In this document: positions 1-64,000 of the stretch, piece by piece
Numbering within the stretch: position 1 is the stretch's first letter
Layout of the letters: every line of letters starts with the position of its first letter
Sequence record: NC_070952.1
Direction: 5' to 3' (one strand)
Length of the DNA stretch: 64,000 bases
Position numbers and translations under genes: made by a program
The notes under the pieces: generated by a model
Database searches by the model: none
What the model saw: only the letters and a program-made list of their open reading frames with translations
What the model was told of the DNA's origin: nothing

Positions 1-2
1 TG

Positions 3-260
3 AATAATGGTAACAACATGGGAATGAACATGAATCCCATGATGATGAACATGATGAATATGATGAACAACCCAATGATGAACAATGGATTAGTTCCACT
101 GGTCGGCATGGGTATGGGTAACCAAGGTGCTTTTGTCCGTGATCCATATAGCAACAACATGGTTCCGAGCAACGGCATGGTCACCAATAATGGCCTGAAC
201 AACAATTCATTCCCTCAGGATAATGGATTGTTTTCTGGCGGCGTTAACAACGGTTATTAA
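3..260 (+). CDS. 3' end of a gene truncated by the window edge; Met/Asn/Gly-rich low-complexity tail
   Basis: Frame is open from base 3 (NNGNNMGMNMNPMMMNMMNMMNNPMMNN...) to TAA at 258-260, followed by a perfect palindrome. Confidence 0.7.
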   Translation, partial: NNGNNMGMNMNPMMMNMMNMMNNPMMNNGLVPLVGMGMGNQGAFVRDPYSNNMVPSNGMVTNNGLNNNSFPQDNGLFSGGVNNGY

Positions 261-282
261 TCTCTAAACGAAAAGTAAATAA

Positions 283-310
283 CTACTCCCTACGATATCG
301 TAGGGAGTAG
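283..310. terminator. Perfect 28-bp palindrome at a convergent junction (YTAC hairpin family)
   Basis: CTACTCCCTACGAT|ATCGTAGGGAGTAG between stops at 260 (+) and 328 (-). Confidence 0.75.
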
Positions 311-327
311 CATTACTGTTTAATTTT

Positions 328-672
328 TTATTGTCGAACGGTACGTGTACTCTGAATCAGTAAATCAATTTGTTCGTAAGTAACTGTGTAGATACCTTTA
401 AGGTGAGAAAAATCTTGATTGGGGTTTTCAATTCCGTTGATAAAGGAAATCGTCCAAATTAATTCTTCTGGGATTGCAGTCATCCCGCTGGTACTGGTTC
501 GTAACTGGCGTAGGAATTTATGGAAGTTGTACCGGTATGCGTATTTAATACCGAGTTCTAAAAATGGAGTATATGAGGCGTTCTTAAGTAAGACCTCTTT
601 GCAAGATCGCACTATGACCTTGTATTCGTCGGTGTAGTAATAAGAATCACCGCCAGTATAAGGAAGGGGCAT
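328..672 (-). CDS. Hypothetical protein, weak LysM/T4 gp53-like baseplate wedge resemblance
   Basis: 114-aa ORF with GGAG SD; segment IPEELIWTISFINGIENP resembles the W-x-I-x-x-x-N-x-I-x-N-P pattern of LysM/gp53-like proteins (by eye only). Confidence 0.55.
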   Translation of the reverse strand: MPLPYTGGDSYYYTDEYKVIVRSCKEVLLKNASYTPFLELGIKYAYRYNFHKFLRQLRTSTSGMTAIPEELIWTISFINGIENPNQDFSHLKGIYTVTYEQIDLLIQSTRTVRQ

Positions 673-711
673 TCTGAATCTCCAATAATTTTCGCGCCAA
701 AGATAATCAAG

Positions 712-730
712 CAGATATTATCTTTATGTA
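712..730 (+). promoter_or_regulatory. Putative phage early/middle promoter motif
   Basis: CAGATATTATCTTTATGTA; related copies at 6007, 47402 and 54223, all intergenic and upstream of operon starts. Confidence 0.55.
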
Positions 731-753
731 TAATAAAAGAGGTGTCATGCAAC

Positions 754-2850
754 ATGGATAAGCACAATCAGATTAAACCGAATACGGCAGGTGTCGCTAT
801 CGGTATGAACACTAACAGAGCAACCAACTCTTCCTCACGCTTGTATATGCTCGGGAAGAACCAAGGTAAAGCGGCTGTTATCCACGGTACCACAAACCGT
901 AAGTATATTTCTGGTGATGAACAAGAGTATACGAAAGGCGCCCGTAAAGTAGAAACAGAGTCTGATGTAGAAGTTGAAGAGATTCTGTTTGTTCGAGATA
1001 TCGTTAATGAAAAGGAACCTACTCAGTGGGGTTCTCACTTCGTTATTGTAAAGGATCTCGAAACCGGACTTTACGACGTAATCGAATTGTCTAAGTTTCA
1101 CGCTCAAAATATGGATCTTGGCTTTGAGTTTAAATACGACAAAGACTTGCTCCGCTCGATTCATAAAGGTGCACGATTCCGTAAAGGGACGGTATTTGCA
1201 ACGTCTGCTCGTATCACCGAAAGTAATGAGTGGGTACCTGGTGCCGAAACCAAAGTAGCTGCAATGTCCCACGTTTATACCGAAGAGGATGCCGTTGTTA
1301 TCTTTGAGCATTATGCAAAGAAGATCGGCGTTACTTTCAAACGCAGTCATGACTTCCAGTGGAATGAGGATGAGTATATTCCGTTGAACCTTTATGGGAC
1401 AATCGATCATCCACAACCTTTCCCACTGTCTGGTGAAACTGTGCGTGCTGACGGTATCGTTATGGGTTTTCGTCGTAAGGATGCGGATTCAGCGATGGCC
1501 GGTCTTACCAAGAAAGCATTGATGGAACCGGATGACATTTATGATATCTTATTCCACAGCAGTGCTAACTGTGTGGTTGCCGATATTGAAGTTTCCACCG
1601 AGCGTTATAAAAACGTCTCGAACAACAAACGTGCTGAGAAACGCAGTCAACCCCATACGGCTATTCTGGAACGTATTGAAGAAGCGCAGAATGCTTTTGC
1701 TAACTCCGTTGTTAAATGGTTTAAGGAAAAGCAGAAAGTATATAAAGACAAGAAAGTTCCAATCTCTCGTGCACTGTGGAACTTGATCTGCTTTAACGGT
1801 ATGGGGGATATCACCCGTGACTTCAGTACACCGAACAGTCAGGGTCGTTATAACAAGGTTAAACGTAAAACCGGTAATATCCAATTGAAAGATTGGCGTA
1901 TCCGTATTCACCTTCGTGAAGATGTAGAAGGGAAAACGCGATTCAAGAACACCGGGATGGACGGTAACAAATCGATCATCATGAAGGTTCTGCCTTCACA
2001 CATGGCGCCGGTTGATGATCACGGTAACGTTGCTGATATGATCGTGGGTAACACCCCGGGTTATCGTCGTCAGATTTATAACTCATTCATCGAGCTTGAT
2101 GTTAACTTCGTGAACATTCATTTGTATCCGAAGATTGTCAAAGCGTACAATGAAAAGGATTATGATCTGGCTTGGAAGATCGCTTATGATTTCTATGAGA
2201 CGGTTTCTCCAGAACACGGTGCGATCATGGATACGTTTACCGATGAAATGCGAATGAACCATCTGAAGTGGATCATGGCAGATGAAAATGAGTTCGCGTC
2301 TCTGGGTAATAACACCGATGATATTCAAGGTGTGAAAATCGTTGAACGTATTGTTGACCGTTATCCTGAAATTCAACCAACTCCGGTAACCTTCGTTAAT
2401 GAATGGGGTGAAACCAAACGTACCCGTCACCCAATTGTGATCAGTAGTGTTTACTATATCATGTTGGATAAGTTCGGTGATGATATCTCTTGTCAGTCTA
2501 CCCCGAAACTGAATATCTTTGGTCTGCCAACCTCGTTGTCTAAGCACGAAAGAGCACGTAACTTTTATCGTGCTACGCTTAACCGAAATGTGGGCGAAAC
2601 CGAAGGACGTCTGTTCATTAATCAGAAAGGCGGTGGTGCTGCAACTCGAATGCTAGCTTGGGCAAACTCCGCTGAACTGCTGGAGATCTCAATTGAACGT
2701 TTGATCCGTGCAGAAAACCCGTTCCTGATTCCAGAACTGATCAAACCGGGTGAAGAGAAAAAGAACCACTCTCTTCAAGTGATCGACAATATGTTCTCTG
2801 ATTTTGGCTTAGTATTGAGGAAAGAGCGTGAAGACGATAAAACTGCGTGA
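754..2850 (+). CDS. Non-virion RNA polymerase beta subunit, C-terminal half (phiKZ gp71-73-like)
   Basis: KTRFKNTGMDGNKSII matches beta GDK-x-x-GRHGNKG; NRNVGETEGRLF matches RFGEME-x-x-AL; adjacent to a beta' fragment. ATG 754 chosen over GTG 742 because of SD AGAGGT. Confidence 0.9.
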   Translation: MDKHNQIKPNTAGVAIGMNTNRATNSSSRLYMLGKNQGKAAVIHGTTNRKYISGDEQEYTKGARKVETESDVEVEEILFVRDIVNEKEPTQWGSHFVIVKDLETGLYDVIELSKFHAQNMDLGFEFKYDKDLLRSIHKGARFRKGTVFATSARITESNEWVPGAETKVAAMSHVYTEEDAVVIFEHYAKKIGVTFKRSHDFQWNEDEYIPLNLYGTIDHPQPFPLSGETVRADGIVMGFRRKDADSAMAGLTKKALMEPDDIYDILFHSSANCVVADIEVSTERYKNVSNNKRAEKRSQPHTAILERIEEAQNAFANSVVKWFKEKQKVYKDKKVPISRALWNLICFNGMGDITRDFSTPNSQGRYNKVKRKTGNIQLKDWRIRIHLREDVEGKTRFKNTGMDGNKSIIMKVLPSHMAPVDDHGNVADMIVGNTPGYRRQIYNSFIELDVNFVNIHLYPKIVKAYNEKDYDLAWKIAYDFYETVSPEHGAIMDTFTDEMRMNHLKWIMADENEFASLGNNTDDIQGVKIVERIVDRYPEIQPTPVTFVNEWGETKRTRHPIVISSVYYIMLDKFGDDISCQSTPKLNIFGLPTSLSKHERARNFYRATLNRNVGETEGRLFINQKGGGAATRMLAWANSAELLEISIERLIRAENPFLIPELIKPGEEKKNHSLQVIDNMFSDFGLVLRKEREDDKTA

Positions 2851-4849
2851 GTTTGCAAATCTATCCTGTTTAGCAATGTTGCAGTTTACAGAGCGTCGAA
2901 TTAAGATCGAAGTTCTGGATGATGTCGGTGATAAACAAATTACCGATACCTGGATGCTGGGACTGAGTTGGTTCAGTCTGATTGTCCATCGTCATTATAA
3001 TGATGAACCGTATCACATTAATGAGCTGGCGCTGTTGAAAGAGAAAGACGGACGCCAATCCTTCATCGATGATGATACCCTGAAGAAACCAATCGATAAC
3101 TTCCTTGAGCGACTGATGCCCAAGTATGACGATCCGGTCTTCTATGATTTCATCAAACAACTTATCTTTACCTGGCATAACCAGTGTCATAACTATCTGG
3201 CGATCAAAGGCGAAACAGGTGTGGTCTCTGCGCGCGCAGTAGACATTGTACACATCTATCGAAACCCTAAGATCATGGATCTGCGAGAGCGTGTACACAG
3301 CCGTAAAACCAACATGGCCGATGCACACAAAGAGTTCGAACAGATTATGATGACAGAGAAAGACCTGGATAAGCTGGTCTTCACTTTGTTGTATCGTACT
3401 CGTTCGGTTAACTCAACGCAGTCTTTCCAGTTGATTGTATCGCGTGGAGACGTGTTCGATTTGAACAACGTTATTCTGCCGAATACCATCATGACCAGTT
3501 ATGCTGATGGCATTACCAATCTGGCAGATTCTCTGGGTGACTCCAAAGGTGCGGGCTTCTCTCTGATCAGTAACGGTTCAGCACTTCAGGATTCCGAGTG
3601 GTTCCATAAAAAGATCCACAACGTTTCTCAAGTCGTGCAAGGTATTCGTTATCAAACAGACTGTGGGTCTACGGTGGGTCCGGTATTGAAGATCATCAGT
3701 ACCGAGTTTAAGAAGTCGTTAGTGGGACGTTGGACGATTAATGATGATGGTACCAATACCTTACTGACTTATGAAGAAGTGAAGAAGTTGGAGACAGGGA
3801 ACTCTATCCGGATTCGTGACATCGCTTGGTGTCATCATGCTAAAGCCGGTAAACCTTGTTCCAGATGTTTCGGTAAGATGGAATCTGCTATTCCGTATAA
3901 TCCTTTTACACTGAAAGCAGGGGTTCCAGGTCTGTTCTATGGTTCCACGTTTGCTGAACCTATTGGTCAGTCAATCTTGAAAACCAAACACCGTATCGGG
4001 TCAGCAACTTCCGTCGGGTTTAAAGTAGAACGTGCCGATCTTCCGTATATCACTACCGATGAAACCGGTGACTTCATTTACTTCCATAAAGATATCCTGA
4101 ACGACGTCTCTGATCCATATATCATCTTGGATAAAGAAACGCAGCAGGACTTCTCTGACTTCCAATTCATGGACAGCCTGGATGATCTGGATGCTACTCG
4201 TTTTCGTACCTATGAAGCGATCAAACTTAAAGTCAGCATTGTTAACCCAATGTTCGATGATAAGAAAGCAACCTACTTCCCTGTACTGACCACCACCATT
4301 GCTTCTCGTGATGCCCGAATGACCAAAACGTTCATTCAGTATCTGCTGGGCAAACCGATGGAAGAAGAAGGTCGTAACTTTAAGATCTCGTTGAAAGACT
4401 ATGACTTTAAAGAACCGGCATTTGAACTTCCACAGGTGAACGAAGATTTGGATGCGTATCGTAAACGTGTTGAGAGTTTCCTGAAGTTCCCTCATGTTAA
4501 CCGTCGCTGGGATGTGAAAGTGACACCTGAAATTCATGGTGAAACAATGATCGCATTCTGGAAAGTGGTTGATGAGAAATATAAGGAAGCCAACATTGTT
4601 ATGCATTCTATTTTCTTGTGGGCATGTATGGCACGCGATCCTGAGAATCTGGACTTTGGTATTCCGGTTGGCGAAGAACCGCGTAACTTCATCAGTCTTC
4701 ATGACGCAGTGCTGAACCGTGGTCTGGGTAACACCTTACTGTATGGTTGGCAGGCAAGTGCGCTGTTGGGTCACCCAAATAACATGCGCATTAAAAACCG
4801 TCAAGGCGGTGCACTGGAAGCATTCATGCATCCAATCGCTCGCGATTAA
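2828..4849 (+). CDS. Non-virion RNA polymerase beta' subunit, C-terminal half (phiKZ gp74-like)
   Basis: Zn ligands DCGST...WCHHAKAGKPCSRCFG; trigger-loop-like FAEPIGQSILKTKH; overlaps the beta gene. Confidence 0.9.
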   Translation: MKTIKLREFANLSCLAMLQFTERRIKIEVLDDVGDKQITDTWMLGLSWFSLIVHRHYNDEPYHINELALLKEKDGRQSFIDDDTLKKPIDNFLERLMPKYDDPVFYDFIKQLIFTWHNQCHNYLAIKGETGVVSARAVDIVHIYRNPKIMDLRERVHSRKTNMADAHKEFEQIMMTEKDLDKLVFTLLYRTRSVNSTQSFQLIVSRGDVFDLNNVILPNTIMTSYADGITNLADSLGDSKGAGFSLISNGSALQDSEWFHKKIHNVSQVVQGIRYQTDCGSTVGPVLKIISTEFKKSLVGRWTINDDGTNTLLTYEEVKKLETGNSIRIRDIAWCHHAKAGKPCSRCFGKMESAIPYNPFTLKAGVPGLFYGSTFAEPIGQSILKTKHRIGSATSVGFKVERADLPYITTDETGDFIYFHKDILNDVSDPYIILDKETQQDFSDFQFMDSLDDLDATRFRTYEAIKLKVSIVNPMFDDKKATYFPVLTTTIASRDARMTKTFIQYLLGKPMEEEGRNFKISLKDYDFKEPAFELPQVNEDLDAYRKRVESFLKFPHVNRRWDVKVTPEIHGETMIAFWKVVDEKYKEANIVMHSIFLWACMARDPENLDFGIPVGEEPRNFISLHDAVLNRGLGNTLLYGWQASALLGHPNNMRIKNRQGGALEAFMHPIARD

Positions 4850-4855
4850 TTAACC

Positions 4856-4869
4856 GGACAAGGATGTCC
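4856..4869 (+). promoter_or_regulatory. Candidate CsrA/RsmA-binding hairpin
   Basis: GGACA-AGGA-TGTCC; contains ACAAGGAUGU versus CsrA consensus RUACARGGAUGU, with GGA in the loop, just upstream of the SD of ORF 4889. Confidence 0.45.
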
Positions 4870-4888
4870 ACTATTAGGGTACGTTATC

Positions 4889-5074
4889 GTGGAATACAAA
4901 TACGATGATTTATTACAGTCGATCCAAGAATCTCAGTGCAACATTAAGGGCAAATGGGTAGCGTGTCGTCCTAAAGGACCGCTGGGTTGGCCAGGCTTTA
5001 AAATCCGGGTACGTTCAGCCTGGCGAGTATTGACTGGCAAAGCCGATGCGTTCACGTGGCCAGGTGGTCAATAA
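4889..5074 (+). CDS. Small hypothetical phage protein
   Basis: 61 aa, GTG start with AGGG SD; W-x-x-x-RP...R-x-x-x-AW-x-VLTGKADA pattern; TAATG-coupled to the next gene. Confidence 0.7.
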   Translation: MEYKYDDLLQSIQESQCNIKGKWVACRPKGPLGWPGFKIRVRSAWRVLTGKADAFTWPGGQ

Positions 5075-5394
5075 TGCGAATCACTTCAACCCCAGGTGAA
5101 ATCCTGAAAGAAGAATACATGACGCCTTATAATCTCACTAACAATAAGTTAGCAGAGATGTTGGGTGTTAATGAAGGGACGTTGTCTCGACTGGTTAATG
5201 GTAAGGTTTCATTAAGCTCCGATATGGCTCTGCGTTTGGGTAAGGTGCTGGGTACCACACCGATGTTTTGGATTAACCTTCAATCGACTCATGATATCTC
5301 TGTTGCTAAAACCAATAAAGATCTTCAGGCGAGTATTGACAAGTTGGTTCCATTCTTTAAACGCTCGGTAACGGAAACTAGCGAAGATGCTTAA
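5074..5394 (+). CDS. higA: HigA/VapI-family XRE-HTH antitoxin-like protein
   Basis: TPGEILKEEYM...LAEMLGV...LSRLVNGK..LSSDMALRLGKVLGTTPMFWINLQ..HD is the HigA signature (HPGEIL-x-EE-F/Y...MALRL...FW-x-NLQ-x-x-YD); start overlaps the upstream TAA. Confidence 0.85.
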   Translation: MRITSTPGEILKEEYMTPYNLTNNKLAEMLGVNEGTLSRLVNGKVSLSSDMALRLGKVLGTTPMFWINLQSTHDISVAKTNKDLQASIDKLVPFFKRSVTETSEDA

Positions 5395-5632
5395 ATCGAT
5401 TCTTGAAATCCTTCCTGGTCAGCTGATTGAAATTAAATCCAAGGCCGGTGGGATCCAGCAGGCGCCATTTACCAAAACAGTTGCCACGGTAACCGAAGAC
5501 GGATTCACTGTCACGGATACTGACTACGCTGGTTATGTCTTTCCTTTAAGTATGGATAACTACCTCGGTACAATCGATGTAGCATCCATGGAAGGCAAAG
5601 AAAGTTGGACACTTCAGCAGTTCTCTCAATAA
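5387..5632 (+). CDS. Hypothetical protein
   Basis: 81-aa ORF overlapping the higA stop; followed by a hairpin. Confidence 0.65.
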   Translation: MLKSILEILPGQLIEIKSKAGGIQQAPFTKTVATVTEDGFTVTDTDYAGYVFPLSMDNYLGTIDVASMEGKESWTLQQFSQ

Positions 5633-5637
5633 ATCCT

Positions 5638-5665
5638 ATCCACTTCCTGTAAAAGGGAAGTGGGT
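5638..5665 (+). terminator. Putative terminator hairpin
   Basis: ATCCACTTCC-tgtaaaag-GGAAGTGGGT followed by ATTTGTTT. Confidence 0.5.
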
Positions 5666-5682
5666 ATTTGTTTGGAGCAGGT

Positions 5683-5982
5683 ATGAAAAGTAACATTGAT
5701 TTAAAGTTCTTTGATCAGTGTAAAAATTATTTTGTCTATCACCATAAAAATAACCTTCCTTTTACCCGAGGGTTTGGTGAAGGACGACCTTTGCGTTCAC
5801 AGAGTGAATATCTTGAATATCGTTATATTGATCTTAATGATGAAACTTTTGACGCGATAAAAGAAAAGGTAAAGACTCATCTGGAAAAAGAAGACCCTAA
5901 CCTCACTTATGGTGTTTTTCGAGTGAGCGTGGAAAAGTTAACTAAAGGGTATGAAATTAATGTAGGGTACTACTACATCTAA
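5683..5982 (+). CDS. Hypothetical protein
   Basis: ATG 5683 with GGAG SD; 99 aa. Confidence 0.65.
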   Translation: MKSNIDLKFFDQCKNYFVYHHKNNLPFTRGFGEGRPLRSQSEYLEYRYIDLNDETFDAIKEKVKTHLEKEDPNLTYGVFRVSVEKLTKGYEINVGYYYI

Positions 5983-6006
5983 ATCCCACAGTAATTTAAT
6001 TTCAAA

Positions 6007-6025
6007 CATATATCATTATCGTGTA
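6007..6025 (+). promoter_or_regulatory. Putative phage early promoter motif
   Basis: CATATATCATTATCGTGTA; 17/19 identical to the copy at 54223. Confidence 0.6.
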
Positions 6026-6047
6026 ACTAACCACACAGGTAATAACT

Positions 6048-6410
6048 ATGCCGGAACAAACTGCCAGTCCTGATATGATTCTCACCATTAAGAACGGCGA
6101 GTCATATGAGATGGGTTGTGAGTTGAAAAAGAAAACCCTACTCAGGCTTTCTGAAATCAATGTGGAAAATGAAGAGAGTATCTTCTTTCCAGAAGGTAAA
6201 AAATTTGTTCACAGTTTCGACCTGAGTAAAGGTGACAATGAACAGATCTTTGCTTTCACTAACCGTAAAGAACGCGAAGAAGGTTATGACCCTGTTTCTG
6301 TTCGCGGTAAGGCTTTCTTAAACGAAGGTATTATCAAGATCGAAGGTGAAGGGTTTGTCTCCATTGTACTTCATGTCTATGAGTACAGTGACACCAAAGA
6401 TAAAGAGTAA
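6048..6410 (+). CDS. Hypothetical beta-rich protein, paralog 1 of 3
   Basis: Motifs FPEGKKFVHSFDLSK and EGIIKIEGEGF shared with the next two ORFs. Confidence 0.75.
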   Translation: MPEQTASPDMILTIKNGESYEMGCELKKKTLLRLSEINVENEESIFFPEGKKFVHSFDLSKGDNEQIFAFTNRKEREEGYDPVSVRGKAFLNEGIIKIEGEGFVSIVLHVYEYSDTKDKE

Positions 6411-6810
6411 TCCCATGGGTATTCCACGCCATAAGCTACTGGGTGAACCAACTGTCTACGCCGTCCCTAAAAAGAAACCGTTCACCATTACAGATGAACT
6501 GGATGAAAACTGCGTCTTTGTATTAGAAGGAGCGTCGTTGATTCCTTATGACGAGACAGTGCACAAGAACATCTGTCTTGCCGTATTCCCACAGAAAGAA
6601 TTTGTACCTTCTTTTGATAAATCAAAAGAAAAGACTACCCTCATTAATATGTGGGCCAGTCGCAATCCTGCTGAAGATGCTAAGATCAAGATCACGGCTG
6701 AAATTAATATCAAAACGGGTGACGTTAAAGTTAACGGATCCGGGTTTGAATTTGTTATTATTCACATGTACCGTTTAAATAAGGATAGTAAAGATGTCAG
6801 TAAAGATTGA
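6373..6810 (+). CDS. Hypothetical beta-rich protein, paralog 2 of 3 (start uncertain)
   Basis: Motifs FPQKEFVPSFDKSK and TGDVKVNGSGF. Confidence 0.7.
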   Translation: MSMSTVTPKIKSNPMGIPRHKLLGEPTVYAVPKKKPFTITDELDENCVFVLEGASLIPYDETVHKNICLAVFPQKEFVPSFDKSKEKTTLINMWASRNPAEDAKIKITAEINIKTGDVKVNGSGFEFVIIHMYRLNKDSKDVSKD

Positions 6811-7210
6811 GAATGTTGAGTTAGTATTGAAAGATGCACCAGAAGTTTCTATTATCAAACTTCCTTCTACGCTGGTAAATAAAGCGTTTAGTTTTTTCCT
6901 GACTGAAATCAAAGGTGGTGATAAAGTTTTGGTTGAGTTTGACAAACCAAAACAAATGGTGCCGTCTTTTGAAAAAGCCAAATCGGACTCGATTCTGATT
7001 TTGCAATACAGTAATGCCGAGAAAGATGTTCCGGCTACCTTCTCCCTGGTACTGGAACTTGATCTCAACAAAGGTGAAGTTAAGATGACCGGTCACGGTT
7101 TCACTTCTGCTTCCTTGTCTGTTGAAAGCGAAGAGATACCAACCCAGCTGGAACCCGAAGCCCACCTGACCGAATCTGATGCCACACCAGGTGAAGACGC
7201 GGGAAAGTAG
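6794..7210 (+). CDS. Hypothetical beta-rich protein, paralog 3 of 3
   Basis: Motifs FDKPKQMVPSFEKAK and KGEVKMTGHGF; AAGGA SD. Confidence 0.75.
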   Translation: MSVKIENVELVLKDAPEVSIIKLPSTLVNKAFSFFLTEIKGGDKVLVEFDKPKQMVPSFEKAKSDSILILQYSNAEKDVPATFSLVLELDLNKGEVKMTGHGFTSASLSVESEEIPTQLEPEAHLTESDATPGEDAGK

Positions 7211-7357
7211 TATCCAGTTCATCTAAATAACTAAAGGGAAAAGGATTTCCCATAAAAGGAATTAGCATTTAAAAGTACTCCGGTCCGAATCAGATAGTCA
7301 AGTATCCTTTGGACGCCCAATTCACTGGGTTTCAGTACATAAAGAGGTTTGCGTCAG

Positions 7358-8902
7358 ATGCGAAGAACGCTTGTGATTCACAAGGCGAATGCGTATGTTC
7401 GTCTGACTGACTTTAAACCTGAACTTGTAAAGCAAGTGCTTATTCCTTTTTGTAAGAAACACTTTTATCGAGTTCAGAAAACTCCCATACCCGGAGGCGG
7501 AGCTAATGCCTTCAAGTGGGAAGTCAGTCATGTATTCGCTCGGTTCAACACTGATAAAACCGAGCTAAGGTTCAATGTAGAGAAACTACCTGAACTGATT
7601 GAAATGATGCGCGCTAATGGATACGCTGAGAACAGGATCTTGATTACAGATGAACCTGTCATTGTCGGTACAAAAGCTAACATCAAGTTAAAGAACCCAG
7701 ATATCAAACCCCGTAATGAATTGCAGGAAGATTACATTGAGTTTATGACCGGACCTACTCCTGTTGTGGTAAACAACGCGACCACGGGTTTCGGTAAAAG
7801 CTTTATGGCAATCTACACTGCATACTTATTGGGACAGCGTACGTTGATTACCGTATTACCGCGTTATGTTGATATTTGGTTAAAGACAATCGCCGAGTTC
7901 TTGGATGTTCACCCTACTGACATTTTGGTTGTTGACAAACACACTGTCGAGGATGTTCATAAGGCAATGAAAGAAGGACTCATTAATCCTTCCTTTATTA
8001 TCTTGCCATTGACGAAGATCGATGTTTATCTGAAACGCATAAAGGAAGACCCCTCACTGCCTTGTCTGGACGATGTCTATCGAGATCTAGCATGTGGGTA
8101 CCGTATTATCGATGAGGCACACGAATCGATCTACTCGGTGTATATGTCATTGATGTTTGGCAATCACGCTAAGACAGCTGCTTTATCGGCAACGCTGCAA
8201 GGTGATGATGATTTCATCAATGGTATCTATAATCAGATCTTCCCGGCGAAGTCTTATCTCAGACCACCTGAGTACACGAAGTACATTCACGTTATTGCGT
8301 ACACGCATCGCATGGATGTCATGAAGTATCGAATTAACGCCAAAGGGTTTGGTGGGTATTCTCATGTGAAGTTTGAACAAGCGATCATGAAGAATAAATA
8401 TGTCTTTGAACAATACTACCTTATGTTGGCAGAAGCGTTTAAAGTCTATTACTTTGATACGTATCGTGATGGTCAAAAAGCCATGTGGTTCTTTGCGACG
8501 ATTGAGATGTGTGAAATGTTCCTGGAACGATTAAAGCTTGATCATCCTGATCTTGATGCAATTGTGTTCACTGGGGAACAGAGTAAGAAGAAGGAAACGA
8601 AGACCGCCTACCGTGAGCACCAGGTTGTTGTAACGACACCAGGCTCTTGTGGTACCGGTAAAGATATTCCTAAGCTCTACGTCGTGTTTAGCCCCATTGC
8701 TGTGAGTTCCTCACAACGTAATGACCAGATGGTTGGACGCACCCGTCCGATTGATAAGTGGTGGCCTGATTTAGATCCTATCTTTGTTTATTTCGTTTGT
8801 CCTGATATTCCAAAGCAGGTTGATTACCACCGCAAACGTAAAATAATCTTCGATAAGAAAATGAAGCAGTTTACATTGATCGACAGTGGTTCTCGTATTT
8901 AA
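7358..8902 (+). CDS. Superfamily 2 DEAH-box helicase (phiKZ gp75-like)
   Basis: Walker A ATTGFGKS, Walker B IIDEAHE, motif III LSAT, motif V GTGKDIP, motif VI QMVGR. Confidence 0.9.
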   Translation: MRRTLVIHKANAYVRLTDFKPELVKQVLIPFCKKHFYRVQKTPIPGGGANAFKWEVSHVFARFNTDKTELRFNVEKLPELIEMMRANGYAENRILITDEPVIVGTKANIKLKNPDIKPRNELQEDYIEFMTGPTPVVVNNATTGFGKSFMAIYTAYLLGQRTLITVLPRYVDIWLKTIAEFLDVHPTDILVVDKHTVEDVHKAMKEGLINPSFIILPLTKIDVYLKRIKEDPSLPCLDDVYRDLACGYRIIDEAHESIYSVYMSLMFGNHAKTAALSATLQGDDDFINGIYNQIFPAKSYLRPPEYTKYIHVIAYTHRMDVMKYRINAKGFGGYSHVKFEQAIMKNKYVFEQYYLMLAEAFKVYYFDTYRDGQKAMWFFATIEMCEMFLERLKLDHPDLDAIVFTGEQSKKKETKTAYREHQVVVTTPGSCGTGKDIPKLYVVFSPIAVSSSQRNDQMVGRTRPIDKWWPDLDPIFVYFVCPDIPKQVDYHRKRKIIFDKKMKQFTLIDSGSRI

Positions 8903-8909
8903 CGACTCG

Positions 8910-8936
8910 ACTCTAGGGACCTCGGTCCTTAGGGTT
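8910..8936 (+). terminator. Hairpin after the helicase gene
   Basis: CTAGGGAC-CTCG-GTCCTTAG core with one G-U pair, followed by a T-rich run. Confidence 0.4.
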
Positions 8937-8954
8937 CTTGTTTATGGCGGTTGT

Positions 8955-9365
8955 ATGAAAACACTTGAGTTAGTTTCATTCAATATCGGTGTCCCTGGCA
9001 TCGAGGATGAAATTGTATTGGAATCATTAGCAGCAGGACTGTCTATATTGATTGAACGGCATAAGGTATTAGGTGCTTCCTTTACGGATACCTTTATGCA
9101 AGAGCATGCCAGATTAACCATAGGTGATCACATCTGTGAACTGATAGGGGAACATGACGATCTCTTGTTCTCTAGGGTTTATGATGCGGTCATTGATCAA
9201 CTGGAAATTATCTTGGCGACGTATTGGTTGGAGATGGAGGAATTTACAATGCGGGTCGATAAGATCACCGATATCATGACGTTTTGGTATCCGGGTCTCA
9301 TTCGCTTGTGTGTAAACGAGAACGAAATCAATGCAAATGGAAATAGTGAGTTACACCTATCGTAA
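8955..9365 (+). CDS. Hypothetical protein
   Basis: ATG 8955 with GGCGG SD preferred to the longer track start; acidic 136-aa protein. Confidence 0.65.
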   Translation: MKTLELVSFNIGVPGIEDEIVLESLAAGLSILIERHKVLGASFTDTFMQEHARLTIGDHICELIGEHDDLLFSRVYDAVIDQLEIILATYWLEMEEFTMRVDKITDIMTFWYPGLIRLCVNENEINANGNSELHLS

Positions 9366-9711
9366 CGTTGATATCCATACGGCGGCTCACACTCATCGTA
9401 TGTGTCTTGACGAACTGATTGTTTATATCATGGGTGAGAAACTCATGTTGGGTATAGAAGGTGAGTGCGAGTTGAATGGGGTGCTATTAGGGTACCTGTA
9501 TTCCACGCTAGACATCCTGGATAAACCCAATGTGGAAATCATATATGCTGAGATCAGAAAACGAGTAGAGGAGTTGTCAGCCAACCTGGTTTATAAATCC
9601 CTTATGCTCAGTGGAGAATTCTATCTTAAATATGATTACTACGTCGGTAAACAATTTACAAAGATTCAACTTTATGTAGACCCGAGCGAAAAATCATGGG
9701 CGCTCTGGTAA
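9331..9711 (+). CDS. Hypothetical protein
   Basis: 126-aa ORF overlapping the previous stop. Confidence 0.65.
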   Translation: MQMEIVSYTYRNVDIHTAAHTHRMCLDELIVYIMGEKLMLGIEGECELNGVLLGYLYSTLDILDKPNVEIIYAEIRKRVEELSANLVYKSLMLSGEFYLKYDYYVGKQFTKIQLYVDPSEKSWALW

Positions 9712-9747
9712 TCACACCAAACAAAATTTAATATCTCGGAGATCGTT

Positions 9748-10299
9748 ATGTTAAGTAAATCTACCAATGCCATTATCCCAGAAACTGCGGTAAGCTATAA
9801 ATTCAAAGTACGTGACTTTGCTGACCTGTTTGAGGGGATGTCTCCTGAACAGATTCACGTTGCATTAGAAGGTGCACTGAATATCGTATTTGCTCGTCCA
9901 ACGAGCAACATGGCAATCGTTGAAGGTAGTGAGCCAGACACCGAAGAACAGACTGATGAAGAAGATCAACTCGATCATGAATCTCAGGTTGTATCAAGTG
10001 CGGTGTTCGCGCTGGTTGCTCACGGTCAAACTGATGACTCTGCGCCGTTAGACAGTTCTGTTGACCTGGAAGACACGCCAGAATACGCACAGATGGAAGA
10101 AGCTTTCCAATCAATCGTCAGTAAATTCGCCGCCGAAGTGACTGAAGATAAATTCAATCAAGACGTGGTGACCCTGCACGGTGAAATGGAGTACTTCGCT
10201 CACATCGAACTGTTTACCTATTTCTACGACACCAAAAACGAGGTACTGTCAGTTACCCTGATTTCTACCCCGAGCGAAGAAACCAGTATCGCAGCATAA
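9748..10299 (+). CDS. Hypothetical acidic protein
   Basis: GGAG SD; acidic insert EPDTEEQTDEEDQLD; ends before a hairpin. Confidence 0.7.
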   Translation: MLSKSTNAIIPETAVSYKFKVRDFADLFEGMSPEQIHVALEGALNIVFARPTSNMAIVEGSEPDTEEQTDEEDQLDHESQVVSSAVFALVAHGQTDDSAPLDSSVDLEDTPEYAQMEEAFQSIVSKFAAEVTEDKFNQDVVTLHGEMEYFAHIELFTYFYDTKNEVLSVTLISTPSEETSIAA

Positions 10300-10304
10300 T
10301 TAAT

Positions 10305-10336
10305 AACCTACCTTCCCATCTTGGGTAAGGTAGGTT
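10305..10336. terminator. YTAC-family hairpin
   Basis: AACCTACCTT-cccatcttgggt-AAGGTAGGTT then TTATTT. Confidence 0.7.
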
Positions 10337-10382
10337 TTATTTCCTTATATTATTTTTACCCCACCATTAAAGGAGTAACACC

Positions 10383-10934
10383 ATGACCGTTATCGTTCAT
10401 GAAAATAAAAAGTTAAGTAGTCTTCCTACTTTAATGGAGACACAGGATATCATAAATGAGTTATCGATGGGTACAGATAAACTTTCCAAAGAGGAGTTTA
10501 TTCGGATTGCTTTAGAGAAATACCCTAAGTTCGATGCCTGGTCTCCGCTGGTCTATTATCGGACTGATGGTACTGTCTTAGAAACCGATCTTATTCTTGT
10601 GTCTCTACGTGGCGCTATTGCATACAAAATGGGTGGCGATCTTCACATCAACTATGGTGATCTGGAAAGTGGTTCTCCACAGGTCTCGGTCAACATCTTG
10701 GGTGATCAACATACACTGCAACTGGGTCGCGCTGTAGCGTCTACCTTCTTAACCGTGCCTGACATCTATAAGGGTATCAAAGAAGCAGATCTACAGGTTA
10801 TCCATTTGGACGGTCAATCTCATCAGTGTCATATCCTGAACCTGGAATGGAAACTGAACAAACCTGAAGCGGATACCGATCTGGTTGAGAAAACCGTAAA
10901 GGTACTTAACGCCGATCTTCCAACCGAAGAGTAA
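10383..10934 (+). CDS. NUMOD4/HNH-like protein with degenerate active site
   Basis: AWSPL...LILVSLRGAI resembles NUMOD4 (W-x-P...Y-x-VS-x-x-G-x-V); GRAVASTFLTVP...QVIHLDGQSHQCHILNLEW resembles HRLVA-x-AF-x-PNP...V-x-HIDG-x-x-x-NN-x-x-x-NLEW; AAGGAG SD. Confidence 0.65.
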   Translation: MTVIVHENKKLSSLPTLMETQDIINELSMGTDKLSKEEFIRIALEKYPKFDAWSPLVYYRTDGTVLETDLILVSLRGAIAYKMGGDLHINYGDLESGSPQVSVNILGDQHTLQLGRAVASTFLTVPDIYKGIKEADLQVIHLDGQSHQCHILNLEWKLNKPEADTDLVEKTVKVLNADLPTEE

Positions 10935-10936
10935 CT

Positions 10937-10974
10937 AACTCCCTACCCCTCCGTTAGGAAGGGTAGGGGTTATG
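10937..10974. terminator. YTAC-family hairpin at a convergent junction
   Basis: AACTCCCTACCCCTCC-GTTA-GGAAGGGTAGGGGTT directly followed by ATG (TATG) and then TCTTTTATTTTT. Confidence 0.7.
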
Positions 10975-10988
10975 TGTCTTTTATTTTT

Positions 10989-12299
10989 CTATCTTAAAAT
11001 TTGTTCTAGCGTCATGGTAATCGTCTTCAACTGAGAGACGTGCATTGCCTTCATCCTTGTTAACATAAACTGAGTAAAGATGTAAACAGTTTCTGCTGAC
11101 ACACGTGTTTCAATTGCGCCGAGTTTATTACCCGCACAAGTTTTACACAGGTTATCTTCAGGTTGCTGACAGAATTGAGGAACACGCATCTGAACAACTT
11201 TACCCAGTAACGCTGTATCATCTTTCTTAATGAGAGTAGGAACTCTCTCTATTAAGTGATACCCACCTACCCAACCTTTAAAGTTATGCTTAGATAACTT
11301 AACGGCTTCAGTGCGTGGTGACTCGCAGTCCTCACCGCCAATCATAATACGGTTGGTTAAAAGAATGGCTACCTTCACCTCTGCACCACCTTCACCGGTC
11401 GCGTTACCGCGGTCGAATGAGGCGGAGATTGCGGTGTTGATGTATTCCGGATAATGGTCCTGGTCCCAGCCTTCGTTCAAAGACTTACGAAGGAGTTGGT
11501 ACTTACCAGTATTAAAATCAGGAACCATATCAAAGATGATAAACATCTTCTTACGGGCGTTATCAATAAACTTGCTGTTAATAAAGAAGTCCGCAGAAGG
11601 TCCCGCGTACTGGATTTTGGCATCAAGTGCAATAACTTCATCAATTGCCAGAGCGACTGCAGTAGGATCATCAAGCTTACCGTTATCTTCAAGTTCTTTT
11701 AGCAGCTTATCGCGTAATGCAATAACATCTGGGTGAACCGTAAGTACATCAATGGAGGAGGCTTTAACGAAGACGTTGTTCATGCCTTCCAGGTAGTCCA
11801 ATTGCTTGGTTACCTTTAAGCAGTCATCAACGGACGCTTTACCTTCGGGTACTGGTTTATCGGGACTTGGGTTATCAACCATCAAGCCATCAATAACCCC
11901 CATGATCGTCCCACCACTGATCTTACCGTTGATGTAGCTAGTGCGGGTTCCAAACGACTCATAGAGAACCACGATGTTGGTCAAGAAGATTCCAATGGTG
12001 GTCTGGATCTTTTCTTTAACAAAGTCAGTGGTATCCATATCAATCGTGATAGGGTCGTTCTTATAAAAGAGAGGGCGACTGAAATCATCGTGACCGGTAA
12101 TCACTGTCCGCTCTTTGTTTTCATTAAAGAAGTAAAGTTCTTTCTTCTCGTTATCCCGGAATACTGCATACGGGACGTCGGCCAACTTCTTATTGTTGTT
12201 TGGGGTGTCGTGAACCAAACTGAAAATAGAAAGAAGAAAGGTCTTTCTGGTATACGCCCGATTCTTGAACGCATGAAACAGGAAATCAAGCTTATGCAT
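10989..12299 (-). CDS. Virion RNA polymerase beta' fragment (phiKZ gp80-like)
   Basis: Bridge-helix-like SLNEGW...SASFDRGNATGEGG; EDCES; Zn site RVPQFCQQPEDNLCKTCAG. Confidence 0.85.
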   Translation of the reverse strand: MHKLDFLFHAFKNRAYTRKTFLLSIFSLVHDTPNNNKKLADVPYAVFRDNEKKELYFFNENKERTVITGHDDFSRPLFYKNDPITIDMDTTDFVKEKIQTTIGIFLTNIVVLYESFGTRTSYINGKISGGTIMGVIDGLMVDNPSPDKPVPEGKASVDDCLKVTKQLDYLEGMNNVFVKASSIDVLTVHPDVIALRDKLLKELEDNGKLDDPTAVALAIDEVIALDAKIQYAGPSADFFINSKFIDNARKKMFIIFDMVPDFNTGKYQLLRKSLNEGWDQDHYPEYINTAISASFDRGNATGEGGAEVKVAILLTNRIMIGGEDCESPRTEAVKLSKHNFKGWVGGYHLIERVPTLIKKDDTALLGKVVQMRVPQFCQQPEDNLCKTCAGNKLGAIETRVSAETVYIFTQFMLTRMKAMHVSQLKTITMTLEQILR

Positions 12300-13170
12300 T
12301 TAACTTCACCTTTTTAATGATCTCCATTGCTTTATAGGCTTCTTCAATGGTGGTGGTTTGATCTTCTACCAGCGAACTGAACTGACCGTAGATTGCAGCA
12401 TCAGACAACGCTGAAATCAGCATCAGTGACAACACGTTCTTTAAATAGTCAAAGGGGTTGGTTGCCAGGTCTTTTGCCAGGTCGCTCATAAAGATCTTCA
12501 GGTAACCGTCAATCAGCTGTCCGCCACCGCCGCCCTCGATGATGTGCTTGCCACCTAAGGTACCGCCCAACCATACCTTATTCGCTTTGATACGATCACG
12601 GATGGTGTGGTCTACATAAGTGGCGTCATCTTCATCAATGACATTTAATCCAATCAGGATGCCGCGGATGGTGTTCGGGGAGACTTCTTTAATGAAGTAC
12701 ATTGCATTACTGATGTCATATTGCGGCTGGGTCATTTCCACAACCTGAATGAAACGATCTTTGCAATCTTGTTCTTCATTGTTCAGAACTTCTACCAGAC
12801 CTAATAGATCGGTTAAACCGTCAAACAAATAGATGGTATCGAGAATACTTTTAAGTTCCACCAAACTGTTCAGTTCAATGAAATCTTTATCGATGATAAT
12901 CCCCATCATCTGTAACGCGTCGATGATTGTGTTAATTAGTAACACTCTGACGTGTGCCATTAATTCTGACGTATCCAGTGTCTCATCAATGAATAACTGG
13001 TTAAGCGTGTTATCAATAAAACTTTCTGGGAAAGAGATCGCAATTAAATTATACGACTCATTGAATAATGTAGCTTGGTGAGGCGTACAGCGAGCAATAA
13101 AATCTACCCACATCTCACCCATATTTTCCACACCAAGATCCACATTAGTGAGATCAATCATGTCTGACAT
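12292..13170 (-). CDS. Conserved hypothetical protein
   Basis: 292-aa ORF coupled to the vRNAP gene (8-nt overlap). Confidence 0.75.
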   Translation of the reverse strand: MSDMIDLTNVDLGVENMGEMWVDFIARCTPHQATLFNESYNLIAISFPESFIDNTLNQLFIDETLDTSELMAHVRVLLINTIIDALQMMGIIIDKDFIELNSLVELKSILDTIYLFDGLTDLLGLVEVLNNEEQDCKDRFIQVVEMTQPQYDISNAMYFIKEVSPNTIRGILIGLNVIDEDDATYVDHTIRDRIKANKVWLGGTLGGKHIIEGGGGGQLIDGYLKIFMSDLAKDLATNPFDYLKNVLSLMLISALSDAAIYGQFSSLVEDQTTTIEEAYKAMEIIKKVKLNA

Positions 13171-13206
13171 AGTTATTACCCATTAATCTTTTTGAGGAGT
13201 CATAAG

Positions 13207-13914
13207 ATGACCAAAGCAAAGAGTACACAAGTTCGTGCTTCCAAACGTAATGCCCGTGCTAAAGCCAAGAAAGTTTCAGCTAACAAAGGTCGCACCACAC
13301 CTACACAGCTGAATAAAAAGAGTTTCCGTAAATCACTTCTTGGTGAACGTTACGACTTCGATCAAGTTCTGAACAATGCGGTCCGCGATATTAACAACCG
13401 CAAAGAAGTTGCTGGTGAGTTCACTTCCGTTAATGATGTTCTTGATGGATTGAAGAAAACCACCGCCGAAGTATTTAAACTTTATTCATATATTACATTT
13501 GTTCAGGCACTGGCCAAAGAAGGTCTGATCGACCATCAGCTGGCGATTGACATTAAAGCAATCTCCATCAGCCTGATCAGTATCGACAAACGTATTCAGA
13601 ACGTCAGCAAACTGATTGAAGCTGATGAAGAAGAAACTGTCTTCACCGAAGCCCTGGATATTAGCACCACACTTCAGAACTATTCTGAAGAGCTGTACGC
13701 TGAAGTAGTTCGCAGCGAAGAGCATGCTTTGACAATTGAAGAGAGTCTCTCTCGCTTGGCCAAAGATGTGGAAGGTATTGACGATGTTAATCAACAACGC
13801 TACCAAGTTCTCCAACGCTTCGCCTATCAGTATCTCACAGAAGTTAAAGATGAGATTGATGGCAAGGTTGCTGCAGATACTCGAACAGAGACTGCGGAAC
13901 CAGTTACAGAATAA
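13207..13914 (+). CDS. Hypothetical helical protein with a basic N-terminus
   Basis: GAGGAG SD; MTKAKSTQVRASKRNARAKAKK N-terminus, acidic helical body. Confidence 0.75.
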   Translation: MTKAKSTQVRASKRNARAKAKKVSANKGRTTPTQLNKKSFRKSLLGERYDFDQVLNNAVRDINNRKEVAGEFTSVNDVLDGLKKTTAEVFKLYSYITFVQALAKEGLIDHQLAIDIKAISISLISIDKRIQNVSKLIEADEEETVFTEALDISTTLQNYSEELYAEVVRSEEHALTIEESLSRLAKDVEGIDDVNQQRYQVLQRFAYQYLTEVKDEIDGKVAADTRTETAEPVTE

Positions 13915-13940
13915 CCCATCCCCGTTACAGGAAATTAAAG

Positions 13941-15572
13941 ATGTCCGAAGAAAAGACTGAACTTGAGAAAGGAATTCAAAAGGAAGTTGCAATGAACGTA
14001 TTGCGTGCTTCTGTGATTGGTAAGCACGATGAAAGTTTTGATCCCGCTATCCTTCCTATTTTTGTTGGTGCTCTGGGTGAAACCCACCGTTCGATCTATA
14101 AGACAGCGGTGACGTACACGGCATTACAACGTGCACTGTCTGATGAAGAGGTTGGGCGCGGTTCTCCAGAAGGTCGTGATTCAAAAGCGCTGAAACTGTC
14201 TTTTGACGAACTGGTCAATGAGCATTTCCCAGATATAGAGGAAGATGAGTTGGTCGCAATGTTGATCAACTACATGTCCTTTATCTATAAAGGTGTTGAC
14301 CGTTTGTTACTGCGTGATGAGAACGCCGAAATTATCCTGCGTGAGGGATTGTCAAACACTGTAGCCGGTAAAGACAATACCCGTGTGGGAACAATCTCCC
14401 CAGTCAAACCAAGTAATGATAAAACCCTGTCGCCGCGTGACCGTATGCGTCGTAACTTGCGTGGTGGTCGTGGTGAACCTGATACGTTCAATATCATCCT
14501 GCTCAACTCTCTGATTTTCCTACGTGTAGAGATCCCTAGTGCACCAGACTTGATCCGATTGATCAACACTATTGCCACTCGTCTTCAGACCTATGGCGAG
14601 CGTTACAATGTCTCTGCGCTGCATCTGGAACGTGCTGGTATCAGTGAGATCCTGATTGACTTTGTGCTGGACCGTTTGAAGTACCACAGTGTGAAAGATG
14701 TGTCTGATCACTATGAACTCAAACAGTACATCTTGCAGAATGACCTTAACCCGATTGTCATGGGTCTGCTCTGCACAACTGCACCGAAGGGTGTGTCGTT
14801 CCGCATGTACTGCGTCGCGAACAAATGTCAACACAGTGAAGTGCAAATTGTTGACCCTACCACGATGGTTCTGGATGTTGAAGACGACATGCCGGAAGAA
14901 CGCCGTGCACTTCTTTACGATATCGTAAATAAAGGGCGTAAACTTTCCCGTGAAGAACTCTGGGCTAACCGCCCGGTCTATAAAGACCAAGACGGTAAAG
15001 AGCTGGACGATTCTATTCCTATCGAAAACATTGGACGTTATAAAATCCAGATTCCTTATCTGGACGAATACTTCTCAACCTTCCGGGCCATGTGTGACCG
15101 CATCAACCCAGACCTGCGTCAGTTGGCAATGGACTTCCCGAACGTGGAAGATTTCAAACGCAAACGTAAAGACTACATGTCGGGTATTCGCGGCAGTGAA
15201 TATATTCAATGGATCGGTTCTGTTGAGTATGATCCTGAAGCCGGTACTGAAGGTGAAGTCGAAATCATCAAACGTGAAGAAGATCCTCGCAGCTTTGAAC
15301 AAGGCCTGCTGGATAACTTCAGTGATGATGAAGAATTGTATATGGATGTATTGCAGAAGCTTATTCGTTTTATCCCGCGTATGACCTATACTTATGTGGG
15401 GATTCCAAACGACGCGTGCCCGGCTTGTAATAAATCTGCAGATTCGGTTGATCGTGAACTGACCAAAGGGTTTACCCCCATTGATCCGATCATGAATTTT
15501 TTCGACCGTACCCGAATGATGATTGGTATGAGAGAGACCGCGGCGAGTTCTATCGAGGAAAATCTTTCTTAG
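13941..15572 (+). CDS. T4 gp26-like baseplate hub / tail assembly chaperone-like Zn-finger protein
   Basis: NDLNPIVMGLLCTTAPKGVSFRMYCVANKCQHSEVQIVDP resembles gp26-like D-x-x-x-I...C-x-x-C; second CPAC; P-x-x-x-x-NFF near the C-terminus. Confidence 0.6.
   Translation: MSEEKTELEKGIQKEVAMNVLRASVIGKHDESFDPAILPIFVGALGETHRSIYKTAVTYTALQRALSDEEVGRGSPEGRDSKALKLSFDELVNEHFPDIEEDELVAMLINYMSFIYKGVDRLLLRDENAEIILREGLSNTVAGKDNTRVGTISPVKPSNDKTLSPRDRMRRNLRGGRGEPDTFNIILLNSLIFLRVEIPSAPDLIRLINTIATRLQTYGERYNVSALHLERAGISEILIDFVLDRLKYHSVKDVSDHYELKQYILQNDLNPIVMGLLCTTAPKGVSFRMYCVANKCQHSEVQIVDPTTMVLDVEDDMPEERRALLYDIVNKGRKLSREELWANRPVYKDQDGKELDDSIPIENIGRYKIQIPYLDEYFSTFRAMCDRINPDLRQLAMDFPNVEDFKRKRKDYMSGIRGSEYIQWIGSVEYDPEAGTEGEVEIIKREEDPRSFEQGLLDNFSDDEELYMDVLQKLIRFIPRMTYTYVGIPNDACPACNKSADSVDRELTKGFTPIDPIMNFFDRTRMMIGMRETAASSIEENLS
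15497..15503 (+). other. Candidate -1 ribosomal frameshift site T TTT TTC
   Basis: In-frame AAT TTT TTC; the -1 frame opens after TGA at 15482-15484 and runs without a stop into ORF 15599-16024. Confidence 0.65.
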
Positions 15573-15598
15573 CAGATGAGTCCGAACTTCCTAAGCAA

Positions 15599-16024
15599 AT
15601 GGTTGATCAAGCATTAAAATTGTTTATCGAGCATGCCAATGAAAAGGACGGACTCAAAAGAGCAATCATCAGCCGGAAGATTACCATGGTTATGCATGGT
15701 TGGGTGGGTCTGGAACAAAACGGAAACGCCCAGCTTAAGTTCAACCATCAGCGAAGAGATCTATTCCATCTCTGGTCTGCAAAGAACTTTGGGTACACCT
15801 TCGGGATACGGGAATACAATAAGTTCCTTTCATTAAAAGAGTACTTTGAGATGCCAATTGATCTCATGGACGATATTTTGGAAGGATACGGTCGTAGCAG
15901 AGAGGATCTGGCTAAGCAACAAAAGCATGCTGCTGATAGAGCAGCGTCGCTGGCAGCCTCTGGCAACGGCTTAAATAAGTCTGAAATGGCGGCACTTACT
16001 GCTGCTCAACGTGGAGATAAATGA
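15599..16024 (+). CDS. T4 gp51-like ORF; probably the C-terminal part of a -1 frameshift fusion (open from 15485)
   Basis: FLSLKEYFEMPIDLMDDILE...EDLAKQQ resembles gp51-like SL-x-E-x-x-x-M-x-P...; no recognisable SD before ATG 15599. Confidence 0.6.
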   Translation: MVDQALKLFIEHANEKDGLKRAIISRKITMVMHGWVGLEQNGNAQLKFNHQRRDLFHLWSAKNFGYTFGIREYNKFLSLKEYFEMPIDLMDDILEGYGRSREDLAKQQKHAADRAASLAASGNGLNKSEMAALTAAQRGDK

Positions 16025-16554
16025 TGGGCGATAATTTCAACCCACCGAAGATCGAAAAACGCAACAACGCAGTAGCCGAACAAACTACTGAAGCGCAAGA
16101 AACCAAAACCACCACTACGCGGGAAGTTAACAGTCCTGTCGATATTTACAAGAACGGAATTGATGAGTTCGTCAAGTTCCTGAAAGGTGAAATTGCAGGT
16201 GGTACTCTGGATGAACGTCGTGCGCAACAGAAGAAAGCGATTCAAACCTGTTGGGGTATGTTGGATCTGGATTACGCGCAGACTAAGGAATCGCTGGATT
16301 ACTTCCTGATCACTGTGGGTCAGAACCAGAACGCATTTGAGTGGAGCAATATTCTTGCCCCGTTGAATGCCCTGGAAGGTAAAATGTCCGCCTCTGAAAT
16401 TACGCGTTACAAACGTTTCATGGTGTTCATTACTCTGCTTTCCGAGTACGCCCGTAATCGTACTCAGTTTACCCAGATGTTTGACATGACCAAGTTTGAG
16501 GCAATGTTCCCAGCTAAGTCACGTGAAAATCTGCACAACTACGTGTATCGTTAA
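16021..16554 (+). CDS. Conserved hypothetical protein
   Basis: 177 aa, GGAG SD, overlaps the previous stop. Confidence 0.75.
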   Translation: MMGDNFNPPKIEKRNNAVAEQTTEAQETKTTTTREVNSPVDIYKNGIDEFVKFLKGEIAGGTLDERRAQQKKAIQTCWGMLDLDYAQTKESLDYFLITVGQNQNAFEWSNILAPLNALEGKMSASEITRYKRFMVFITLLSEYARNRTQFTQMFDMTKFEAMFPAKSRENLHNYVYR

Positions 16555-16567
16555 TTTACTGACGCCC

Positions 16568-16597
16568 CCTACCTTATCCTTCACGGGATAAGGTAGG
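16568..16597. terminator. YTAC-family hairpin
   Basis: CCTACCTTATCC-TTCACG-GGATAAGGTAGG; TATG and a long T-run about 8-25 nt downstream. Confidence 0.7.
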
Positions 16598-16636
16598 ATG
16601 GTTTGTATGTTATTTTTTTTTTATTGGAGAGAAGAA

Positions 16637-17104
16637 ATGACCGTCAAAAAGAACTATGTAAACCCAACTATCGCTGAATCCTCTTTCAGGGAATTGTTGA
16701 AAGATCAGCCATTTGGAATCAAGAAAAACCCGATTGTCCGTACATTAAGGGATATCGCGCATCACAGTTTCAACGGTGAAAACATTTTCGAGCATAAGTA
16801 CATTGACGGGAACAAGAAAACAAAACTTGTTCACCAGGTTACGATTAACCGTGAAAATGGACACGCTTATAGTCAGCATGAATTCCACGATGAATATAAC
16901 CTTAAGCTCCCAGGGATCGTTATCCCGTTGAACTGTAAAAGCAACCCTACCATACAGAAAGGAAGATTGGTGCTGGTAGGACCGATTACAGGACCAATGA
17001 ATGTCGAAATACAGTTCTACTTTAAAGGTTCAAAAGAATGGGGAAGTATTCCAGTAGGTCCTTCTAATGTTTTGACTATATTAACCAATATTCTTCAAGG
17101 ATAA
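16637..17104 (+). CDS. Hypothetical accessory protein
   Basis: ATG 16637 after a GGAG SD; 155 aa. Confidence 0.65.
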   Translation: MTVKKNYVNPTIAESSFRELLKDQPFGIKKNPIVRTLRDIAHHSFNGENIFEHKYIDGNKKTKLVHQVTINRENGHAYSQHEFHDEYNLKLPGIVIPLNCKSNPTIQKGRLVLVGPITGPMNVEIQFYFKGSKEWGSIPVGPSNVLTILTNILQG

Positions 17105-17109
17105 GTACC

Positions 17110-17838
17110 ATGAGTTTTTCTGATGTAGAGCACTTTGCCGAAATTATCTCTGGGTGTGAAGCAATCAACAGCGGTAATAACACTGCACCAGAAGCGCGCT
17201 ATGCGTTTGCGGTACTTAAACTCCATGCTCAAGACCTGGGTGTAGTTGCAGGTCAGGAAGGTTTCCTGGATAATGTTAAAGCCGGCGCTAAGAGTGTAAA
17301 AGAATGGGTGATTAGGATCATCAAAATTATTACAGATGCGCTCTATTTATTATTAGGTGGTCGCACCAAAGTCAAAGCCAAGATTGCTAAGTTCAAAAAG
17401 TCGGCTGTGTTTGACGTCTTTAAGAGTAAAGCAAAACAGTCCGCTGAGAAGATAGTTGTTCCTGGTCTTAAACAGGTGTTGGCAATTACTGATTCTATAA
17501 TTGAATCAGAGTATCAAGAGTTCCACCGTAAAGAGATTGAAGAAACCTCTACGGTAAGATCGATGTTTGTTGACAATAATGAGATCGAAAATAAAGTCGA
17601 AGCCCAAGTTAAAGAAGGGGAAAGTAACCCTTCCGAAAACACGCTGGATCTTGATGCTATCGCCTCATTAGTTAACAGATCTGTTAATAAATGTAAAGCG
17701 ATTTTAACGGATGCAATCAAAGACGAAGAAGTAAACCGGAAGTTGATTAAAAATATCAGCTCTGTCGCATCTAAGTATAATCGTATCCTAGAAATATTAA
17801 CAAAGATCGATAATCAATTATCAGAAGCTTTCGAATAA
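17110..17838 (+). CDS. Putative processed head protein
   Basis: SGCEA and AGQEGF protease-type motifs followed by amphipathic helix VKEWVIRIIKIITDALYLLLGG. Confidence 0.65.
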   Translation: MSFSDVEHFAEIISGCEAINSGNNTAPEARYAFAVLKLHAQDLGVVAGQEGFLDNVKAGAKSVKEWVIRIIKIITDALYLLLGGRTKVKAKIAKFKKSAVFDVFKSKAKQSAEKIVVPGLKQVLAITDSIIESEYQEFHRKEIEETSTVRSMFVDNNEIENKVEAQVKEGESNPSENTLDLDAIASLVNRSVNKCKAILTDAIKDEEVNRKLIKNISSVASKYNRILEILTKIDNQLSEAFE

Positions 17839-17876
17839 CATAATCTCCTACTTACCCTTGGGTAAGTAGGAGTATG
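17839..17876. terminator. YTAC-family hairpin with CATA/TATG flanks, convergent junction
   Basis: CATA-at-CTCCTACTTACCC-tt-GGGTAAGTAGGAG-TATG. Confidence 0.75.
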
Positions 17877-17878
17877 CT

Positions 17879-19642
17879 TTATGCGGCTTTCTTTAATTCT
17901 TCTTTTGCTTCTTTAAGGAAAGGAATAACTGACTCTTCGTAGAATGAATTAATGTCAGTTAACTGCGGCATACCGTAAATGGTGTTGCACAGAGTTACTG
18001 CATTTGCAATTGGACTTGATGCGTAGTTCACCCCTAAACGACGGAACTCAATACGATCTAATCCTTCTACTTCACAGACTTCAAGTTTGGTGGTCTTATT
18101 CGACACATTCAATGAAACAGTAATGTGGGGATAAGCACCGGTTACATCGATGTCATCCGTGTCCCCACGGCCACGTGAACGCCATGAAGGAAGTCCGGCA
18201 TATATTGGCTTGCCTTTATCTTCATTAAGCTCAGCGTGCAGCAGAGCGATCCAGTCACGCAGATCTGGTTTGATCTCTTTCCAGATATCTTCTTTCTTAC
18301 GCCCAACAGTTCCCCAGACATATCCGTGTTCCAAGGCAATAAAGGAAAGCTTATCGGAGATCATGGAGGGCTGTGATTGGTAAGACTTCAGTTCTGATGA
18401 AGTTACCAGGGAAGGCAGCGACAGAGAGTAGTCATTTGTTTTACGGTTTAGATCTTCGATAACCCAGTTATCTCGGATGTTATACATGACATATTCATAA
18501 GGGAAATTCTTCACCATGAATTTGTGCCACTCAACAGAACCGGATTGTAAATGGTCAGCCTCTGGAATATAGAGCTTACCTTCGACTTCTTCTGCAATAG
18601 CAGTGTTCTGCAGCGAGTAAGATTCTTTCTTACCCATCGGCGCACGTTTAATTGCATAGAACGACATTCCATCAAACCACTGCCATCTAGCGGGTGCCGT
18701 AACAACAGGGAAACGTTCTTGGCTCTCTAAGGGTGATCGTGAACCATCCACTTTGGTTTTGTACTCACGCCCTTTGAAGTAAGAGTAATCCATATACGCA
18801 TCAGGGATGCTTGGATCACTATACGTACGTGCCAGATCATAACCTTCGTTTAATAACGCTTCTTGATTACGCTCCATATCAAAGTTGGCATTCCAACTGA
18901 CAATGAAGTCCATGTTGCAATGGTGCCAGTATTGGATATTTGCATAAACCACTTGACCAGGTGTCTCAACGATATTCCAGTCGATCTTCTCAACATTATG
19001 AAGACGCATGTACTCGCCAAGATGTTTCGCTGCACATTCATTTAACTTGCGTAAAATGATTGCATCATCTTTTTGATCTTCAGCTGGGAAGTAAGAACGG
19101 ATTCCCGCCCAGAATGCATGACTGCCGTGAGTAGTGGATGCCATGTTAACTGGACCCACGCCACCGTCTTCTAAGATGTAGGTCTCCACGTCATAGGCTG
19201 CAACGCCATAAGCTTCTTGTGGTTGATAATCAGGATACTTCCGGTAATACTTTTCTTTATAGACAACCGGGACCGTTTCCTGGCAACCAAACACATATGG
19301 GTTGTTTTTTATATCGGCCATCTGAGCATTACGATCTGGACGACCAAAAAGGATTTTACTAATGTTTAATGCAAGACGGGATTCATTGGAAGAAAACTTA
19401 TCACATTTATTGGTTTCAATGTAATCGCGTTTATCTTTGAACCCTTGATGTTTCTTTTTAACGATATAGAAGTCACGTTTAAAGTTTTCAATTTTAGCCA
19501 GTTTATGTGTACGGCTACCATCTTCATGGACATTGGTGATCTTCGCAACCAAGAGATCATTATCCCGGTTGACTTTATTATGGGCAAGATATGCATGTTT
19601 GCATACCCTTCCAACAATAGGACTTTCATTTTTCTCAGTCAT
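17879..19642 (-). CDS. Split family B DNA polymerase, exonuclease plus motif A half (phiKZ gp82-like)
   Basis: ExoI AYDVET, ExoII SWNANFD, ExoIII YNIRD, motif A DIDVTGAYP; no motif B or C in this ORF. Confidence 0.85.
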   Translation of the reverse strand: MTEKNESPIVGRVCKHAYLAHNKVNRDNDLLVAKITNVHEDGSRTHKLAKIENFKRDFYIVKKKHQGFKDKRDYIETNKCDKFSSNESRLALNISKILFGRPDRNAQMADIKNNPYVFGCQETVPVVYKEKYYRKYPDYQPQEAYGVAAYDVETYILEDGGVGPVNMASTTHGSHAFWAGIRSYFPAEDQKDDAIILRKLNECAAKHLGEYMRLHNVEKIDWNIVETPGQVVYANIQYWHHCNMDFIVSWNANFDMERNQEALLNEGYDLARTYSDPSIPDAYMDYSYFKGREYKTKVDGSRSPLESQERFPVVTAPARWQWFDGMSFYAIKRAPMGKKESYSLQNTAIAEEVEGKLYIPEADHLQSGSVEWHKFMVKNFPYEYVMYNIRDNWVIEDLNRKTNDYSLSLPSLVTSSELKSYQSQPSMISDKLSFIALEHGYVWGTVGRKKEDIWKEIKPDLRDWIALLHAELNEDKGKPIYAGLPSWRSRGRGDTDDIDVTGAYPHITVSLNVSNKTTKLEVCEVEGLDRIEFRRLGVNYASSPIANAVTLCNTIYGMPQLTDINSFYEESVIPFLKEAKEELKKAA

Positions 19643-19653
19643 GCCGCACCCGA

Positions 19654-19663
19654 ATGTTATGAT
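19654..19663 (+). promoter_or_regulatory. Putative late promoter ATGTTATGAT
   Basis: Contains the phiKZ-type late core TATG; same 10-mer at 33920 and 37937, each ahead of a virion gene run. Confidence 0.55.
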
Positions 19664-19726
19664 GTCACAAGTTAAATTTTCTACATAATCTAACTTACCC
19701 TTTTTATTTACTCCGGAGTACTACCT

Positions 19727-21055
19727 ATGCTCGGTATTGAATTCCTGAACAGACCTAAAGAACTTCGGTTCGACGGACAAGAGTTCATGGATTACCAAAA
19801 AGGAGATCTGTTCAAAGATCTCGTAAAACTACTTGATAAAGCTCTTGTTCAGGAAGACAATCACTGGAAATTTAATAGAGAAAGTGAAGGCCCCGAAGAA
19901 CTTGAAACAGTCATCATGCACCATACCGGGATCCTAATGGAACTTAACCCTAATCCTACTGCTAATGCTGCAGTAGACGCTGGGTTTATCAATCCTGGTA
20001 ATCTGCTCAACATCAAAGGCGTTGAACAATTCTTTTCCGCTAAAGATTCCAGTATCGGTCAGACATTTAAACGACTGAAAACTGATGTCTTAAAAGGCTG
20101 GGTGGATACCTCAACTGGTAAAGTCGGCGGCGCATTCAGCAAAGTTCTGTTTAACTTGTATATGAGCAACTACATTGATGCGTTTATTCGCCACAAAGTG
20201 ATTGATCGATATAAAGTCACGATGGCTGAAGCATTAGCCGGAGTCATTATCCATGAATGTGGACATGTATTCACCGGTTTCCTTTATGTCTATCGTACCG
20301 TGATCGATCCGATCGTTTCTACCTCTGCAATCAAAATGATCGTTGAAGGTAAACTGTACGGTAAAGAACGTGTCCAGGTTGTTAAAGAAGCATTCAAAGC
20401 AATGGAAGTAGGTCAGAAAGTTGACGAAGAAGCGATTGCTGATTTCACCGGCGACGAATTCATCGTTTACTTTAACAAGGCTGTTGGTACCCGTGATACC
20501 CGCCGTACTTTGTCATTAGGAACGCAAGATCGTTCCTCTGAGATTTATGCTGACCTCTACGCAGTTCGTATGGGTTGCCCTAAATCTTTGATTGCTGCTT
20601 TGACTGCGTTACCCAACATGAGTGGAATCCTTGCAAGGATGTGGTTGTACAACATGTTTGGTATGGTAAGCATGATTTTATTGTGCAACCCAATACTGGC
20701 TGTTTTCTCTGGAATCGTTTCAACGTTCCTGATGCTCACTTTCTTTGCTTCATTCCTTTCGCCTAACAGTACTTACGACAGCCATTACCGTCGTTTGAAA
20801 ACAATTCTTCGTGATTACGTCGTTCAGCTGAACGGAACCAAAGATGTTGACCCTAAAGCTAAACTTCAGATGTTGAAAGATGCGAAAGAAATGGAAAAGA
20901 TTGTGGATGACGCGAAACCATTCCTGGAAGGGACGTGGGTTCAACGCACCATCAGCTATATCTTTAACGGCTCTGATTTCCGCGCACAAGAATTTGAACA
21001 CTACACCGACGAATTGGTTGGTCATACCCTATCACTTTATAAAGATGCAATTTAA
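19727..21055 (+). CDS. Putative virion protein with an M48-like zinc metalloprotease domain and a hydrophobic segment
   Basis: IIHECGH (20252-20266), SEIYADLYA, hydrophobic stretch MFGMVSMILLCNPILAVFSGIVSTFLMLTFFASFL, STYDSHYRRL; first gene of the head cluster. Confidence 0.7.
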   Translation: MLGIEFLNRPKELRFDGQEFMDYQKGDLFKDLVKLLDKALVQEDNHWKFNRESEGPEELETVIMHHTGILMELNPNPTANAAVDAGFINPGNLLNIKGVEQFFSAKDSSIGQTFKRLKTDVLKGWVDTSTGKVGGAFSKVLFNLYMSNYIDAFIRHKVIDRYKVTMAEALAGVIIHECGHVFTGFLYVYRTVIDPIVSTSAIKMIVEGKLYGKERVQVVKEAFKAMEVGQKVDEEAIADFTGDEFIVYFNKAVGTRDTRRTLSLGTQDRSSEIYADLYAVRMGCPKSLIAALTALPNMSGILARMWLYNMFGMVSMILLCNPILAVFSGIVSTFLMLTFFASFLSPNSTYDSHYRRLKTILRDYVVQLNGTKDVDPKAKLQMLKDAKEMEKIVDDAKPFLEGTWVQRTISYIFNGSDFRAQEFEHYTDELVGHTLSLYKDAI

Positions 21056-21064
21056 GGAATTGTC

Positions 21065-21499
21065 ATGAGTCATTTAGCTCACATTGTAAAACTTAAGCAA
21101 GACCTGATCGGTCTGGGTGTAGTCAATCCCGATGTCCAAGCCGACATTGTGCAGACTGCTTATTCTAAAGCACTGTTGAACGTCACCGGTTCAATTACCA
21201 TTGACGATGAAACCCGTTTCAAATTTGTTCGCTGGATTCTGTCCTACTGGAATAACGTTACCCCTAATAAAGGTAACTTGATTGTTTCACAGGTTGGGAA
21301 CTTCTTCCGTGAACTGAAACAGGTCTTTGGTAAGACCATTACCTCTGATGTGGTTATTCTGCCAATCGTTCCAGGTGTTGAAGCAGCCGGTGATGTGAAG
21401 TACACCGACCTGGATAGCTACGCCAGCCTGGTACAGATCTTGATTGATGAAGCGAACCATAAGCTTCCTCAGTTCAAAGAAACCAACCAGATCTCTTAA
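21065..21499 (+). CDS. Hypothetical (probable virion) protein
   Basis: AAGGA SD; lies in the head operon. Confidence 0.7.
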   Translation: MSHLAHIVKLKQDLIGLGVVNPDVQADIVQTAYSKALLNVTGSITIDDETRFKFVRWILSYWNNVTPNKGNLIVSQVGNFFRELKQVFGKTITSDVVILPIVPGVEAAGDVKYTDLDSYASLVQILIDEANHKLPQFKETNQIS

Positions 21500-21511
21500 T
21501 AAGGAGTCATC

Positions 21512-23086
21512 ATGTCTGATACTGTTGACAAGACTGATGACGATTCCATTGAGTTAAGCACCGTGCTGCAGCTCAGTCCCCAGACCCCTACTGATAAAGT
21601 GTCAGTAGTTAAAGGTGATGGGGATAAGGAATACATCTCTCTTGATGAAACTTACGAAGTGACTGGCCAGGAGTCTATGGCTGTCCTGGCGGCTAACTGC
21701 CGTGAGTATTTGAATAACAAACGTCTGCACCCCTCCGGTTTCGGTGTGTTGATGATTGGTGGTATGGAAGGGATGCTCCCGATCTATGACCGTATGAATG
21801 CGGTACGTGGCGGTGAGTCATTCCTGAGTACCCTCAAGCAAGGGTTCCTTGCCATTATCAAAGCAGCGAAGAAATTCCTGATTGCGGTAATCGATTGGAT
21901 CATTCTGCGTATCCGTACTTTGCTGGGTTTTGAAAAGACCGAGAAAGAGTTGGCGATTGTTGCAGAGCACAGCGAAGATGTGAAGAAAGAACTGGTTGCA
22001 TTGCTCAGTTCATTAATCGGCGCTGAAAAGATTGATTTGAATGTGGCTGAAATGTTTGAAGCACTTCCAGGTGAAGTTACTCAACGTGATGCATTCAGCA
22101 TGATCTACAACCGTAACAAATCCACCATGGAACAGATCGATACCCTGGCTAGATTGCAGACGCAATTGGTCGATATCGAAACTACCATTAAGAATGCTGG
22201 TCATGACGCCCGTCAGTCGCGTGGTCGTTATCAGCAGGCTGTGGGTAGACTTCGTAAAGCATGGGAAGACAAAGAAAGTTTCAGCACTGCTGACGTAATC
22301 GAATTCCGTTCCATGCTGGATGAAGAAGTTGCGGTGAAACTCAATCCAGAACCAATCCGTAAGCAACTGGCCAAACTGGTTGATGAAGCTTATGACATTG
22401 ACCTGGGTTCTGTAGGTGCTGACAAAGCGTTCAAACAGAATCTTTCTTCTTATAAAGACGTGTTGGAGAAATCCATCCCGGTTCGTGTGACTCCTGACGA
22501 ATACGAACGAGTGAAGAAAGTCTCTGAGCAGATGGGTAAGGTATTGCTGAAAGCCACTGTTCCGTTTGACGCTTCTACCCTGGGTTGCTTGAAAGACGTC
22601 ATTGAAGTTAAAGATGCTGAACTCATTGAAGCTATCGATGCTACCTTTGACAAAATTGGTGTGTTGAAGATGACGTACACCTCGTACTCTTCTACCATCA
22701 ACGAGTATACCTGGGCACTGAATCAGCTGATCACCATCAGCGGTAACGTCCGTCGTAGCATTGCAGGCATCGTCAACTGGTCGACTAAAGTTGATAAGTT
22801 GATGTTCACCTACATCAGTAAAGACCTGAAGACAATCATTAACACCGAACAAGAGTTACTGAATGAAGTGGGTAACAAAATTGTGGCGGTGAATGATAAG
22901 GACGGTAACCGGGTTGATACGACGTCCAATATCAACTACGATCAACTGTACTTGGCGAAGCACCCGTACATTGGCTCAGCGCTTATGACCTGGCGTGCTA
23001 AGACAGGTGACTTGCGTAAGAACTTCAAAATCATCGAACGTGTTAATGCCGGTCTGAAAGAACTGGGCGTTCAAAGCAGGATTTAA
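21512..23086 (+). CDS. Putative processed head protein
   Basis: Acidic N-terminus with TGQES, GGMEG, GGESF, then amphipathic helix AAKKFLIAVIDWIILRIRTLLG; AAGGAG SD. Confidence 0.75.
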   Translation: MSDTVDKTDDDSIELSTVLQLSPQTPTDKVSVVKGDGDKEYISLDETYEVTGQESMAVLAANCREYLNNKRLHPSGFGVLMIGGMEGMLPIYDRMNAVRGGESFLSTLKQGFLAIIKAAKKFLIAVIDWIILRIRTLLGFEKTEKELAIVAEHSEDVKKELVALLSSLIGAEKIDLNVAEMFEALPGEVTQRDAFSMIYNRNKSTMEQIDTLARLQTQLVDIETTIKNAGHDARQSRGRYQQAVGRLRKAWEDKESFSTADVIEFRSMLDEEVAVKLNPEPIRKQLAKLVDEAYDIDLGSVGADKAFKQNLSSYKDVLEKSIPVRVTPDEYERVKKVSEQMGKVLLKATVPFDASTLGCLKDVIEVKDAELIEAIDATFDKIGVLKMTYTSYSSTINEYTWALNQLITISGNVRRSIAGIVNWSTKVDKLMFTYISKDLKTIINTEQELLNEVGNKIVAVNDKDGNRVDTTSNINYDQLYLAKHPYIGSALMTWRAKTGDLRKNFKIIERVNAGLKELGVQSRI

Positions 23087-23091
23087 TCGAC

Positions 23092-23745
23092 ATGCAAAAA
23101 GAAGAAATCTTTGCGGTATTAGATCGCCTTTACATTGATCAAACCAAATACAATAAGTTCCTTGAATATTTGGTTACCTTCACCAAAGAGCCCCGTTGTA
23201 AGAAAGGGTGCTTGGCGTTCATTGAAGAAGTGTTCAATCTTCCTCAGATCGAAGGCCGTGATCAATTAGCGATCCGATTGGTTGCCAGTAAAACAATGAG
23301 TAACGCTCACGAGACGCGTTTCTTCATTGAGAACCATCCAATCACTATTGGGTATGGTCAAGCGTTGCAACAAGGTCGTCTCTCTGCCCTGCGGTTAGTG
23401 GCGGATTATGTTCTGGACATCTCTCGTCGCATTAACGAAACCACCCTGCTTGATAAGTCAGAACGTCAAGTGTTTCTCCGTCGTGCCGTTGCGCGGTTAT
23501 TGACTGTCTTCCACAATAAAATGTTGGTTGCCATCAAAACTGAACAATGGTCAGAAGTCGAACCGTATGACTGGTTTGATTACCTGAATACCGATCTGGA
23601 AACGCTGGTAGGAAAAATTGATAGTGATGATATTATCATTCAATGGTCAAGTCATCTTTACGATATCAATAATCTACACAATGATGAGAACCTGGCATCG
23701 TTGAAATCCTACGTTGAATATCTCGATACGTTCACCGAGTTCTAA
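23092..23745 (+). CDS. Hypothetical protein
   Basis: 217 aa, AGGA SD, last gene before a hairpin. Confidence 0.7.
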   Translation: MQKEEIFAVLDRLYIDQTKYNKFLEYLVTFTKEPRCKKGCLAFIEEVFNLPQIEGRDQLAIRLVASKTMSNAHETRFFIENHPITIGYGQALQQGRLSALRLVADYVLDISRRINETTLLDKSERQVFLRRAVARLLTVFHNKMLVAIKTEQWSEVEPYDWFDYLNTDLETLVGKIDSDDIIIQWSSHLYDINNLHNDENLASLKSYVEYLDTFTEF

Positions 23746-23750
23746 ACGAA

Positions 23751-23793
23751 CATAATTCCTCTACCCCTCCGAAAGGAAGGGTAGAGGGTTATG
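23751..23793. terminator. YTAC-family hairpin with CATA/TATG flanks, convergent junction
   Basis: CATAatt-CCTCTACCCCTCC-gaaa-GGAAGGGTAGAGG-gtTATG. Confidence 0.75.
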
Positions 23794-23798
23794 CATGC

Positions 23799-26774
23799 TT
23801 ATGACATGGATTCTGGTAAATGACGTTTGAACTGAATTTCGATAGCTTCTTTAATGGTCAAGAATTTATCTGCAGTCTGCTCAATGTTTTTCGCCACACT
23901 GAACCCATTGGTACTGTCGACGTTAGTGATTGCATCAATCTCGAAATCACCGGCGGTAACAACAAGATGGACATCAATGACTTCTGATCCACCGTTGGCC
24001 TTAAGAACACTCACGATGTTACTGTGAGACACTGTGTCCTCAAGCAAGGCGGTATTGATCAGGGTATGGGTCGAGGTATTCAGGTTGTCTTTCAGGTTCT
24101 GATTACGCATGCCGTTTTGAGTGAGCATGTAGACCACACTGAATGTCAGATCGTTCTTCAGTGTACGCTCAATCATTTCATTCACAATGGTTTTGGTGAA
24201 GCCCATTGTTGAACGCGGTTTGAACACGAGCTTCGTTTCATCAAGGGTAATGGTGTTGAACTGATCCAACTGTGCCACCACTTGATCCACAAAGAACGCT
24301 TCAGTGCTTAACATGTAATCAGTGTCGTACTGATCTTGGGACAATTGATACGCGAAGTCGAACCCGATGAAATCCCAGTAGTACTTCATCTTGCGTGGTG
24401 CTAACACCACCGGTTGATTCTGATCATCGTAAACCGTTTGGCCTTTCAAGAATCGCCACACTGGAGTACCGTCAGCCGCAAAGACCTGAGTGCCCGCTTT
24501 ATGTTCGATTACCGGTAGTCCATCAACAAGTACCAGTTTACGAATACTACTACCATCAGGATTAGTAACAGTTTCATATTGATAGGTGTCTGCCGGATAA
24601 ACCTCAGGAACATTGTTCAGGTACTTCTCGTATTGAGCATCCCCAACCATTGGACGAATACGGGTAAAGAGTGAACCTAAGTTACGCCCAAACTCCACAA
24701 CGTAATCTGTTTCAATAATGGAGATATTGGTGGTTGTGAATAATGTCTGGTCAATCTTCATATCAGAAGACGAAGTCAACTGAAGACCAGAACCGCCAAG
24801 CGTAAAGATAAATGTTGCCGTGGTGATCAAATCAACAAAGCTGACATTTACAGGTTGACCAAACTGATTGAAACCAGATACCCCAATCAGATCCGCATCG
24901 GTGATATCAAAGTTACTTGGTATCGTGAACACGAACCGACGTTCTTTCTCTTCCGTTGTTCCAGCAAGCTTTGCCCTCATGGTAATTGGGGAAGACACAC
25001 CTGACGGCGTAAAGGAAAGCTGCAGACCCACAGAGTCGTCAGAAAGATCTTGGTACGCTGAAGTAGAACTGGTTTGAATCGTAATGACATAACCAGCATC
25101 CGTGTACTCGATGTCAATATTCCCCACACTGACCTGCAGTCCCAGCTTCGCATTCTCAAAGCGGAAGGTCTGATAACGGATGCTTGGATGGTTGGTACGG
25201 TAAATACGGGTAACGGCTCGGTTCTTGGTCGTATCGAAGACATACGTAAACGGCGTGTAGACCATGGTCTTTTTCGCCATCGTATCAATCTTGTTCTGAT
25301 TGGTCGAGTTGATCAGAATTTGATAGTTGTTCTTCGTTACGAGATACGGAGTCTGTTCAGTGATGTCAAACACAGAACCTTGTGGTAAGGTTACGCGCAG
25401 GCCATTATCCAGTCCCCAGCCCGAAGCAATCAGCTCTTCTAAGCTCGTTAAGACAGAACCCACATTCACGCCCAGTGCTGAGTTGAAACTCGCCACACTG
25501 CTGTCAGTGTACAGTTTCGAATCCTGGATCGGTAAATCTTTGGTTACCCGATAAAGACGATCAGTAATCAAATCGATAGACTTCACAGAGGAATACCCGT
25601 TGGTTAACAGGAACTGAGAAATGTCGTTGTTACTGATTGGGATCAATCGTTGACGGTGACCGTAGATTAATGTGTCTTTAAGTTCCTGGAACTCGATGGC
25701 TGAACGACCCCCGGTAATGGCCGTTAACACGTCAACCAGTAAGGTGTTAATTTTCGCCAGCGGTTTTTCAAACTGATCCAATGCCCCGTTGTCATTCGCG
25801 TAATCATAAAACTCATACGTGAAGTATTGATTATTCAATGTTGACAAGTCACGGTACATTTCACCTTTCGTGGTATAAACCAGAATGGTGATACGTGCTG
25901 AAGTAATGATCCCGTTCTGGGTGTACACCGGCGGGACCGACACTTCAAACGTGGTGTCCGTTTTCAGATCAACCACCAAGGTTGCCTGGGAAGGATCATA
26001 GTTTTCATTATTATAGATAACAGCCATCTCAGAACGACGGGTACTGCCATCAGGGGTAATGAATGCCCGCACTGCATAGATATCATCTTCATAAGTGATG
26101 ACGTCGCTGAAGCCGGCGTTAGCATTGATCGGTTTATTGGAGTGTGCGGTGATTTGCAACTGACGAACAGGAAGGTGAATCGCAAGATAACGAAGACGAT
26201 CGATATCCATGTACGTCACATCCGGGGTGTTGGTTGCCAGCGGGTTCAACTTGGACTGCCGAGTACTGTCATACACCACTTCATACCCACCGTGGTCCAT
26301 CACACGGATTTCGACCGGGTTCTCTAACAGGAAAGGGGTGCCTGCGATATTGAACTGGGTGTCCGGTGGAATGACCAGCTTACGGTAAGTGTTCTCTAAT
26401 GTCCCGCTGGTCTCAGTGTAACGAATAGCTACCTGGTCCAAGGTTTCTTCTGAGATAATGAAACGGATAGTCGTGTTACTCGGACTGCCGTAAACACCGT
26501 ACCAGTCGTCATCGCTCATCGTCTTAGACAAGTCACCGATATTGCGTGCATGGCAACGGAACTGACCCGCTTCTGCATCACCCAGTCGTGAGATAAACCC
26601 ATAACTGGTACCAGTCACCAAATCAACCATAAACGCAAAAGGATGGTCACCGGAGTTCAGGGTTCCTTGTTCTGCATTGAAGGTGGATTCGATATTGTTA
26701 AAGATAGTGGCGATTACACGGCTGGGGTTGTTCGATATTTTATTTAGTTCATCAAAGGTCATGCTACTACTCAT
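23799..26774 (-). CDS. Large virion structural protein, probable baseplate wedge (phiKZ gp87-like)
   Basis: 991 aa, beta-rich; position in the conserved structural block; wedge role inferred from size and synteny. Confidence 0.65.
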   Translation of the reverse strand: MSSSMTFDELNKISNNPSRVIATIFNNIESTFNAEQGTLNSGDHPFAFMVDLVTGTSYGFISRLGDAEAGQFRCHARNIGDLSKTMSDDDWYGVYGSPSNTTIRFIISEETLDQVAIRYTETSGTLENTYRKLVIPPDTQFNIAGTPFLLENPVEIRVMDHGGYEVVYDSTRQSKLNPLATNTPDVTYMDIDRLRYLAIHLPVRQLQITAHSNKPINANAGFSDVITYEDDIYAVRAFITPDGSTRRSEMAVIYNNENYDPSQATLVVDLKTDTTFEVSVPPVYTQNGIITSARITILVYTTKGEMYRDLSTLNNQYFTYEFYDYANDNGALDQFEKPLAKINTLLVDVLTAITGGRSAIEFQELKDTLIYGHRQRLIPISNNDISQFLLTNGYSSVKSIDLITDRLYRVTKDLPIQDSKLYTDSSVASFNSALGVNVGSVLTSLEELIASGWGLDNGLRVTLPQGSVFDITEQTPYLVTKNNYQILINSTNQNKIDTMAKKTMVYTPFTYVFDTTKNRAVTRIYRTNHPSIRYQTFRFENAKLGLQVSVGNIDIEYTDAGYVITIQTSSTSAYQDLSDDSVGLQLSFTPSGVSSPITMRAKLAGTTEEKERRFVFTIPSNFDITDADLIGVSGFNQFGQPVNVSFVDLITTATFIFTLGGSGLQLTSSSDMKIDQTLFTTTNISIIETDYVVEFGRNLGSLFTRIRPMVGDAQYEKYLNNVPEVYPADTYQYETVTNPDGSSIRKLVLVDGLPVIEHKAGTQVFAADGTPVWRFLKGQTVYDDQNQPVVLAPRKMKYYWDFIGFDFAYQLSQDQYDTDYMLSTEAFFVDQVVAQLDQFNTITLDETKLVFKPRSTMGFTKTIVNEMIERTLKNDLTFSVVYMLTQNGMRNQNLKDNLNTSTHTLINTALLEDTVSHSNIVSVLKANGGSEVIDVHLVVTAGDFEIDAITNVDSTNGFSVAKNIEQTADKFLTIKEAIEIQFKRHLPESMS

Positions 26775-27823
26775 TTAAGGACCCACCATGTTAACTTAAT
26801 ACCTGTACGTCCTTTTTCAGAACGGGGAAGTAATAAAGGATATGCTCCACCACTGTAAGCAATGTATTCCTCGTTAGATAACTCACGGAAATAATTGTTA
26901 CGGGTAGTAGGCATAATGTTTGGGTTATAAAGGAAACTGTGTTCATTGAACGATTGAATCAAACCCCACTCATCCTGACGTTGTCCCGTTGAAGCAAACT
27001 GAATGGTAAAGTCATCTTGACCTTCGCCACGCAAAGTGTTCTGGGTAGTATCGATACTGGCAATGGCACCAGCCGGATACGTTGTCGGGATAGATTGAAC
27101 AGTAGCAAAGATGTGTTCCAGGAACATGGCGTCTTTGTTCATGATCAAGTGGTAGATTCGGCAATCGTAGTCAATCCGGTTACCCATCAAGTACCAATCA
27201 CGTGGTGTAACTTGACGATCTCCAGAAACTACTTCTGAAATATAGTCTTCCCAGTACTGGAACAGTGCCTGAAGAACAGAAGGTTTCGGATTGTAGTAAG
27301 TTTGGTTAATGGTATAGGCTTCATTAAACTCAAGCTTACTGGCAACGCGCTGATACACCTGGCTGCGTAATCCGGGTTCACTTGTTTCAATGGATAACTG
27401 AAGATCGTTGAATCCGGTAGAGGTTTTAATGAATGTGGTGAGTGGCACAATAAAAGGAATTCGGTTATCCAGAATCTTTCCGGCGTTAGCGGCTGCCCAG
27501 CGCTCATCCAACATCCCTCTTATATATGCACCGATGCTGTTTTGTCCGGCTCCATACAAACTGACCAACTTCTCAGAGCGACTAATGTTATCATCTGTAA
27601 GGTTCAGCTGTGGTCGGGTAACAAACGGCAATCCTATGGTGTTATCGGATAACGGCATCATTGCCGGCCCCTGACCTAGGATTTTTAACCCTCGTAGAGA
27701 GTTAATTAAAGGCGATGACCATCCTGGGGAAACACCTTCTAATAAAGAAGCATCAAACAGCGCATCTCTATTAGGAAGGTTCTCCCCTGAATAATTTGTA
27801 AAATCATTTTCATTTGAACTCAT
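26771..27823 (-). CDS. Virion protein with tail-tube-like fold, possible tube initiator (phiKZ gp88-like)
   Basis: LFQYWEDYI...YDCRIYHLIM...QSIPTTYP...FTIQF pattern resembles T4 gp19/gp54-type tube folds. Confidence 0.55.
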   Translation of the reverse strand: MSSNENDFTNYSGENLPNRDALFDASLLEGVSPGWSSPLINSLRGLKILGQGPAMMPLSDNTIGLPFVTRPQLNLTDDNISRSEKLVSLYGAGQNSIGAYIRGMLDERWAAANAGKILDNRIPFIVPLTTFIKTSTGFNDLQLSIETSEPGLRSQVYQRVASKLEFNEAYTINQTYYNPKPSVLQALFQYWEDYISEVVSGDRQVTPRDWYLMGNRIDYDCRIYHLIMNKDAMFLEHIFATVQSIPTTYPAGAIASIDTTQNTLRGEGQDDFTIQFASTGQRQDEWGLIQSFNEHSFLYNPNIMPTTRNNYFRELSNEEYIAYSGGAYPLLLPRSEKGRTGIKLTWWVLK

Positions 27824-27847
27824 AAATAAACCTTAATGGAGTACGTA

Positions 27848-28975
27848 ATGATTCCTCAAGCTCTTTCTTTAGGCGCTACGCTGCTTCAGGTAGCTACGGC
27901 CTTCGGTGCGAATAAGAAAGGTGTGGAAGTAGCTGGTAAAGTCATTGATGGCGCTGCGGCGACATACAATGTTCTCCAGACTGGTAACTTAGCCAAGTCT
28001 GCTTCTAAAACTTTGATCTCGCCTTTAGTTGCTATTGAAGACACCCTGATTCACCAAGATTACATGTCGGACCTGATGACCGTGGTTAACCTGCGTGACA
28101 TCAATGACGTTCTTTCTCACTTTGCTCAGCAAGGTAGTGTGAACGGCATTAAAGTATCTGATCTGGTTGATTCTATCCAACCTCGTCGTTCTGGGTTCCT
28201 GGCATTGCAAGGTGCTGAAGCATTCGGTAAATCTGAATCAGCCCTGAGAGCAATGCGTTTGAAAGAACTCAGTGGTATGGAAGCCCAGGCTCCAAACGGC
28301 AAACCGCTGCAGAACGTGGTTACCATTAACGGTAAGCAAGTTGCTGATCTGCAGGATTATAAACCCCTGGCTGTGGGTCGTACTGTTGACGCCTCTGTTA
28401 CCATCGATGGTACTCAGTTGACTTTCCCACTGACTTTCCGTCAGACTCCTGTCCCGGTTACTTCAGGTGATCTTCAAAAGATCTTCGAAGCAGCTCGTCC
28501 TCAGGATGGTTGGTTAGCTCGTATCATGATGGCGAAGACGGGTGAAATCACTTCCCCAGAACTGCTGACCGGTGAAGATGAGATCAAACGCGAGTTTAAC
28601 ATTCGTAAAAATGATCTGTCTGGTTATTACACCGAAGTGACTGATCGTGCAAGCAAGAATACCATGGCGGCTCTGCGCACCGGTATTGTCAGTGTGAACA
28701 CCCAGGCTAACACCATTATCATGACCTCAGAAACAGCACGCAACATCGAGCTGGAACTGGGTGTGCGTTTCGATGGTAGCGGTATCAACAAAATTCGTAA
28801 AGCGGTTATGGCCAACACGATTATTGTTGTCAATGACGCACTCGGTCTGTTTACCTTCTATTATGCAGGTAACAACATTCCGGAAGAATGGACCCAACGT
28901 CAGATCACCGTGAGCGCTAAGAAAGACACGTCAATGGATCTGGCTTCTCTGGCTAAACTGTTTGGTGGACGTTAA
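27848..28975 (+). CDS. Processed head protein (phiKZ gp89-like)
   Basis: QGAEAF and SGMEA motifs; GGAG SD supports ATG 27848; synteny. Confidence 0.7.
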   Translation: MIPQALSLGATLLQVATAFGANKKGVEVAGKVIDGAAATYNVLQTGNLAKSASKTLISPLVAIEDTLIHQDYMSDLMTVVNLRDINDVLSHFAQQGSVNGIKVSDLVDSIQPRRSGFLALQGAEAFGKSESALRAMRLKELSGMEAQAPNGKPLQNVVTINGKQVADLQDYKPLAVGRTVDASVTIDGTQLTFPLTFRQTPVPVTSGDLQKIFEAARPQDGWLARIMMAKTGEITSPELLTGEDEIKREFNIRKNDLSGYYTEVTDRASKNTMAALRTGIVSVNTQANTIIMTSETARNIELELGVRFDGSGINKIRKAVMANTIIVVNDALGLFTFYYAGNNIPEEWTQRQITVSAKKDTSMDLASLAKLFGGR

Positions 28976-28978
28976 TTC

Positions 28979-29851
28979 ATGATCATTATTAGTGACACTC
29001 CAAAAACCGATGTGATTGTTTCCATCGATAAAGAGCTCGTTTATTTACGCGGCTTGTCAGACACTATCAAGTTACTGCGTGATGGTTCTGATAACCTGGC
29101 GGCTGTTGAAGGCTATATCCAGCGCAATGCCGTATTAAAAGGTATTGAGGGTGATGTTCGTAAACACATCAACTCTCGCTCTGATCTGATTGGGACAATG
29201 GACTTTGCCATTAACCAGTTAATCGCCTGGGTACCAAAACTGAAAGACCGCATCATTAAAGGGAAGACCGACACCTTTGATGTTGAAACGATTACCTTCC
29301 AAGAGAAAGGTATTCTGGATTCTATCTCTGCGATCAACTTCTTCAACCGTTACTCCGGTGTGGTTTTGGATATCGTGATCACAGAAGCAGGCAAAGAAGT
29401 TAGCCTGAACAGTTTCCTGACTAAAGTGGATTTGGCTTTCTTTAACAACACGCCAAAGTACTACTCTAATCTGCTGGTCAAATTCTCGCAGTCAATCAAG
29501 ACCCTGGATACCATGATTGACGATCTGACTGATGAACCTTACGATGCGCAGTCTGAAGAAATTCTGGCAGCCTCTGTGGGTGATAAAGCAGTCAGCGTTC
29601 AGCGTAACCTGGCTCCGCACCAGTTGAACCCGTTGTATTGGTGGAAACGTCGTCAGATGAAGAAAGACATCAAGACGATTATTGACTCCAATGCTGATGT
29701 TGACATGTTGGCAATGAAGATTGCTCGCCTGAACAACCGCCGTTCTGGTGTTGAAGATCCAGGTCTGGATCGTCAGATCGAAATCTACCAAGATGAGATC
29801 ATCAAGAAACAGGGCAAGATTGCTCAAATCGAGGCGCGATATGGCAACTGA
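28979..29851 (+). CDS. Head protein (phiKZ gp90-like)
   Basis: 290 aa, C-terminal coiled coil; KGIEG motif; synteny. Confidence 0.7.
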   Translation: MIIISDTPKTDVIVSIDKELVYLRGLSDTIKLLRDGSDNLAAVEGYIQRNAVLKGIEGDVRKHINSRSDLIGTMDFAINQLIAWVPKLKDRIIKGKTDTFDVETITFQEKGILDSISAINFFNRYSGVVLDIVITEAGKEVSLNSFLTKVDLAFFNNTPKYYSNLLVKFSQSIKTLDTMIDDLTDEPYDAQSEEILAASVGDKAVSVQRNLAPHQLNPLYWWKRRQMKKDIKTIIDSNADVDMLAMKIARLNNRRSGVEDPGLDRQIEIYQDEIIKKQGKIAQIEARYGN

Positions 29852-30377
29852 GTTTAAGTATCTTAAATTCGGTTTAGTCCCTGCAAATTTCGATAATGGA
29901 ATCCTGGAGAACAACGAAAGAATTATTAACTCTTTCTTGAATGCCTGGGGTTCCTATCAGCTGATGAATGATGCGGCTTCGCATTCAGAGATCTTTGACA
30001 TCACCCGTCGTTATATTGGTGCAAGCTTCCGTAACTGGTTGATTGTTAACTTCCGTAATGGCGGTGGTGCACGTAAAGAACTCTCCCGCAAAATCGTCGG
30101 TTATATTGCAGGACGACTCCCAGGTAGTGTTGTTATCAACCAGCTGAGAATCGACTTTAACCGAATCCAGAACATGAGTAAGAATGGTGAAGTGATTCAT
30201 ACTTCTATCATTTACGATGCTCACGATGATATCCGTCACCAGTATGTTGTTGAAGATGTTGACTTCAAGATTATTGAAGATCGTCACTTCTATGATTTCA
30301 TGGCGTTGATCGGTCCTGAGCTTGCAGCGAAATTCTGTTTAAGTCTGGACGGGATCTACTATGACAACAACAAGTAG
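29841..30377 (+). CDS. Conserved hypothetical protein
   Basis: ATG 29841 with GAGG SD, overlapping the previous stop. Confidence 0.7.
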   Translation: MATEFKYLKFGLVPANFDNGILENNERIINSFLNAWGSYQLMNDAASHSEIFDITRRYIGASFRNWLIVNFRNGGGARKELSRKIVGYIAGRLPGSVVINQLRIDFNRIQNMSKNGEVIHTSIIYDAHDDIRHQYVVEDVDFKIIEDRHFYDFMALIGPELAAKFCLSLDGIYYDNNK

Positions 30378-31632
30378 CTTACTGGGTAACCTAAAAGCCG
30401 CTGCGATTAACCCCGCTTCCGTACAAAGTGTCCCGAAGCTTACTGAAGAAGCACGCGGTGCTCTTGATAATTTTCGCATTAACCTCAAAGTTAAAGAGGA
30501 ACTTCAAACGGCATTAGAAACCGTTGAAGATAATGAAGATTATCAGATCACCTCAGAGATGGCGAATGCCGTTGATAACCTTGTCACCCAGAATGCTAAC
30601 CTCAAAGTCAGTAACGGGATGACGACTGTCAGCGGTAACGAAGCTTTCGGTATTAACATCACTCCCAAAGAGTGGCGTAAAGTGCGTGCAGAGAACCTGC
30701 GTGAGATGTTAGGGGAAACCTATAAAAACATCAAACGCTGGGCAAATCAGTTGGTGGAAAACTTTCACCGCAGCTGGGTAGAATTAACTACCTCCACAGA
30801 AGTCCTAGAAACACGTCTGGAGGCTTTAGACGCCTTAATGGATGTGGTAGGACAGATAAGAGAAGGATGCACTGAGGTTGAGCTCAACGAGCTTATTGTG
30901 CGTTCTATCTCTAAAGGAGGAAGGATTCTAAACGGTGAGCTGGGTAAACAGCTGCAATCCGAAGTGAATTATATCTTCTCGTGTCTACGTGTTTGGGAAA
31001 TGGAACAGGTTCGTTATAAGAACTCTGTGATCCGTTATTTCGGCAATGACAAGAACAATGACATTACCGATATTGAACGCCAAATCCCTAAACTGTTTAA
31101 CCAACGTTCCAAACTTCCCAATGATGACTCCGAGATGTTAGTGACTCGCCAAACATTCGGGATGCTCGACGGGATGGCTTTCCAGGGTATCACTCTGGAT
31201 CTGCGTTGGGTCAAAGACACGATCATTGTTCCAACCGACAACACGCTGTATGCGGACAGTCTTTCGATGACTGGCTACAATGTGATCAAAGACGGGACTG
31301 AACGTTCTGGTAAAGCCAATGTGAAGATTCTTCCGTTGACCCAGATTTATATCATTCGTGATGTGGTTCAGACCATCATTGATAAGTTGAAAGGCATGAA
31401 CGTTGAAACCGATCCTGTTAACTTCAACCCGGATGATGTGAAAGATGTCCTGGCTACTTTACGTAATGGAAACTCTGGTCAAGACCGGGCGTATCAGTAT
31501 GGTTTAATCACCGCTGATTACCAGTTCGATGTCAACAGCTTCAAGACCCAGGTTTCCAGCATGTTGATCGTCTTGGCAAGTCATCTGTTGACCATGGTTG
31601 CATTGCATCTGGAGTGTTACGATGTCGAATGA
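30361..31632 (+). CDS. Internal head protein, phiKZ gp93-97-like paralog family
   Basis: Propeptide ending SGNEAF, then helix TYKNIKRWANQLVENF. Confidence 0.7.
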   Translation: MTTTSSLLGNLKAAAINPASVQSVPKLTEEARGALDNFRINLKVKEELQTALETVEDNEDYQITSEMANAVDNLVTQNANLKVSNGMTTVSGNEAFGINITPKEWRKVRAENLREMLGETYKNIKRWANQLVENFHRSWVELTTSTEVLETRLEALDALMDVVGQIREGCTEVELNELIVRSISKGGRILNGELGKQLQSEVNYIFSCLRVWEMEQVRYKNSVIRYFGNDKNNDITDIERQIPKLFNQRSKLPNDDSEMLVTRQTFGMLDGMAFQGITLDLRWVKDTIIVPTDNTLYADSLSMTGYNVIKDGTERSGKANVKILPLTQIYIIRDVVQTIIDKLKGMNVETDPVNFNPDDVKDVLATLRNGNSGQDRAYQYGLITADYQFDVNSFKTQVSSMLIVLASHLLTMVALHLECYDVE

Positions 31633-32575
31633 ACGTGATGTCTTAAAAGACTCACTTCAGGGACTGTTACTCATGAACACCCGAGTCGATGGTTGTGAGA
31701 CCTTCCTCTCGGATGTCTTGGGTAAACTTAAGCAAGCGGGAAGTAAGGTTGGTGAAGACGCCGGTGAATTAATTTCAAAAGGTGTCAGGTCTGCTAAGAG
31801 TGGGATTGTTAAAACACTTGGCACACGCCGGATGTTTATTGGTCATCTCTATAACCGCTTGAATAAAGATACTCTGAAAGATGAGTTCACTTTTAATACT
31901 GCATTCTTAAAGAAGGTCACCCGTGATGGCCAGCCTTCTGATATCTTACCGGCTCTGGTCGAACTCCAGAAAACCATGGATATCTTTAAATCCTTTCTGC
32001 AAGATGTTGAAGCATACTCCAGCAAAGAACTTGCATTGCTAGGACGTATTGCCGACATCAAAGATACGGATGATGCGGTCTCTATCCTCAATGGACTTGA
32101 TGCACTTAAGTTCGCTGAATTCCCGCTGCCTGAGAGTAATATGAAGAACACTGTGTCTTCACATATGCTACCCGGCGGTAAAATGGTTTGGTTTGATAGC
32201 CGTTCTGACAAGGCTTCGCTGGTTAACTTTGTTACTCCTGCTGAAGAAATCACTGAATCATTTGCTAAAGACGACGTTAAGGTCATCTTGACGAAGTTAA
32301 ACAAATTGGTAGAAACGTATCAATATGTTGTGAAAGCCCTTGATCAATATGAGAACTACACTAAGAAGTTCAATACTGTGCTGGGTAAATCTTTTGCTCA
32401 TTTAGATACTTTGAAAGGGACCTTGTCTGCTGCACTGTTGACGGATTTGCGTTCTCGTCTGGAAGGGAACGCGAAGGTATTCACTTTGTACTCAGGGTTT
32501 CTTCCACAGCTCATGATCTACCTGGACGATTATGTGGACACACTGTCGTCCTACTTAAGTAAACAATTTAATTAA
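31622..32575 (+). CDS. Internal head protein, same paralog family
   Basis: DGCETF motif after a short propeptide; GGAG SD supports ATG 31622. Confidence 0.7.
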   Translation: MSNERDVLKDSLQGLLLMNTRVDGCETFLSDVLGKLKQAGSKVGEDAGELISKGVRSAKSGIVKTLGTRRMFIGHLYNRLNKDTLKDEFTFNTAFLKKVTRDGQPSDILPALVELQKTMDIFKSFLQDVEAYSSKELALLGRIADIKDTDDAVSILNGLDALKFAEFPLPESNMKNTVSSHMLPGGKMVWFDSRSDKASLVNFVTPAEEITESFAKDDVKVILTKLNKLVETYQYVVKALDQYENYTKKFNTVLGKSFAHLDTLKGTLSAALLTDLRSRLEGNAKVFTLYSGFLPQLMIYLDDYVDTLSSYLSKQFN

Positions 32576-32611
32576 ATCGTTTTAACTCTTTCTATAGAAA
32601 AAGGTACTCGT

Positions 32612-33853
32612 ATGTCTCTTAAAGATCTCTTTGCTACCGTTGGCGGTATGGAAAACGCTGAACTGTCTGAAACTGCTATCGTTGCTACTGCTGAAGAAGC
32701 GGCTGAAGCGGTTGTAGAAGCTGAAATCAAATCTGCTGAAGCTGATATCGCTGAGCAGGAAAAAGATATCGCATCACATGAAACCGCTATCGAAGCTCTG
32801 GAAGAGAAAGTCGAAGAGCTGGAAGAGTGCGTCGATGGTCTGGAATCTATGGTCTCTGGTGCAACTCCGTTCAACGCTGAACTGTTTGCTTACCAGATGA
32901 AACGCGGTGCAAAGATCTCTGCTAAATTTGGTGTTCCTGTTGAAGTTCAGGGTGCTGAGTCTTATGCTGATGCATCAAGCGCGAACCTGGCTGCTTATGA
33001 AGGCATGGAAGCCATGAAAGATGTGGCTGGCAAAGCAGTTGGCGCGATTAAGAAATTCTTCGTGGATCTGTACAACAGCTTCATCAACCTGTTCATCGGC
33101 ATCTTCAACAAACTGAAAGGCCTGAAAGCCAAAGCCGGTACGTTGAAAGCTGCGGTTAACTCTGGTACCGCTAAAGAAGGTGACTTCGATCTGCCTAAGT
33201 CTTCTTCTCTGCTGGAAACCAACGGTAGCTCTAAAGCTATCTCTGCTCTGATCGCTGTTCAGGGTAAAGCGTTCTCTGAACTGGGTGGTCTGGGTGTGGC
33301 TCGTGAAGGCGACTCTGCTCAAGCAGCTCACGCTGTTGCTGACGCATTCGGTAGCGCTGGCGCTAAAACCATCGATGCCAAGAACGATGACACCGAAACT
33401 CTGGTAGTCAAAGTTGGTACCGGTGCTGAAGTTCGCATCGTTGCTCCTGTGCGTGACGCTGGCCTGGGTAAAGCTTCTGTTACCGTTAAAGCCGGTGAAG
33501 CTCCTAAAGGCGGCAAACTGGACAAATCTGTCCTGCTGTCACTGGTTAACAGCGTAGCGTCTGATGCAGACAAACTGCACAATGCTAAACTGGACAAAAC
33601 CGCACTGACCACTCAGCGCGATAAAGCTATCGGCGCAATCGAAAAGAACCAGGCTCCTAAAGCTGACCGTTCTGACGACGACAAGAAAGAAGTTAAATCT
33701 ACTGTCGGTGCCGTTAAAGCAGCTCACACTGCAGCTCTGAAATACGCTCGTGCCGCTACCTCTCTGGGTGCTGATATCCTGGAAGCTCAGCTGGCCTTCG
33801 TTAAGGCTCACCTGGGTGGTTCAGCTCCAGCTAAAGCAGACGACAAGAAGTAA
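32612..33853 (+). CDS. Abundant internal head protein (phiKZ gp93-like)
   Basis: Glu/Ala-rich propeptide with GGMEN, DGLES, QGAES, EGMEA; strong optimal-codon bias (GCT, CTG, AAA, GGT); dedicated terminator. Confidence 0.8.
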   Translation: MSLKDLFATVGGMENAELSETAIVATAEEAAEAVVEAEIKSAEADIAEQEKDIASHETAIEALEEKVEELEECVDGLESMVSGATPFNAELFAYQMKRGAKISAKFGVPVEVQGAESYADASSANLAAYEGMEAMKDVAGKAVGAIKKFFVDLYNSFINLFIGIFNKLKGLKAKAGTLKAAVNSGTAKEGDFDLPKSSSLLETNGSSKAISALIAVQGKAFSELGGLGVAREGDSAQAAHAVADAFGSAGAKTIDAKNDDTETLVVKVGTGAEVRIVAPVRDAGLGKASVTVKAGEAPKGGKLDKSVLLSLVNSVASDADKLHNAKLDKTALTTQRDKAIGAIEKNQAPKADRSDDDKKEVKSTVGAVKAAHTAALKYARAATSLGADILEAQLAFVKAHLGGSAPAKADDKK

Positions 33854-33872
33854 TTCTGTCTGATTAACATTT

Positions 33873-33906
33873 AGGAACAAGGGGCTTCGGCTCCTTGTTC
33901 CTTTTT
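33873..33906 (+). terminator. Canonical rho-independent terminator
   Basis: AGGAACAAGGGGC-TTCG-GCTCCTTGTTCCT directly followed by TTTT. Confidence 0.9.
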
Positions 33907-33919
33907 GCTGTTTGTTTGA

Positions 33920-33929
33920 ATGCTATGAT
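33920..33929 (+). promoter_or_regulatory. Putative late promoter ATGCTATGAT
   Basis: Between the terminator and the AGGAG SD of gene 33947. Confidence 0.55.
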
Positions 33930-33946
33930 CTCACTAGGAGTTTATT

Positions 33947-35023
33947 ATGTCGCAAAAATTGATTCCAAGCCCTAAGGAGCCAATCGACTCTACCGATTAT
34001 ATCTACGGCGAGCGGATGGAACCTTATGAGGGCAGAATGAACTTCTTTCTTAATGAGAAAGTAGACGTTAAGAAAGACAATGTAAAAGAAGAAGATAAAG
34101 AGAAAGTAGACGGCCTTGAGAGCGTCTTACAGCGGTTTGCTTCTTATGGGGCTATCGTTCTTCCAAACCTGGAAGAAGAACGAGTAGGATTGATTGTAGA
34201 CGGTCAGGAAGCAGCTAACAATGTCAAGAAGGTAATTCACTTCTTGGTGCAGCTTGCCAAAGACGCCGTGGACTTTCTGCTTAACTTAGTTAACAACCGT
34301 ATTGCGCGATTGGATAACCGCGAATACCGGGTGTCCTTAAACCGTAAGCGTGATGGCATTGTCAGTGAGCCGGTTAAATACCCAGCGACTGTTCGTCGCC
34401 TGTTTGATCCATTGACCATGTCTTTAGATCCTAACTGGGTAACCGTTTCATTAAACAATGTGAATCGTTATTACGATGACACTGTGGATACGTACCGAGC
34501 ATTAACTAATCTGATTCGGACAGTTGATGGGGAAGGGTTTGATCTGACTTCTCAAATTGACAAAACGATTGATGTGGTTAAGCAGCACATGGGAATAAAG
34601 GAAAGTGCAGATTCTTTCTCATCAAAGATTATTCCTGGAAACCGCCAACTGGTTATTGATACCCCGACCCCAGACAACCTGAACAAGGTTGGGATCTATT
34701 TCCAGAACTCCACAGTTCCGGTGAAGTTGCTGTCCCCTGAGTATGAACCAAGTGGTCCGATGGTTGATGGTGTATTAGCAACTGTTCGCAAGACCATCAA
34801 AAACATCCGCTCTAACCAGAGCACGGTATCGCAACTGTACCGTACCTTTGAGAAAGAAGCAAAGGCATACGAGCTGGGTAACAAACACATGACCCCGGAT
34901 CAGCGTGCGTATCTCAATTGGTTGGTTCGCTTTAATAAACGCCTGATGACAGTTAACTTGCAGTATGTGTTAACAGCCATGGACTCTGGATTGGATTTTG
35001 TTAATTCAGGATTACGTAAATGA
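33947..35023 (+). CDS. Internal head protein, same paralog family
   Basis: DGLES and DGQEA, then VKKVIHFLVQLAKDAVDFLLN. Confidence 0.7.
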   Translation: MSQKLIPSPKEPIDSTDYIYGERMEPYEGRMNFFLNEKVDVKKDNVKEEDKEKVDGLESVLQRFASYGAIVLPNLEEERVGLIVDGQEAANNVKKVIHFLVQLAKDAVDFLLNLVNNRIARLDNREYRVSLNRKRDGIVSEPVKYPATVRRLFDPLTMSLDPNWVTVSLNNVNRYYDDTVDTYRALTNLIRTVDGEGFDLTSQIDKTIDVVKQHMGIKESADSFSSKIIPGNRQLVIDTPTPDNLNKVGIYFQNSTVPVKLLSPEYEPSGPMVDGVLATVRKTIKNIRSNQSTVSQLYRTFEKEAKAYELGNKHMTPDQRAYLNWLVRFNKRLMTVNLQYVLTAMDSGLDFVNSGLRK

Positions 35024-35538
35024 ATGTGGACGCAGTTAACCTCACCTTGACGCAATTAAAGAGCCTTGGGCTTTCAGCGTTTAATAAATTAAACGGAGTG
35101 GTAACATCGCTCCCACCCAGTTCATTGATTTTCACCAAGGCATCTGCTGACGATAAAGTCTTATTGCAAGACGTGCAATCTAAAGCAGGTGTGTTGATGA
35201 ACAAGATTTCACTGGGGTCTATCTTTCCTGATGGGATTGATATTCGTCCTTATAAGAAAGCTATCGTTCAAGAACAGAACCAGGTTAACGAACTCACCGC
35301 TGCCGCACTTAACACCAAGTATGCGACCACGTTGACCGTCAACGATCCAGATGTATTGGACACCGCCACGGGATTTGATCCAGCCAGTGTGCGGGACTTC
35401 CTGACGTTCTGTCGGGTCTTTGGTTTCTACGAGTTGACACTCAACAGTGTTCATCTCAGTACCATTGACGGCAAGCTGATTATCTCGGTGAATTCAACCC
35501 ACGATTACTTCACCGGTTTTGTTGAGGTTCTGGTATGA
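35020..35538 (+). CDS. Probable virion protein with a small C-terminal beta module
   Basis: RVFGFYELTLNSV...LIISVNSTHDYFTGFVEV; similar modules in 36981, 59916 and 61133. Confidence 0.65.
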   Translation: MNVDAVNLTLTQLKSLGLSAFNKLNGVVTSLPPSSLIFTKASADDKVLLQDVQSKAGVLMNKISLGSIFPDGIDIRPYKKAIVQEQNQVNELTAAALNTKYATTLTVNDPDVLDTATGFDPASVRDFLTFCRVFGFYELTLNSVHLSTIDGKLIISVNSTHDYFTGFVEVLV

Positions 35539-36119
35539 TTTCGAATCAAGATAACTATTTGTTTTTAAAACAAGTCCTGGCTATTATTGAATCACAGCGT
35601 AAAGGAATGGTGGTTAATTTTAATAACCAACCACTTGACCCTGAATCAGCAAAACAAATGGCCCTCAATAAACTTATTGATGTCGAGGATCAATTTACCA
35701 TTCCCCGGTTTGTTGATAATGTTACAGAAACAACTATCGATTTCCAAACAGCGATCGAGGCTATTACGTTTTGGGTGGGTGATCTTCGTGATACGAACCT
35801 ACCCGATAACGAAGCAATGCAATTGATTTTAGAAGTCGATAAGCCCGATAATCTTTATCGCAGTATCGTGGAATATCCTCTTCTAACGTGCTACGACGAT
35901 CATAAAGTTAATTTAAATGCGGGTACGCTCTTCCCCGTTGATAACCAAACTGTTATCGATGCCGCTAACGCTGTGGATAAAGCATTATCACACATTAACA
36001 AATGGGTAATCGAAGATCTCACTTATTACTCATTAGGTCAGCTCATTATTTTACTTAACTGTGTTCAGGTTCTTGATGAAATGTTCCAGTTTGGTAATGA
36101 TCGTTTTATAGGGTGTTAA
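35535..36119 (+). CDS. Hypothetical protein
   Basis: 194 aa, GAGG SD, coupled to both neighbours. Confidence 0.7.
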   Translation: MISNQDNYLFLKQVLAIIESQRKGMVVNFNNQPLDPESAKQMALNKLIDVEDQFTIPRFVDNVTETTIDFQTAIEAITFWVGDLRDTNLPDNEAMQLILEVDKPDNLYRSIVEYPLLTCYDDHKVNLNAGTLFPVDNQTVIDAANAVDKALSHINKWVIEDLTYYSLGQLIILLNCVQVLDEMFQFGNDRFIGC

Positions 36120-36120
36120 A

Positions 36121-36978
36121 ATGGAAGAAGAAGTCTTCTTGGAAGTTCCCGTTACCCCACAGTCTATCACGGATGATTTTTCCCATGTTGAGTGGGCGCT
36201 TGATGGGATGGTTTCACTGGGTGACGTAACCCGTGATGGGTTTAGCGCAATGTCAGGCAATGAAGCTTTCTACTGTTTGCACTATGACGCAGTAAACGGC
36301 ATGGAAGCCAAGCTCACCGATAACATCAAAGAAGTGGCTGCGCGCTTGTATAAGAACATTACGGACATGTTAAAGCGTATTAGCACGTACTTCTTTGGGG
36401 ATGCTCAGAAAGCTGCTGAGGATGCAACCAGTAAAGCAGAAGACGCTATTGCTGCACTCAACGACTTAGAAGGGAATACACCAATCCCTGAAGACTCCCC
36501 GTTGCGAAATCCAGAGAACCTGGTGAAGGCAATGGAAGGTGGAACTGAGTATAACGAGGTCAAGGAAGAGAACAGTGACCTGGGCAGTGTGATGGATAAG
36601 ATCACCGCAGCGGCAGCAAAGGTTAAGGGATGTGATAACGTGGCCAAACTGAGGACCGTCTATAAAGAGGTTCAGACCGCATCAGGCCAAGGCATTCAAT
36701 CGGTGGGTGGTTCACTGCGTAAAACTCTGAGTAACGCACAGCAAGCGGCTAATAAGCTGCGTAACGCTAAAGTTCCTCAGGACGATGATACCCCTGAAGT
36801 TAAAACCGGGATCAAGGAAGAGAATAAAGAAGCCAGCGACGAAGCCAAAGATGAAACAAAGAAAGCCCGTATCGTTGGTGGGATGCAAAACAAAATCGTT
36901 GGGACGTTAAATGCCGTTGCCAAGATGGCAAAAACCGTGAAAGAGAAACCGCCAGCAAAATCTAACTTTAAGGGGTAG
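36121..36978 (+). CDS. Putative processed head protein
   Basis: SGNEAF and NGMEA, then LYKNITDMLKRISTYFFG; charged helical body. Confidence 0.7.
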   Translation: MEEEVFLEVPVTPQSITDDFSHVEWALDGMVSLGDVTRDGFSAMSGNEAFYCLHYDAVNGMEAKLTDNIKEVAARLYKNITDMLKRISTYFFGDAQKAAEDATSKAEDAIAALNDLEGNTPIPEDSPLRNPENLVKAMEGGTEYNEVKEENSDLGSVMDKITAAAAKVKGCDNVAKLRTVYKEVQTASGQGIQSVGGSLRKTLSNAQQAANKLRNAKVPQDDDTPEVKTGIKEENKEASDEAKDETKKARIVGGMQNKIVGTLNAVAKMAKTVKEKPPAKSNFKG

Positions 36979-36980
36979 GT

Positions 36981-37877
36981 ATGTCATACAACTTTAAAGA
37001 CGATCTTGCTTCTCGACTTCCTGAAGGTTACAGCATCTATCAGATCTACGCCCTTAATGAAGACATTTCTCGCATTGAGGGTGTTAATGGTCAATTGAAA
37101 ACTTTCTTTGAATTGAAGAAAGTGGACCTGACGGAATACCTGTTTAAAATCCCCACGATCTCATTACCAGGTCCGTGCACGGTAAACGATCTTTATGCCA
37201 GGCTGAGTGACATTTATGGATTGGGGTTAGTGATCAATGTTGACTATTATGATTCTACCCCGTTAAATCCTTCTTCAGCGCATCAGTACGTAGAGTTACC
37301 TATTTCCAATAATAGTTATGGGTATAAAGGCACGCTGCGCTGCTACGTGGTTCTGGGGGCGTTAGAGGGCATCAATCCCGATGTAGAGCGAGATGTTTCT
37401 TCAGTGGACATTACGGCTAGTCTGAATAAGATTAAGTTCCGTAATTTCATCATGGGTTCTGTTATTGGAATCGATGAGATTAAGTTTGTTGAGAATTCGC
37501 TTTCTCTGGAGTTTGTCACAAAGATTATTGCTGCGTTTAAAGGACAGGTCCCTGACAGTGTACTGGAAGAATACCGTTTACTGTTAAGCAGTGCTCGGGT
37601 ATTAGAGAAGTATTCTGATGGTCTTTCCGATCTCGTGGTTATTAGTGTTTCTCAAGAACTCTTTCAGATTCGTTATTCTTACTCATTAAAAAATAATGGT
37701 GAGAATGATAATACGTCTGATAACTCGCAAGGGTTACCAGATGGAGATACTGATAGTAGTGCGGAGAATCCGGTGAGTGGGGAAGGGGATTATATTAACA
37801 CCGAACAGAGTGAGGATCCTTATTCCTCTACCGAAGGTAATAATACAATCGAAGAAGTGGAGATACAAATTGAATAG
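36981..37877 (+). CDS. Probable virion protein with an acidic tail
   Basis: LYARLSDIYGLGL...ISNNSYGYKGTL module; D/E/S/N-rich C-terminus. Confidence 0.65.
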   Translation: MSYNFKDDLASRLPEGYSIYQIYALNEDISRIEGVNGQLKTFFELKKVDLTEYLFKIPTISLPGPCTVNDLYARLSDIYGLGLVINVDYYDSTPLNPSSAHQYVELPISNNSYGYKGTLRCYVVLGALEGINPDVERDVSSVDITASLNKIKFRNFIMGSVIGIDEIKFVENSLSLEFVTKIIAAFKGQVPDSVLEEYRLLLSSARVLEKYSDGLSDLVVISVSQELFQIRYSYSLKNNGENDNTSDNSQGLPDGDTDSSAENPVSGEGDYINTEQSEDPYSSTEGNNTIEEVEIQIE

Positions 37878-37903
37878 TACAGAGCTCATTTAAATCATTA
37901 CGT

Positions 37904-37936
37904 CCTCTTACTCCTTAATCGGAGTAAGAGGGTATG
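37904..37936. terminator. YTAC-family hairpin followed by TATG
   Basis: CCTCTTACTCC-ttaatc-GGAGTAAGAGG-gTATG. Confidence 0.7.
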
Positions 37937-37946
37937 ATGTTATGAT
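37937..37946 (+). promoter_or_regulatory. Putative late promoter ATGTTATGAT
   Basis: Directly after the hairpin, 22 nt before ATG 37968. Confidence 0.55.
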
Positions 37947-37967
37947 TGTTCTAATGAGGAATTAAGT

Positions 37968-39578
37968 ATGCTAAGTGTAAGAATTCCTTCTAATGAGACA
38001 TACAGGATTGGGACACGTCCCGCTGTACTTGCTTCCTTGTCTAAGATGATGGATTACTTCAATATTAATGTTGACCAGAAAATCTTTTTCAATGGCGAAG
38101 CAGAAGTCTCTAAGTTATTAGGAGGAGATAAAGACGGTAAAAGAGGATCTGACTTAGGCGTAGACCTGGGTTATGATAATAAACTCTTTGTGGAGCTAGA
38201 ACGTACAGAATCAGGTTACAATGACGAACTTGATGCGTACAGTGGAAACAACAGCAATCCACCTCTCTGGTACGATGCCGCTACAAAGGCATCAATCTAT
38301 CCAAAGTTCATTACCAAACGTTTTAATGTCACAGTCAATGCGTATTTCAAAGACCGTGTTACTGCTGAACGTTATTTGACGAATATCCGTAAAGGAACAT
38401 TCTCTCCTCACCAGAACACCATGTTCAATGTGGACACACACTTCCCACTGACCGAGCCACAGCTTCAATGCTATTATGAGATCTTCTTACGTCTTCAGAA
38501 AGCAGCGGTGGTGGAACCAACTAAGAACTTCTTAGATTGGATGGGGGAGAACTCTACAGTGCCGATTGGTATTCTGCGTAATGCGGCATTTAAAGCGCCT
38601 GTGTTTGTATTCAAACAGCAGATCGCGGATGTCGGGGTGAACATGGAAAACCCCAATATGGCGCTGGTGAACCAAGGTGCGTATATCGGTAAGTTTGAAG
38701 TCAGCTTCCGTTATTGGTTTTTCTGGTCTGAACACACGGAATGGATTTTTAACTTCCCTATCCAAGTGTATCAACAACCGATGCCTGATACGTATATTCC
38801 AGATGTCTTTGAGGACAACAAGAATGAATACGTGACACGTCGCTTCTTTGAATCAGCTGTTGCCAGTAAGGTATGGGATTACAAGAAGAATCAGGCACCG
38901 TTTTATCAGGTCTTCCCAAGTCAAGATAACTGGCGCCCTAATCCCATCAGCTGGGTCAGTCCTCAGTTGCAAGTTCTGGTGAATGTCGAGAATATCGAAA
39001 ACCAGGTATTGATCAACATGAAAGAGATCAATGGCTTTACCTGGACCCAGTTGTTCATTGACTACATGATCAAGTACCGCACCAAGGTTACTGTCCGTCA
39101 CAAGAACCCGATGAACATCAAAGTGTGGTCGGATGATGGTAAAGATTCTGTTCAGGTAAAGGAAGACCAGATTGTTCTTGATGAGAATGGGGATCTGCGC
39201 TTAACCCGATTACCGTATATGCCAAACGCATACCGTGTGGTGTTCTCGTTTGATTACGCACTTCGTTTATACGATGAAGACTGCGTGGAAGATTTCTTAA
39301 ACGATCCAGACTACGCCAAATGGATTATTGGGATTCTCTTTCCTGCCTATACATTCCCGGACGGTTGGGGTACAGGTGGGTGGTGTGATTGGGACGACAT
39401 CTATGACAGTATTGATGTGGGTGATGGACCGGAGTCGAAGTTCTATATGCCTTACGGTATGTTGTACTCTTTGATTGTGGCCAAAAACTCTGCATCGTAT
39501 CAAAGTTACCTTCAATTGAAAAACACAGGTAAGTTAAATGGCACAGACTTCTATCGGTGGGACCAAGCCACCAGTTGA
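37968..39578 (+). CDS. Conserved virion structural protein (neck/tail region, by synteny)
   Basis: 536 aa, aromatic and beta-rich, GAGGA SD. Confidence 0.7.
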   Translation: MLSVRIPSNETYRIGTRPAVLASLSKMMDYFNINVDQKIFFNGEAEVSKLLGGDKDGKRGSDLGVDLGYDNKLFVELERTESGYNDELDAYSGNNSNPPLWYDAATKASIYPKFITKRFNVTVNAYFKDRVTAERYLTNIRKGTFSPHQNTMFNVDTHFPLTEPQLQCYYEIFLRLQKAAVVEPTKNFLDWMGENSTVPIGILRNAAFKAPVFVFKQQIADVGVNMENPNMALVNQGAYIGKFEVSFRYWFFWSEHTEWIFNFPIQVYQQPMPDTYIPDVFEDNKNEYVTRRFFESAVASKVWDYKKNQAPFYQVFPSQDNWRPNPISWVSPQLQVLVNVENIENQVLINMKEINGFTWTQLFIDYMIKYRTKVTVRHKNPMNIKVWSDDGKDSVQVKEDQIVLDENGDLRLTRLPYMPNAYRVVFSFDYALRLYDEDCVEDFLNDPDYAKWIIGILFPAYTFPDGWGTGGWCDWDDIYDSIDVGDGPESKFYMPYGMLYSLIVAKNSASYQSYLQLKNTGKLNGTDFYRWDQATS

Positions 39579-40836
39579 GCAGGAGCGTGCACTTCCTGAG
39601 GAATATAAAAGTTCGATCATTGAATCGCGTTATGTTCCTCAGACAAGTTTGCTCTCCATGGTTCCTGGGACTCCGACCCGAACCCTTTATTATCGTCAGT
39701 ATCTCGGAGCCAGTGAAGAACAGATCGGTTTCCAACCAGAGAGTATCGAAACGTATCAATCGTACACTCGGGTAAATGACCTTATTCTCAAGATCGATAA
39801 CGGCAATGGAAACTATAACTTTGTTCCAGACACTGGGGTGGGTACTCATCAGCTTACCGGGTATATTCTGTTTGACTTAACTCCGAACAAAGGTGATTTG
39901 TTCATTAAAGATATCGGTGGCGGTAAAGCCGGTCTTTATACGATCACTGAACAGCCGGAGCTAAGAACCATCCAGGCGGATAAGGTTTACTATTTCGAAG
40001 CCACACTCGAAGCAGTCATGACCCAATCCATCCAGAACAACCTGGACATCAAAACAGTTAAGACACTGTGGTATTCTAAAGACTCCGCCGTGGCCGGTGG
40101 TAATGCGGTATTGACTGAAAATGATCACGAGCTTAACAAGAAACTGTATGATGCGAAATTTGCCATCATGGACGATCTGTTATCCCGTCATTATTACAAT
40201 GCCGAAGACACCGTCATAATTCCTAACGCGCTTGACGATCGGTTGTACGATCCTTATCTTGCCAAATTCCTAAGCTACGTCTTGCCTGCCAATGAGATTG
40301 CACCCCGTAACAAAATACGAACCCTCAGTGTTCAGTATTGGGTTGACGGAACTCGCATGCAGGAACCAATGACTGTTTGGGATATGTTTTATCGCAACGA
40401 CTTTGCTCACCCAGAACGGTACCGGAATGACTTCTATGTCCATTATCGTTCCTCATTGATGAACACCCGCTTTTATGGTGGAATCTTCTTCTCCAAAATG
40501 GACCGGTGTATTACCGTTCATAAAGACGGTTCCCAATTAGCACCTTATCAATTTAGCGGGGCATTGATTCCTTCTCCAACTGCTGCTACCCCTCGCCGTC
40601 CTATTGAAGGTGAGTTGTGGGATTATTTCTTTGGGAATGATTTCTACCTTGGTAACGGTACCCCAACACAACAGTTTATTTGGCGCATGTTCCGTGACAA
40701 GATCGTCGACAAAAAAGGGCTGTTGGAAGTGTTGGATGGGTATTGGATTTTGGATGACACCTCAAAGCTGTACATGGGTGGCATTTATCTTCTTGCGATC
40801 AGACAGGCATTGGTAACCACAAGCGATTACACTTAA
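39538..40836 (+). CDS. Conserved virion structural protein (possible head-tail connector)
   Basis: 432 aa; P-x-KGDLFI-x-DIGGG pattern typical of neck/adaptor barrels (inference). Confidence 0.65.
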   Translation: MAQTSIGGTKPPVEQERALPEEYKSSIIESRYVPQTSLLSMVPGTPTRTLYYRQYLGASEEQIGFQPESIETYQSYTRVNDLILKIDNGNGNYNFVPDTGVGTHQLTGYILFDLTPNKGDLFIKDIGGGKAGLYTITEQPELRTIQADKVYYFEATLEAVMTQSIQNNLDIKTVKTLWYSKDSAVAGGNAVLTENDHELNKKLYDAKFAIMDDLLSRHYYNAEDTVIIPNALDDRLYDPYLAKFLSYVLPANEIAPRNKIRTLSVQYWVDGTRMQEPMTVWDMFYRNDFAHPERYRNDFYVHYRSSLMNTRFYGGIFFSKMDRCITVHKDGSQLAPYQFSGALIPSPTAATPRRPIEGELWDYFFGNDFYLGNGTPTQQFIWRMFRDKIVDKKGLLEVLDGYWILDDTSKLYMGGIYLLAIRQALVTTSDYT

Positions 40837-40846
40837 GGTTATTATC

Positions 40847-41488
40847 ATGCACACCGACCGTTACATCTTTATCAGAAAGGACCTTGTAAGACTCTATAAG
40901 CTCTTTACAGAGCGTACCTTTGTCGTTGTGATGCCAGTGGCTTCTTTTCTCTCTACAGAGCAGCTGAAGCACTTTGAGGAGCATCCACCGATTAATGGCT
41001 TTGAGTCGTTGATGGAATCAACCGAGCGTCCTTACACTGTTCTTCATATCCTGCGTTCTATTAAGCTCATGGATGATAACTTTAGAATCGGTTTCCGTTA
41101 TCCTCGTGAAGATATCCCGGTGATCTTTGATGCGATCCAAACGTGGATTCAACACTGGATCGAAATCAAGACCAATGGTGGGTATCTCAGGACCCCGGAC
41201 ATTAAAGAGTTGGAGATCATTGAGAAACTGGGTAGGTATGTCTTTACTGCCTATGCTCACTATCATCATGAAAAGATCAACCGCACTTTAAATGTCCCGA
41301 ATACAAAGGACTTGAGTTTGCTTGATGCCTTGCGAGGCAGAATGATGTACGGTTCTGATTTTGATGAACCTATTTCATATGTCTCCCATCTGGATAATTA
41401 TAAATCAGAAATTGGTTATAAGGATTACAGTGGCGGTGTTGACTCAGGGATGTTGAATGCATTGCGAGGGTTTGGGGGTGGGATGTGA
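40847..41488 (+). CDS. Conserved hypothetical protein
   Basis: 213 aa, AAGG SD, in the structural operon. Confidence 0.7.
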   Translation: MHTDRYIFIRKDLVRLYKLFTERTFVVVMPVASFLSTEQLKHFEEHPPINGFESLMESTERPYTVLHILRSIKLMDDNFRIGFRYPREDIPVIFDAIQTWIQHWIEIKTNGGYLRTPDIKELEIIEKLGRYVFTAYAHYHHEKINRTLNVPNTKDLSLLDALRGRMMYGSDFDEPISYVSHLDNYKSEIGYKDYSGGVDSGMLNALRGFGGGM

Positions 41489-42837
41489 TTTCCAGTCAGA
41501 TTGAAACGGTATTACGTCAAGCCCAGTTAACTGCAACACTTTCTAATAAAGTTGCAGAAACAACTCAGATCACGTGTGTCTTTATTACGCCTGTAGGGCA
41601 GTATACCGCCCTCGGTGTGGAACGCATGATGGCGCAAGCTGACTTTGCCAGCGGCCGTAATGAGTTCATGCAGATTCGCGTAAGGCTCCAACCGGGTATC
41701 TACTTTGATCAGATCGTTAAATACCGTGATGACCTCACTTGCCAAGTGATTGTTCAATCGGGTACTGATCGAGTAATGCGCCAGTTTGTTGCCATTCCGT
41801 TAGTGGACAAGGATGTTCATACGGAATCCAATTCGACCATTGCTAACAAAATGGACGCACTCAATACCACTAACCTGGTTCCTTATGAATTCCAGTTAAT
41901 GGAGATTGGGTTTGCCCGTATTCGTAATGAACCGGTGTCAAACATCTATTCGATTGCCAATGTTCGTGATGTGATGATCTCGGTGTTTGAAGAAGGAACC
42001 CAGGCCATTGGGTTGACAGGTTATAACGCCTATAAAGGCCTGCAACTGTATGAACCGATTGACAACACCAATAACTTCCGCCAGATTATTTTTCCAAGCG
42101 GAACCCGTTTAATTGATGCAGCCCAGTATTTACAAAACCACAATGAGTACGGCGTGTACTCTAAAGGTTTGGGTTCTTTCTATAAACAAAACTATTGGTG
42201 GATCTATCCGCTCTTTAATACCGAGCGTGTGAAAACCCATCCTCGTCCAATTAACTTGATCCGTGTTCCTCAGAACAAAATTCCTGATTTGGACACCACC
42301 TTTTACATTACCCCAACGGCATTGACAATCATCGCATGTGGTACAGCTGATCATCAAGACCATGCTGACATTCGTAAACAGAATGAAGGTGTCGGGCATC
42401 GTAATGTCATGGGTGATGCTATTGCTGGTGATACAGGTTATCACTACAATAACGGCAGAGCGTTAACCACACGTGCTGACTCCATGCAGGAATACAAGTT
42501 AAGTAACCGGCGTGATGGGAATGAATGGATTCCGATTGACAGAAGCCCAACCGGTAACTTGATGGTGGGGATGACCCAGAATGCTCGCAACCAAGGTGAG
42601 ATACTTGAACTGGAGTGGCGTAATGGCGACACAGGCTATTTAGAACCTGGACACCCACTGACCTACCAGTACTTTTATGATGACGACACAGTGTACGTGA
42701 GACGCGGTGTGTTGCTGGGGTATCGCAGTGACTATATCCCAATCACTTCTGATGTTAAACCTATTCTGAAACGCACCACTAAGTTGATTATCTTCTTAAA
42801 AGCACAAGACCGCTATTCTGACGGCACGACAACATAA
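41485..42837 (+). CDS. Conserved virion structural protein (phiKZ gp101-like; possible baseplate hub)
   Basis: 450 aa, GTG start overlapping the previous TGA; function from synteny only. Confidence 0.6.
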   Translation: MISSQIETVLRQAQLTATLSNKVAETTQITCVFITPVGQYTALGVERMMAQADFASGRNEFMQIRVRLQPGIYFDQIVKYRDDLTCQVIVQSGTDRVMRQFVAIPLVDKDVHTESNSTIANKMDALNTTNLVPYEFQLMEIGFARIRNEPVSNIYSIANVRDVMISVFEEGTQAIGLTGYNAYKGLQLYEPIDNTNNFRQIIFPSGTRLIDAAQYLQNHNEYGVYSKGLGSFYKQNYWWIYPLFNTERVKTHPRPINLIRVPQNKIPDLDTTFYITPTALTIIACGTADHQDHADIRKQNEGVGHRNVMGDAIAGDTGYHYNNGRALTTRADSMQEYKLSNRRDGNEWIPIDRSPTGNLMVGMTQNARNQGEILELEWRNGDTGYLEPGHPLTYQYFYDDDTVYVRRGVLLGYRSDYIPITSDVKPILKRTTKLIIFLKAQDRYSDGTTT

Positions 42838-42876
42838 GACCTACCTCTACTCCTTCACGGAGTAGAGGTAGTTATG
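42833..42876. terminator. YTAC-family hairpin with CATA/TATG flanks, convergent junction
   Basis: CATAagac-CTACCTCTACTCC-ttcac-GGAGTAGAGGTAG-tTATG. Confidence 0.75.
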
Positions 42877-42883
42877 CAATTAA

Positions 42884-44428
42884 TTATGCATCCATATTGT
42901 CAAAGTCTGAGCCACCGCCCATTGCTTCACTTCTGTGTTGTAGTGATTTACGGAATGTCTTTCTTTCAAAGTTAATATCGTGAACCAAGCCATTTGTTTC
43001 GTGTAATGGGTAAATACCGAAACGGTCTGATTCTTTTGCACCTTCGCCACGTTTCTTACCGACGTAGTAGGTGAACCAACATTCATTGTTCTGCAGCTTC
43101 GCAACGTGCGCACCGATGACCACATCCACTTCGTTCGTCAGCTTGGTTGAACCTTCTGTCATTGACTTACCGCCAACATCACGGATAAAGTAAATTTCAG
43201 AATCATCATCTTGCTCACGGATAAACTTCTTGGCATCTGGGTTTAACTGGTGGGGAGTTAAGAACGCAGCACCACGAGAAGTAAAGAAGTTACGTGCACG
43301 GTTATACAAGTTCTGCAGCTTATCTGAACGCGACTCACCTGTGCATCCGGTTAAGTCAGCCATGGCCAGATAGTCATACGCTGCCACAATGATTTCATGC
43401 CCTTTTAATTCAAGGGTGCGAACACGTTGCATGATTTCATAAATGTTATCATGGCTTGGGTTAACACGGTAGAACTTAAATGCCCAACCATTCTCATGGA
43501 ATGCATCGATAATAACTCGCACCACATCTTCAGTAGTCGCTTCAAAGAAGTCTGGCTTTATTCCAGTCTTTGCAGTAACGAAGAGTTCATACATGCGCTT
43601 GAAGATAAGGCCCAGGGAGTCCTCTGCTGACATTAACAGTACAGTTGGTATCTTGGTCTTATTACGCAGTAACGGTCGGTTATACAGCGGAACAGAAGCC
43701 AGGATGTGACCCAGGAAGAATGACTTACCGCGGTTGGTCAGTGCTTCGATCATGTACATCAAGCCACGACGGATACCGCAGTCTGGGAATAACGCTTCAT
43801 TCAATCCAGCGAGCCCTGTCTTGATGATCCCTTCTGCCGATGATTCAATTTTTAACTGGTTAATAACTTCGATTAATGTTTCAGGATTATCCGAGCCGGT
43901 TTCTTCTACCACCGCTTTATCGAAGCTACTCTCATTTAAGTCGGTGATTTTACCACTAATGAGTTCATTGATTTTAATCCAGTCATCTTTGGTCAGGTCT
44001 TTTTCATCTTCAAAGAGGAAAGGACGAACCATCATTTTGAGCTGGGTGTTGAATTTACTTTTCGTGTCGTTATCACGCAGCTCTTTGGTAATCTGGAAAA
44101 TGAACTGTCGTGAATCTTCCACAGCCAGATCGTTGTTAAAAGAATCACCTAATACTTTTTCTAATTCTGGTGAAAGCATCACAATCTCAGCGATTTTCGG
44201 AGACAGTAGTGATGTTATGATATTAGAGTCTTCCGGTTGTTCCCGGATCCATGACAGTAACCGACGTAATCTTGCCTCGGTCTTCTTGTCCTGATGAACC
44301 ATACTCTCTTTACTGTTGGGTACTTCTTCAGCCAGCAACAGAATCTCGTCCATGAGATCAACGTCTTTTAAACGCCACGCTTGATAAATAGCGCTGGTGA
44401 GTTTAACAAGACGAATAAGGTTATTCAT
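42884..44428 (-). CDS. dnaB: DnaB-like replicative helicase (phiKZ gp118-like)
   Basis: Walker A ALTNRGKS, LMSAED, Walker B AAYDYL, TPHQLN, KRRGE-type arginine finger (GKKRGE); GAGGAG SD. Confidence 0.9.
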   Translation of the reverse strand: MNNLIRLVKLTSAIYQAWRLKDVDLMDEILLLAEEVPNSKESMVHQDKKTEARLRRLLSWIREQPEDSNIITSLLSPKIAEIVMLSPELEKVLGDSFNNDLAVEDSRQFIFQITKELRDNDTKSKFNTQLKMMVRPFLFEDEKDLTKDDWIKINELISGKITDLNESSFDKAVVEETGSDNPETLIEVINQLKIESSAEGIIKTGLAGLNEALFPDCGIRRGLMYMIEALTNRGKSFFLGHILASVPLYNRPLLRNKTKIPTVLLMSAEDSLGLIFKRMYELFVTAKTGIKPDFFEATTEDVVRVIIDAFHENGWAFKFYRVNPSHDNIYEIMQRVRTLELKGHEIIVAAYDYLAMADLTGCTGESRSDKLQNLYNRARNFFTSRGAAFLTPHQLNPDAKKFIREQDDDSEIYFIRDVGGKSMTEGSTKLTNEVDVVIGAHVAKLQNNECWFTYYVGKKRGEGAKESDRFGIYPLHETNGLVHDINFERKTFRKSLQHRSEAMGGGSDFDNMDA

Positions 44429-44466
44429 GTACAGCTCCTCATTGAAACTTTAAAGGGTTAATTCAT

Positions 44467-45018
44467 ATGTTGTTTAAATCGGGTGATAAGAACTTAGAGG
44501 TGTACTTCTTAAAAGAACATCACTTCCAACTTCTGAATTCTCATAAACTTGAACTGTCTCAGTTGCCTTACCTGCCTAAGTTCCCTGATGTCACTGATCA
44601 GGATGTTTTGGACTGGATTAGTTTCCAGCGCGCAGTGGAAAAGCAATACTGTGGATTTAAATCTACAACCTATGATTATGCCAGTGTTATTACAATCGGC
44701 GATATTAATCGTAAGGGAGTAGTTTATAAAGCAAAATATGATGAAGTATTAAATGCGGATTCCAGTATTGAATTAGGACCGTATTTCTACTATCATGTTT
44801 TCAATGGCAAGCTTTTCATTCTAAACAGTAATAATACTGTGAGCAATCCAATGTTCACAAACGTTCAAGGGGATCTGGCCAGTTCTCTTTATAAAACGTT
44901 ACTGTCGGCTTATAATGTTTTCGAATCGTACTTTCGTGATAATAAAGAACTCACGAAAACGGTTGCTCAAAGAAATTTCATTGATTTGGGTTTTGTAATT
45001 CAAAAAGCCGCTCAGTAA
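44467..45018 (+). CDS. Conserved protein preceding the major capsid gene (phiKZ gp119-like)
   Basis: 183 aa, divergent from dnaB; synteny. Confidence 0.7.
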   Translation: MLFKSGDKNLEVYFLKEHHFQLLNSHKLELSQLPYLPKFPDVTDQDVLDWISFQRAVEKQYCGFKSTTYDYASVITIGDINRKGVVYKAKYDEVLNADSSIELGPYFYYHVFNGKLFILNSNNTVSNPMFTNVQGDLASSLYKTLLSAYNVFESYFRDNKELTKTVAQRNFIDLGFVIQKAAQ

Positions 45019-45132
45019 TACTGTGTGGAATTGTGGGATGCGCGTATAGATACAGGCTATCTTATGCGTAAACATTGTAACCGCGAACAAATATATTTGT
45101 TTTCAAAAGCTTTTTCGTAAAGGGTATTAACG

Positions 45133-47289
45133 ATGGAACAAAATAAATTCCGTTTTTCCACTACTGGTAGTGGGAAAGATCTTAAAGTAATGATTGGCGC
45201 TATGCTGGCCGGTCACGCAGCAAACACTGATGGCTCGCTTCAATCCATCGTTGGTCAAGAAAATTTCCAGGGCGGCATCGCGAACCTCGCTAAATCAATG
45301 AACTACAACCAGGTGAACTCTGTTCAATCTCTGGCTGCAGCTGATGGCGACTTTAACACTCGTGCCGGCAACCTGAAAGACATGATCAAACACGGCGGTA
45401 TGGAATCTTTCTCCATGCAGTTGGAAGCTGGTGCTGTGGCTCGTATGAAAGCCGCTACCCTGGATCTGAACGCCCGTGGTAACAAACAGTGGGCTGCTGC
45501 TGAAGCACTGTATCCTACTCTGGTTCTGCCGTATACCGAAGAAGCGCTGGTTATTCCAATCGACATCGCTGGTGTTGGTGCGTACAACTCTTCTGGTAAC
45601 ATGAACGAAGCATGGGAAAACCTGCGTCCGATCGCATCAGTGCTGTCTGACTCCAAGTTCAACCCAGGCGATGACCTGAAGCTGTCTCCAGTTCTGCCAG
45701 AAAACTCTCAGGACGCAAACGCTGCTGCATTCGTGCCTTCAGCTGATTGGGCTCCGTGGGATGTGGCTTACGATGATGGTGATCTGCTGGGCCGTCAAGC
45801 TCACAAAACCAACTTCCTGGCTATCCGCAAAATCAACAACCTGTTGTCCCTGTGCCGTGCACCTGGCGCACCTGCTTTTGAGCAGAACGATGAGATCGAA
45901 GCATCTTCTATCAAACTGCAGCAGATCCTGCTGGACATCACTACCAAAGAAGGTACTGGTTTCTTCGTACTGGATACCGGCAGCATGTCTGGTGTCGCAG
46001 CTCGTCCATCGACTGGTGTTACCTCTGATGAAAAACGTCAGATTAACTTCGTCCTGAACGGCCTGAACGTCACCAACCTGAAAGATAAAGACGGTGCATC
46101 TACTACACTGTTCAAATCACTGACCGACGCCGGCATGAAAGTGTTCATTCAGTTCGAACTGACTGCAACTTACAGCCGTTCTACTCGTAGCTGGTCTCCA
46201 ACTGTTTCTCCAGTTGCGATCTCTTACATTGTTGATAAAGATGGTAACCGTCTGACCCCAGGTACTCCTGGTATGCCAGCTGATATCGCTGCACTGATCA
46301 CTACTGAAGCCTTCGAAGGTTCTGTAGCCGGTGTGCGTCTGAGCCTGAACCACGCTAACACCAACCGTAGCCGTTACGGTACTACTGTTGTTTATGCGAA
46401 CACTCAGAAATCTTACAACATCAACCGTCGTCAGCCGATCTCTGTTAAATATCCAATGCTGGATCAGGATAACAACGCGCAGGTTCTGGCGATGCTGGTT
46501 AAGCAGATGGACGTAATGGTTCAGCGTAACATGTCCCATGACGCATTCAAAGCAGCTAACGCTCACTTTGATTATGTCTACGACAACAATGGCATGAAAA
46601 TCGTTAACATCAACGATGACTCATCTGCCATTCTGCCTGGCCAGCACTTCCTGGGTACTGTAGGTATTGAATCTACTCTGAACCTGGTTGATGCAGTTTC
46701 CACTCTGGATTCCAAAGATACCCGCGAGAACATCGAAGCGGTTCTGGTGAATAAACTGTGGGATGTTATTACCGCTCTGCGTGTGAATGGCAACATCTCC
46801 GCACTGAAAGAACTGGATGACCGTGAAGAAGCCTACACCGTTGTAGCGCACGCCTCACTGGCTCCGTTCCTGATGACTCAGGGCGACTACCGTACCTTCG
46901 GTCAGAACATCAAGTTCAACATCGTTGAGACTAACATCGACTCAGAAGTCGGTCGTATGTGGGTTGTTCCTAAGTCCAACACCAAAGATGGCGAAGTTGA
47001 TATCTTCGGCGGCATCGGTATCTGTGTAGCTAAAGAGCTGCTGGTTATCGAAGGTTCTGTGCAGCAGTCTGATCGCCAGTACCGCATGATCATCACTCAG
47101 CCGGCTTACGATCACCACAGCCTGTGCCCAGTGATCGGTCGTGTTGTAGTTGAAGATATGGATAAACTGCTGGGTAACGAAGGCCTGATCACTCAGGTTA
47201 ACAAACACCTGATCGCAGGTGGTCCAGTCGTGACTATTCCACAGACTGATACCAGCGACGCGCAGGAAATCCCAGTAGACGTTCCATAA
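45133..47289 (+). CDS. Major capsid protein precursor (phiKZ gp120-like)
   Basis: 718 aa with extreme optimal-codon bias; between dnaB and nvRNAP beta; GGME|SF candidate cleavage at E91; own terminator. Confidence 0.9.
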   Translation: MEQNKFRFSTTGSGKDLKVMIGAMLAGHAANTDGSLQSIVGQENFQGGIANLAKSMNYNQVNSVQSLAAADGDFNTRAGNLKDMIKHGGMESFSMQLEAGAVARMKAATLDLNARGNKQWAAAEALYPTLVLPYTEEALVIPIDIAGVGAYNSSGNMNEAWENLRPIASVLSDSKFNPGDDLKLSPVLPENSQDANAAAFVPSADWAPWDVAYDDGDLLGRQAHKTNFLAIRKINNLLSLCRAPGAPAFEQNDEIEASSIKLQQILLDITTKEGTGFFVLDTGSMSGVAARPSTGVTSDEKRQINFVLNGLNVTNLKDKDGASTTLFKSLTDAGMKVFIQFELTATYSRSTRSWSPTVSPVAISYIVDKDGNRLTPGTPGMPADIAALITTEAFEGSVAGVRLSLNHANTNRSRYGTTVVYANTQKSYNINRRQPISVKYPMLDQDNNAQVLAMLVKQMDVMVQRNMSHDAFKAANAHFDYVYDNNGMKIVNINDDSSAILPGQHFLGTVGIESTLNLVDAVSTLDSKDTRENIEAVLVNKLWDVITALRVNGNISALKELDDREEAYTVVAHASLAPFLMTQGDYRTFGQNIKFNIVETNIDSEVGRMWVVPKSNTKDGEVDIFGGIGICVAKELLVIEGSVQQSDRQYRMIITQPAYDHHSLCPVIGRVVVEDMDKLLGNEGLITQVNKHLIAGGPVVTIPQTDTSDAQEIPVDVP

Positions 47290-47326
47290 TAGAACATCTT
47301 TCTGGTAAGTAAGAAATAAGCAGAAG

Positions 47327-47358
47327 CTCCCTTCCCTGGCTGAGGCTGGGGAAGGGGG
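47327..47358 (+). terminator. Terminator hairpin after the major capsid gene
   Basis: CTCCCTTCCC-tggc-tgag-gctg-GGGAAGGGGG then TCTTTGTT. Confidence 0.7.
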
Positions 47359-47400
47359 TCTTTGTTGTCTATTGGAAATTACAGTCTAAAACATTTTTAG

Positions 47401-47420
47401 GCAGATATTATCTAGTTGAG
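47401..47420 (+). promoter_or_regulatory. Putative promoter of the second nvRNAP operon
   Basis: GCAGATATTATCT identical to 711-723. Confidence 0.55.
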
Positions 47421-47466
47421 TAGTAGTACAAAAGTTATTTCTTGCAAGAAATATATTAGGAGCTAT

Positions 47467-48552
47467 ATGAGTACAGTATCTGGCGATAGCTGGTCACCGT
47501 CTCGGAAAGCAGCAATTGTTGAAGGTATCGAATATTTCAATTACACCAATCAGGATATTATTGTCACTGATCGGTTGGGAATTGAGATGGAGATCCTGCG
47601 GCAAGAAGGACGACCTGAACGATTAGAAGATCGGGGTAAGGTGATTGTCCGGGTTACTCGCTTGGTGGATCCAAGACGGGTTACTGTTTCCAATACGGAG
47701 TCCCAGTTAGAATGTGACCATCAGTTCTTGGTGGCATTCAATAAAAAGATCGAAGAGCTAAAAGGGAAAGTTACCCCGTATGCCTCAGAACTTGAGCAGA
47801 CCCGAATGACTGTTCAAATAGAGATGCACTTCGATTTCCTTAATTTCAAAACAACCCATAAATCTAACCTGCTCGGGATTACCATCCGCGAAACTACTAA
47901 CGTAGTGGATAAGTCACATGGTAGCAATCCGATTGGTTATATTAATGACCAGATTGTCAAAGATCTGGAAGAAGTAGACCACGAAGCCGACAACTATACA
48001 AACAAGGGAATTCGAACTCTCTTTTCTGCACGGTTGATCGACAATCAAAATAGATTGGGTATACTCTGGACCAGCGGTTTCGGGAGTCTAACCAAAATCA
48101 TACCAGTGATCGATGAGGAGCAACAAGACGGGCTATACTTAGCCGGTGGACTGAGACTACAACATAAACAATTTATCCCGATTGAAGAGTTGCTAGATCC
48201 TAAGAAACTATTAGGGTTTAATCTACACGCCACCGAAAGGGAGGCGAGAAAACACACCACAGGAGAATACACGATATCGGTTATGTCCGATAATGATAAA
48301 CTACGAAAAGAAACCAAAGAGCTTAAGGTCGAGCAAAAGAAACTCACTTCCAAAGTAGATGAACTCGAAATGAAAGCAAGGGTCGAAAAGCTCAATAGAG
48401 CACAAAGTGATTTTAAACAAACAGTGACAATAGAAAAATTGAAAGAATACCGAACGGATGATTATGTAAGTGGCTTAAACCGCTTTGTAACCAGTATAGT
48501 CGGTAATGCTAAAACTGTTCTTACTTTGCTACAGCTCTTGAAAATTATTTAG
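47467..48552 (+). CDS. Conserved hypothetical protein with a C-terminal coiled coil
   Basis: AGGAG SD supports ATG 47467; precedes nvRNAP beta N-half. Confidence 0.75.
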   Translation: MSTVSGDSWSPSRKAAIVEGIEYFNYTNQDIIVTDRLGIEMEILRQEGRPERLEDRGKVIVRVTRLVDPRRVTVSNTESQLECDHQFLVAFNKKIEELKGKVTPYASELEQTRMTVQIEMHFDFLNFKTTHKSNLLGITIRETTNVVDKSHGSNPIGYINDQIVKDLEEVDHEADNYTNKGIRTLFSARLIDNQNRLGILWTSGFGSLTKIIPVIDEEQQDGLYLAGGLRLQHKQFIPIEELLDPKKLLGFNLHATEREARKHTTGEYTISVMSDNDKLRKETKELKVEQKKLTSKVDELEMKARVEKLNRAQSDFKQTVTIEKLKEYRTDDYVSGLNRFVTSIVGNAKTVLTLLQLLKII

Positions 48553-48567
48553 TTTATAGGAGAAGAA

Positions 48568-50259
48568 ATGGATCCGCAAGTACTCAAACCCCTCCGGGAA
48601 CAAAGAGGAAGTTTTACTCAGGAGTTAGTGGATAGCTGGCACAAAAAGGACATGGACCGAATCATTCCCCATTTAGAGGAAGCGTTCCGCAACATGTTCA
48701 AGTCGCTGCAAGAGAAAGGCTATATTTTCGACGGCATCGAAGAAATGGATCCGATTGAGTTCTATAATCAGATTACACGTTCTAGTAGTAGCGGAACGAA
48801 AGACTTCGAGATTGCGAAAAACAGTTTCTTTGGTGTCAGGATTTTGAATCACTTTAAAGATCCCGTAACCGGTGTAGAATCTGAACTGAAGAGCCCATTG
48901 ATGTTCCTGGCTTATACCAACAAGCACGGTGACATCTTAACGCGAAACAGTACCTATAACTTGCAGTATGTGCTTTCTGAGCGCGGCCCTTCTGTAGACG
49001 GTGGTCGTGATAAAACCATCTTCATCCGTGTACTCGGCTATAAATTTAAAGTCACAAAAGAGATTCACACGTTTAACCGAGTTTATCGTAACAACGGTAA
49101 TATCAATACCAGTGCAGTGAACATGACGTTACCTGCAAACCGTTTCATGAACTCCAAGAATGATCGCAAGATCACCAGTAAGAAAGTTCCTATTCCATTA
49201 CTGGCGTGGTATGTCTTTGGCAAATATGGTTTTGGCCATTGCATGAAAGAATTTGCTGAATGTGACTATGTGATTGATACACTCGATACGCTGCTGGATA
49301 TCTGTCCAGAATCGGAAGGGTGGCAAGTCATGAGTAACACCGGTGCGATTCACCCGAAAGCATTTGATCGTCCAAAAGGCACGCCACTCTTAGCAGAACC
49401 GGCGTTGGCGATTAAGAGCCGTAATAAAGGTGGAGAAATCAGTAACCTGGCATTACAGTACGCCGGCGGCTTATTGTTTATGTTCGGTGTCTTCAGTCAT
49501 GAACTCGACGTGCGTCGTTTAAACGATGTCGATTATTGGCGACTGATTATTGGACGTTGTTCGATACGACTTCCACAACGCACTGATCCGAGTGTCTATC
49601 TGCGTCAGATGAATGAACATTTCACCAGTATTGAGGAAATGGCAGATAACATCACGGTTGAGAAGTATAACAAGTTTGACATCAACATCAGTTCGACGTA
49701 TGACCTGTTTAACTATTTGATGCTGAACTATTCTTCTCTGATCAAGTTGTATGATCCGGCAGACATGTTGCACAAAGAACTGGCCTCTATGGAATTCTTG
49801 GTGGACTTCCTGATTCATCAGGCCAATGACTTCCGTTTCATGATCCGTAATAAAAGTAACATCACCCCGAAAATTATCAATCGTGAATTGGATACCCATT
49901 TCCGTTTGTTCAACATTGATAAATCGGTACGTGAAAATAATACCATCCTCGAGCAAACCGGTACTGATAATCCACTTATCGACTTTGGTCTGGGTATCAT
50001 TCTTCAAACTAAATCCACCGTTAACCGCGGACCTGGTAGAAAGAAAGAAGATTTTGATGCCAACCATCCTGGCAGCGTGATTCATCCATCGCAACCATTC
50101 GTAGTGTCTTATCAGTATGCAAGTAAACCGAATCCGGATGGCCGCGGAATGCTCCAACCTCGAGTTTATTTAGTACAAGGTAAGTACACTGCGTTGCGTG
50201 CGGAAGATCGAGCACTGTACGAGGCAACAAAACGCAGGCTTAAATTTAGAGAGAGTTAA
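48568..50259 (+). CDS. Non-virion RNA polymerase beta subunit, N-terminal half (phiKZ gp123-like)
   Basis: LMFLAYTNKHG...RNSTYNLQYVLSERG resembles beta P-x-MT-x-x-G-x-F-x-I-x-G-x-E-R; position after the capsid gene. Confidence 0.8.
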   Translation: MDPQVLKPLREQRGSFTQELVDSWHKKDMDRIIPHLEEAFRNMFKSLQEKGYIFDGIEEMDPIEFYNQITRSSSSGTKDFEIAKNSFFGVRILNHFKDPVTGVESELKSPLMFLAYTNKHGDILTRNSTYNLQYVLSERGPSVDGGRDKTIFIRVLGYKFKVTKEIHTFNRVYRNNGNINTSAVNMTLPANRFMNSKNDRKITSKKVPIPLLAWYVFGKYGFGHCMKEFAECDYVIDTLDTLLDICPESEGWQVMSNTGAIHPKAFDRPKGTPLLAEPALAIKSRNKGGEISNLALQYAGGLLFMFGVFSHELDVRRLNDVDYWRLIIGRCSIRLPQRTDPSVYLRQMNEHFTSIEEMADNITVEKYNKFDINISSTYDLFNYLMLNYSSLIKLYDPADMLHKELASMEFLVDFLIHQANDFRFMIRNKSNITPKIINRELDTHFRLFNIDKSVRENNTILEQTGTDNPLIDFGLGIILQTKSTVNRGPGRKKEDFDANHPGSVIHPSQPFVVSYQYASKPNPDGRGMLQPRVYLVQGKYTALRAEDRALYEATKRRLKFRES

Positions 50260-50263
50260 GAGA

Positions 50264-52630
50264 ATGTTGAATAATGGCATGAACCAACGTGGTGTGTTAA
50301 CTGGCGCGCGCACCAACCAGCAACAACAGGCAATCCCTGGTCAACAGCAACAACCGCAACAGCAACAGGCTAACCCTTTGGCGATGTTAGCACAAGCAGC
50401 AAGTCAATTTGCAGGTAAATTGAACAACCAAAACAACAGCATGGCGTCGCTGTACAGTTATGGTCCTTCGCACACTAATTATGCCGAATTGATCGGAATA
50501 GGAAGCGATGTATCTGACGAGCAAATCAAGGCCCAAGCACTTTCTGAAGGCGGGCATGTTTCTTATCAGGTAGTTCAGATCTGTGTAAACCGTCGTACCA
50601 GTAACTTTATGTACCAGCAATGGCGCTATGCACTGGAACGTTTCAAATCCCCAATGCGTAGTGGTCAACACGACCCGGTCATGGAAGGGTTTGTAAACGA
50701 CATCGACAGCCGTCAACCACTGCACAACTTTATTGTTGCGCAAGCGGGTATTCAGATGGGTGCGGTGATGGCTTGGCGTTTAATGTCTGGTGATGATAAT
50801 GTTCGTCAACCTGGACCTATTCTCCAAGATATCTTTTATAAGTCTTGTATTGACATCATTACTTTACAGTTCCTGGATCATCTTTCTCACCATCCACAAC
50901 TGTTCCACCGTTTATCCCCACTGGCAAAGTCCGAGCTGGCTAAACGAGAAGATCCGACTTTCCAGCAAGTGTTGGAACGTTATGTGTTTGCGGGGTTAGA
51001 ATGTCCGTACAGTAAAGGTAAGCTGGCGAGCATCATTGAAAACGGAACCCTTCATAATCCGTTATTGGATGTACCTACCCCAACCGATATGGGACTGGGT
51101 GGAAGCATTTTTGATCTCAACCCCATTCACAATGCCGGTAATCAGGATGTGAATGATTTAAGCAATTGGATTAACCAAAAGGCTGCACGCACTCAACATG
51201 CGCAACTGTTAGACGGGAACTATCAGCCCGCCCAACGTAACGTTATGGATGTCCCAACCTACGATAACTTCGATCGTCCGAAATTGAACATTGAAGATAT
51301 TAACCGGGAAAATATCCACATGTATGATTTGAACGAATATATCAAAGAAATCCCGGATACGGGTTGGTATGTTCTTCATCGTTATCATCTGGATAAAATC
51401 AGTAAAGCACTGCGTTTGGAAGACGGCAGTCACTTCTCCATGCGTGATACTAATGTGCTCGGTAAGCTGGCGGTATACCGGTTTAACTGGCAACAGAAAA
51501 CCTTTGCATATCGTTTCATTAACTATAGCGTTTTGGATGCTAAAGAAATGCAAGAGTTACTCAGTAATCCTTCCGTCCTCCTTCCATATATGTTTGAAGA
51601 AGATGGTGTCCAGAAAACAACCTTCAATTTGAAGGACATGGAAACCTCTGAATTCATCCGTGATGGATATGTGGTTCCTATGGAAGAAATGAAGACATTG
51701 GATAAGAAGCCCGATCTGTTAGTGGGTAGTCGTCCAATGAAAGCTAACCAGGGCAACGAGAATACCTTGAGTCGTATTAATGCGTTCACTACATCGCATG
51801 ACCCAAAGAGCTCGTTAGATGCGTTTGTGCTGCCTATGGTTAACACCCGTCAGTGGAACCTGGATGCAGGTACCGATATGGATCTGTTCTATTCCCAGTT
51901 CAAACTGATGGTTCACGGTAACACCGAAGAAAAGATCGACACTGCTCGCGTGATTCGTACCCTGCGTGGTCAATGTCGTGAATTTGCTAATCAGGAGTTT
52001 ACTGATTTCCTGTCTAGCTATTTGACCAATCTGGTCAACCGTTGGTTGGTTGAGTCCCGTGGTTATGCTGAAGATAAGAAAGACAAATCGCTGGAGTATC
52101 TGCGTATCGGAGATATCTTTGAAGATCTGGATGACCTCGTAGAGTATCTGAGACAAAAAGATAACCCAGCACTGCGTGCATTCATGGATTATGGATCTAA
52201 CGACTATTTGCGTAACGGCATCGAAATCCTGTTGGGTAAAGATGAAACACGTAAAGAGTTTGAAGAACTGTATAAAAATGAAGACGAAGCCATCCGTGCG
52301 GTAATGTTAACTGAATCTAAACGCAAGATCATTTTTACGCGTCAAACTGTATTCATTAATATGATCAAAGAAAATGGCCCCGTTCAATTGGACGCAGTCT
52401 ATATCAAGGAATCAATCAACCCGAAACTATTCGCGATAGTAAGGAAAGCTATTGAAATTGGCTCGCGTCATTTCAAAGAGTATCCTCAGGTGTTGATGAA
52501 GTTCCATAAAGATGAAGGCAACAAGGTTTGGGCGTTAACTCGTTCTGGTCTTGATCCTGAAAGCGTATTCGTATTACGCGCAGTGTCAAGTTTCGAGGAC
52601 TATGTACATCCAGTCCCTGTCTGTGAGTAA
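50264..52630 (+). CDS. Large conserved hypothetical protein with a Gln-rich N-terminus
   Basis: 788 aa from ATG 50264; NQQQQAIPGQQQQPQQQQANP. Confidence 0.75.
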   Translation: MLNNGMNQRGVLTGARTNQQQQAIPGQQQQPQQQQANPLAMLAQAASQFAGKLNNQNNSMASLYSYGPSHTNYAELIGIGSDVSDEQIKAQALSEGGHVSYQVVQICVNRRTSNFMYQQWRYALERFKSPMRSGQHDPVMEGFVNDIDSRQPLHNFIVAQAGIQMGAVMAWRLMSGDDNVRQPGPILQDIFYKSCIDIITLQFLDHLSHHPQLFHRLSPLAKSELAKREDPTFQQVLERYVFAGLECPYSKGKLASIIENGTLHNPLLDVPTPTDMGLGGSIFDLNPIHNAGNQDVNDLSNWINQKAARTQHAQLLDGNYQPAQRNVMDVPTYDNFDRPKLNIEDINRENIHMYDLNEYIKEIPDTGWYVLHRYHLDKISKALRLEDGSHFSMRDTNVLGKLAVYRFNWQQKTFAYRFINYSVLDAKEMQELLSNPSVLLPYMFEEDGVQKTTFNLKDMETSEFIRDGYVVPMEEMKTLDKKPDLLVGSRPMKANQGNENTLSRINAFTTSHDPKSSLDAFVLPMVNTRQWNLDAGTDMDLFYSQFKLMVHGNTEEKIDTARVIRTLRGQCREFANQEFTDFLSSYLTNLVNRWLVESRGYAEDKKDKSLEYLRIGDIFEDLDDLVEYLRQKDNPALRAFMDYGSNDYLRNGIEILLGKDETRKEFEELYKNEDEAIRAVMLTESKRKIIFTRQTVFINMIKENGPVQLDAVYIKESINPKLFAIVRKAIEIGSRHFKEYPQVLMKFHKDEGNKVWALTRSGLDPESVFVLRAVSSFEDYVHPVPVCE

Positions 52631-52670
52631 TCAGTAGCAAATAAGTTAATTCATGAATTAAGTTAACCTG

Positions 52671-52698
52671 GAGAACCTACCTTAACGGGTAGGTTCTC
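52671..52698. terminator. YTAC-family hairpin
   Basis: GAGAACCTACC-ttaacg-GGTAGGTTCTC then TTTGCTT. Confidence 0.7.
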
Positions 52699-52819
52699 TT
52701 TGCTTCTGTATCGCTCACAGAGCGCCTTTTATTATATAATAGATGAATGTATCCTTTATATAGCAAAAGCCGTTCAGAGGCTTCTACACACCCTTTACTT
52801 ATACTTTAGGACAGCATTA

Positions 52820-53251
52820 ATGAAAACCTTTACTACTTCTATTTTTGTACCGTCAAAAGCCAAGAAAGAATTGACCTTACTGAAGACAGAAGAGTTGTCA
52901 CAACGTCTGAACAAATTGCGTTTCTCTCAGAACACTACTTTTGGGGAAGGGGCGTTGGATGAGATTCAAGAGAATGAAGAATTCATTCTTATTGTCAACG
53001 GTGAATGTGAACGCTACTCCATTCGCTTGAAAGGGATTAACAAATGCAACGGTAAACTTCGACTCATGGTACAGGAACCTGCCTTGCCCGAAGTCCGTCG
53101 TTTTCTGGAATGGCGTTTGGATAAGTCCAAAGTGATGTCAGCTAATAAAGGTGCATTACTTCAGCTGAAGAATTTTACTATTGAAGATCTTCGCCGTCTG
53201 ATTCGTCATGCGCTTGTTAATCAAGAACGCACTCTCATTAATTATCGTTAA
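52820..53251 (+). CDS. Hypothetical accessory protein
   Basis: ATG 52820 with AGGA SD; 143 aa. Confidence 0.65.
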   Translation: MKTFTTSIFVPSKAKKELTLLKTEELSQRLNKLRFSQNTTFGEGALDEIQENEEFILIVNGECERYSIRLKGINKCNGKLRLMVQEPALPEVRRFLEWRLDKSKVMSANKGALLQLKNFTIEDLRRLIRHALVNQERTLINYR

Positions 53252-53261
53252 GGATAAATAA

Positions 53262-54191
53262 ATGGAAATCAACATCATCAAGAACGCAGATGGAACTTAT
53301 ACGTTAACTCTCGAACAGATCAAAGGGTTAGAGGACGGAGATCTAAAACTCCATAATGGTCGTCTTTATGTTAACGGGAATAAATCACCCGCCGCGGTAA
53401 AGTTCTTAGATATCAAAGATGTTTTATTTACTGAACATCGTCATCCTGATCATTCAACATTCAATCAACCTACCCAGATCCAGAAGAAACAGTTAAAAGA
53501 ATTACCTGATGTTTTTGAAATCAAAGGGATTCGTTTAAAAGGTTCCAAATCTACTCCCGAGATTCAAACGGCCATCAAGTCTCTTATCGAGATGATAGAT
53601 GATGATTTAAATGAACATCCTTATATCTGGGTAGAGCGAGCAAACATGTTAGCTGCCTATGCTGGCGAGGAATCTAAACCTTATTTGCTTGAGATTTTAA
53701 ATTCAGCTATTCCATTGAAATCAGGAATGAAATTAGAAGGGTTCTCCGCTAAAGAGTTTGATGAGAAGTATCTTCATACTCGACCATCTCTATATGAACA
53801 AGCGCAGCAAGAATTAAAACTGGTGCGTGCAGGATATAAAATGATCGATGTAAGTCCTCTTAATCTTTCCGTGGAACTTGAAGAGATGGAGAACAGTAAG
53901 GTTAAACAGCTGGATAGTTTACTCAGAACGTTGCACGAGTCTTCTAACAAACACCGACCTGAAACATTTGAGCAGTTCAGTAGCCTTGCTTATTCTCTTT
54001 TTGAATTGTACTGTTCATGTGTCGATGATAATTCAGTTGAAGACAATTGGTTACTTGCGATCAGATTGCAATCCCAGTACTGGGATTCTTTCCGTGGATA
54101 CACGATCACCATTTTGCGCCTCTATGTTGATTTACTGTTAAACGATCAATCTGAATATGAGTTAAAGACACCAATCCCTGGTATGGAATAA
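53262..54191 (+). CDS. Hypothetical accessory protein
   Basis: 309 aa, AAGGA SD, AT-rich codon usage. Confidence 0.7.
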   Translation: MEINIIKNADGTYTLTLEQIKGLEDGDLKLHNGRLYVNGNKSPAAVKFLDIKDVLFTEHRHPDHSTFNQPTQIQKKQLKELPDVFEIKGIRLKGSKSTPEIQTAIKSLIEMIDDDLNEHPYIWVERANMLAAYAGEESKPYLLEILNSAIPLKSGMKLEGFSAKEFDEKYLHTRPSLYEQAQQELKLVRAGYKMIDVSPLNLSVELEEMENSKVKQLDSLLRTLHESSNKHRPETFEQFSSLAYSLFELYCSCVDDNSVEDNWLLAIRLQSQYWDSFRGYTITILRLYVDLLLNDQSEYELKTPIPGME

Positions 54192-54222
54192 CGCCCAGAA
54201 TTCAGTTACAAGAAATCTCAGA

Positions 54223-54241
54223 CATATATAATTATAGTGTA
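54223..54241 (+). promoter_or_regulatory. Putative phage early promoter motif
   Basis: CATATATAATTATAGTGTA. Confidence 0.6.
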
Positions 54242-54301
54242 TAAACAATAAGTATTAATCTCTAATGCTTAAACTCATCCTAAACTTAGTAAGGAAATAC
54301 C

Positions 54302-54847
54302 ATGACTAACAAAACTACTGCTACTGAAAACCTGAAATCTACCAACACCCAGGCTGATAATGTTATCAATGTTGGCGTCGAACTGACCCCAGAGCAAGCT
54401 ACTCAGGTTGCGGAAGATCTGGTAAAATCTAACGACGTGGTTGCCGAAGTTCTGAAAGGTGGCAAACTGAAAGGTCTGAAAGCAACTGTGAAGAAACGCG
54501 ATTGGATCAGCATCATCGGCACCGGTGTGATCGGCATGAGCGGCGCTGCTGCGGACATGATCGTAACCAACAAACTGATCAGCAATGTTCACGGCGAAGA
54601 TGCACCTCAGTACTCTGTTAAAGAAATCATCGGTGTGACTGTGGTCACTGGTCTGGTTGCATCAACTGTGCGTGCTGGCCTGGACTTCGTACCTCAGGTC
54701 CATAACAGCGACGCTGTTGGCCTGGCGGCTTCCAGCTTGGTGGGTAACGGTTCCTTTGTTGCTGCATCCATGCTGCGTAACTCTGTGCTGGGTCTGGTCA
54801 AAAGCAAATTCTCAGTTTCTGTTGAAGAGCTGGCTGAAGAAGCATAA
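54302..54847 (+). CDS. Probably highly expressed membrane-associating protein of unknown function
   Basis: Three Gly/Ala-rich hydrophobic segments; optimal-codon bias similar to the capsid gene; own promoter motif and terminator. Confidence 0.75.
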   Translation: MTNKTTATENLKSTNTQADNVINVGVELTPEQATQVAEDLVKSNDVVAEVLKGGKLKGLKATVKKRDWISIIGTGVIGMSGAAADMIVTNKLISNVHGEDAPQYSVKEIIGVTVVTGLVASTVRAGLDFVPQVHNSDAVGLAASSLVGNGSFVAASMLRNSVLGLVKSKFSVSVEELAEEA

Positions 54848-54853
54848 GTAATT

Positions 54854-54881
54854 CCCTACTCTCCCAATTGGGAGAGTAGGG
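54854..54881. terminator. Perfect 28-bp palindrome (YTAC family), convergent junction
   Basis: CCCTACTCTCCCAA|TTGGGAGAGTAGGG; long T-run about 11-24 nt downstream. Confidence 0.8.
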
Positions 54882-54906
54882 TTTCACTGTGTTTATTTTT
54901 TTTTTA

Positions 54907-57774
54907 TTACTGACCAGGAGTGGACCAGATATCATCACCGTCATCTGGTTTAGTTTCTTCATTCAATTCAGAATTTTGAGCTTGTGCTTCTTCATCACTC
55001 TCTTCTGTCTGAATGGTTTCTTCTTCACCGTTAGGTTCTGTGATGGTTTCTTCTTCCTGAGGAACTTCAGTTACGTCACCCGTGTCATCAAACTCACCGG
55101 TTGGCATCTCATCAGTAGCGACAGGATTATTATCCTTATCTACCTGTTCCTTTAAGCGGTCTGCTTTCTTCTCATTCTTGTGAATGCCTTTACGCCACTC
55201 AGTCAGGAATGCAAGAACGTTACTGTCCAGATCAACAGCTTTGTTGATGTAGGTCATCATACCGCCTGTCTTACCTTTGTTCAAGATAGCTTCAAATGGC
55301 ATTGGTAAGTTATAACGTTCAAACGCTTCATTAAGAAGAATGGCTTTCATGTTCTCAACGATATCATCACCGCTCAGACCAGCTTCATCTGCACGGCGTT
55401 TCAGCATCTTCGTACCACCGCCAAGCGCTACCCAAGACTCCACCAGTTTCTCAACGGCTTCAATCTTGTCTTCCAGCTTGTTCAGTGAATCGGTAATGGC
55501 AGGCGTTGGCAGAATAACATAGAACGTATTGAGGAAGTCTTTTAAGACCAACTCGATTTGTTCCAGCTCATCTACTTCCGTATCGGCATCCCCAGACTTA
55601 TTGATTTTCTCAGCAGTGTCTTCTTTGGCTTCCAACGCACCGGTCTGGTCTGGTTTCTCATAAAGAGTTTTATTCTCTTTAATAATCGCAACCAAATCCC
55701 CAATCAGTGGTTCATTGACACGCATATGTTTACGCATGATGTCGGTAAAGAACACCGCAAACTGACGAGAATATTCATTGGTCTGGTTACGCAACAGTTC
55801 CTGGTCGGCTAAAGCTTCAATTGCAAAGTCATTACCTTCCCCGGTGTCTTCTAACCAGCTACGCTTAAGACCAAAGAAACCAGCAACGGTATTCAATAAT
55901 GTCTCACGGGCTTCTGGGTCGATAGACTTCAGTGGCTCACGTTCCATCTGTGAAGCAGTGATGTCCGGGTTAACCGTATGCGGGTTAGAGCTGGCATTGA
56001 CTTTAACGGTCAGAGACTGTTCTTTAAAACGGTCTAAGATCGCATCAATCGATACGTTGTTGTAGCCCAGGATGTCATGCAGGGTTGGGTTACCTGAGAA
56101 CCATTCATCACGCAGCAATGACACTGTGTTACGAATGTCCACATCTTCTTCTTCTGGGGTAATTTCCAAAAGAGTATGAGAGATCGAGTTCTCAACCTGT
56201 GCCAAAGCACTGGCCGTATCCAATACTGCTAAACGGGTAATGTGGAGTTTGGCTTCGTCAACCAATGAACGACCTGCACCTAAACGGTTAAAGTCAGTTG
56301 CAACATACGTCACATATTCATAAGGAACAAAGATTGCACGCACACCTTGTGATTTCAAAGCACGGGCCAAGAACAGTTTCTTGTTCTCTTCAGTCAGAGA
56401 GATAGAAACATCTTTCTGCAAATCCCCGTTGATGAAACCTTGAATGAATTCTTTCTCAAGGGTAGCAGATGCAAACTCAGCCATCCAACCCATGTCTTCG
56501 GTACACTCGCCGCCGGCTGCCACAGAACGAATATGGCTGATAACGTCATTGATCGAGTTAACCGCTGGACCCGTACCGACGCCTGCTGAACCATTCTTGT
56601 TAGCCGTCTGATAATACTTCACATCGTTAACTTGTTTCAACGGTGAACCAGTATCAGGGTCAGTCAAGAGAATAACACCAAAAGGCTTACCAATCTCACC
56701 GTTCACGTTTACCGTGACGCAAGACTCAGATGGCCAATGCTGGCCAATGCCAATGCCACGCCCATTACCAGTGTAGAACTTACCTTTACGAACGGTCAAG
56801 GATTCCATCTGGTTATAGTTACGGTTCGGGTAGAGCTCGCTTAACGCTTCATTTAACCCTTTACGGTCTGGAGCATTAACGTGGTTGTTATTGACTTTAT
56901 GGCGTTTACCTTTTTCTTTCTTAAACACATTACTGATGGCAGAGTTAATCCCTTCCATTCCCGCAGCATTTGCAAGACGGTCTTCACGCATGACCTGCGC
57001 TAACTCGCCCACTTTTAATACCACTGGGTTATCAGTAAAGGTCCAGTTTAAATCCGGATGAACCAAAGAGTATTCAGGGTCACGTTGGATAGAACCACCA
57101 TACAAAGATTCCAGACCTTCCATCGCGTGGGTGTCTTTCTTCTTCTGACGGATGTAACCAATGTTACGTGCCTTCTTCCAGTCGTTTTCAACGAAGTGTT
57201 TGTTGAGAATGTTTGCGGTGTTCTCTTTAAACGCCTCTGAACCGACGATCTCCATTCCATTAATTAAATGGTCTAAAACCGCGTGACTCATGTTGACATA
57301 AACATATGACCCAGTGCGGAAAAGAACATCTTTAATAATTTGAGGAGCCATCTCTTCAAAGGGGAATTTTGTTGTAAAGTAGTTCTCCACTTTCTGTAAT
57401 AACAGATCGTGCAGTTTACCGTTCTTTACTTCAGAACTCTCAGTGTCATAAATCAATAACTGACGCTGATCCCCGTTTGGCTTCATGAGCAATGCGGTCC
57501 AAATTTGTTCCGCGCGTTTTATATAATGAGTAATTGTACGCAGGTCAGTTGTGGCCTGGATGTTATTACTGATTATGTCAGAGATGCTCTTTACTTTTGC
57601 GAAGGGCGGTTTACTCTTTTCCTCTATCGCACGTTCACTTTTAGCGTCTGGATCCTTCACTAATAAAGAACGTAGATTATTATCAAGAGGAGAGAGATTT
57701 TTTAACCTTCCTTTTATTTTCGTCTTGTCAACAGGTTGATACCCTTTAGGTAGCTGTTGAGTATTGGTGGTCAT
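54907..57774 (-). CDS. Portal protein (phiKZ gp129-like)
   Basis: 955 aa; synteny; GxE motifs (NGMEI, VGSEAF, EGLES, AGMEG) near the N-terminus; acidic C-tail; AAGGAG SD. Confidence 0.75.
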   Translation of the reverse strand: MTTNTQQLPKGYQPVDKTKIKGRLKNLSPLDNNLRSLLVKDPDAKSERAIEEKSKPPFAKVKSISDIISNNIQATTDLRTITHYIKRAEQIWTALLMKPNGDQRQLLIYDTESSEVKNGKLHDLLLQKVENYFTTKFPFEEMAPQIIKDVLFRTGSYVYVNMSHAVLDHLINGMEIVGSEAFKENTANILNKHFVENDWKKARNIGYIRQKKKDTHAMEGLESLYGGSIQRDPEYSLVHPDLNWTFTDNPVVLKVGELAQVMREDRLANAAGMEGINSAISNVFKKEKGKRHKVNNNHVNAPDRKGLNEALSELYPNRNYNQMESLTVRKGKFYTGNGRGIGIGQHWPSESCVTVNVNGEIGKPFGVILLTDPDTGSPLKQVNDVKYYQTANKNGSAGVGTGPAVNSINDVISHIRSVAAGGECTEDMGWMAEFASATLEKEFIQGFINGDLQKDVSISLTEENKKLFLARALKSQGVRAIFVPYEYVTYVATDFNRLGAGRSLVDEAKLHITRLAVLDTASALAQVENSISHTLLEITPEEEDVDIRNTVSLLRDEWFSGNPTLHDILGYNNVSIDAILDRFKEQSLTVKVNASSNPHTVNPDITASQMEREPLKSIDPEARETLLNTVAGFFGLKRSWLEDTGEGNDFAIEALADQELLRNQTNEYSRQFAVFFTDIMRKHMRVNEPLIGDLVAIIKENKTLYEKPDQTGALEAKEDTAEKINKSGDADTEVDELEQIELVLKDFLNTFYVILPTPAITDSLNKLEDKIEAVEKLVESWVALGGGTKMLKRRADEAGLSGDDIVENMKAILLNEAFERYNLPMPFEAILNKGKTGGMMTYINKAVDLDSNVLAFLTEWRKGIHKNEKKADRLKEQVDKDNNPVATDEMPTGEFDDTGDVTEVPQEEETITEPNGEEETIQTEESDEEAQAQNSELNEETKPDDGDDIWSTPGQ

Positions 57775-57802
57775 TGACAGGATTCTCCTTACAGGAACCT
57801 TT

Positions 57803-59947
57803 ATGCTTAATAATACCGAGTTTAATGCTTACATACTGAATACGATAGCGTTCGCTCGAACGATTACCATAAAGTGTGAAGCACTCGCCATATTAGATAA
57901 TCAGCTTCTTAAACAGTACTACAACATTGATGCGGGTACCGATAAGAACAAGTGGAAGTATTATCTCAATCTTTATGGCGAATACCATCAAGTCATTGAT
58001 GAGATGATGACAGTCCAGTCGTTAGATAACGGTGAAGTGATTAATTTCACGAAAGCTAACCTGGATATTCATACCGCAACAAAACGTGCTTATCGATTGG
58101 GATCCTATTATTACACGCGATTGGTCGCGGCATACCCTGCCCAGTTAATTCTGATCAACGGTATTCTCAACCCCATATCGCCTACAGAATCGATCCCAGC
58201 AAATGATTACCAGATCCTGAGATATAATACTGACTATGTATTATGGAATGAATACCAATTAATTCCCGCTCTCCAGGAACAGATCTATGCTAATGTTAAC
58301 GGATCATTTAAGACCGAGTATGTTTATATTGATAACCTCATGTTGCCGGCATTGCTTGCACAGCTTTATGGGATGATGATCAGTGCGATCTTAATGATTC
58401 GTAAAGAAGCAGACGGCACCCGTTATGCGCATGATTTTTACATCTGGAGTCGCCTGCGTTCTCTTGGGTTATCCGATGTGTATAAAAGGGTAATCAATAA
58501 CAACCAGACGATGTGGTTATACCACAACCTTGAATACGTACTGCGTATCTTGGGACGTCGTAAAGGGTTTGATCTGGTTCTTCAGAAAGTACTGACTGAC
58601 CGCAATATCCCGTTGATCCGTTATGAAGTTATTCAGTCCACTGAAGATATGACGGATACCCTGGAACCTAAGCCTTATGTGTTAAGTCGCCCGATTAACT
58701 TAACCGAGACTTACGGGGTGGATACCAAAGTCTGGACGGTATCTGAAGTCATTGCGAAAGAACTTCCTTTGGCACTGGATAACGAACAAGCCTCGGCATT
58801 GACCACGTCAGATGCAGAAGCAGCGATCAAGTATTCATTACACTCTGATGTTCCAACCAAAGTGCTTGAATCCAATCTGACCGATACCACTGACCGTGAC
58901 CCTGATCGGATTATGCGGGTTCTACATAATGAATGGATTTATTTAACTTCCCAGGGTGTGTACAATATTAATGTAGACGTAGTGGATGCCCGCACCGGTA
59001 AAACAACGCGCATGAGTACGCCTGAAAGCGTGATACTCTGGCATTACCTTATCGACCGTGCACGCGGTATCTCTCGTCCCGGAACAATCCCGGAATACAA
59101 TTATTGGCATGTCCGTAAATTGGTTGATCCAACCTTGGCAGAACTTCAGTCATTGGGGGGTTATGAAATCCTGACTAAAGAAGTGTGTGAAAACATTTTG
59201 AAAGTCCATGTGGATTTCCCTACCTTAATCTCTCCCGATACGTTCTTCCAAAAATGTCAAGAAGTTCAAACTGCGATGTGGAAACACAAGAAGTTATATT
59301 CGCAGGTGAATAACTTGTTCATCTCATCCCGTCGTCAAAATGCCGTTGACGCGTGTTATGCAAATGGCATGGTAAAGGTAGGTAACTACGCGACGTACGA
59401 TGATTTTCTGACTAAGATGGATATCGACTTTATTGACTATACCCCAGACGAGTGTTTAGATTACGCATGGTCTATCTGGAGTAAAGTAACCGGGTGGGAA
59501 GATAACAGTATCGTCAGTGTGGGAGAACAACAACGTCTCCTGATTAACCTGATGAAAGATCTCACCAGTTACACGGTGCAATATATCGGTAGTACCGTCA
59601 CCGCAGAGGGTCAATTCAATTTACCGTACATGATGTTGATGGACGGCGATTACTGGCACAAGAACGGCGAGACTGGGTTAGAGTATACAAGCGCTGAGTT
59701 TCTTCCTAATGCAATGACAGTGAAGCCGCAGGCTGATCTTGAAGCAAAAGAACTAACCTTTGCTATTGGTGGGTCGGTCCCTATTCAGTCTGTTGCTGAA
59801 TCCGTCGGCCATGCCAGACTCAGTAACGCAATGACACTCAAACCGATTGACTATGATCCGGGCGTCAATAACGTTTATTTGTTTAACAGTATGACATTGA
59901 AAGAAGTTGTTGATAATGGCGAAGTGGAGAACACCCTCCCTCACTAA
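57803..59947 (+). CDS. Conserved virion protein, possible baseplate wedge
   Basis: 714 aa from ATG 57803 (AGGA SD); YYLNLYGEYH; RRKGFDLVL resembles the KG-T helix of gp7/gpI-like wedges (inference). Confidence 0.65.
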   Translation: MLNNTEFNAYILNTIAFARTITIKCEALAILDNQLLKQYYNIDAGTDKNKWKYYLNLYGEYHQVIDEMMTVQSLDNGEVINFTKANLDIHTATKRAYRLGSYYYTRLVAAYPAQLILINGILNPISPTESIPANDYQILRYNTDYVLWNEYQLIPALQEQIYANVNGSFKTEYVYIDNLMLPALLAQLYGMMISAILMIRKEADGTRYAHDFYIWSRLRSLGLSDVYKRVINNNQTMWLYHNLEYVLRILGRRKGFDLVLQKVLTDRNIPLIRYEVIQSTEDMTDTLEPKPYVLSRPINLTETYGVDTKVWTVSEVIAKELPLALDNEQASALTTSDAEAAIKYSLHSDVPTKVLESNLTDTTDRDPDRIMRVLHNEWIYLTSQGVYNINVDVVDARTGKTTRMSTPESVILWHYLIDRARGISRPGTIPEYNYWHVRKLVDPTLAELQSLGGYEILTKEVCENILKVHVDFPTLISPDTFFQKCQEVQTAMWKHKKLYSQVNNLFISSRRQNAVDACYANGMVKVGNYATYDDFLTKMDIDFIDYTPDECLDYAWSIWSKVTGWEDNSIVSVGEQQRLLINLMKDLTSYTVQYIGSTVTAEGQFNLPYMMLMDGDYWHKNGETGLEYTSAEFLPNAMTVKPQADLEAKELTFAIGGSVPIQSVAESVGHARLSNAMTLKPIDYDPGVNNVYLFNSMTLKEVVDNGEVENTLPH

Positions 59948-60173
59948 GAAGAATTTGACATTCATTACGAAGCACAGTCTCAAGACGTCTATAGAAGATA
60001 TTCGACCTTCGGATGTTGTGAGACTTGTTCGTTCTTTTATCGGTGTCGAACTCTATTCCACTGACATTGAATCGATTAGACTGGTCCCCGGAGGATACCT
60101 TATTCGTATCCGTCCGGACAGTCCGATTTATTGCGGTAAGTTTAAAATTAAATATCGTAAGTATATTAATTAA
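59916..60173 (+). CDS. Small probable virion protein (start uncertain: ATG 59916 or TTG 59955)
   Basis: RSFIGVELYSTDI...YLIRIRPDSPIYCGKFKI module like 35020. Confidence 0.55.
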   Translation: MAKWRTPSLTKKNLTFITKHSLKTSIEDIRPSDVVRLVRSFIGVELYSTDIESIRLVPGGYLIRIRPDSPIYCGKFKIKYRKYIN

Positions 60174-60179
60174 GGAAAT

Positions 60180-61115
60180 ATGATGGCTGATTCATCTACA
60201 GGCCGCGATAGTCAGAAGCTCCCTAACCAGTTAGTGTCTGCCACTGGTATGGGTCTGATTATTAACGCTGCTTTGTCTTGCAACCAAACTGTTAATATTC
60301 CAAAGAACACCACGCTGAATGAGAAGTTTAGCATTCTGGCTGATGAATCAGTGGGTCGTAAAAACGGCCGTGATTTCCAACTGGGTTACTTTGGTGTAGG
60401 TATCGGTGGTTCCCGTTCTATCGGTCAAGACAGTTATGGTTTAGAAGGCCGTCAAGTCTATCAGCATAAAGCCGTAGACTTTGCGCCGTTCTATGGTATC
60501 CCAATGGTTGCCCGTAAACTGGGTAGTGACCTGGATCCAACTGTTCGTGATAATTACCGTATTCGTGAAGTGCGCAAAATCGGCGACGATATCTACATCC
60601 TTTACTGGTTGAAGAAAGCGGGCTTTACTGAATTTGATCCAACCATGAAAGTGGGTGAGCGTGATCCATCCACCGGTAATGAAACAGAACGTGAATACGT
60701 TCCAAAAGAAGCTGATCTGAGCCCAACGCCATATCAGTTAACGTCAACCAACAACGTTCCAATTACCGACACCTATATTAACGGTACCGGTAAAATCGAT
60801 CTGTCTCTGGACAGTAACGACCTGGAAGAACTGCGTAATGTTTGCCGTATCTTGTTTAACGATGAAGGTAAGGCAGCAATCAACGAAGTTTACATGTGTT
60901 ATGGAATTGAAACGACCAATAGCGGTCAGGTTGATTCTGGCGCGTCTGTAAACTACAAAGAGCTGGTTTCTTGTGTAGTGAGTTATCAGATCACTGAAGC
61001 GTATGCACGCGATGCTAACGCCAACAACAAGATGCCGTGGTTCTTCTGGTACGGTAACTCGATTCCGCTTCTGGTTGGTGCAGATGCTTTAGCAGCTGCT
61101 AATACCGGTAGCTAA
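60180..61115 (+). CDS. Conserved virion/baseplate protein
   Basis: 311 aa, AAGGA SD; LGYFGVGIGG motif; synteny. Confidence 0.7.
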   Translation: MMADSSTGRDSQKLPNQLVSATGMGLIINAALSCNQTVNIPKNTTLNEKFSILADESVGRKNGRDFQLGYFGVGIGGSRSIGQDSYGLEGRQVYQHKAVDFAPFYGIPMVARKLGSDLDPTVRDNYRIREVRKIGDDIYILYWLKKAGFTEFDPTMKVGERDPSTGNETEREYVPKEADLSPTPYQLTSTNNVPITDTYINGTGKIDLSLDSNDLEELRNVCRILFNDEGKAAINEVYMCYGIETTNSGQVDSGASVNYKELVSCVVSYQITEAYARDANANNKMPWFFWYGNSIPLLVGADALAAANTGS

Positions 61116-61132
61116 TAAGGAAGGGACTTATT

Positions 61133-61756
61133 ATGGCCGATGTTGATAAGTCCCAACCTGAATCCCCTTTGGATATTACTCTGAGCAAATGGTCAACCGT
61201 CAAGGCTATTATCAGTACGATAAATGATAAATACGGGTTGACGCTCGATCTGAATAAGTACGAAGATCGTTTAGCATATGTGAACAGTGATGGTGTATTG
61301 GCACTCGATATTGTCGATACCAACTCAGGGGAATTAGCTTGGGCCGTGATAGATTCACAAAGCGGTAAAGTGGGCTCGTCGATCAATGAAGTGATTGATC
61401 ACCCGAAAGCATTTGGTTTCAGTAATGTTATCCAGAACTTTGGGGTAGTAGTAAACAGCGAGAAGGAACTTGAGTTCTTAAAGGACGTGCGCTTAGACGT
61501 GCGTTATGACTCAGGAATGACTGGCGGCGACAAGTCATTTAAATTGATGACATTGTTGAACAATTATACTGTTGGGGACGGGTTTACCTCGAATCCAAGT
61601 CAAGGATGCACAACGGCGTATTTCGTGCTCAGATACTTCGGTAAGGGTAGCGAGGCGCCGGGCGTTTATAACTTCAATCCTGAGGCTAAATGTTTAGTCG
61701 TGGTGGAGTTAATGATGTATGGAGAGTATCAACTCCATGCACTTGTTGTGAGATAA
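61133..61756 (+). CDS. Probable virion protein
   Basis: IISTINDKYGLTL motif typical of phiKZ-like tail-associated modules. Confidence 0.65.
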   Translation: MADVDKSQPESPLDITLSKWSTVKAIISTINDKYGLTLDLNKYEDRLAYVNSDGVLALDIVDTNSGELAWAVIDSQSGKVGSSINEVIDHPKAFGFSNVIQNFGVVVNSEKELEFLKDVRLDVRYDSGMTGGDKSFKLMTLLNNYTVGDGFTSNPSQGCTTAYFVLRYFGKGSEAPGVYNFNPEAKCLVVVELMMYGEYQLHALVVR

Positions 61757-61760
61757 AATT

Positions 61761-62336
61761 ATGAGCGTTAAAATCTTAGGGATAGATCCGGCAACTGGCC
61801 AGCTTGGTGCGGCCGCTTTGGAATTGGATTGTTACGAACGTAAGAAGTTCAAACTGATTTATGCAGACACATTAAACGGTGAGCATAATGAGTTTGGGGT
61901 TCGTGCTGACAATCCATCCCAAACCCGTGCTAAAGGACTGACACGCGCTTACGGTCATGTGTTTGATATGATCGATCCCGTAGTAGTGGGATGCGAGGAT
62001 AACTTCTTAGGGCCTAACCCAGCCAGTTTCAAACGTCTGATCGAAGTGGTGTCTTATTTAAACATCTATACGGTGACTAATAAAGCAGACACCCCTTTTA
62101 AATTAGTGCTTCCCCGTTTAGCTAAACGAATTGTTAAGGCTGATTTTACAGGGGCGACTAAAGATGACGTACGAGAAGGGTTGAAGAAATGTCCTTTCCT
62201 GGATCTGAATGGGTTTGATTTAGATACTCTTACCTGGGATGCAAATGACGGAATCCTCATTGCGTTGTATATTGCAGTGCAATATTACAAAGATTTAGGT
62301 TGGGACGTGTTCGATGGCACCTGCCTTAAAAGTTAG
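61761..62336 (+). CDS. ruvC: RuvC-like Holliday junction resolvase
   Basis: ILGIDPATGQLG (D), VGCEDNF (E), ATKDDVREG, DANDGILIA (D..D). Confidence 0.85.
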   Translation: MSVKILGIDPATGQLGAAALELDCYERKKFKLIYADTLNGEHNEFGVRADNPSQTRAKGLTRAYGHVFDMIDPVVVGCEDNFLGPNPASFKRLIEVVSYLNIYTVTNKADTPFKLVLPRLAKRIVKADFTGATKDDVREGLKKCPFLDLNGFDLDTLTWDANDGILIALYIAVQYYKDLGWDVFDGTCLKS

Positions 62337-62988
62337 AACCAAATACGAAGTTAAACCTTGGGATCGTATACCGGTTGTACTCCGGGCGCTCTCTGGGTTT
62401 AACTCGTGCTTAACAGTGTCCGTAATGAGTGTCGTCTTTATCTGGTCTGTGCATTTAAGTGTAACGACCGGTAAAGCCACATGGCCTGAGTTCATGACCG
62501 GTTTGTTAATGATCATCGGACCTATCATTATTACGATCAACTTTGTTAATGCAAAATCTATTATTTCAACTATCGTGGGTGTGACCGATGAAGTAGAAGG
62601 ACGACCAATAGGTGACAGTACGGTAATACCGACTCAACCCTCTGTTATGGTGGCGTCTGCTACGGGAATTGTTTCACAACACGACATTGCCTTTGAGCGT
62701 GAAATCGTTGGACCAACAACAGTTCTACTAAGGGCCATTGCTGGTACAGTCTCCACGCATGTTATTTGTTTTTGCAGTTTGTTGTTTACCTGGACCATTC
62801 ACGATTCAATGATTGCTGGTAATTCCCTTCCTGGCGATGCCCAGTTGTTTATGGTGGTGATTGGACCGATTATAACATCTTGGAATTTTGTTCGTGCTAA
62901 CGCGACATTAAACGCGGTTATCAAAGGAACCAGTGCAATTAACGTATGGCGAGACCGACTTGCAAACATGTTATCAACACAGAAATAA
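62314..62988 (+). CDS. Membrane protein with two repeated TM hairpins; holin candidate
   Basis: About 4 hydrophobic segments; internal repeat ending IGPII...NFV; adjacent to spanin genes; start uncertain. Confidence 0.6.
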   Translation: MAPALKVRTKYEVKPWDRIPVVLRALSGFNSCLTVSVMSVVFIWSVHLSVTTGKATWPEFMTGLLMIIGPIIITINFVNAKSIISTIVGVTDEVEGRPIGDSTVIPTQPSVMVASATGIVSQHDIAFEREIVGPTTVLLRAIAGTVSTHVICFCSLLFTWTIHDSMIAGNSLPGDAQLFMVVIGPIITSWNFVRANATLNAVIKGTSAINVWRDRLANMLSTQK

Positions 62989-62989
62989 A

Positions 62990-63031
62990 CATACTACTCT
63001 ACCTCCCACAACGGGAGGTAGAGTATATATG
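62990..63031. terminator. YTAC-family hairpin with CATA/TATG flanks, convergent junction
   Basis: CATAc-TACTCTACCTCCC-acaac-GGGAGGTAGAGTA-taTATG, then a T-run. Confidence 0.75.
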
Positions 63032-63036
63032 CTGTT

Positions 63037-63522
63037 TTATTTTTTATTAAGTAAAGCTTTAGCGTCGTCCGTAACCTTATTAACCACTTTGTCTTTAAGA
63101 CTAATCTCGGTAGCCTTGTCATCATTTAAATTATCAATGATCGCAGTGACATTCCCGGAAAGTTTATCTACAACCTGATTGAGTAGATTGATCTTTTCAT
63201 TAGCGGCATCAAGTTCTTTAGTTGTGGTGATCAGTACTAAACGAGTTTCCCGATAACACCCACCAAAGTCGGCTTGGGTCTGACAGTCATTATTAGTAAG
63301 ATAGTAATCTAACTTAGCGGCATTAGACTCTCTGGGTTTCCAGTCTTTCGTATACACGTTAGACGGTATATCAATGAGACTGTCCTTTAGATTCGCTAAC
63401 TGGCTTTTGTACAGATCCATTCTTGCTATTTGCGTCTTTGCTTCCACGTACGTTCCCGCTTCCGAGATTGTTGTTTTGTGGCTGCACCCCATTACCGTAA
63501 AGATCATCAAGAGTAAGCTCAT
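63037..63522 (-). CDS. Putative o-spanin (outer membrane lipoprotein)
   Basis: Signal MSLLLMIFTVMG|C with lipobox; two further Cys; coiled coil; 5' end overlaps the i-spanin gene. Confidence 0.65.
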   Translation of the reverse strand: MSLLLMIFTVMGCSHKTTISEAGTYVEAKTQIARMDLYKSQLANLKDSLIDIPSNVYTKDWKPRESNAAKLDYYLTNNDCQTQADFGGCYRETRLVLITTTKELDAANEKINLLNQVVDKLSGNVTAIIDNLNDDKATEISLKDKVVNKVTDDAKALLNKK

Positions 63523-63817
63523 TGTTTTGAGCATTCCCATAACCATACTTTTCATACATTGTCCCATAATTTTGATTACGATCTAGTTCACCTCGGGACG
63601 CCTTGGATTGTAGATCATTAAACCAGTTACGCTGTGCGTCAGCGAGTTTAGTCATGTTATCTGAAGCTACCCCTAACTTATCTACTACAGTTGCGAGGCG
63701 CTCAACAGTGGCTTTATCCAGGTTACTGTCCGGTTTAAAGATGAGGTAACCGCCGATCATAAATGCAATGATCCATAAGGCGATTGTACTCAGTGCTTTC
63801 AGTTTTTCATCCATCAT
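63371..63817 (-). CDS. Putative i-spanin (inner membrane)
   Basis: N-terminal TM ALSTIALWIIAFMIGGYLIF followed by a helical periplasmic region. Confidence 0.65.
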   Translation of the reverse strand: MMDEKLKALSTIALWIIAFMIGGYLIFKPDSNLDKATVERLATVVDKLGVASDNMTKLADAQRNWFNDLQSKASRGELDRNQNYGTMYEKYGYGNAQNNELTLDDLYGNGVQPQNNNLGSGNVRGSKDANSKNGSVQKPVSESKGQSH

Positions 63818-63999
63818 GAAGCCTTTAATGAAATACCGTGAATCTTAAACATCCACCCTCTCGATAACGTTCCGGGGTCACCTTGGTTAACGGCATCATT
63901 TAGTAAGACGTTACCACCCAGTGCACCGGCAGTCATGAACGGGTATTTGTTATAGACTCGTAGGTCGTGGTTTAACAAACGTTGTTTGATTCCGTAGCT
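63814..63999 (-). CDS. 3' end of a gene truncated by the window edge
   Basis: Open frame SYGIKQRLLNHDLRVYNKYPF...GISLKAS* whose TGA overlaps the ATG of the i-spanin gene (ATGA coupling). Confidence 0.65.
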   Translation of the reverse strand, partial: SYGIKQRLLNHDLRVYNKYPFMTAGALGGNVLLNDAVNQGDPGTLSRGWMFKIHGISLKAS

Positions 64000-64000
64000 A

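Follow-up and report, generated by a model that had tools for sequence, protein, structure and literature searches.

Hairpins with a CTAC/GTAG core at gene ends of Erwinia phage AH04 as probable bidirectional terminators

The hairpins with a CTAC/GTAG stem core that recur between genes in a 64,000-nucleotide stretch of DNA (record NC_070952.1; hereafter the window) are very probably factor-independent (intrinsic-type) terminators of the class mapped in phiKZ-like nucleus-forming jumbo phages. They represent a lineage-specific version of the terminator type already mapped in phiKZ and 201phi2-1, and sequence comparison indicates an additional constraint on the sequence of the CTAC/GTAG core in the OBP/Sureiya/AH04 clade. 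For termination by the two non-canonical multisubunit RNA polymerases (RNAPs) of nucleus-forming jumbo phages the record consists, to our knowledge, of 3'-end maps and a sequence logo for phiKZ and 201phi2-1. In the literature searched, no prior account of CTAC hairpins in OBP-like phages or in AH04 was found.

Results

Source of the window

The window is a 100% match to positions 62001-126000 of the Erwinia phage AH04 genome. AH04 is a nucleus-forming, phiKZ-like jumbo phage whose annotation includes a nuclear shell protein, a PhuZ tubulin and several RNAP subunit genes; the phage's own virion (vRNAP) and non-virion (nvRNAP) polymerases are both annotated, with some subunits encoded within the window, in keeping with a chimallivirus. 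Phages of the phiKZ type are transcribed by non-canonical phage multisubunit RNAPs inside the phage nucleus (PMC4666361; PMC10612078). Homology of AH04 to OBP, Sureiya and 201phi2-1 was seen by sequence comparison.

Hairpins of the window

All 11 hairpins listed in the original prediction are present, with stems of 11-15 bp, loops of 4-6 nt and dG values of -18 to -24 kcal/mol. A family hairpin, carrying no strand assignment, stands at 7/7 convergent gene junctions of the window. Those at 283..310 (CTACTCCCTACG-atat-CGTAGGGAGTAG; gene 76 (+)/gene 77 (-); plus-strand T-run 12 nt downstream; compensatory changes in OBP orthologs) and 54854..54881 (CCCTACTCTCCC-aatt-GGGAGAGTAGGG; genes 130 (+)/131 (-)) are, as had been reported, perfect 28-bp palindromes with the self-complementary loops ATAT and AATT; the latter has CATAAGTAATT upstream and TTA followed by T10 starting 10 nt downstream. 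At 10941..10968, CCCTACCCCTCC-gtta-GGAAGGGTAGGG followed by GTTATG lies between gene 91 (+) and gene 92, annotated as RNAP beta' (-); it is the best covariance-model match (55.8 bits) and has a C.A mismatch in the plus-strand RNA and a G.U pair in the minus-strand RNA. The hairpin CTCCTACTTACC-cttg-GGTAAGTAGGAG at 17845..17872, with CATAAT upstream and TATG downstream, separates gene 99 (+) from DNA polymerase gene 100 (-), and its TTAC/GTAA is changed to TCAC/GTGA in two relatives. At 23758..23787, CCTCTACCCCTCC-gaaa-GGAAGGGTAGAGG stands between CATAATT and GTTATGC at the junction of genes 104 (+)/105 (-); YTAC is kept in 5/5 orthologs, which carry compensatory changes. The remaining two are (AC)CTACCTCTACTCC-ttcac-GGAGTAGAGGTAG(TT) at 42839..42873, with an ATG tail, between gene 121 (+) and DnaB-like helicase gene 122 (-), and TACTCTACCTCCC-acaac-GGGAGGTAGAGTA at 62995..63025, preceded by CATAC and followed by TATATG and a T-run, between genes 137 (+)/138 (-).

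The other hairpins of the list lie on the plus strand at tandem junctions: AACCTACCTTCCC...GGTAAGGTAGGTT at 10305..10336 between gene 90 and HNH endonuclease gene 91, with CATAA upstream; CCTACCTTATCC-ttcacg-GGATAAGGTAGG at 16568..16597 between genes 97/98, with the tail ATGGTTTGTATG and then T10; CCTCTTACTCC-ttaatc-GGAGTAAGAGG followed by GTATG at 37904..37931 between genes 117/118; and a marginal member, GAGAACCTACC-ttaacg-GGTAGGTTCTC, at 52671..52698 between genes 127/128. The sequence CCTTCACGG occurs at both 16568 and 42841. A pyrimidine-rich 5' arm had been ascribed to every hairpin and is found in 10/11 (pyrimidine fraction 0.75-0.92); the arm at 52671, GAGAACCTACC, is not pyrimidine-rich, yet has CTAC/GTAG. 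This member was missed by the covariance model at E<=1, and its stem is replaced in most relatives.

Abundance and genomic placement

Strong hairpins number 13 in the window, against 1.2 +/- 0.9 expected from 30 dinucleotide shuffles. Across the AH04 genome, 61/66 strong hairpins are intergenic, typically 0-30 nt past a stop codon. The hairpins are stable and GC-rich (dG -18 to -33 kcal/mol) and stand at gene 3' ends. A family hairpin occupies 16/18 internal convergent junctions genome-wide versus 11/~257 tandem junctions (Fisher 6e-17), and there is one copy per junction, its position conserved among orthologous junctions in six relatives. The original prediction had proposed a covariance-model scan for the family. 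The model was seeded with 7 same-register members, an alignment of all 14 tetraloop members by MAFFT having shifted the register and aligned the TACs; it returned 28 loci in the AH04 genome, of which 28/28 are intergenic, and among the scanned phages the variant was found only in the OBP/Sureiya/AH04 clade. An Rfam 15 scan of the window gave 0 matches at or above the gathering score.

A stem sequence shared beyond pairing

The stems share more sequence than pairing requires, as had been suggested. Pairs in the structural alignment are nearly all C-G or U-A, the 5' arm supplying the pyrimidine (24 pyrimidine-rich versus 9 purine-rich 5' arms genome-wide), 97.9% of cells are paired and 126 changes are double-sided, values reached by 0/500 shuffles. 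The C-U-A-C columns are near-invariant and neighbouring pairs flip freely. Within pyrimidine-rich 5' arms, 33/42 internal A residues lie in a TAC context, whereas arm shuffling gave 7.9 +/- 2.5 and never more than 18 in 5000 shuffles; the suspected YTAC bias is thus above background, and the pentamers CCTAC/GTAGG are also enriched in hairpins genome-wide, 11-12% of their genome total lying in the strong hairpins that make up 0.7% of the genome. As a word reserved or avoided throughout the genome CCTAC/GTAGG was rejected (O/E ~1). The idea that GTAG/GTAA in the purine arm provides back-up stop codons, or keeps start codons away, was weighed by reasoning and not adopted. Among orthologs in six related phages, about 4% of YTAC positions are changed versus about 20% of other stem pairs (p=3.6e-6), and changes outside YTAC are mostly compensatory; the orthologs show 39 compensatory changes. 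Counts over orthologs and paralogs lack phylogenetic independence, and both the covariation and the CTAC conservation could be imitated by gene conversion between terminators. The register of TAC within the stem varies, some stems hold two TACs, and functional-looking members without TAC occur at genome position 209999 and window positions 47326 and 5637. The 12-13 bp CTAC/GTAG variant was not found outside the OBP/Sureiya/AH04 clade among the phages scanned; an arrangement of CCTAC...GTAGG plus TTATG occurs in further large viral contigs that differ in GC content.

The tail

The first 8 nt after the stem are 51% U (genome T 28%), with A, G and C breaking up the tract. Among tetramers, TATG shows the strongest enrichment over the first 12 nt of 78 sense tails (35 versus 2.7 expected, 13-fold), and TTAT occurs 42 times in the same span against 5.5 expected; G follows TAT in 56% of cases in sense tails versus 18% genome-wide. 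Enrichment of TATG next to stems is seen on both strands. With TATG in about 45% of the sense tails, the word is frequent rather than universal. Pure T-runs begin 9-12 nt past the stem at 283, 10937, 16568, 54854 and 62995, and a second element, TTA and then T6-10, is seen 9-18 nt downstream almost only on the plus strand (16 versus 1). The U-tracts had been described as displaced from the stem; the homopolymeric runs do start 9-12 nt away, but the U-rich, TATG-bearing tail directly adjoins the stem, so the description covers the homopolymeric run only. For the same reason the contrast drawn earlier with the textbook terminator at 33873 was overstated, a U-rich TTATG tail abutting the stem as in mapped phiKZ-type terminators. 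An outer A-U helix that would bring the T-run to an extended stem was rejected: flank gains of -4.5 and -4.2 kcal/mol are no better than those of shuffled flanks (z ~0), leaving such a helix unsupported beyond A-rich/U-rich composition.

Comparison with mapped terminators

The phiKZ terminator motif, 5'-BCCYCCCCHWWDGGGRRGGBYTTATKYYGT-3', occurs at 61/133 mapped terminators (Putzeys et al. 2024, PMC10914365). AH04 shares with phiKZ the arm polarity (C/T-rich 5' arm, G/A-rich 3' arm), a short loop and TTAT(G/T) right after the stem, together with virus family, transcription system, ACATA-type upstream flanks, gene-end location and some bidirectional cases. The AH04 stems are 12-13 bp with a CTAC/GTAG core, against about 8 bp in phiKZ, and UUCG loops are rare in AH04. 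The literal 30-nt phiKZ consensus, searched with up to 3 mismatches allowed, had no match in the window and 4 in a 50-kb stretch of phiKZ. The covariance model of AH04 had 0 matches in 111 kb of phiKZ and 201phi2-1 (50 kb of it phiKZ), so the link to the mapped class rests on architecture and tail and not on alignable sequence.

In 201phi2-1, motif A (n=59) resembles the phiKZ motif and 8 terminators were validated in vivo; these work in uninfected Pseudomonas chlororaphis, i.e. with host RNAP (Poppeliers et al. 2024, PMC11512511). Using the transcription termination site (TTS) coordinates printed in the text of that paper, 7/8 were located in the sequence. In six the hairpin leads into TTTATG or ATATG and in one into TTTATAC, and the mapped RNA 3' end lies 7-8 nt past the stem in 7/7. 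Hairpin followed by TTTATG(Y) likens AH04 to 201phi2-1, as does the lengthening of the helix by upstream CATA and downstream TATG, in line with the longer hairpin that the 201phi2-1 paper describes for motif A+B (PMC11512511). The AH04 hairpin at genome position 140604, at the junction by the baseplate gene, corresponds to the 201phi2-1 TTS at 179,552. The 201phi2-1 stems differ in being GC-rich, 7-10 bp long, without TAC and experimentally validated, the AH04 elements being predictions. The match of the U-rich TATG tail to the phiKZ motif and to the 201phi2-1 3' ends argues for terminators of the chimallivirus class, intrinsic-type and mostly bidirectional.

A canonical bidirectional intrinsic terminator comprises an A-tract, a GC hairpin and a U-tract, with the 3' end expected 7-9 nt past the stem. 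The AH04 elements are like it in placing a palindromic hairpin with an A-rich leader and a U-rich trailer between convergent genes, and unlike it in that the proximal tract is UUAUG(Y)UU instead of a U run, the stems share sequence and the RNAPs are non-canonical phage enzymes.

Discussion

Proposed mode of action

The sequence data show that the hairpins exist, where they lie, their statistics, their conservation with compensatory change and their likeness to the mapped class; that they terminate transcription in AH04, where the 3' end falls and which polymerase acts is what we infer from these comparisons. In outline, an element has an A-rich leader, often ...AACATAA, and a stem of 12-13 bp, with a CTAC core (TTAC in some cases) in a C/T 5' arm and GTAG or GTAA in a G/A 3' arm. 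A loop, mostly of 4 nt, and a U-rich tail usually opening with (T)TATG(Y)TT complete it. By analogy with the mapped 201phi2-1 terminators, the hairpin would form in the nascent transcript; the polymerase during infection would be one of the phage's own multisubunit RNAPs, and the RNA would be released 7-9 nt past the stem on a weak UUAUG(Y) hybrid, probably after a pause at a U/G step. As most elements lie between convergent genes, most would be used in both directions, and a single element could stop both converging transcripts because it is a near-perfect DNA palindrome with TTATG on both strands.

Alternative readings

The constraint on the core raises the question of what reads it, and the RNAP exit channel, an RNA-binding factor, or mere shared descent with gene conversion are candidates. 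The original prediction had named, as one of several options, a sequence-specific signal for a phage RNAP; dependence on such an RNAP is without support, and equivalent 201phi2-1 terminators work with host RNAP (PMC11512511). There is a small chance that the CUAC/GUAG core and TATG tail are read sequence-specifically by the phage's non-canonical RNAP or a dedicated factor; in a concrete version, the beta-like subunit pocket for the non-template promoter TATG would re-engage TATG during elongation, causing a pause and then termination. It is similarly unlikely that the stem-loop core is primarily the site of a phage RNA-binding protein acting in 3'-end protection, mRNA export from the phage nucleus or as a termination/antitermination factor, with termination secondary or assisted, although this would be compatible with the terminator explanation and not exclusive of it. 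The slow change of YTAC, the near-invariant C-U-A-C columns and the arrangement in other viral contigs favour a protein site; with CCTAC unremarkable elsewhere in the genome, recognition by any reader would have to occur in a helical context. Against it, no candidate protein was identified, TAC varies in register and is missing from a few functional-looking members, termination in phiKZ and 201phi2-1 takes place without the core, and gene conversion could account for the conservation. The tail invites another reading, since the phiKZ nvRNAP late promoter core is 5'-TATG-3' (Yakunina et al. 2015, PMC4666361; structure PMC12809450), the same tetramer as the top AH04 tail word, but a start signal that in the case of P119L needs no hairpin. 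At most we can hypothesise a functional link between the two. The stem-adjacent TATG might be an nvRNAP start site like those of phiKZ late promoters, making a composite element that both stops incoming transcription and launches a new transcript; or an elongating nvRNAP might re-recognise non-template TATG and pause. We regard this as doubtful: the 13-fold enrichment of TATG at AH04 stems on both strands is consistent with it, as is the tendency of tandem-junction terminators with a TATG tail to leave 36-134 nt before the next gene, but outward starts at convergent junctions would yield only antisense RNA against neighbouring genes, the mapped event beside TTTATG in seven 201phi2-1 cases is a 3' end, and the phiKZ P119L region is without an upstream hairpin. 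A phiKZ-like middle-promoter role for YTAC (AAanTTACc, ~-24), with the TATG of the tail as its partner, was rejected as the main reading, the distance from YTAC to the G of TATG being mostly -25 to -29 versus about -24 for the phiKZ middle-promoter TTACC, and the arrangement senseless at convergent junctions.

Readings in which the RNA plays no part, or the sequence none, are far less probable than the terminator explanation. A DNA-level element, whether a dispersed palindromic repeat (REP- or MITE-like), a recombination or replication site, or a cruciform nuclease target, would suit a module of about 60 nt that two unrelated junctions share in identical form (193.65 and 226.85 kb in the genome, the only such pair found), an OBP hairpin near-identical to a non-orthologous AH04 hairpin, the excess of self-complementary tetraloops giving perfect palindromes (10/34, p=8e-4), and the SbcD-like and DNA-repair ATPase proteins annotated in AH04. 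REP/BIME palindromes of enterobacteria are dispersed, sequence-related and intergenic, and can stabilise or terminate transcripts. The AH04 elements differ from them as single copies, always exactly one and right past the stop codon, with directional U-rich tails and a position that is kept in relatives while the sequence drifts compensatorily; variable positions, target duplications and clusters, as expected of REP/MITE-like repeats, were not found in AH04, nor were terminal repeats, copies inside genes or any sign of transposition. The RNA level is further indicated by the unidirectional hairpin after the major head gene (47326..47359), which depends on G.U pairs that exist only in RNA; such pairs are found in unidirectional members. 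Cruciform-based processing, which had been raised originally, is without support in view of these pairs, the strict placement at gene 3' ends and the U-rich sense tails, and the DNA-level reading as a whole is very improbable. Hardly more credible is that these are ordinary terminators whose resemblance is an effect of composition without sequence-specific constraint. GC-richness is common to terminator stems, and shuffling the A-rich and U-rich flanks leaves their pairing just as good, but the TAC context (33/42 vs 7.9), the arm polarity (24 vs 9), the YTAC conservation and the TATG enrichment all run counter to it.

Uses of the family

The CTAC hairpins offer a handle on how unusual phage RNAPs stop, and a natural experiment in which the same TTATG tail as in the known class is joined to a different, sequence-constrained stem, with orthologs showing which positions are covariable and which fixed. 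The covariance model can be used to annotate OBP-like phages with terminators and the limits of operons, and the hairpins could serve in engineering as compact bidirectional terminators. Were sequence-specific reading by the RNAP true, these polymerases would use a common recognition module for starting and stopping, and the stem core would modulate which of them, or which stage of infection, responds to the terminator. The identity of the tail with the nvRNAP promoter core, if functional, would be a new link between initiation and termination; if not, the result is an ordinary, useful annotation.

Related elements and a rejected factor

The gene 87 helicase, whose Sureiya ortholog is annotated 'transcript termination protein', was rejected as a termination factor, having only weak DEAD/ResIII Pfam matches and the PHROG family 'DNA helicase'. 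Three related elements were absent from the original prediction. An R-type hairpin lies at 8909. A decayed family member, TATCCACTTCC-tgtaaaag-GGAAGTGGGTA, stands on the plus strand after gene 82 (5637..5666); in relatives A and B the element is TACCTACTTCC/GGAAGTAGGTA, so CTAC is kept there. The third is the very strong C-rich plus-strand hairpin at 47326..47359 after major head gene 124, with the tail TCTTTGTTGT (-33 kcal/mol over 47318-47372); it is without TAC, contains G.U pairs, resembles the phiKZ consensus and is the positional counterpart of the validated 201phi2-1 terminator with its TTS at 132,419. Outside the family, the conventional plus-strand terminator at 33873..33902 reads AGGAACAAGGGGC-ttcg-GCTCCTTGTTCCT and then TTTTGCTG; at the same junction in relatives D and Sureiya the family duplex stands with exchanged arms, AGAGTAGGAGCC-ttcg-GGCTCCTACTCT, and TTATG comes after it.

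Hairpin census and shared stem sequence

The window was 100% identical to the genome of Erwinia phage AH04 (MZ501267 / NC_070952, 262,639 bp, genus Meadowvirus), and genome coordinates are obtained by adding 62,000 to window positions. Its record annotates a nuclear shell protein and the PhuZ tubulin, along with several genes for subunits of phage RNA polymerases, and AH04 is accordingly a phiKZ-like, nucleus-forming jumbo phage.

All 11 hairpins of the original prediction, a family of intergenic stem-loops with YTAC in the 5' arm and GTAR in the 3' arm, were found in the window sequence (at 283, 10305, 10937, 16568, 17845, 23758, 37904, 42841, 52671, 54854 and 62995), although the one at 52671, whose 5' arm is not pyrimidine-rich, is for that reason only a marginal member. 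Scanned systematically for hairpins with stems of 9 bp or more, no more than one mismatch and a dG of -14 or lower, the window had 13 strong hairpins, versus 1.2 ± 0.9 in dinucleotide shuffles, and the whole AH04 genome had 66, of which 61 were intergenic and nearly all lay 0-30 nt past a stop codon. YTAC in the 5' arm is paired with GTAR in the 3' arm in approximately 30 hairpins of the genome, and 5' arms were pyrimidine-rich in 24 cases versus purine-rich in nine. That the family shares a stem sequence was borne out: the 27 pyrimidine-rich arms contain 42 internal A residues, 33 of them in TAC, as against 7.9 ± 2.5 after shuffling each arm, and the YTAC bias is therefore more than an effect of composition. 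Outside the hairpins the pentamer CCTAC/GTAGG is not avoided (O/E ~1), so any reader of CTAC must see it in helical form. Among AH04 tetramers genome-wide, TATG is mildly (O/E 0.78) and CTAG strongly (O/E 0.46) depleted.

Further hairpins were identified beyond those originally listed: a decayed family member at 5637, a hairpin with a purine-rich 5' arm (R-type) at 8909-8936, after the helicase gene and inside the annotated 5' end of gene 88, and a C-rich hairpin at 47326-47359, immediately downstream of the gene for the major head protein. The last, which the perfect-match scan did not pick up, is the strongest of the window (-33 kcal/mol for the fold of 47318-47372), with about 15 pairs including G.U, a stem lacking TAC, and TCTTTGTTGT as its tail, the transcribed-sense sequence directly 3' of the stem. 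Self-complementary tetraloops were over-represented among AH04 strong intergenic hairpins (10/34 against an expected 9%, p=8e-4; ATAT accounts for six), and many AH04 terminators are consequently perfect palindromes; the excess was weaker in relatives (6/45, p=0.08).

Placement at convergent gene ends

Convergent gene pairs flank seven of the 11 listed hairpins, which accounts for every convergent junction of the window (7/7). Genome-wide, a YTAC hairpin was present at 16 of 18 internal convergent junctions, the remaining two having a hairpin without TAC, versus ~11 of ~257 tandem junctions (Fisher 6e-17), and the family was enriched at convergent sites even among strong intergenic hairpins (9e-6). 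At the 33873 junction AH04 carries a conventional terminator with a G-rich 5' arm; in Serratia phage Sureiya and one metagenomic relative (relative D) the same junction has AGAGTAGGAGCC-ttcg-GGCTCCTACTCT, a family duplex whose arms are exchanged, with TTATG after it.

Distribution, covariation and possible copying

A covariance model seeded with seven AH04 hairpins recovered 28 loci in the AH04 genome, all intergenic and including 10 of the 11 original hairpins, and gave 125 strand-hits in relatives (OBP/Sureiya/AH04 clade), with no match in 111 kb of the jumbo phages phiKZ and 201phi2-1. An exact-pattern scan of IMG/VR (CCTACYCYYCC-N3-6-GGRRGRGTAGG) yielded 30 matches versus ~1.5 expected by our own rough estimate, all 30 matching on both strands. 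Nineteen were in six genomes of the OBP/Sureiya/AH04 clade, and several others were on large contigs, 46 to 229 kb long, that differ in GC content and likewise have TTATG in the flanks.

In a model-based alignment of 52 strand-hits, which is biased toward the covariance model, 97.9% of cells were paired and 126 double-sided changes were counted, neither value being reached in 500 shuffles (0/500); slid controls gave 45-58% pairing. Four columns, C-U-A-C, were nearly invariant, and the columns beside them switch between C-G and U-A with the pyrimidine always on the 5' side. Since this alignment leans toward the model, positional orthologs, located via the upstream protein, were also compared in five related metagenomic genomes, OBP and Sureiya. 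Across 44 comparisons, among mutually related sequences and with an offset choice that favours alignment of TAC on TAC, the TAC core was changed in 4% of cells, as against 19.6% in the rest of the stem (Fisher 3.6e-6), and 39 compensatory double changes were found. In orthologs, TTAC/GTAA of the 17845 element has become TCAC/GTGA, and CTAC/GTAG of the 23758 element has become TTAC/GTAA.

A terminator module of ~60 nt (AACAAACATAT, stem, GCTATGACTTATTT...) is identical, except for three of four loop bases, at AH04 genome positions 193,640-193,700 and 226,835-226,895, two unrelated convergent junctions outside the window. Identical stems also occur in the genome pairs 28699/36202 and 8722/198865, and the OBP ortholog of the 62995 element is nearly identical to the AH04 23758 sequence. 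Sequence identities of this kind suggest copying or gene conversion among terminators, and gene conversion could mimic part of the covariation and TAC-conservation signal.

Tails and downstream T-runs

U-tracts of the family had been described as displaced, beginning 8-15 nt past the stem. Pure T-runs do begin 9-12 nt past the stem, but the intervening gap is not U-poor, the first 8 nt being 51% U versus 28% for the genome, and the unusual geometry largely dissolves. Within the first 12 nt of 78 transcribed-sense tails the most enriched tetramer was TATG (35 seen versus 2.7 expected), and TAT was followed by G in 56% of cases in tails versus 18% genome-wide. At convergent junctions TATG is present on both strands, so that the + strand reads CATAA, stem-loop-stem, TTATG.

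A second motif, TTA + T6-10, lies 9-18 nt past strong hairpins, genome-wide nearly always on the + strand (16 vs 1), for example at 16612-16624, 54892-54904 and 63039-63050 in the window, and belongs to the copied ~60 nt module; 23 of 39 T6+ runs on the + strand are intergenic. The motif may act as an additional stop site, serve as a 5'-UTR element or signal to the other polymerase. An outer A-U helix drawing this motif up to the stem received no support against shuffled flanks.

Comparison with mapped terminators of phiKZ and 201phi2-1

ONT-cappable-seq of phiKZ mapped 133 terminators, 61 of which share 5'-BCCYCCCCHWWDGGGRRGGBYTTATKYYGT-3', in which a pyrimidine-rich arm precedes a purine-rich one and TTAT follows (PMC10914365). 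In 201phi2-1, 132 termination sites were mapped, and the motif at 59 of these "strongly resembles" that of phiKZ, while combinations of two motifs make the hairpin longer; eight terminators were functional in uninfected P. chlororaphis, i.e. with host RNAP (PMC11512511). Of the eight 201phi2-1 termination coordinates in print, seven were placed on the sequence: a GC-rich hairpin is followed by TTTATG or ATATG in 6/7 and by TTTATAC in 1/7, the mapped 3' end is 7-8 nt past the stem in all seven, and ACATA is often found upstream. When 50 kb of phiKZ and of 201phi2-1 were scanned for hairpins, the same flanks were seen around stems of the CCCTCCC/GGGAGGG type, which lack TAC. The literal phiKZ consensus at up to 3 mismatches had no match in the window versus four in 50 kb of phiKZ. 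For two AH04 elements, the homologous junction in 201phi2-1 holds a validated terminator: one is beside the baseplate-protein gene (protein homology to 201phi2-1, E = 2e-22) and the other after the major head gene (E = 1e-15). Given this likeness of hairpin and flanks, the AH04 elements share the architecture and tail of the mapped class; by analogy they are predicted terminators, an AH04-clade variant of a published class and not a new kind of element. They are useful for annotation and well suited to experiments on how non-canonical phage RNAPs terminate.

Proposed mechanism

RNA-level termination of the intrinsic type is the best-supported reading of the AH04 hairpins. Strict placement at gene ends, directional U-rich tails and the G.U pairs of unidirectional members, clearest at 47326, point to function at the level of RNA, not of DNA. 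A stable hairpin would form in the nascent RNA, and release would follow 7-9 nt past the stem, where the UUAUG(Y) hybrid is weak; a pause at the U/G step would plausibly aid it. Multisubunit RNAPs in general pause at a consensus with a pyrimidine at -1 and G at +1. Palindromy, together with TTATG on both strands, would allow one element to stop both converging transcripts. An attractive idea is that the tail might engage the TATG-binding pocket of the phage non-virion RNAP for pausing, or that transcription might restart there. A promoter role for the tail TATG makes little sense at convergent junctions.

Additional observations on neighbouring genes

Terminator tails or hairpins overlap the annotated start codons of gene 98 (16598) and gene 88 (8886); a more plausible start for gene 98 is the in-frame ATG at 16637, with GGAGAG before it. 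HNH endonuclease gene 91 (10383-10934) is flanked on both sides by family hairpins (10305-10968), an order also found in OBP, and relative D has a single hairpin at this locus, a pattern consistent with insertion of a homing gene next to a terminator. The Sureiya counterpart of gene 87 (7358-8902), an SF2 helicase with weak DEAD/ResIII/Helicase_C Pfam matches and a match to a PHROG "DNA helicase" family, is annotated as "transcript termination protein". An AT-rich motif, TTTTnAGGCnnATATTAT(n)AGTG, recurs upstream of genes (window 47393-47420; genome ~8.78, 11.87, 47.9, 164.2, 188.7, 224.6 and 247.4 kb), for example as TTTTTAGGCAGATATTATCTAGTTG before gene 125; it resembles the AT-rich promoters that serve the virion RNAP of phiKZ-like phages early in infection, and may be their AH04 equivalent.

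Follow-up and report, generated by a model that had tools for sequence, protein, structure and literature searches.

A conserved, predicted -1 frameshift in a probable hub chaperone gene of phiKZ-like jumbo phages

The locus in Erwinia phage AH04

The analyzed window is a 64,000-nt stretch of the genome of Erwinia phage AH04 (NC_070952.1). It includes two adjacent genes on the + strand, AH04_95 (13941..15572; 543 aa; PHROG 4585) and AH04_96 (15599..16024; 141 aa; PHROG 19747, unknown function, predicted all-helical), both annotated as encoding hypothetical proteins. The two genes are flanked by conserved neighbors in the same orientation: upstream, AH04_94 (13207..13914, +; function unknown), which is syntenic in the annotated relatives that we examined and showed no family or PDB match, and downstream, AH04_97 (16024..16554, +; PHROG 14374, unknown), the start of which overlaps the stop codon of AH04_96 and is preceded by its own GGAG. 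A terminator-like hairpin of 13 bp (16568..16597, +) follows gene 97 and is the first such element on the + strand after gene 95, with no terminator-like site between 15572 and 15599, so that genes 95, 96 and 97 are probably transcribed together. The locus lies away from tail genes, among genes for a virion RNA polymerase subunit, a virion structural protein, DNA polymerase and helicase, and the same synteny holds in relatives.

Near the end of AH04_95, the codons AAT TTT TTC place the heptamer T_TTT_TTC (15497..15503, +) in the X_XXY_YYZ phase of the zero frame. The -1 frame contains a TGA stop at 15482-15484 and is then open from 15485 to the stop at 16022-16024 (15485..16024, +; 179 codons), with no ATG, GTG or TTG before 15599. 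Thus, 521 zero-frame codons up to 15503 followed by 173 codons in the -1 frame would yield a product of about 694 aa. The region immediately after the heptamer (15504..15572, +) is a dual-coding overlap that comprises the last 22 sense codons and the stop of AH04_95 together with the first residues of the -1 extension, and the following 26 nt annotated as intergenic (15573..15598, +) are part of the -1 reading frame. The ATG at 15599 lacks a GGA-core Shine-Dalgarno (SD) sequence, whereas 10 of the 14 neighboring genes have one at 4-8 nt. All elements of the original prediction, namely, the slippery run, the -1 frame stop just before it, the open frame continuing into the second ORF, the absence of an SD and the size of the fusion, are present in the sequence, and the observation is confirmed.

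Conservation of the slippery site and the -1 frame

A single open stretch of 38 codons would not exceed chance expectation. We compared 41 non-identical loci, including those of phiKZ, EL, OBP, SPN3US, Goslar, RSL2, a Bacillus jumbo phage and metagenome contigs, in which the identity of the large protein to that of AH04 drops to about 20%. Scans of IMG/VR and metagenomes returned few loci, and a broad alignment was too divergent to seed a further scan, so the census covers 41 loci rather than hundreds; tblastn finds the gene in 221 phage records, and the protein family has 737 representatives. An in-phase T_TTT_TTN is present in 38 of the 41 loci and a near-variant, G_TTT_TTY, in the other 3. 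In all 41 loci, the downstream ORF is in the -1 frame and is open from before the T-run, with a median of 179 codons, compared to 17 codons for the +1 frame across the same stop; one metagenome contig (L018) carries a single in-frame stop further down, inside the downstream ORF. The -1 frame opens only 6-189 nt before the heptamer, and the upstream gene ends 27-114 nt after it. The absence of the heptamer or the presence of -1 frame stops in relatives had been named in advance as observations that would refute the frameshift, and the hypothesis passed this test on the 41 loci.

Selection acts on the nucleotides of the site. The first Phe codon is TTT in 41 of 41 loci, and the preceding codon ends in T in 38 of 41, although it encodes 8 different amino acids. 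Part of the conservation of the site is, however, at the protein level because Phe-Phe is conserved also in the T4 gp26 family; in T4 gp26 itself, the homologous Phe-Phe is encoded by TTC TTT and is followed by an immediate stop in the -1 frame, so that a frameshift in T4 gene 26 is ruled out.

The stretch with no start codon after the stop of the upstream gene evolves like coding sequence in the -1 frame. The -1 read of 10 phages contains 20 invariant columns, 10 of which fall in the first 25 residues, upstream of any start codon. The overlap is the only part of the locus that blastn still detects in Aeromonas phages, its columns are near-invariant in a 20-sequence DNA alignment, and both frames include conserved residues. 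The gap equivalent to the 26 nt of AH04 is 17-237 nt long in relatives, with 218 nt between gp77 and gp76.4 in phiKZ, and contains no -1 frame stop in any locus. Substitutions in the gap are biased to the third codon position. In the closest pair, N1M2 and Sureiya, the 108-nt gap differs at -1 codon positions 1/2/3 by 2/3/17, and in two other pairs, the corresponding differences are 4/6/13 and 11/12/22. The position of the first start codon is not conserved, ranging from codon 35 to codon 68 of the -1 read in 12 phages.

No stimulatory element was identified. RNAalifold analysis of 18 sequences predicted 8 weak pairs, none of them compensatory, the downstream RNA of AH04 folds no better than shuffled sequences (z = +0.77), a search of Rfam gave no hit, and no upstream SD-like stimulator was seen. 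The efficiency of the shift could therefore be low, although not every known site of this type has such an element. The nucleotide conservation after the heptamer is explained by dual coding.

None of the 25 GenBank records whose feature tables we read shows a joined coding sequence, and several start the second ORF 40-68 codons too late. Our literature searches revealed no prior description of this frameshift, and the hits to "gp77", the name of the first gene in phiKZ, concern the gene numbering of other phages.

Relationships and inferred function of the products

The large protein is a probable distant relative of the T4 gp26/gp51 hub assembly chaperones (Pfam PF12322, named "gp26 family baseplate hub assembly chaperone" by NCBI; gp26 and gp51 are listed as hub assembly chaperones in PMC3004832), but the link is weak. 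AH04 gp95 itself has no Pfam hit. Among 89 distant family members, 4 gave hits to PF12322 below the gathering score (best E 1.1e-3; 19.2 bits against a cut-off of 24.5), and this is the only Pfam family matched by more than two of the 89; for comparison, T4 gp26 and gp51 score 216 and 178 bits, respectively. In a Foldseek search of BFVD, the AlphaFold model of gp95 matched a T4-like "Baseplate hub assembly protein" (E 4.5e-4), with further matches to the "Baseplate hub subunit" of SP-15 (E 8.3e-3) and to another T4-like hub assembly or hub subunit protein (E 2.5e-2), and TM of about 0.3-0.5 on the target. Comparison of one family profile to a gp26 alignment using hhalign gave E 4.9e-4 but a probability of only 32% over 63 columns, and another profile (A2) gave a probability of only 2.8%. 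The pattern of two Cys pairs and a Phe-Phe close to the C-terminus is shared: in the gp95 family, D268, C291, C296, C493 and C496 are invariant and F520 and F521 are at least 90% conserved, whereas in the gp26 family, C82, C84, C187 and C190 are invariant and F204 and F205 are at least 90% conserved. Sequence, profile and fold searches of the PDB with gp95, as well as profile searches with its neighbors, detected no relative with a solved structure. The label "ZipA-like cell division protein" that appears in the records of RisingSun, ZPAH34 and LAh10 has no Pfam or NCBIfam support and is rejected.

The part added in the -1 frame matches no known family. Searches of Pfam and NCBIfam and a profile search of the PDB gave no hits, its PHROGs have unknown function, and hhalign comparisons to T4 gp51 and gp26 gave probabilities of 0.2% and 4.5%, respectively; the AlphaFold model (pLDDT 52) is too poor for a fold search. 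The interpretation offered in the original prediction is partly supported. The programmed -1 shift joining the two ORFs, the erroneous split in standard annotation, the location away from tail genes and the lack of a previous description are supported; "gp26-like" for the first part is partly supported; "gp51-like" for the second part is not supported by these searches, and T4 gp26 and gp51 both match PF12322, so that it is the first protein that resembles both; and "G/GT-type" holds only as an analogy.

Under the most plausible scenario, to which we assign a probability of roughly 0.7, AH04_95 and AH04_96 are one recoded gene. In this view, most ribosomes read the zero frame to the stop at 15570-15572 and make the 543-aa protein of about 61 kDa, whereas a fraction slip one base back on T_TTT_TTC, with tRNA-Phe re-pairing on the U-run, and continue in the -1 frame to 16024. 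The resulting protein of about 694 aa would share the first 521 residues with the short form, the last 22 residues of which, a predicted terminal helix, would be replaced by a helical extension of about 173 aa. The downstream ORF, lacking a conserved start of its own, would be made mainly or only this way, and an RNA stimulator would not be needed, or at least none was found. The analysis directly demonstrates the signal, its phase, the open frame, the conservation of these features and the coding signature of the stretch without a start codon. By contrast, the existence of the long product, slippage by ribosomes rather than by the RNA polymerase, the ratio of the two products and their function are inferred from sequence comparison alone. 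Given that the shared body is a probable distant relative of the T4 hub assembly chaperones, the short and long forms probably act together as a fixed-ratio assembly chaperone pair for the tail hub. Binding to the tape measure and tube proteins and absence from the virion, as for a lambda-type chaperone, would be a further inference by analogy; phiKZ gp77 and OBP_093/094 carry no "structural" note in their records, while their neighbors do.

Transcriptional slippage is an unlikely but not excluded alternative, whereby the phage or host RNA polymerase stutters on the T-run and adds one U to a fraction of the transcripts, which then encode the same long form in a single frame. The T-runs are 7-9 long in 18 of 38 loci, homopolymers of that length are known slippage sites, and U7 is reported as under-represented in all three frames, with transcriptional slippage offered as a possible reason (PMC4066793). 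Moreover, these phages use their own unusual multisubunit RNA polymerases, the fidelity of which on such runs is not established, and no ribosomal stimulator was found. However, in 20 loci, AH04 among them, the run consists of only six Ts, which is short for efficient transcriptional slippage with known polymerases, yet is a canonical in-phase X_XXY_YYZ heptamer. Furthermore, the phase of the run relative to the zero frame is kept in all 41 loci, which is required for tandem tRNA slippage and irrelevant for the polymerase, although it is also tied to the conserved Phe-Phe.

Still less likely, the two ORFs could be separate genes, with the downstream protein initiated at the ATG at 15599, at a non-canonical start or by termination-reinitiation, and with the T-run and the open -1 frame being by-products of the conserved Phe-Phe and compact gene packing. 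An ATG is indeed present 27 nt after the stop in AH04, T4 gp26 retains Phe-Phe without a frameshift, gene callers and annotators treat the two as separate genes, the PHROG profiles of the small protein begin near the annotated starts, and in a few phages, for example, Miami, annotators placed a ribosome-binding site before the downstream ATG, so some independent initiation is possible. Against this possibility are the variable position of the first start codon, the conserved residues and coding signature upstream of every start, the -1 frame open back to the T-run in 41 of 41 loci while the +1 frame is not, the codon choice that keeps the run T-only and the absence of an SD at 15599. A sequencing artefact or pseudogene, in which a miscounted T in the homopolymer or a recent frameshift mutation would split a true single ORF, although homopolymers are classic sites of errors and mutations and contig L018 carries an in-frame stop, is all but ruled out by the same -1 relation in 41 independent loci, isolates and metagenomes from different laboratories and platforms, with T-runs of 5, 6, 7, 8 and 9, by the absence among the 41 of any locus with the two ORFs fused in one frame, and by the conservation of the zero-frame tail (R525, M526, I528, E539, L542 and S543, each at least 90% conserved).

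The phiKZ-like phages are heavily studied as models of the phage nucleus and as therapy candidates, and yet this gene pair is annotated as two hypothetical proteins in the records that we examined, often with the second ORF truncated by dozens of conserved residues. Conserved recoding in this syntenic gene would correct these annotations, add a protein of about 77 kDa to the proteome, extend the principle of frameshifted assembly chaperones to a non-homologous protein family in phage groups where we found none described and offer a testable idea about the poorly understood T4 hub chaperones. It would also represent a clean natural example of a U-run heptamer that seems to work without an RNA stimulator. 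More tentatively, all phiKZ-like (Chimalliviridae) and allied jumbo phages, including a Bacillus one, could make their gp26/gp51-type baseplate hub chaperone in two forms from one gene by an ancient, strictly conserved -1 frameshift (phiKZ gp77 joined to gp76.4), the long-missing counterpart, in giant contractile-tailed phages, of the G/GT frameshift. The separate gp26 and gp51 of T4 would then be the same short/long pair resolved by gene duplication, which would unify hub and tail-length chaperoning across myoviruses.

Comparison with known recoded and chaperone genes

The arrangement resembles lambda G/GT and the conserved -1 frameshift of tail assembly chaperones (Xu, Hendrix and Duda 2004; Levin et al. 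1993; summarized in PMC5009743) in that a short product and a C-terminally extended one, here inferred from sequence only, share the N-terminal body, the arrangement is conserved across highly divergent phages, and a role in assembly is likely. However, no homology was detected: there was no match to a tail assembly chaperone family in Pfam, PHROGs, NCBIfam or the PDB, and the best Foldseek hit to such a chaperone in BFVD has E 2.4. The shared body is 521 aa rather than about 100-140 aa, and the protein about four times larger; the gene is not located between the tube and tape-measure genes but among RNA polymerase and DNA polymerase genes; and the slippery sequence is a U-run, whereas lambda uses G_GGA_AAG. 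The E/E+E' genes of phage P2, in which a -1 shift occurs on a T-run, similarly combine a contractile-tailed phage, a T-rich slip site and an extended minor product, but the P2 genes are small and adjacent to the tape-measure gene, and no search here indicated homology.

T4 gp26 (208 aa) and gp51 (249 aa), a short and a longer member of one family, are probable distant homologs of the shared body and a possible two-gene counterpart of the short and long forms. In T4, however, there is no frameshift, and genes 26 and 51 are divergently transcribed separate genes next to the hub genes 25, 27, 28 and 29; the jumbo phage protein is more than twice as long, and its -1 extension does not resemble the gp51 tail. 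Finally, Escherichia coli dnaX (tau/gamma) employs a bacterial-type -1 shift on a homopolymeric X_XXY_YYZ heptamer to produce two proteins in a set ratio. The dnaX site has an upstream SD-like stimulator and a downstream hairpin, neither of which was found here, and the dnaX shift truncates the protein, whereas the shift proposed here would extend it by about 173 aa.

The slippery heptamer and its conservation

The region examined is 100% identical to Erwinia phage AH04 (MZ501267.1, genus Meadowvirus, 262.6 kb), with window position 13941 corresponding to position 75941 of the record. The two open reading frames (ORFs) in question, AH04_95 (13941-15572, 543 aa) and AH04_96 (15599-16024, 141 aa), are both annotated as hypothetical proteins and are drawn as separate genes. 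In the phase of gene 95, the sequence reads AAT TTT TTC, so that the heptamer T_TTT_TTC occupies positions 15497-15503. The -1 frame contains a TGA at 15482-15484 and is then open up to the stop at 16022-16024 (179 codons), with no ATG, GTG or TTG before 15599. A shift at the heptamer would yield a product of 521 + 173 = 694 residues, in agreement with the original prediction, and the observation on which that prediction was based is confirmed in full. The 21 nt preceding the ATG at 15599 contain no GGA-core Shine-Dalgarno sequence, whereas 10 of the 14 neighbouring genes have GGAG, AGGA or AAGGA at a distance of 4-8 nt. No terminator-like site separates the two ORFs, the first such site on the + strand being a 13-bp hairpin at 16568-16597, after gene 97. 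The start of gene 97 overlaps the stop of the -1 ORF (window 16013-16026), with ATGs at both 16021 and 16024 and the stop at 16022-16024. A GGAGA lies just upstream, so gene 97 has its own ribosome-binding site and need not depend on frameshifted ribosomes.

To determine whether this arrangement is more than a chance occurrence, we examined, as the original prediction required, whether relatives lack the heptamer or have stops in the -1 frame. Relatives were collected from GenBank phages by blastn and tblastn, and from IMG/VR and JGI metagenomes using protein-derived patterns that do not include the slip site. Altogether, 41 non-identical loci were scored, ranging from close relatives (77% protein identity) to phiKZ, EL, OBP, SPN3US, Goslar, RSL2, Ea35-70, 2050HW, LucasX, Halocynthia phage JM-2012 and Bacillus phage AgentSmith (about 20% identity). 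In all 41 loci, the next ORF is in the -1 frame, and this frame is open from a point before the T-run, namely, 6-189 nt before it where a full heptamer is present. The stop-to-stop -1 ORF across the stop of the first gene has a median length of 179 codons, compared with a median of 17 codons in the +1 frame; the two shortest -1 ORFs come from a contig that ends and a contig with one in-frame stop. One metagenome contig (L018, VFSW01219692.1) has one in-frame stop inside the downstream -1 ORF, with conserved sequence continuing after it, which could reflect a sequencing error, a defective copy or read-through.

An in-phase T_TTT_TTN is present in 38 of the 41 loci (20 TTTTTTC, 16 TTTTTTT and 2 TTTTTTA, with T-runs of 6-9), whereas the remaining three have G in place of the first T, namely, Noxifer with 5 T's and two IMG/VR contigs with 6 T's. 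The conservation is at the nucleotide level and not only at the protein level: the first Phe codon is TTT in 41 of 41 loci, and the preceding codon ends in T in 38 of 41 while encoding N, L, V, T, S, G, I or A. In phiKZ (positions 2093-4155 of locus L040, from AF399011.1), the same arrangement joins gp77 (533 aa) to the small re-annotated 80-codon ORF PHIKZ076.4, which lies 218 nt downstream of the gp77 stop. There, a T_TTT_TTT is located 36 nt before the gp77 stop, and the 218-nt "intergenic" stretch is open in the -1 frame.

Coding signature and possible mechanisms

The -1 frame shows a coding signature in the stretch where it has no start codon. An alignment of the -1 reads of ten phages, each taken in a single frame from the T-run on, contains 20 invariant columns, ten of which are within the first 25 residues, inside the overlap with the first gene, and well-aligned conserved positions continue through the annotated "intergenic" gaps. 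In N1M2, Sureiya, pEt-SU and Kc263, the annotated start is a Met that lies some 60 residues into this conserved region, and the first possible start codon falls anywhere between codon 35 and codon 68 of the -1 read. In the closest pair, N1M2 and Sureiya, the 108-nt gap differs at -1 codon positions 1/2/3 by 2/3/17, and two further pairs give 4/6/13 and 11/12/22. The zero-frame tail after the run is conserved as well, with six positions at 90% or more, so both products appear to be under selection. This dual coding explains why a block of about 55 nt around the heptamer is the only piece of the locus that blastn still detects in Aeromonas phages.

The signal is a canonical bacterial X_XXY_YYZ heptamer made of Phe codons. 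No stimulatory element was found: RNAalifold applied to 18 sequences predicts only 8 weak pairs with no compensatory change, the downstream AH04 RNA folds no better than shuffled sequences (z = +0.77), and a search of Rfam returned nothing. Because many relatives have 7-9 T's, the addition of one U through slippage of the RNA polymerase would give the same protein and cannot be excluded, although the six-T, in-phase form in AH04 and 19 other loci favours ribosomal slippage. A sequencing artefact is excluded by the 41 independent loci with runs of five different lengths.

Candidate affinities of the two parts and genomic context

The large protein, gp95, belongs to PHROG 4585 (unknown function) and has no match in Pfam, NCBIfam or PDB. 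A profile search identifies 737 representatives of this family, mostly of 480-600 aa. In 121 of these, D268, C291, C296, C493 and C496 are invariant and F520/F521 are nearly so, and 113 of the 121 have Phe-Phe within the last 60 residues, with a median of 14 residues after it. The two Cys pairs (residues 291-296 and 493-496; window about 14811-14828 and 15417-15428), which are invariant across these 121 representatives at 15-34% identity, probably form a four-Cys metal site that ties together the two halves of the fold. The AlphaFold model of gp95 (pLDDT 77) has no neighbour in PDB. In BFVD, after the jumbo-phage homologues, the model matches "Baseplate hub assembly protein, bacteriophage T4-like" (E 4.5e-4), "Baseplate hub subunit" of SP-15 (E 8e-3) and, insignificantly, a "T4 gp51-like" protein. 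PF12322 is the only Pfam family matched by more than two of 89 distant family members (4 hits, all sub-threshold).

In T4 (sequence L032, from NC_000866, positions 5803-7229), both gp26 and gp51 strongly match PF12322 over about 200 residues (E 8.8e-64 and 3.9e-52), so these two proteins are paralogues, with gp51 carrying an extra tail of about 48 aa; the two genes are divergently transcribed. NCBI names this family "gp26 family baseplate hub assembly chaperone", and Leiman et al. list both proteins as hub assembly chaperones (PMC3004832). An alignment of gp26 shows the same two Cys pairs and the Phe-Phe near the C-terminus. The hhalign comparison with the jumbo-phage family gives E 4.9e-4 but a probability of only 32%. 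We therefore consider gp95 a probable, but not proven, distant relative of this family. T4 itself has no frameshift: its Phe-Phe is encoded by TTC TTT, and the -1 frame stops at once. Several relatives in GenBank annotate the large protein as "putative ZipA-like cell division protein", and others as "baseplate hub" or "baseplate protein", but no family search supports the ZipA label.

The -1 extension matches only PHROGs of unknown function, namely, 19747 and 24181 and, in the phiKZ-like branch, 12109 and 7580. It has no hit in Pfam, NCBIfam or PDB, shows no similarity to gp51 or gp26, and is predicted, at low confidence, to be all-helical. The original description of this part as gp51-like is thus not supported.

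The synteny around the locus is conserved. A virion RNA-polymerase beta' subunit gene and a virion structural protein gene lie on the other strand and are followed by a gp94-like gene, the putatively recoded gene and a gp97-like gene. The neighbours have no recognisable function, and the locus is indeed located away from the tail genes. AH04_99 (17110-17838), between the gene cluster containing the proposed recoding site and the DNA polymerase gene, gives weak hits to phiKZ-like internal head proteins (PF12699, E 1.3e-4, below the cut-off; PHROG 5750). A perfect 12-bp hairpin at 17845-17872, between gene 99 (+) and the convergent DNA polymerase gene (-), scores as a terminator on both strands and is a likely bidirectional terminator. 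An HNH homing endonuclease gene (AH04_91, 10383-10934), next to the virion RNA-polymerase beta' subunit gene (AH04_92), has no counterpart at this position in the relatives retrieved and is possibly a mobile insertion.

Interpretation and relation to known frameshifted phage genes

The heptamer, its phase and the open -1 frame are thus observed directly in the sequence, and the frameshift hypothesis is strongly supported by comparison, whereas the production of the long protein remains an inference, given that no product has been seen. The functional part of the original prediction, a G/GT-type tail chaperone pair with gp26-like and gp51-like parts, is only partly supported, as an analogy and through the probable gp26/gp51 relationship of the first part alone. 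We found no prior description of this frameshift in full-text searches, within the limits of an incomplete collection of papers: a 2016 review of recoding does not mention phiKZ or jumbo phages, a 2026 preprint on the Goslar virion mentions neither a frameshift nor a chaperone, and none of the 25 GenBank records whose feature tables were read carries a joined CDS.

In this view, the arrangement would work like lambda G/GT and P2 E/E+E', where short and long forms result from a -1 shift near the 3' end of an assembly-chaperone gene. It is not, however, a member of those families, because there is no homology, the shared body is about four times larger, and the genomic position is different. The short gp26 and the longer gp51 of T4 may, by inference, represent a two-gene equivalent of the same arrangement.

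Follow-up and report, generated by a model that had tools for sequence, protein, structure and literature searches.

Hairpins with a flanking TATG at gene ends of Erwinia phage AH04 resemble the mapped transcription terminators of phiKZ

Introduction

The transcription terminators of phage phiKZ share the motif BCCYCCCCHWWDGGGRRGGBYTTATKYYGT, which came from 61 terminator regions delimited by the 3′ ends seen in ONT-cappable-seq (Putzeys et al. 2024, Microlife, PMC10914365), and a similar terminator motif has been described in 201phi2-1 (motif A, PMC11512511). The late promoters of phiKZ have the core TATG (Yakunina 2015, PMC4666361); gp123, the β-like subunit of the nvRNAP, binds it in single-stranded form on the non-template strand (IUCrJ 2026, PMC12809450). 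Early transcription by the virion RNAP has been reported mainly on the majority gene strand.

Erwinia phage AH04 (NC_070952.1) is a phiKZ-like, nucleus-forming jumbo phage carrying PhuZ, the nuclear shell protein and split RNAP subunits. Both virion and non-virion multisubunit RNAPs are represented by annotated split β/β′ genes, and AH04 genes 78, 79, 92 and 126 match phiKZ RNAP regions. The window analysed here is the 64,000-nucleotide stretch at record positions 62001-126000, and coordinates below are window positions unless stated otherwise. The published AH04 record has no regulatory annotation, and the hairpins described below provide a usable map of predicted transcription-unit ends. Relatives about 99% and 95% identical to AH04 occur among sequencing runs as DNA-like assemblies without transcript ends.

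Results and Discussion

A sequence-only reading of the window had reported the arrangement CATA-hairpin-TATG at positions 17839, 23751, 42833 and 62990, and all four sites are exact by coordinates. They are the best four of the seven convergent junctions in the window; among the other three, the hairpins at 283 and 54854 have no adjacent TATG and the one at 10941 has it on one side only. TATG had also been placed after the stems at 10937, 16568 and 37904. It does follow the hairpins 10941-68 and 37904-31; at 16568-97 the ATG beside the stem starts the next gene and TATG lies at +9. All seven genes listed as ending in NCA-TAA do so, and an eighth was found at 12292 on the minus strand. The predicted elements of the window are listed below, with gene 126 added for context; convergent junctions are given without a strand.

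283..310, hairpin of the pyrimidine-first class between convergent genes 76 (+) and 77 (-); TATG adjacent on neither side, T-run 13 nt downstream on the + strand
5637..5666, +, pyrimidine-first hairpin after gene 82; tail TTTGTTTGG
10305..10336, +, candidate one-way terminator hairpin; gene 90, which it follows, ends GCA TAA; tail TTATTTCC, no TATG
10941..10974, hairpin 10941-68 between convergent genes 91 (+) and 92 (-); TTATG 10970-74 on the + side (TATG 10971-74), no CATA on the other flank
16568..16597, +, candidate one-way terminator hairpin after gene 97; TATG at +9, then T10; gene 98 starts (16598) directly after the stem
17839..17876, candidate two-way terminator between gene 99 (+) and DNA polymerase gene 100 (-); CATA 17839-42, 12-bp hairpin 17845-72 (loop CTTG), TATG 17873-76
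23751..23793, candidate two-way terminator between genes 104 (+) and 105 (-); CATA 23751-54, hairpin 23758-87 (13-position stem with 12 pairs and one mismatch, loop GAAA), TATG 23790-93
33873..33902, +, purine-first hairpin (another class) after gene 112 (internal head protein); its tail is canonical and T-rich
37904..37936, +, candidate one-way terminator after gene 117; 11-bp hairpin 37904-31, TATG 37933-36, no upstream CATA
42833..42876, candidate two-way terminator between gene 121 (+) and DnaB-like helicase gene 122 (-); CATA 42833-36 (overlapping the gene 121 stop codon), hairpin 42839-73, TATG 42873-76
47327..47358, +, pyrimidine-first hairpin, loop of 12 nt, behind the gene for the major head protein; that gene ends CCA TAA; tail TCTTTGTTGTC
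48568..50259, +, gene 126 ("polymerase"), syntenic orthologue of phiKZ gp123; outside the element
52671..52698, +, 11-bp hairpin after gene 127; tail TTTGCTTCTG
54854..54881, hairpin between convergent genes 130 (+) and 131 (-); + tail TTTCACTGTGTTTA then T10; on the minus side TTATG at +7, which is the gene 130 stop codon (GCA TAA)
62990..63031, candidate two-way terminator between genes 137 (+) and 138 (-); CATA 62990-93, 13-bp hairpin 62995-63025, TATG 63028-31, followed by a T-run on the + strand

The whole AH04 genome contains 60 GC-rich intergenic hairpins. They lie close behind stop codons (median stop-to-stem distance 9 nt, interquartile range 6-14) and at a median of 36 nt (interquartile range 20-84) from the next start codon. 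Hairpins occupy 18/18 convergent junctions, and the genome-wide scan found none at divergent junctions. The 5′ arm is at least 75% pyrimidine in all seven convergent-junction hairpins of the window, a class that makes up 26/60 of the hairpins genome-wide. The hairpin at the junction between gene 121 and the DnaB-like gene is kept in nine phages of different genera with compensatory changes, and 9 of its 14 pairs show changes on both sides across the orthologous junctions.

For the analysis of the tails, TATG was scored if it started within a 10-position window after the stem, and tails were divided according to the strand on which transcription arrives. In the whole genome, TATG was found in 31/77 arriving-strand tails versus 3/43 non-arriving tails and 4.3% of intergenic background windows. 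TATG ranks first in enrichment among the 4-mers of the arriving tails (p about 4e-25), with a modal offset of +2/+3 from the stem. The excess of TATG near hairpins is well above chance: across 20,000 composition-preserving shuffles the count averaged 7.7 and never exceeded 18, versus the 31 observed. The position matrix yields the tail consensus (T)TATG-T-T-T-(G/T)-T-T-T, TTATK occurs within 20 nt in 44/77 arriving tails, and the fourth position of TATK is G over T about 3:1, although the tails consist of 50% T and 17% G. An uninterrupted U-tract directly after the stem was not found in AH04, where tails begin with (N)TATG or TTTG. TATG is absent from about 60% of the hairpin tails, and it is therefore preferred rather than required.

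By junction type, TATG is present in 20/34 convergent and 9/39 co-directional tails; a plain terminator model does not predict this difference. Gene ends reading CATAA are about twice as frequent as expected (23 versus 11.3) and enriched beside hairpins (Fisher p = 0.004). Inside genes, antisense TATG seemed to be the second to fourth most avoided 4-mer under a Markov model; with synonymous-codon shuffling only a modest effect is left, the observed/expected ratio being 0.79-0.93 for antisense TATG (rank 30-80) and 0.81-0.89 for sense TATG (rank 10-16).

The same pipeline detected TATG in 27/64 tails of OBP, 25/49 of phiKZ, 26/45 of Survivor and 28/60 of Kc263 (rank 1), with a weaker signal in LAh10 (18/76). 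The G-over-T bias at the fourth position is common to AH04, OBP, phiKZ and Survivor. As a control, phage T4 gave only four hairpins under strict thresholds, and the scan was rerun with relaxed thresholds on both T4 and AH04; T4 showed no TATG enrichment (1/24 tails, rank 81), its top words being CTTT and TTTT. The phiKZ terminator signal thus extends to a distant clade of nucleus-forming phages, represented in our scan by OBP, Survivor, Kc263 and LAh10.

Taken together, the observed position, orientation, statistics and conservation of the AH04 elements and their match to the mapped phiKZ motif make it very likely (probability about 0.85) that they are intrinsic transcription terminators of a type conserved in phiKZ-like, nucleus-forming jumbo phages. 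RNA 3′ ends would accordingly be expected at these sites. The elements are far from chance and are most likely not a new kind of promoter, but the AH04 version of the mapped phiKZ stop signal, mirrored at head-on gene pairs. One of the two roles suggested for TATG in the sequence-only reading, as a part of the termination signal, fits this result, since the element matches a motif built from terminator regions where RNA 3′ ends have been mapped; the promoter-like pause suggested with it is a hypothetical mechanism. The published 9-mer tail TTATKYYGT is exact in only 1/77 AH04 tails and a version one pyrimidine longer occurs in 5/77; by its letters, the AH04 tail TTATG-TTTGT appears to be a variant of the phiKZ tail rather than an exact match.

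Functionally, the GC-rich hairpin of such an element (11-15 bp, pyrimidine-rich in its 5′ arm) would be separated by 1-3 nt from (T)TATG, and T/G-rich sequence would come next. Because a pyrimidine-first hairpin is the same on both strands, one hairpin can stop polymerases from either side. It would do so if the tail word sits on both strands, and the need for this word on each strand would place CATA to the left of the hairpin and TATG to its right where genes converge.

The other role suggested for TATG was that of a late promoter opened by hairpin extrusion. Such sites would be nvRNAP promoters forming terminator-promoter cassettes at co-directional junctions and firing antisense RNAs at convergent ones, possibly helped by a hairpin or cruciform as in N4. 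TATG with G as +1 is indeed the necessary core of phiKZ late promoters bound by gp123, AH04 has a gp123 orthologue (gene 126), and at some co-directional junctions a gene begins 7-134 nt downstream of TATG. Nevertheless, this explanation is very improbable. The enrichment peaks at convergent junctions, where only the 3′ end of the opposing gene lies downstream, whereas divergent junctions, where promoters must be, have no such hairpins. TATG occurs on the arriving strand in a register fixed to the hairpin and the stop codons, not to start codons, and is followed by a T/G-rich consensus, whereas phiKZ late promoters lack downstream conservation. The premise that TATG is the late-promoter core with G at +1 stands, but pre-melted templates were needed for structures, whereas transcription in vitro did not require them: P119L, the model late promoter, has no upstream hairpin and is transcribed from ordinary linear PCR fragments. 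Antisense RNAs with a mapped start number only four in phiKZ. Promoter hairpins of the N4 type have 5-7 bp stems and 3-nt loops, lie upstream of +1 where transcription units begin and are read by a single-subunit RNAP; the 11-15 bp stems of AH04 are unlike them. The AR9-type promoter is AACA-N6-TW, and a resemblance to it in the AACAAACATA flank was dropped because the promoter would point into the hairpin.

Alternatively, CATA and TATG may matter only through their mutual pairing, as a weak A-U-rich extension at the stem base comparable to classical A-tract/U-tract two-way terminators, the word itself being unread by the polymerase. In minimum-free-energy folds of the free RNA, CAUA pairs with UAUG across a 0-3 nt bulge at all four sites and on both strands. 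An extended stem could therefore account for part of the signal, and the phiKZ palindrome usually continues through ATAA...TTAT even at co-directional junctions (14/33 non-arriving tails). Any complementary words would, however, serve for pairing, whereas one 4-mer, TATG, exceeds all others in enrichment, and it also occurs without its partner, with TATG downstream in 9/39 versus the mirror CATA upstream in 2/39 at co-directional junctions of AH04 and 28/60 versus 2/30 in Kc263. The preference for G over T in T-rich tails likewise argues against pairing as the whole explanation, which we consider improbable. An origin of the pattern in stop-codon context (NCA-TAA) or in AT-rich intergenic composition is hardly credible. 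It would account for the twofold excess of CATAA gene ends, some of which are conserved coding sequence (the DnaB-like gene ends GCA TAA in AH04, OBP, pEt-SU and Survivor). When tails at convergent junctions were read against annotated stops, however, the hairpin-proximal TATG was the stop codon of the opposing gene in only about 3/19, and a stop-codon origin of TATG was rejected. Thus, the TATG enrichment survives both the composition and the stop-codon controls, with the shuffles far below the observed count and T4 without enrichment.

Within the terminator interpretation, TATG itself may be read sequence-specifically rather than serving merely as U-rich filler. The G-over-T bias of about 3:1 in four phages and the tight +2/+3 register speak for such reading; against it, the published phiKZ motif permits G or T at this position and some 60% of tails lack TATG. 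Beyond the hairpin, some tails carry an oligo-T run (T6-10) at 9-18 nt, mostly 13-16 nt, which is nearly confined to the majority gene strand (68/254 versus 1/118 tails in six phages). Its interpretation as the T-rich upstream element of early promoters is unlikely, the spacing being fixed to the hairpin with nothing conserved after the run, and after two hairpins (49993 and 250981 in record coordinates) the run leads straight into a start codon. A tentative and rather unlikely possibility is that the tail is a two-polymerase code, with TATG for the nvRNAP and the distal oligo-T run for the virion RNAP. The β-lobe pocket that reads late promoters (gp123 orthologue, gene 126) would then also recognise this TATG on the non-template strand, and the elongating nvRNAP would pause a few nucleotides past the hairpin, the promoter core doubling as a termination element on both strands, while the oligo-T run would serve the virion RNAP. 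The G at +5/+6 is closer to the stem than classical termination points, which speaks against a pause at TATG. The four letters at which the phage's own polymerase initiates also stand in the stop signal; if that polymerase does read TATG in elongation, this would represent a sequence-specific pause-and-terminate mechanism of the core enzyme in a non-canonical RNAP.

Comparison with known systems

The closest match to the AH04 elements is the phiKZ terminator, from a phage of the same group that also has its own multisubunit RNAPs. Both have a pyrimidine-rich 5′ arm, a purine-rich 3′ arm and TTAT(G/T) 1-3 nt past the stem, the Y-rich stretch ending in GT behind it appears similar, and both lie at gene ends and are two-way at convergent pairs. 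They differ in that AH04 stems have a CTAC/GTAG core, whereas those of phiKZ have CCYCCCC, and in that the AH04 flank word follows arriving transcription, whereas the phiKZ palindrome usually extends on both sides. The phiKZ terminators are set by mapped 3′ ends, whereas those of AH04 are predicted from sequence.

The phiKZ late promoter shares with these elements its identical four letters and a reading subunit with an orthologue in AH04. Late promoters precede late genes, work without a hairpin (P119L) and have nothing conserved after TATG; in contrast, the AH04 elements come after stop codons, keep a constant register to a hairpin, carry a T/G-rich tail and are commonest where there is no downstream gene. 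The N4 virion-RNAP promoter likewise places a DNA hairpin beside a start-site-like word. However, the AH04 hairpins have stems of 11-15 bp and loops of 4-6 nt and stand at gene 3′ ends, the AH04 polymerases are multisubunit and β/β′-like, and the sequence gives no sign of initiation.

In the classical bacterial two-way intrinsic terminator (A-tract, hairpin, U-tract), one hairpin also serves both convergent genes and the flanks are mutually complementary. There the stem is followed by an uninterrupted U-tract, whereas in AH04 it is followed by UAUG and a G-interrupted U-rich stretch. T4, which uses the host RNAP, has the canonical CTTT/TTTT tail, unlike AH04.

Hairpin elements of the AH04 genome

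Erwinia phage AH04 (genus Meadowvirus, record NC_070952.1) has a genome of 262,639 bp, whose annotations include a PhuZ tubulin, a nuclear shell protein, phiKZ-like internal head proteins and several split RNA polymerase β/β′ genes, indicating a phiKZ-like, nucleus-forming jumbo phage. The window matches positions 62001-126000 of this record with 100% identity. The sequence record carries no regulatory features, and the genome announcement (PMC8567782) is reportedly a short note. For statistical power, the whole genome was put together from the record and scanned for intergenic hairpins of 10 or more pairs whose arms have a GC content of at least 0.4. The sequences following the stems (tails) were divided into arriving tails, on the strand where transcription of a gene reaches the hairpin, and non-arriving tails on the other strand. 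Public sequencing runs contained a close AH04 relative (a 14 kb contig with 56 differences in 5.6 kb from window positions 42000-47600) and, in two other runs, relatives at ~95% identity. The run search also pointed to plant, food and bat-gut metagenomes. The four runs examined all had a DNA-like appearance and yielded no transcript information.

Within the window, the following hairpins were inspected:

17845-17872: hairpin between CATA (17839-17842) and TATG (17873-17876), convergent junction
23758-23787: hairpin between CATA (23751-23754) and TATG (23790-23793), convergent junction
42839-42873: hairpin between CATA (42833-42836) and TATG (42873-42876), convergent junction
62995-63025: hairpin between CATA (62990-62993) and TATG (63028-63031), convergent junction
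10941-10968: hairpin, convergent junction, TATG after the stem on one flank only
37904-37931: hairpin, TATG after the stem
16568-16597: hairpin, ATG touching the stem is the gene 98 start codon, TATG at +9
283 and 54854: hairpins at convergent junctions, no adjacent TATG

All seven convergent junctions of the window thus have a hairpin, four of them with the word on both flanks, and the coordinates and layout of these four CATA-hairpin-TATG elements agreed exactly with the sequence-only reading. That reading had also placed TATG after three further stems; it stands close to the stem at 10941-10968 and 37904-37931 and at +9 at 16568-16597. At the latter site (16568-16600), no gap separates the 3′ arm of the hairpin from the start codon of gene 98 (GGATAAGGTAGG-ATG), which would place the ribosome-binding region of that gene inside the stem of the putative upstream terminator.

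The genome scan identified 60 intergenic hairpins, which occupy 18 of 18 annotated convergent junctions, 39 of ~226 co-directional + junctions and no divergent ones. They follow the upstream stop codon closely (median 9 nt, IQR 6-14), with a larger distance from the stem to the next start codon (median 36 nt, IQR 20-84). In many of them the 5′ arm is rich in pyrimidines and has CTAC at its core, with GTAG in the 3′ arm. A pyrimidine-first hairpin is unchanged in kind by reverse complementation, and therefore transcripts of both strands form hairpins of one type. A strong hairpin of differing sequence is present at the orthologous gene121|DnaB junction in 9/9 phages that represent different genera (AH04, Kc263, Yubaba, SXP01, OBP, N1M2, pEt-SU, Survivor and LAh10), with both partners changed in 9 of 14 pairs. 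As predicted structures, hairpins with such placement and conservation bear the hallmarks of transcript ends, not of promoters.

Some hairpins are identical copies, including record positions 193652-193681 and 226847-226876 (outside the window), where the flanks also match (AACAAACATAT ... GCTATGACTTATTT), as well as 28699/36202 and 8722/198865. The identity points to copying of putative terminators or to strong convergence between them.

TATG in hairpin tails

TATG was scored when it started within a 10-position window from -3 to +6 relative to the stem. In the AH04 genome it was found in 31 of 77 arriving but only 3 of 43 non-arriving tails (Fisher p = 1e-4), against an intergenic background of 4.3% (binomial p = 1.6e-22 for the arriving-tail excess). 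It was the most enriched of all 4-mers (32 tails observed, 3.0 expected, p = 4e-25), and 20,000 per-tail letter shuffles gave a mean of 7.7 (sd 2.6) and a maximum of 18, so the association noticed from the sequence alone clearly exceeds the AT-rich background. Relative to the stem, the first T most often falls at +2 or +3, and alignment of the tails on TATG showed T before it and T-T-T-(G/T)-T-T-T after it, with the consensus (T)TATG-TTTGTTT. At co-directional junctions TATG was found downstream in 9/39 cases and its mirror CATA upstream in 2/39, whereas at convergent junctions TATG was present in 20 of 34 tails. With counts that depend on direction, the symmetric CATA...TATG layout amounts to a one-sided tail that is present once on each strand.

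The same pipeline, run without annotation, revealed TATG in arriving tails of five relatives.

Table. TATG in arriving tails and T-runs after terminator hairpins (majority versus minority gene strand)
Phage; TATG; T-runs
AH04; 31/77; 19/55 vs 1/23
OBP; 27/64; 11/47 vs 0/17
phiKZ; 25/49; 5/32 vs 0/17
Survivor; 26/45; 6/32 vs 0/13
Kc263 (strand flipped in the record); 28/60, rank 1 of 256; 17/43 vs 0/17
LAh10; 18/76, rank 6 (TTAT rank 1); 10/45 vs 0/31

No TATG enrichment was seen in the host-polymerase-dependent phage T4 (1/24, rank 81; CTTT and TTTT at the top), for which the hairpin thresholds were loosened to obtain enough hairpins; at the same thresholds AH04 retained TATG in 21/64 arriving (rank 1) and 0/30 non-arriving tails. 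In tails of ~50% T and 15-17% G, the letter after TAT was far more often G than T in AH04 (30:9), OBP (27:12), phiKZ (25:14) and Survivor (26:6), a preference not expected from U-richness by itself.

T-runs of 6-10 nt, usually preceded by TTA, begin at a fixed distance of 9-18 nt (mostly 13-16) past terminator hairpins in AH04 and the five relatives, and nearly all are on the majority gene strand, convergent junctions included. On the AH04 + strand, 13 of 15 runs of at least seven T lie no more than 30 nt past a terminator hairpin. No conserved sequence was seen after the T-run, and we found no description of this pattern. A conserved promoter-like motif, roughly cAGA(T)ATATTAT-N5-GTGTATAA(A/C), has eight clean intergenic copies in AH04, all on the + strand, each followed by a gene start after roughly 25-60 nt and often preceded by a terminator hairpin (record positions 8781, 11851, 57570, 153981, 198928, 202064 and 247430, and one in the window).

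16612-16621, 54896-54905 and 63041-63046: T-runs, among others in the window
54227-54255: + strand, promoter-like motif upstream of gene 130

Promoter, pairing and stop-codon readings

The sequence-only reading had offered hairpin-assisted late promoters or a termination-completing pause. Late promoters for the phiKZ non-virion RNA polymerase require a TATG core whose G is +1 (PMC4666361), and this core is bound as non-template single-stranded DNA under the β-lobe of the β-like subunit gp123 (PMC12809450). The syntenic gp123 orthologue of AH04 is gene 126 (48568-50259). Gene 126 is annotated only as 'polymerase', and genes 78, 79 and 92 match other phiKZ RNA polymerase regions. However, the hairpin TATGs are commonest where nothing downstream can be expressed, their register is tied to the hairpin and not to start codons, and a T/G-rich consensus follows them, where late promoters of phiKZ have no conservation (PMC4666361). 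Likewise, the model late promoter P119L, located at phiKZ 117,600 between the divergent genes DnaB and gp119, lacks a hairpin on its upstream side and can be transcribed from PCR templates (PMC4666361), and phiKZ has yielded just four antisense RNAs whose start is defined. These points argue against the promoter alternative, although some co-directional copies may also be start sites; the termination alternative is favored by gene-end placement and by the architecture shared with the phiKZ motif.

Mutual pairing could also give the flanking words their significance, as CAUA pairs with UAUG in free-RNA folds at 4/4 sites on both strands, and the phiKZ palindrome commonly continues through ATAA...TTAT even at co-directional junctions. 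Pairing alone, however, explains neither the constant choice of TATG nor its occurrence without CATA in AH04 and Kc263. CATAA gene ends (NCA plus TAA) are overrepresented in the AH04 genome (23 versus 11.3 expected from codon usage, p = 0.001) and ~3 times more frequent in genes with a terminator hairpin within 40 nt (12/73) than in those without (11/219, p = 0.004). The window has eight:

10299, 42837, 47289 and 54847: CATAA gene ends
12292, 17879, 23799 and 42884: CATAA gene ends, minus strand

All except 12292 had been listed in the sequence-only reading. When tails were read against annotated stops, the opposing gene's stop codon supplied only ~3 of 19 convergent proximal TATGs and was rejected as their source. 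Some CATAA ends are simply conserved coding, such as the DnaB-like gene ending in ...Ala-stop.

The preference for G is compatible with sequence-specific recognition of TATG within the termination reading, possibly by a gp123-type pocket during elongation, but with G at +5/+6 such a pause would come nearer the stem than classical release sites do.

Comparison with known terminators

Mapping of phiKZ transcript ends by ONT-cappable-seq (Putzeys et al. 2024, PMC10914365) yielded 61 predicted intrinsic terminators with the conserved motif BCCYCCCCHWWDGGGRRGGBYTTATKYYGT, a pyrimidine-first stem-loop with a 5′-TTAT-3′ region behind it. Six of the terminator regions reported there lie between convergent genes and are two-way. 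A strongly similar motif was reported for 59 terminators of 201phi2-1 (PMC11512511). From this resemblance we infer that transcripts terminate at the AH04 elements, which share the phiKZ architecture but match the published 9-mer tail exactly in only 1 of 77 tails, the AH04 form being one pyrimidine longer. Judged by these features, the AH04 element is a predicted, slightly variant member of the known terminator family.
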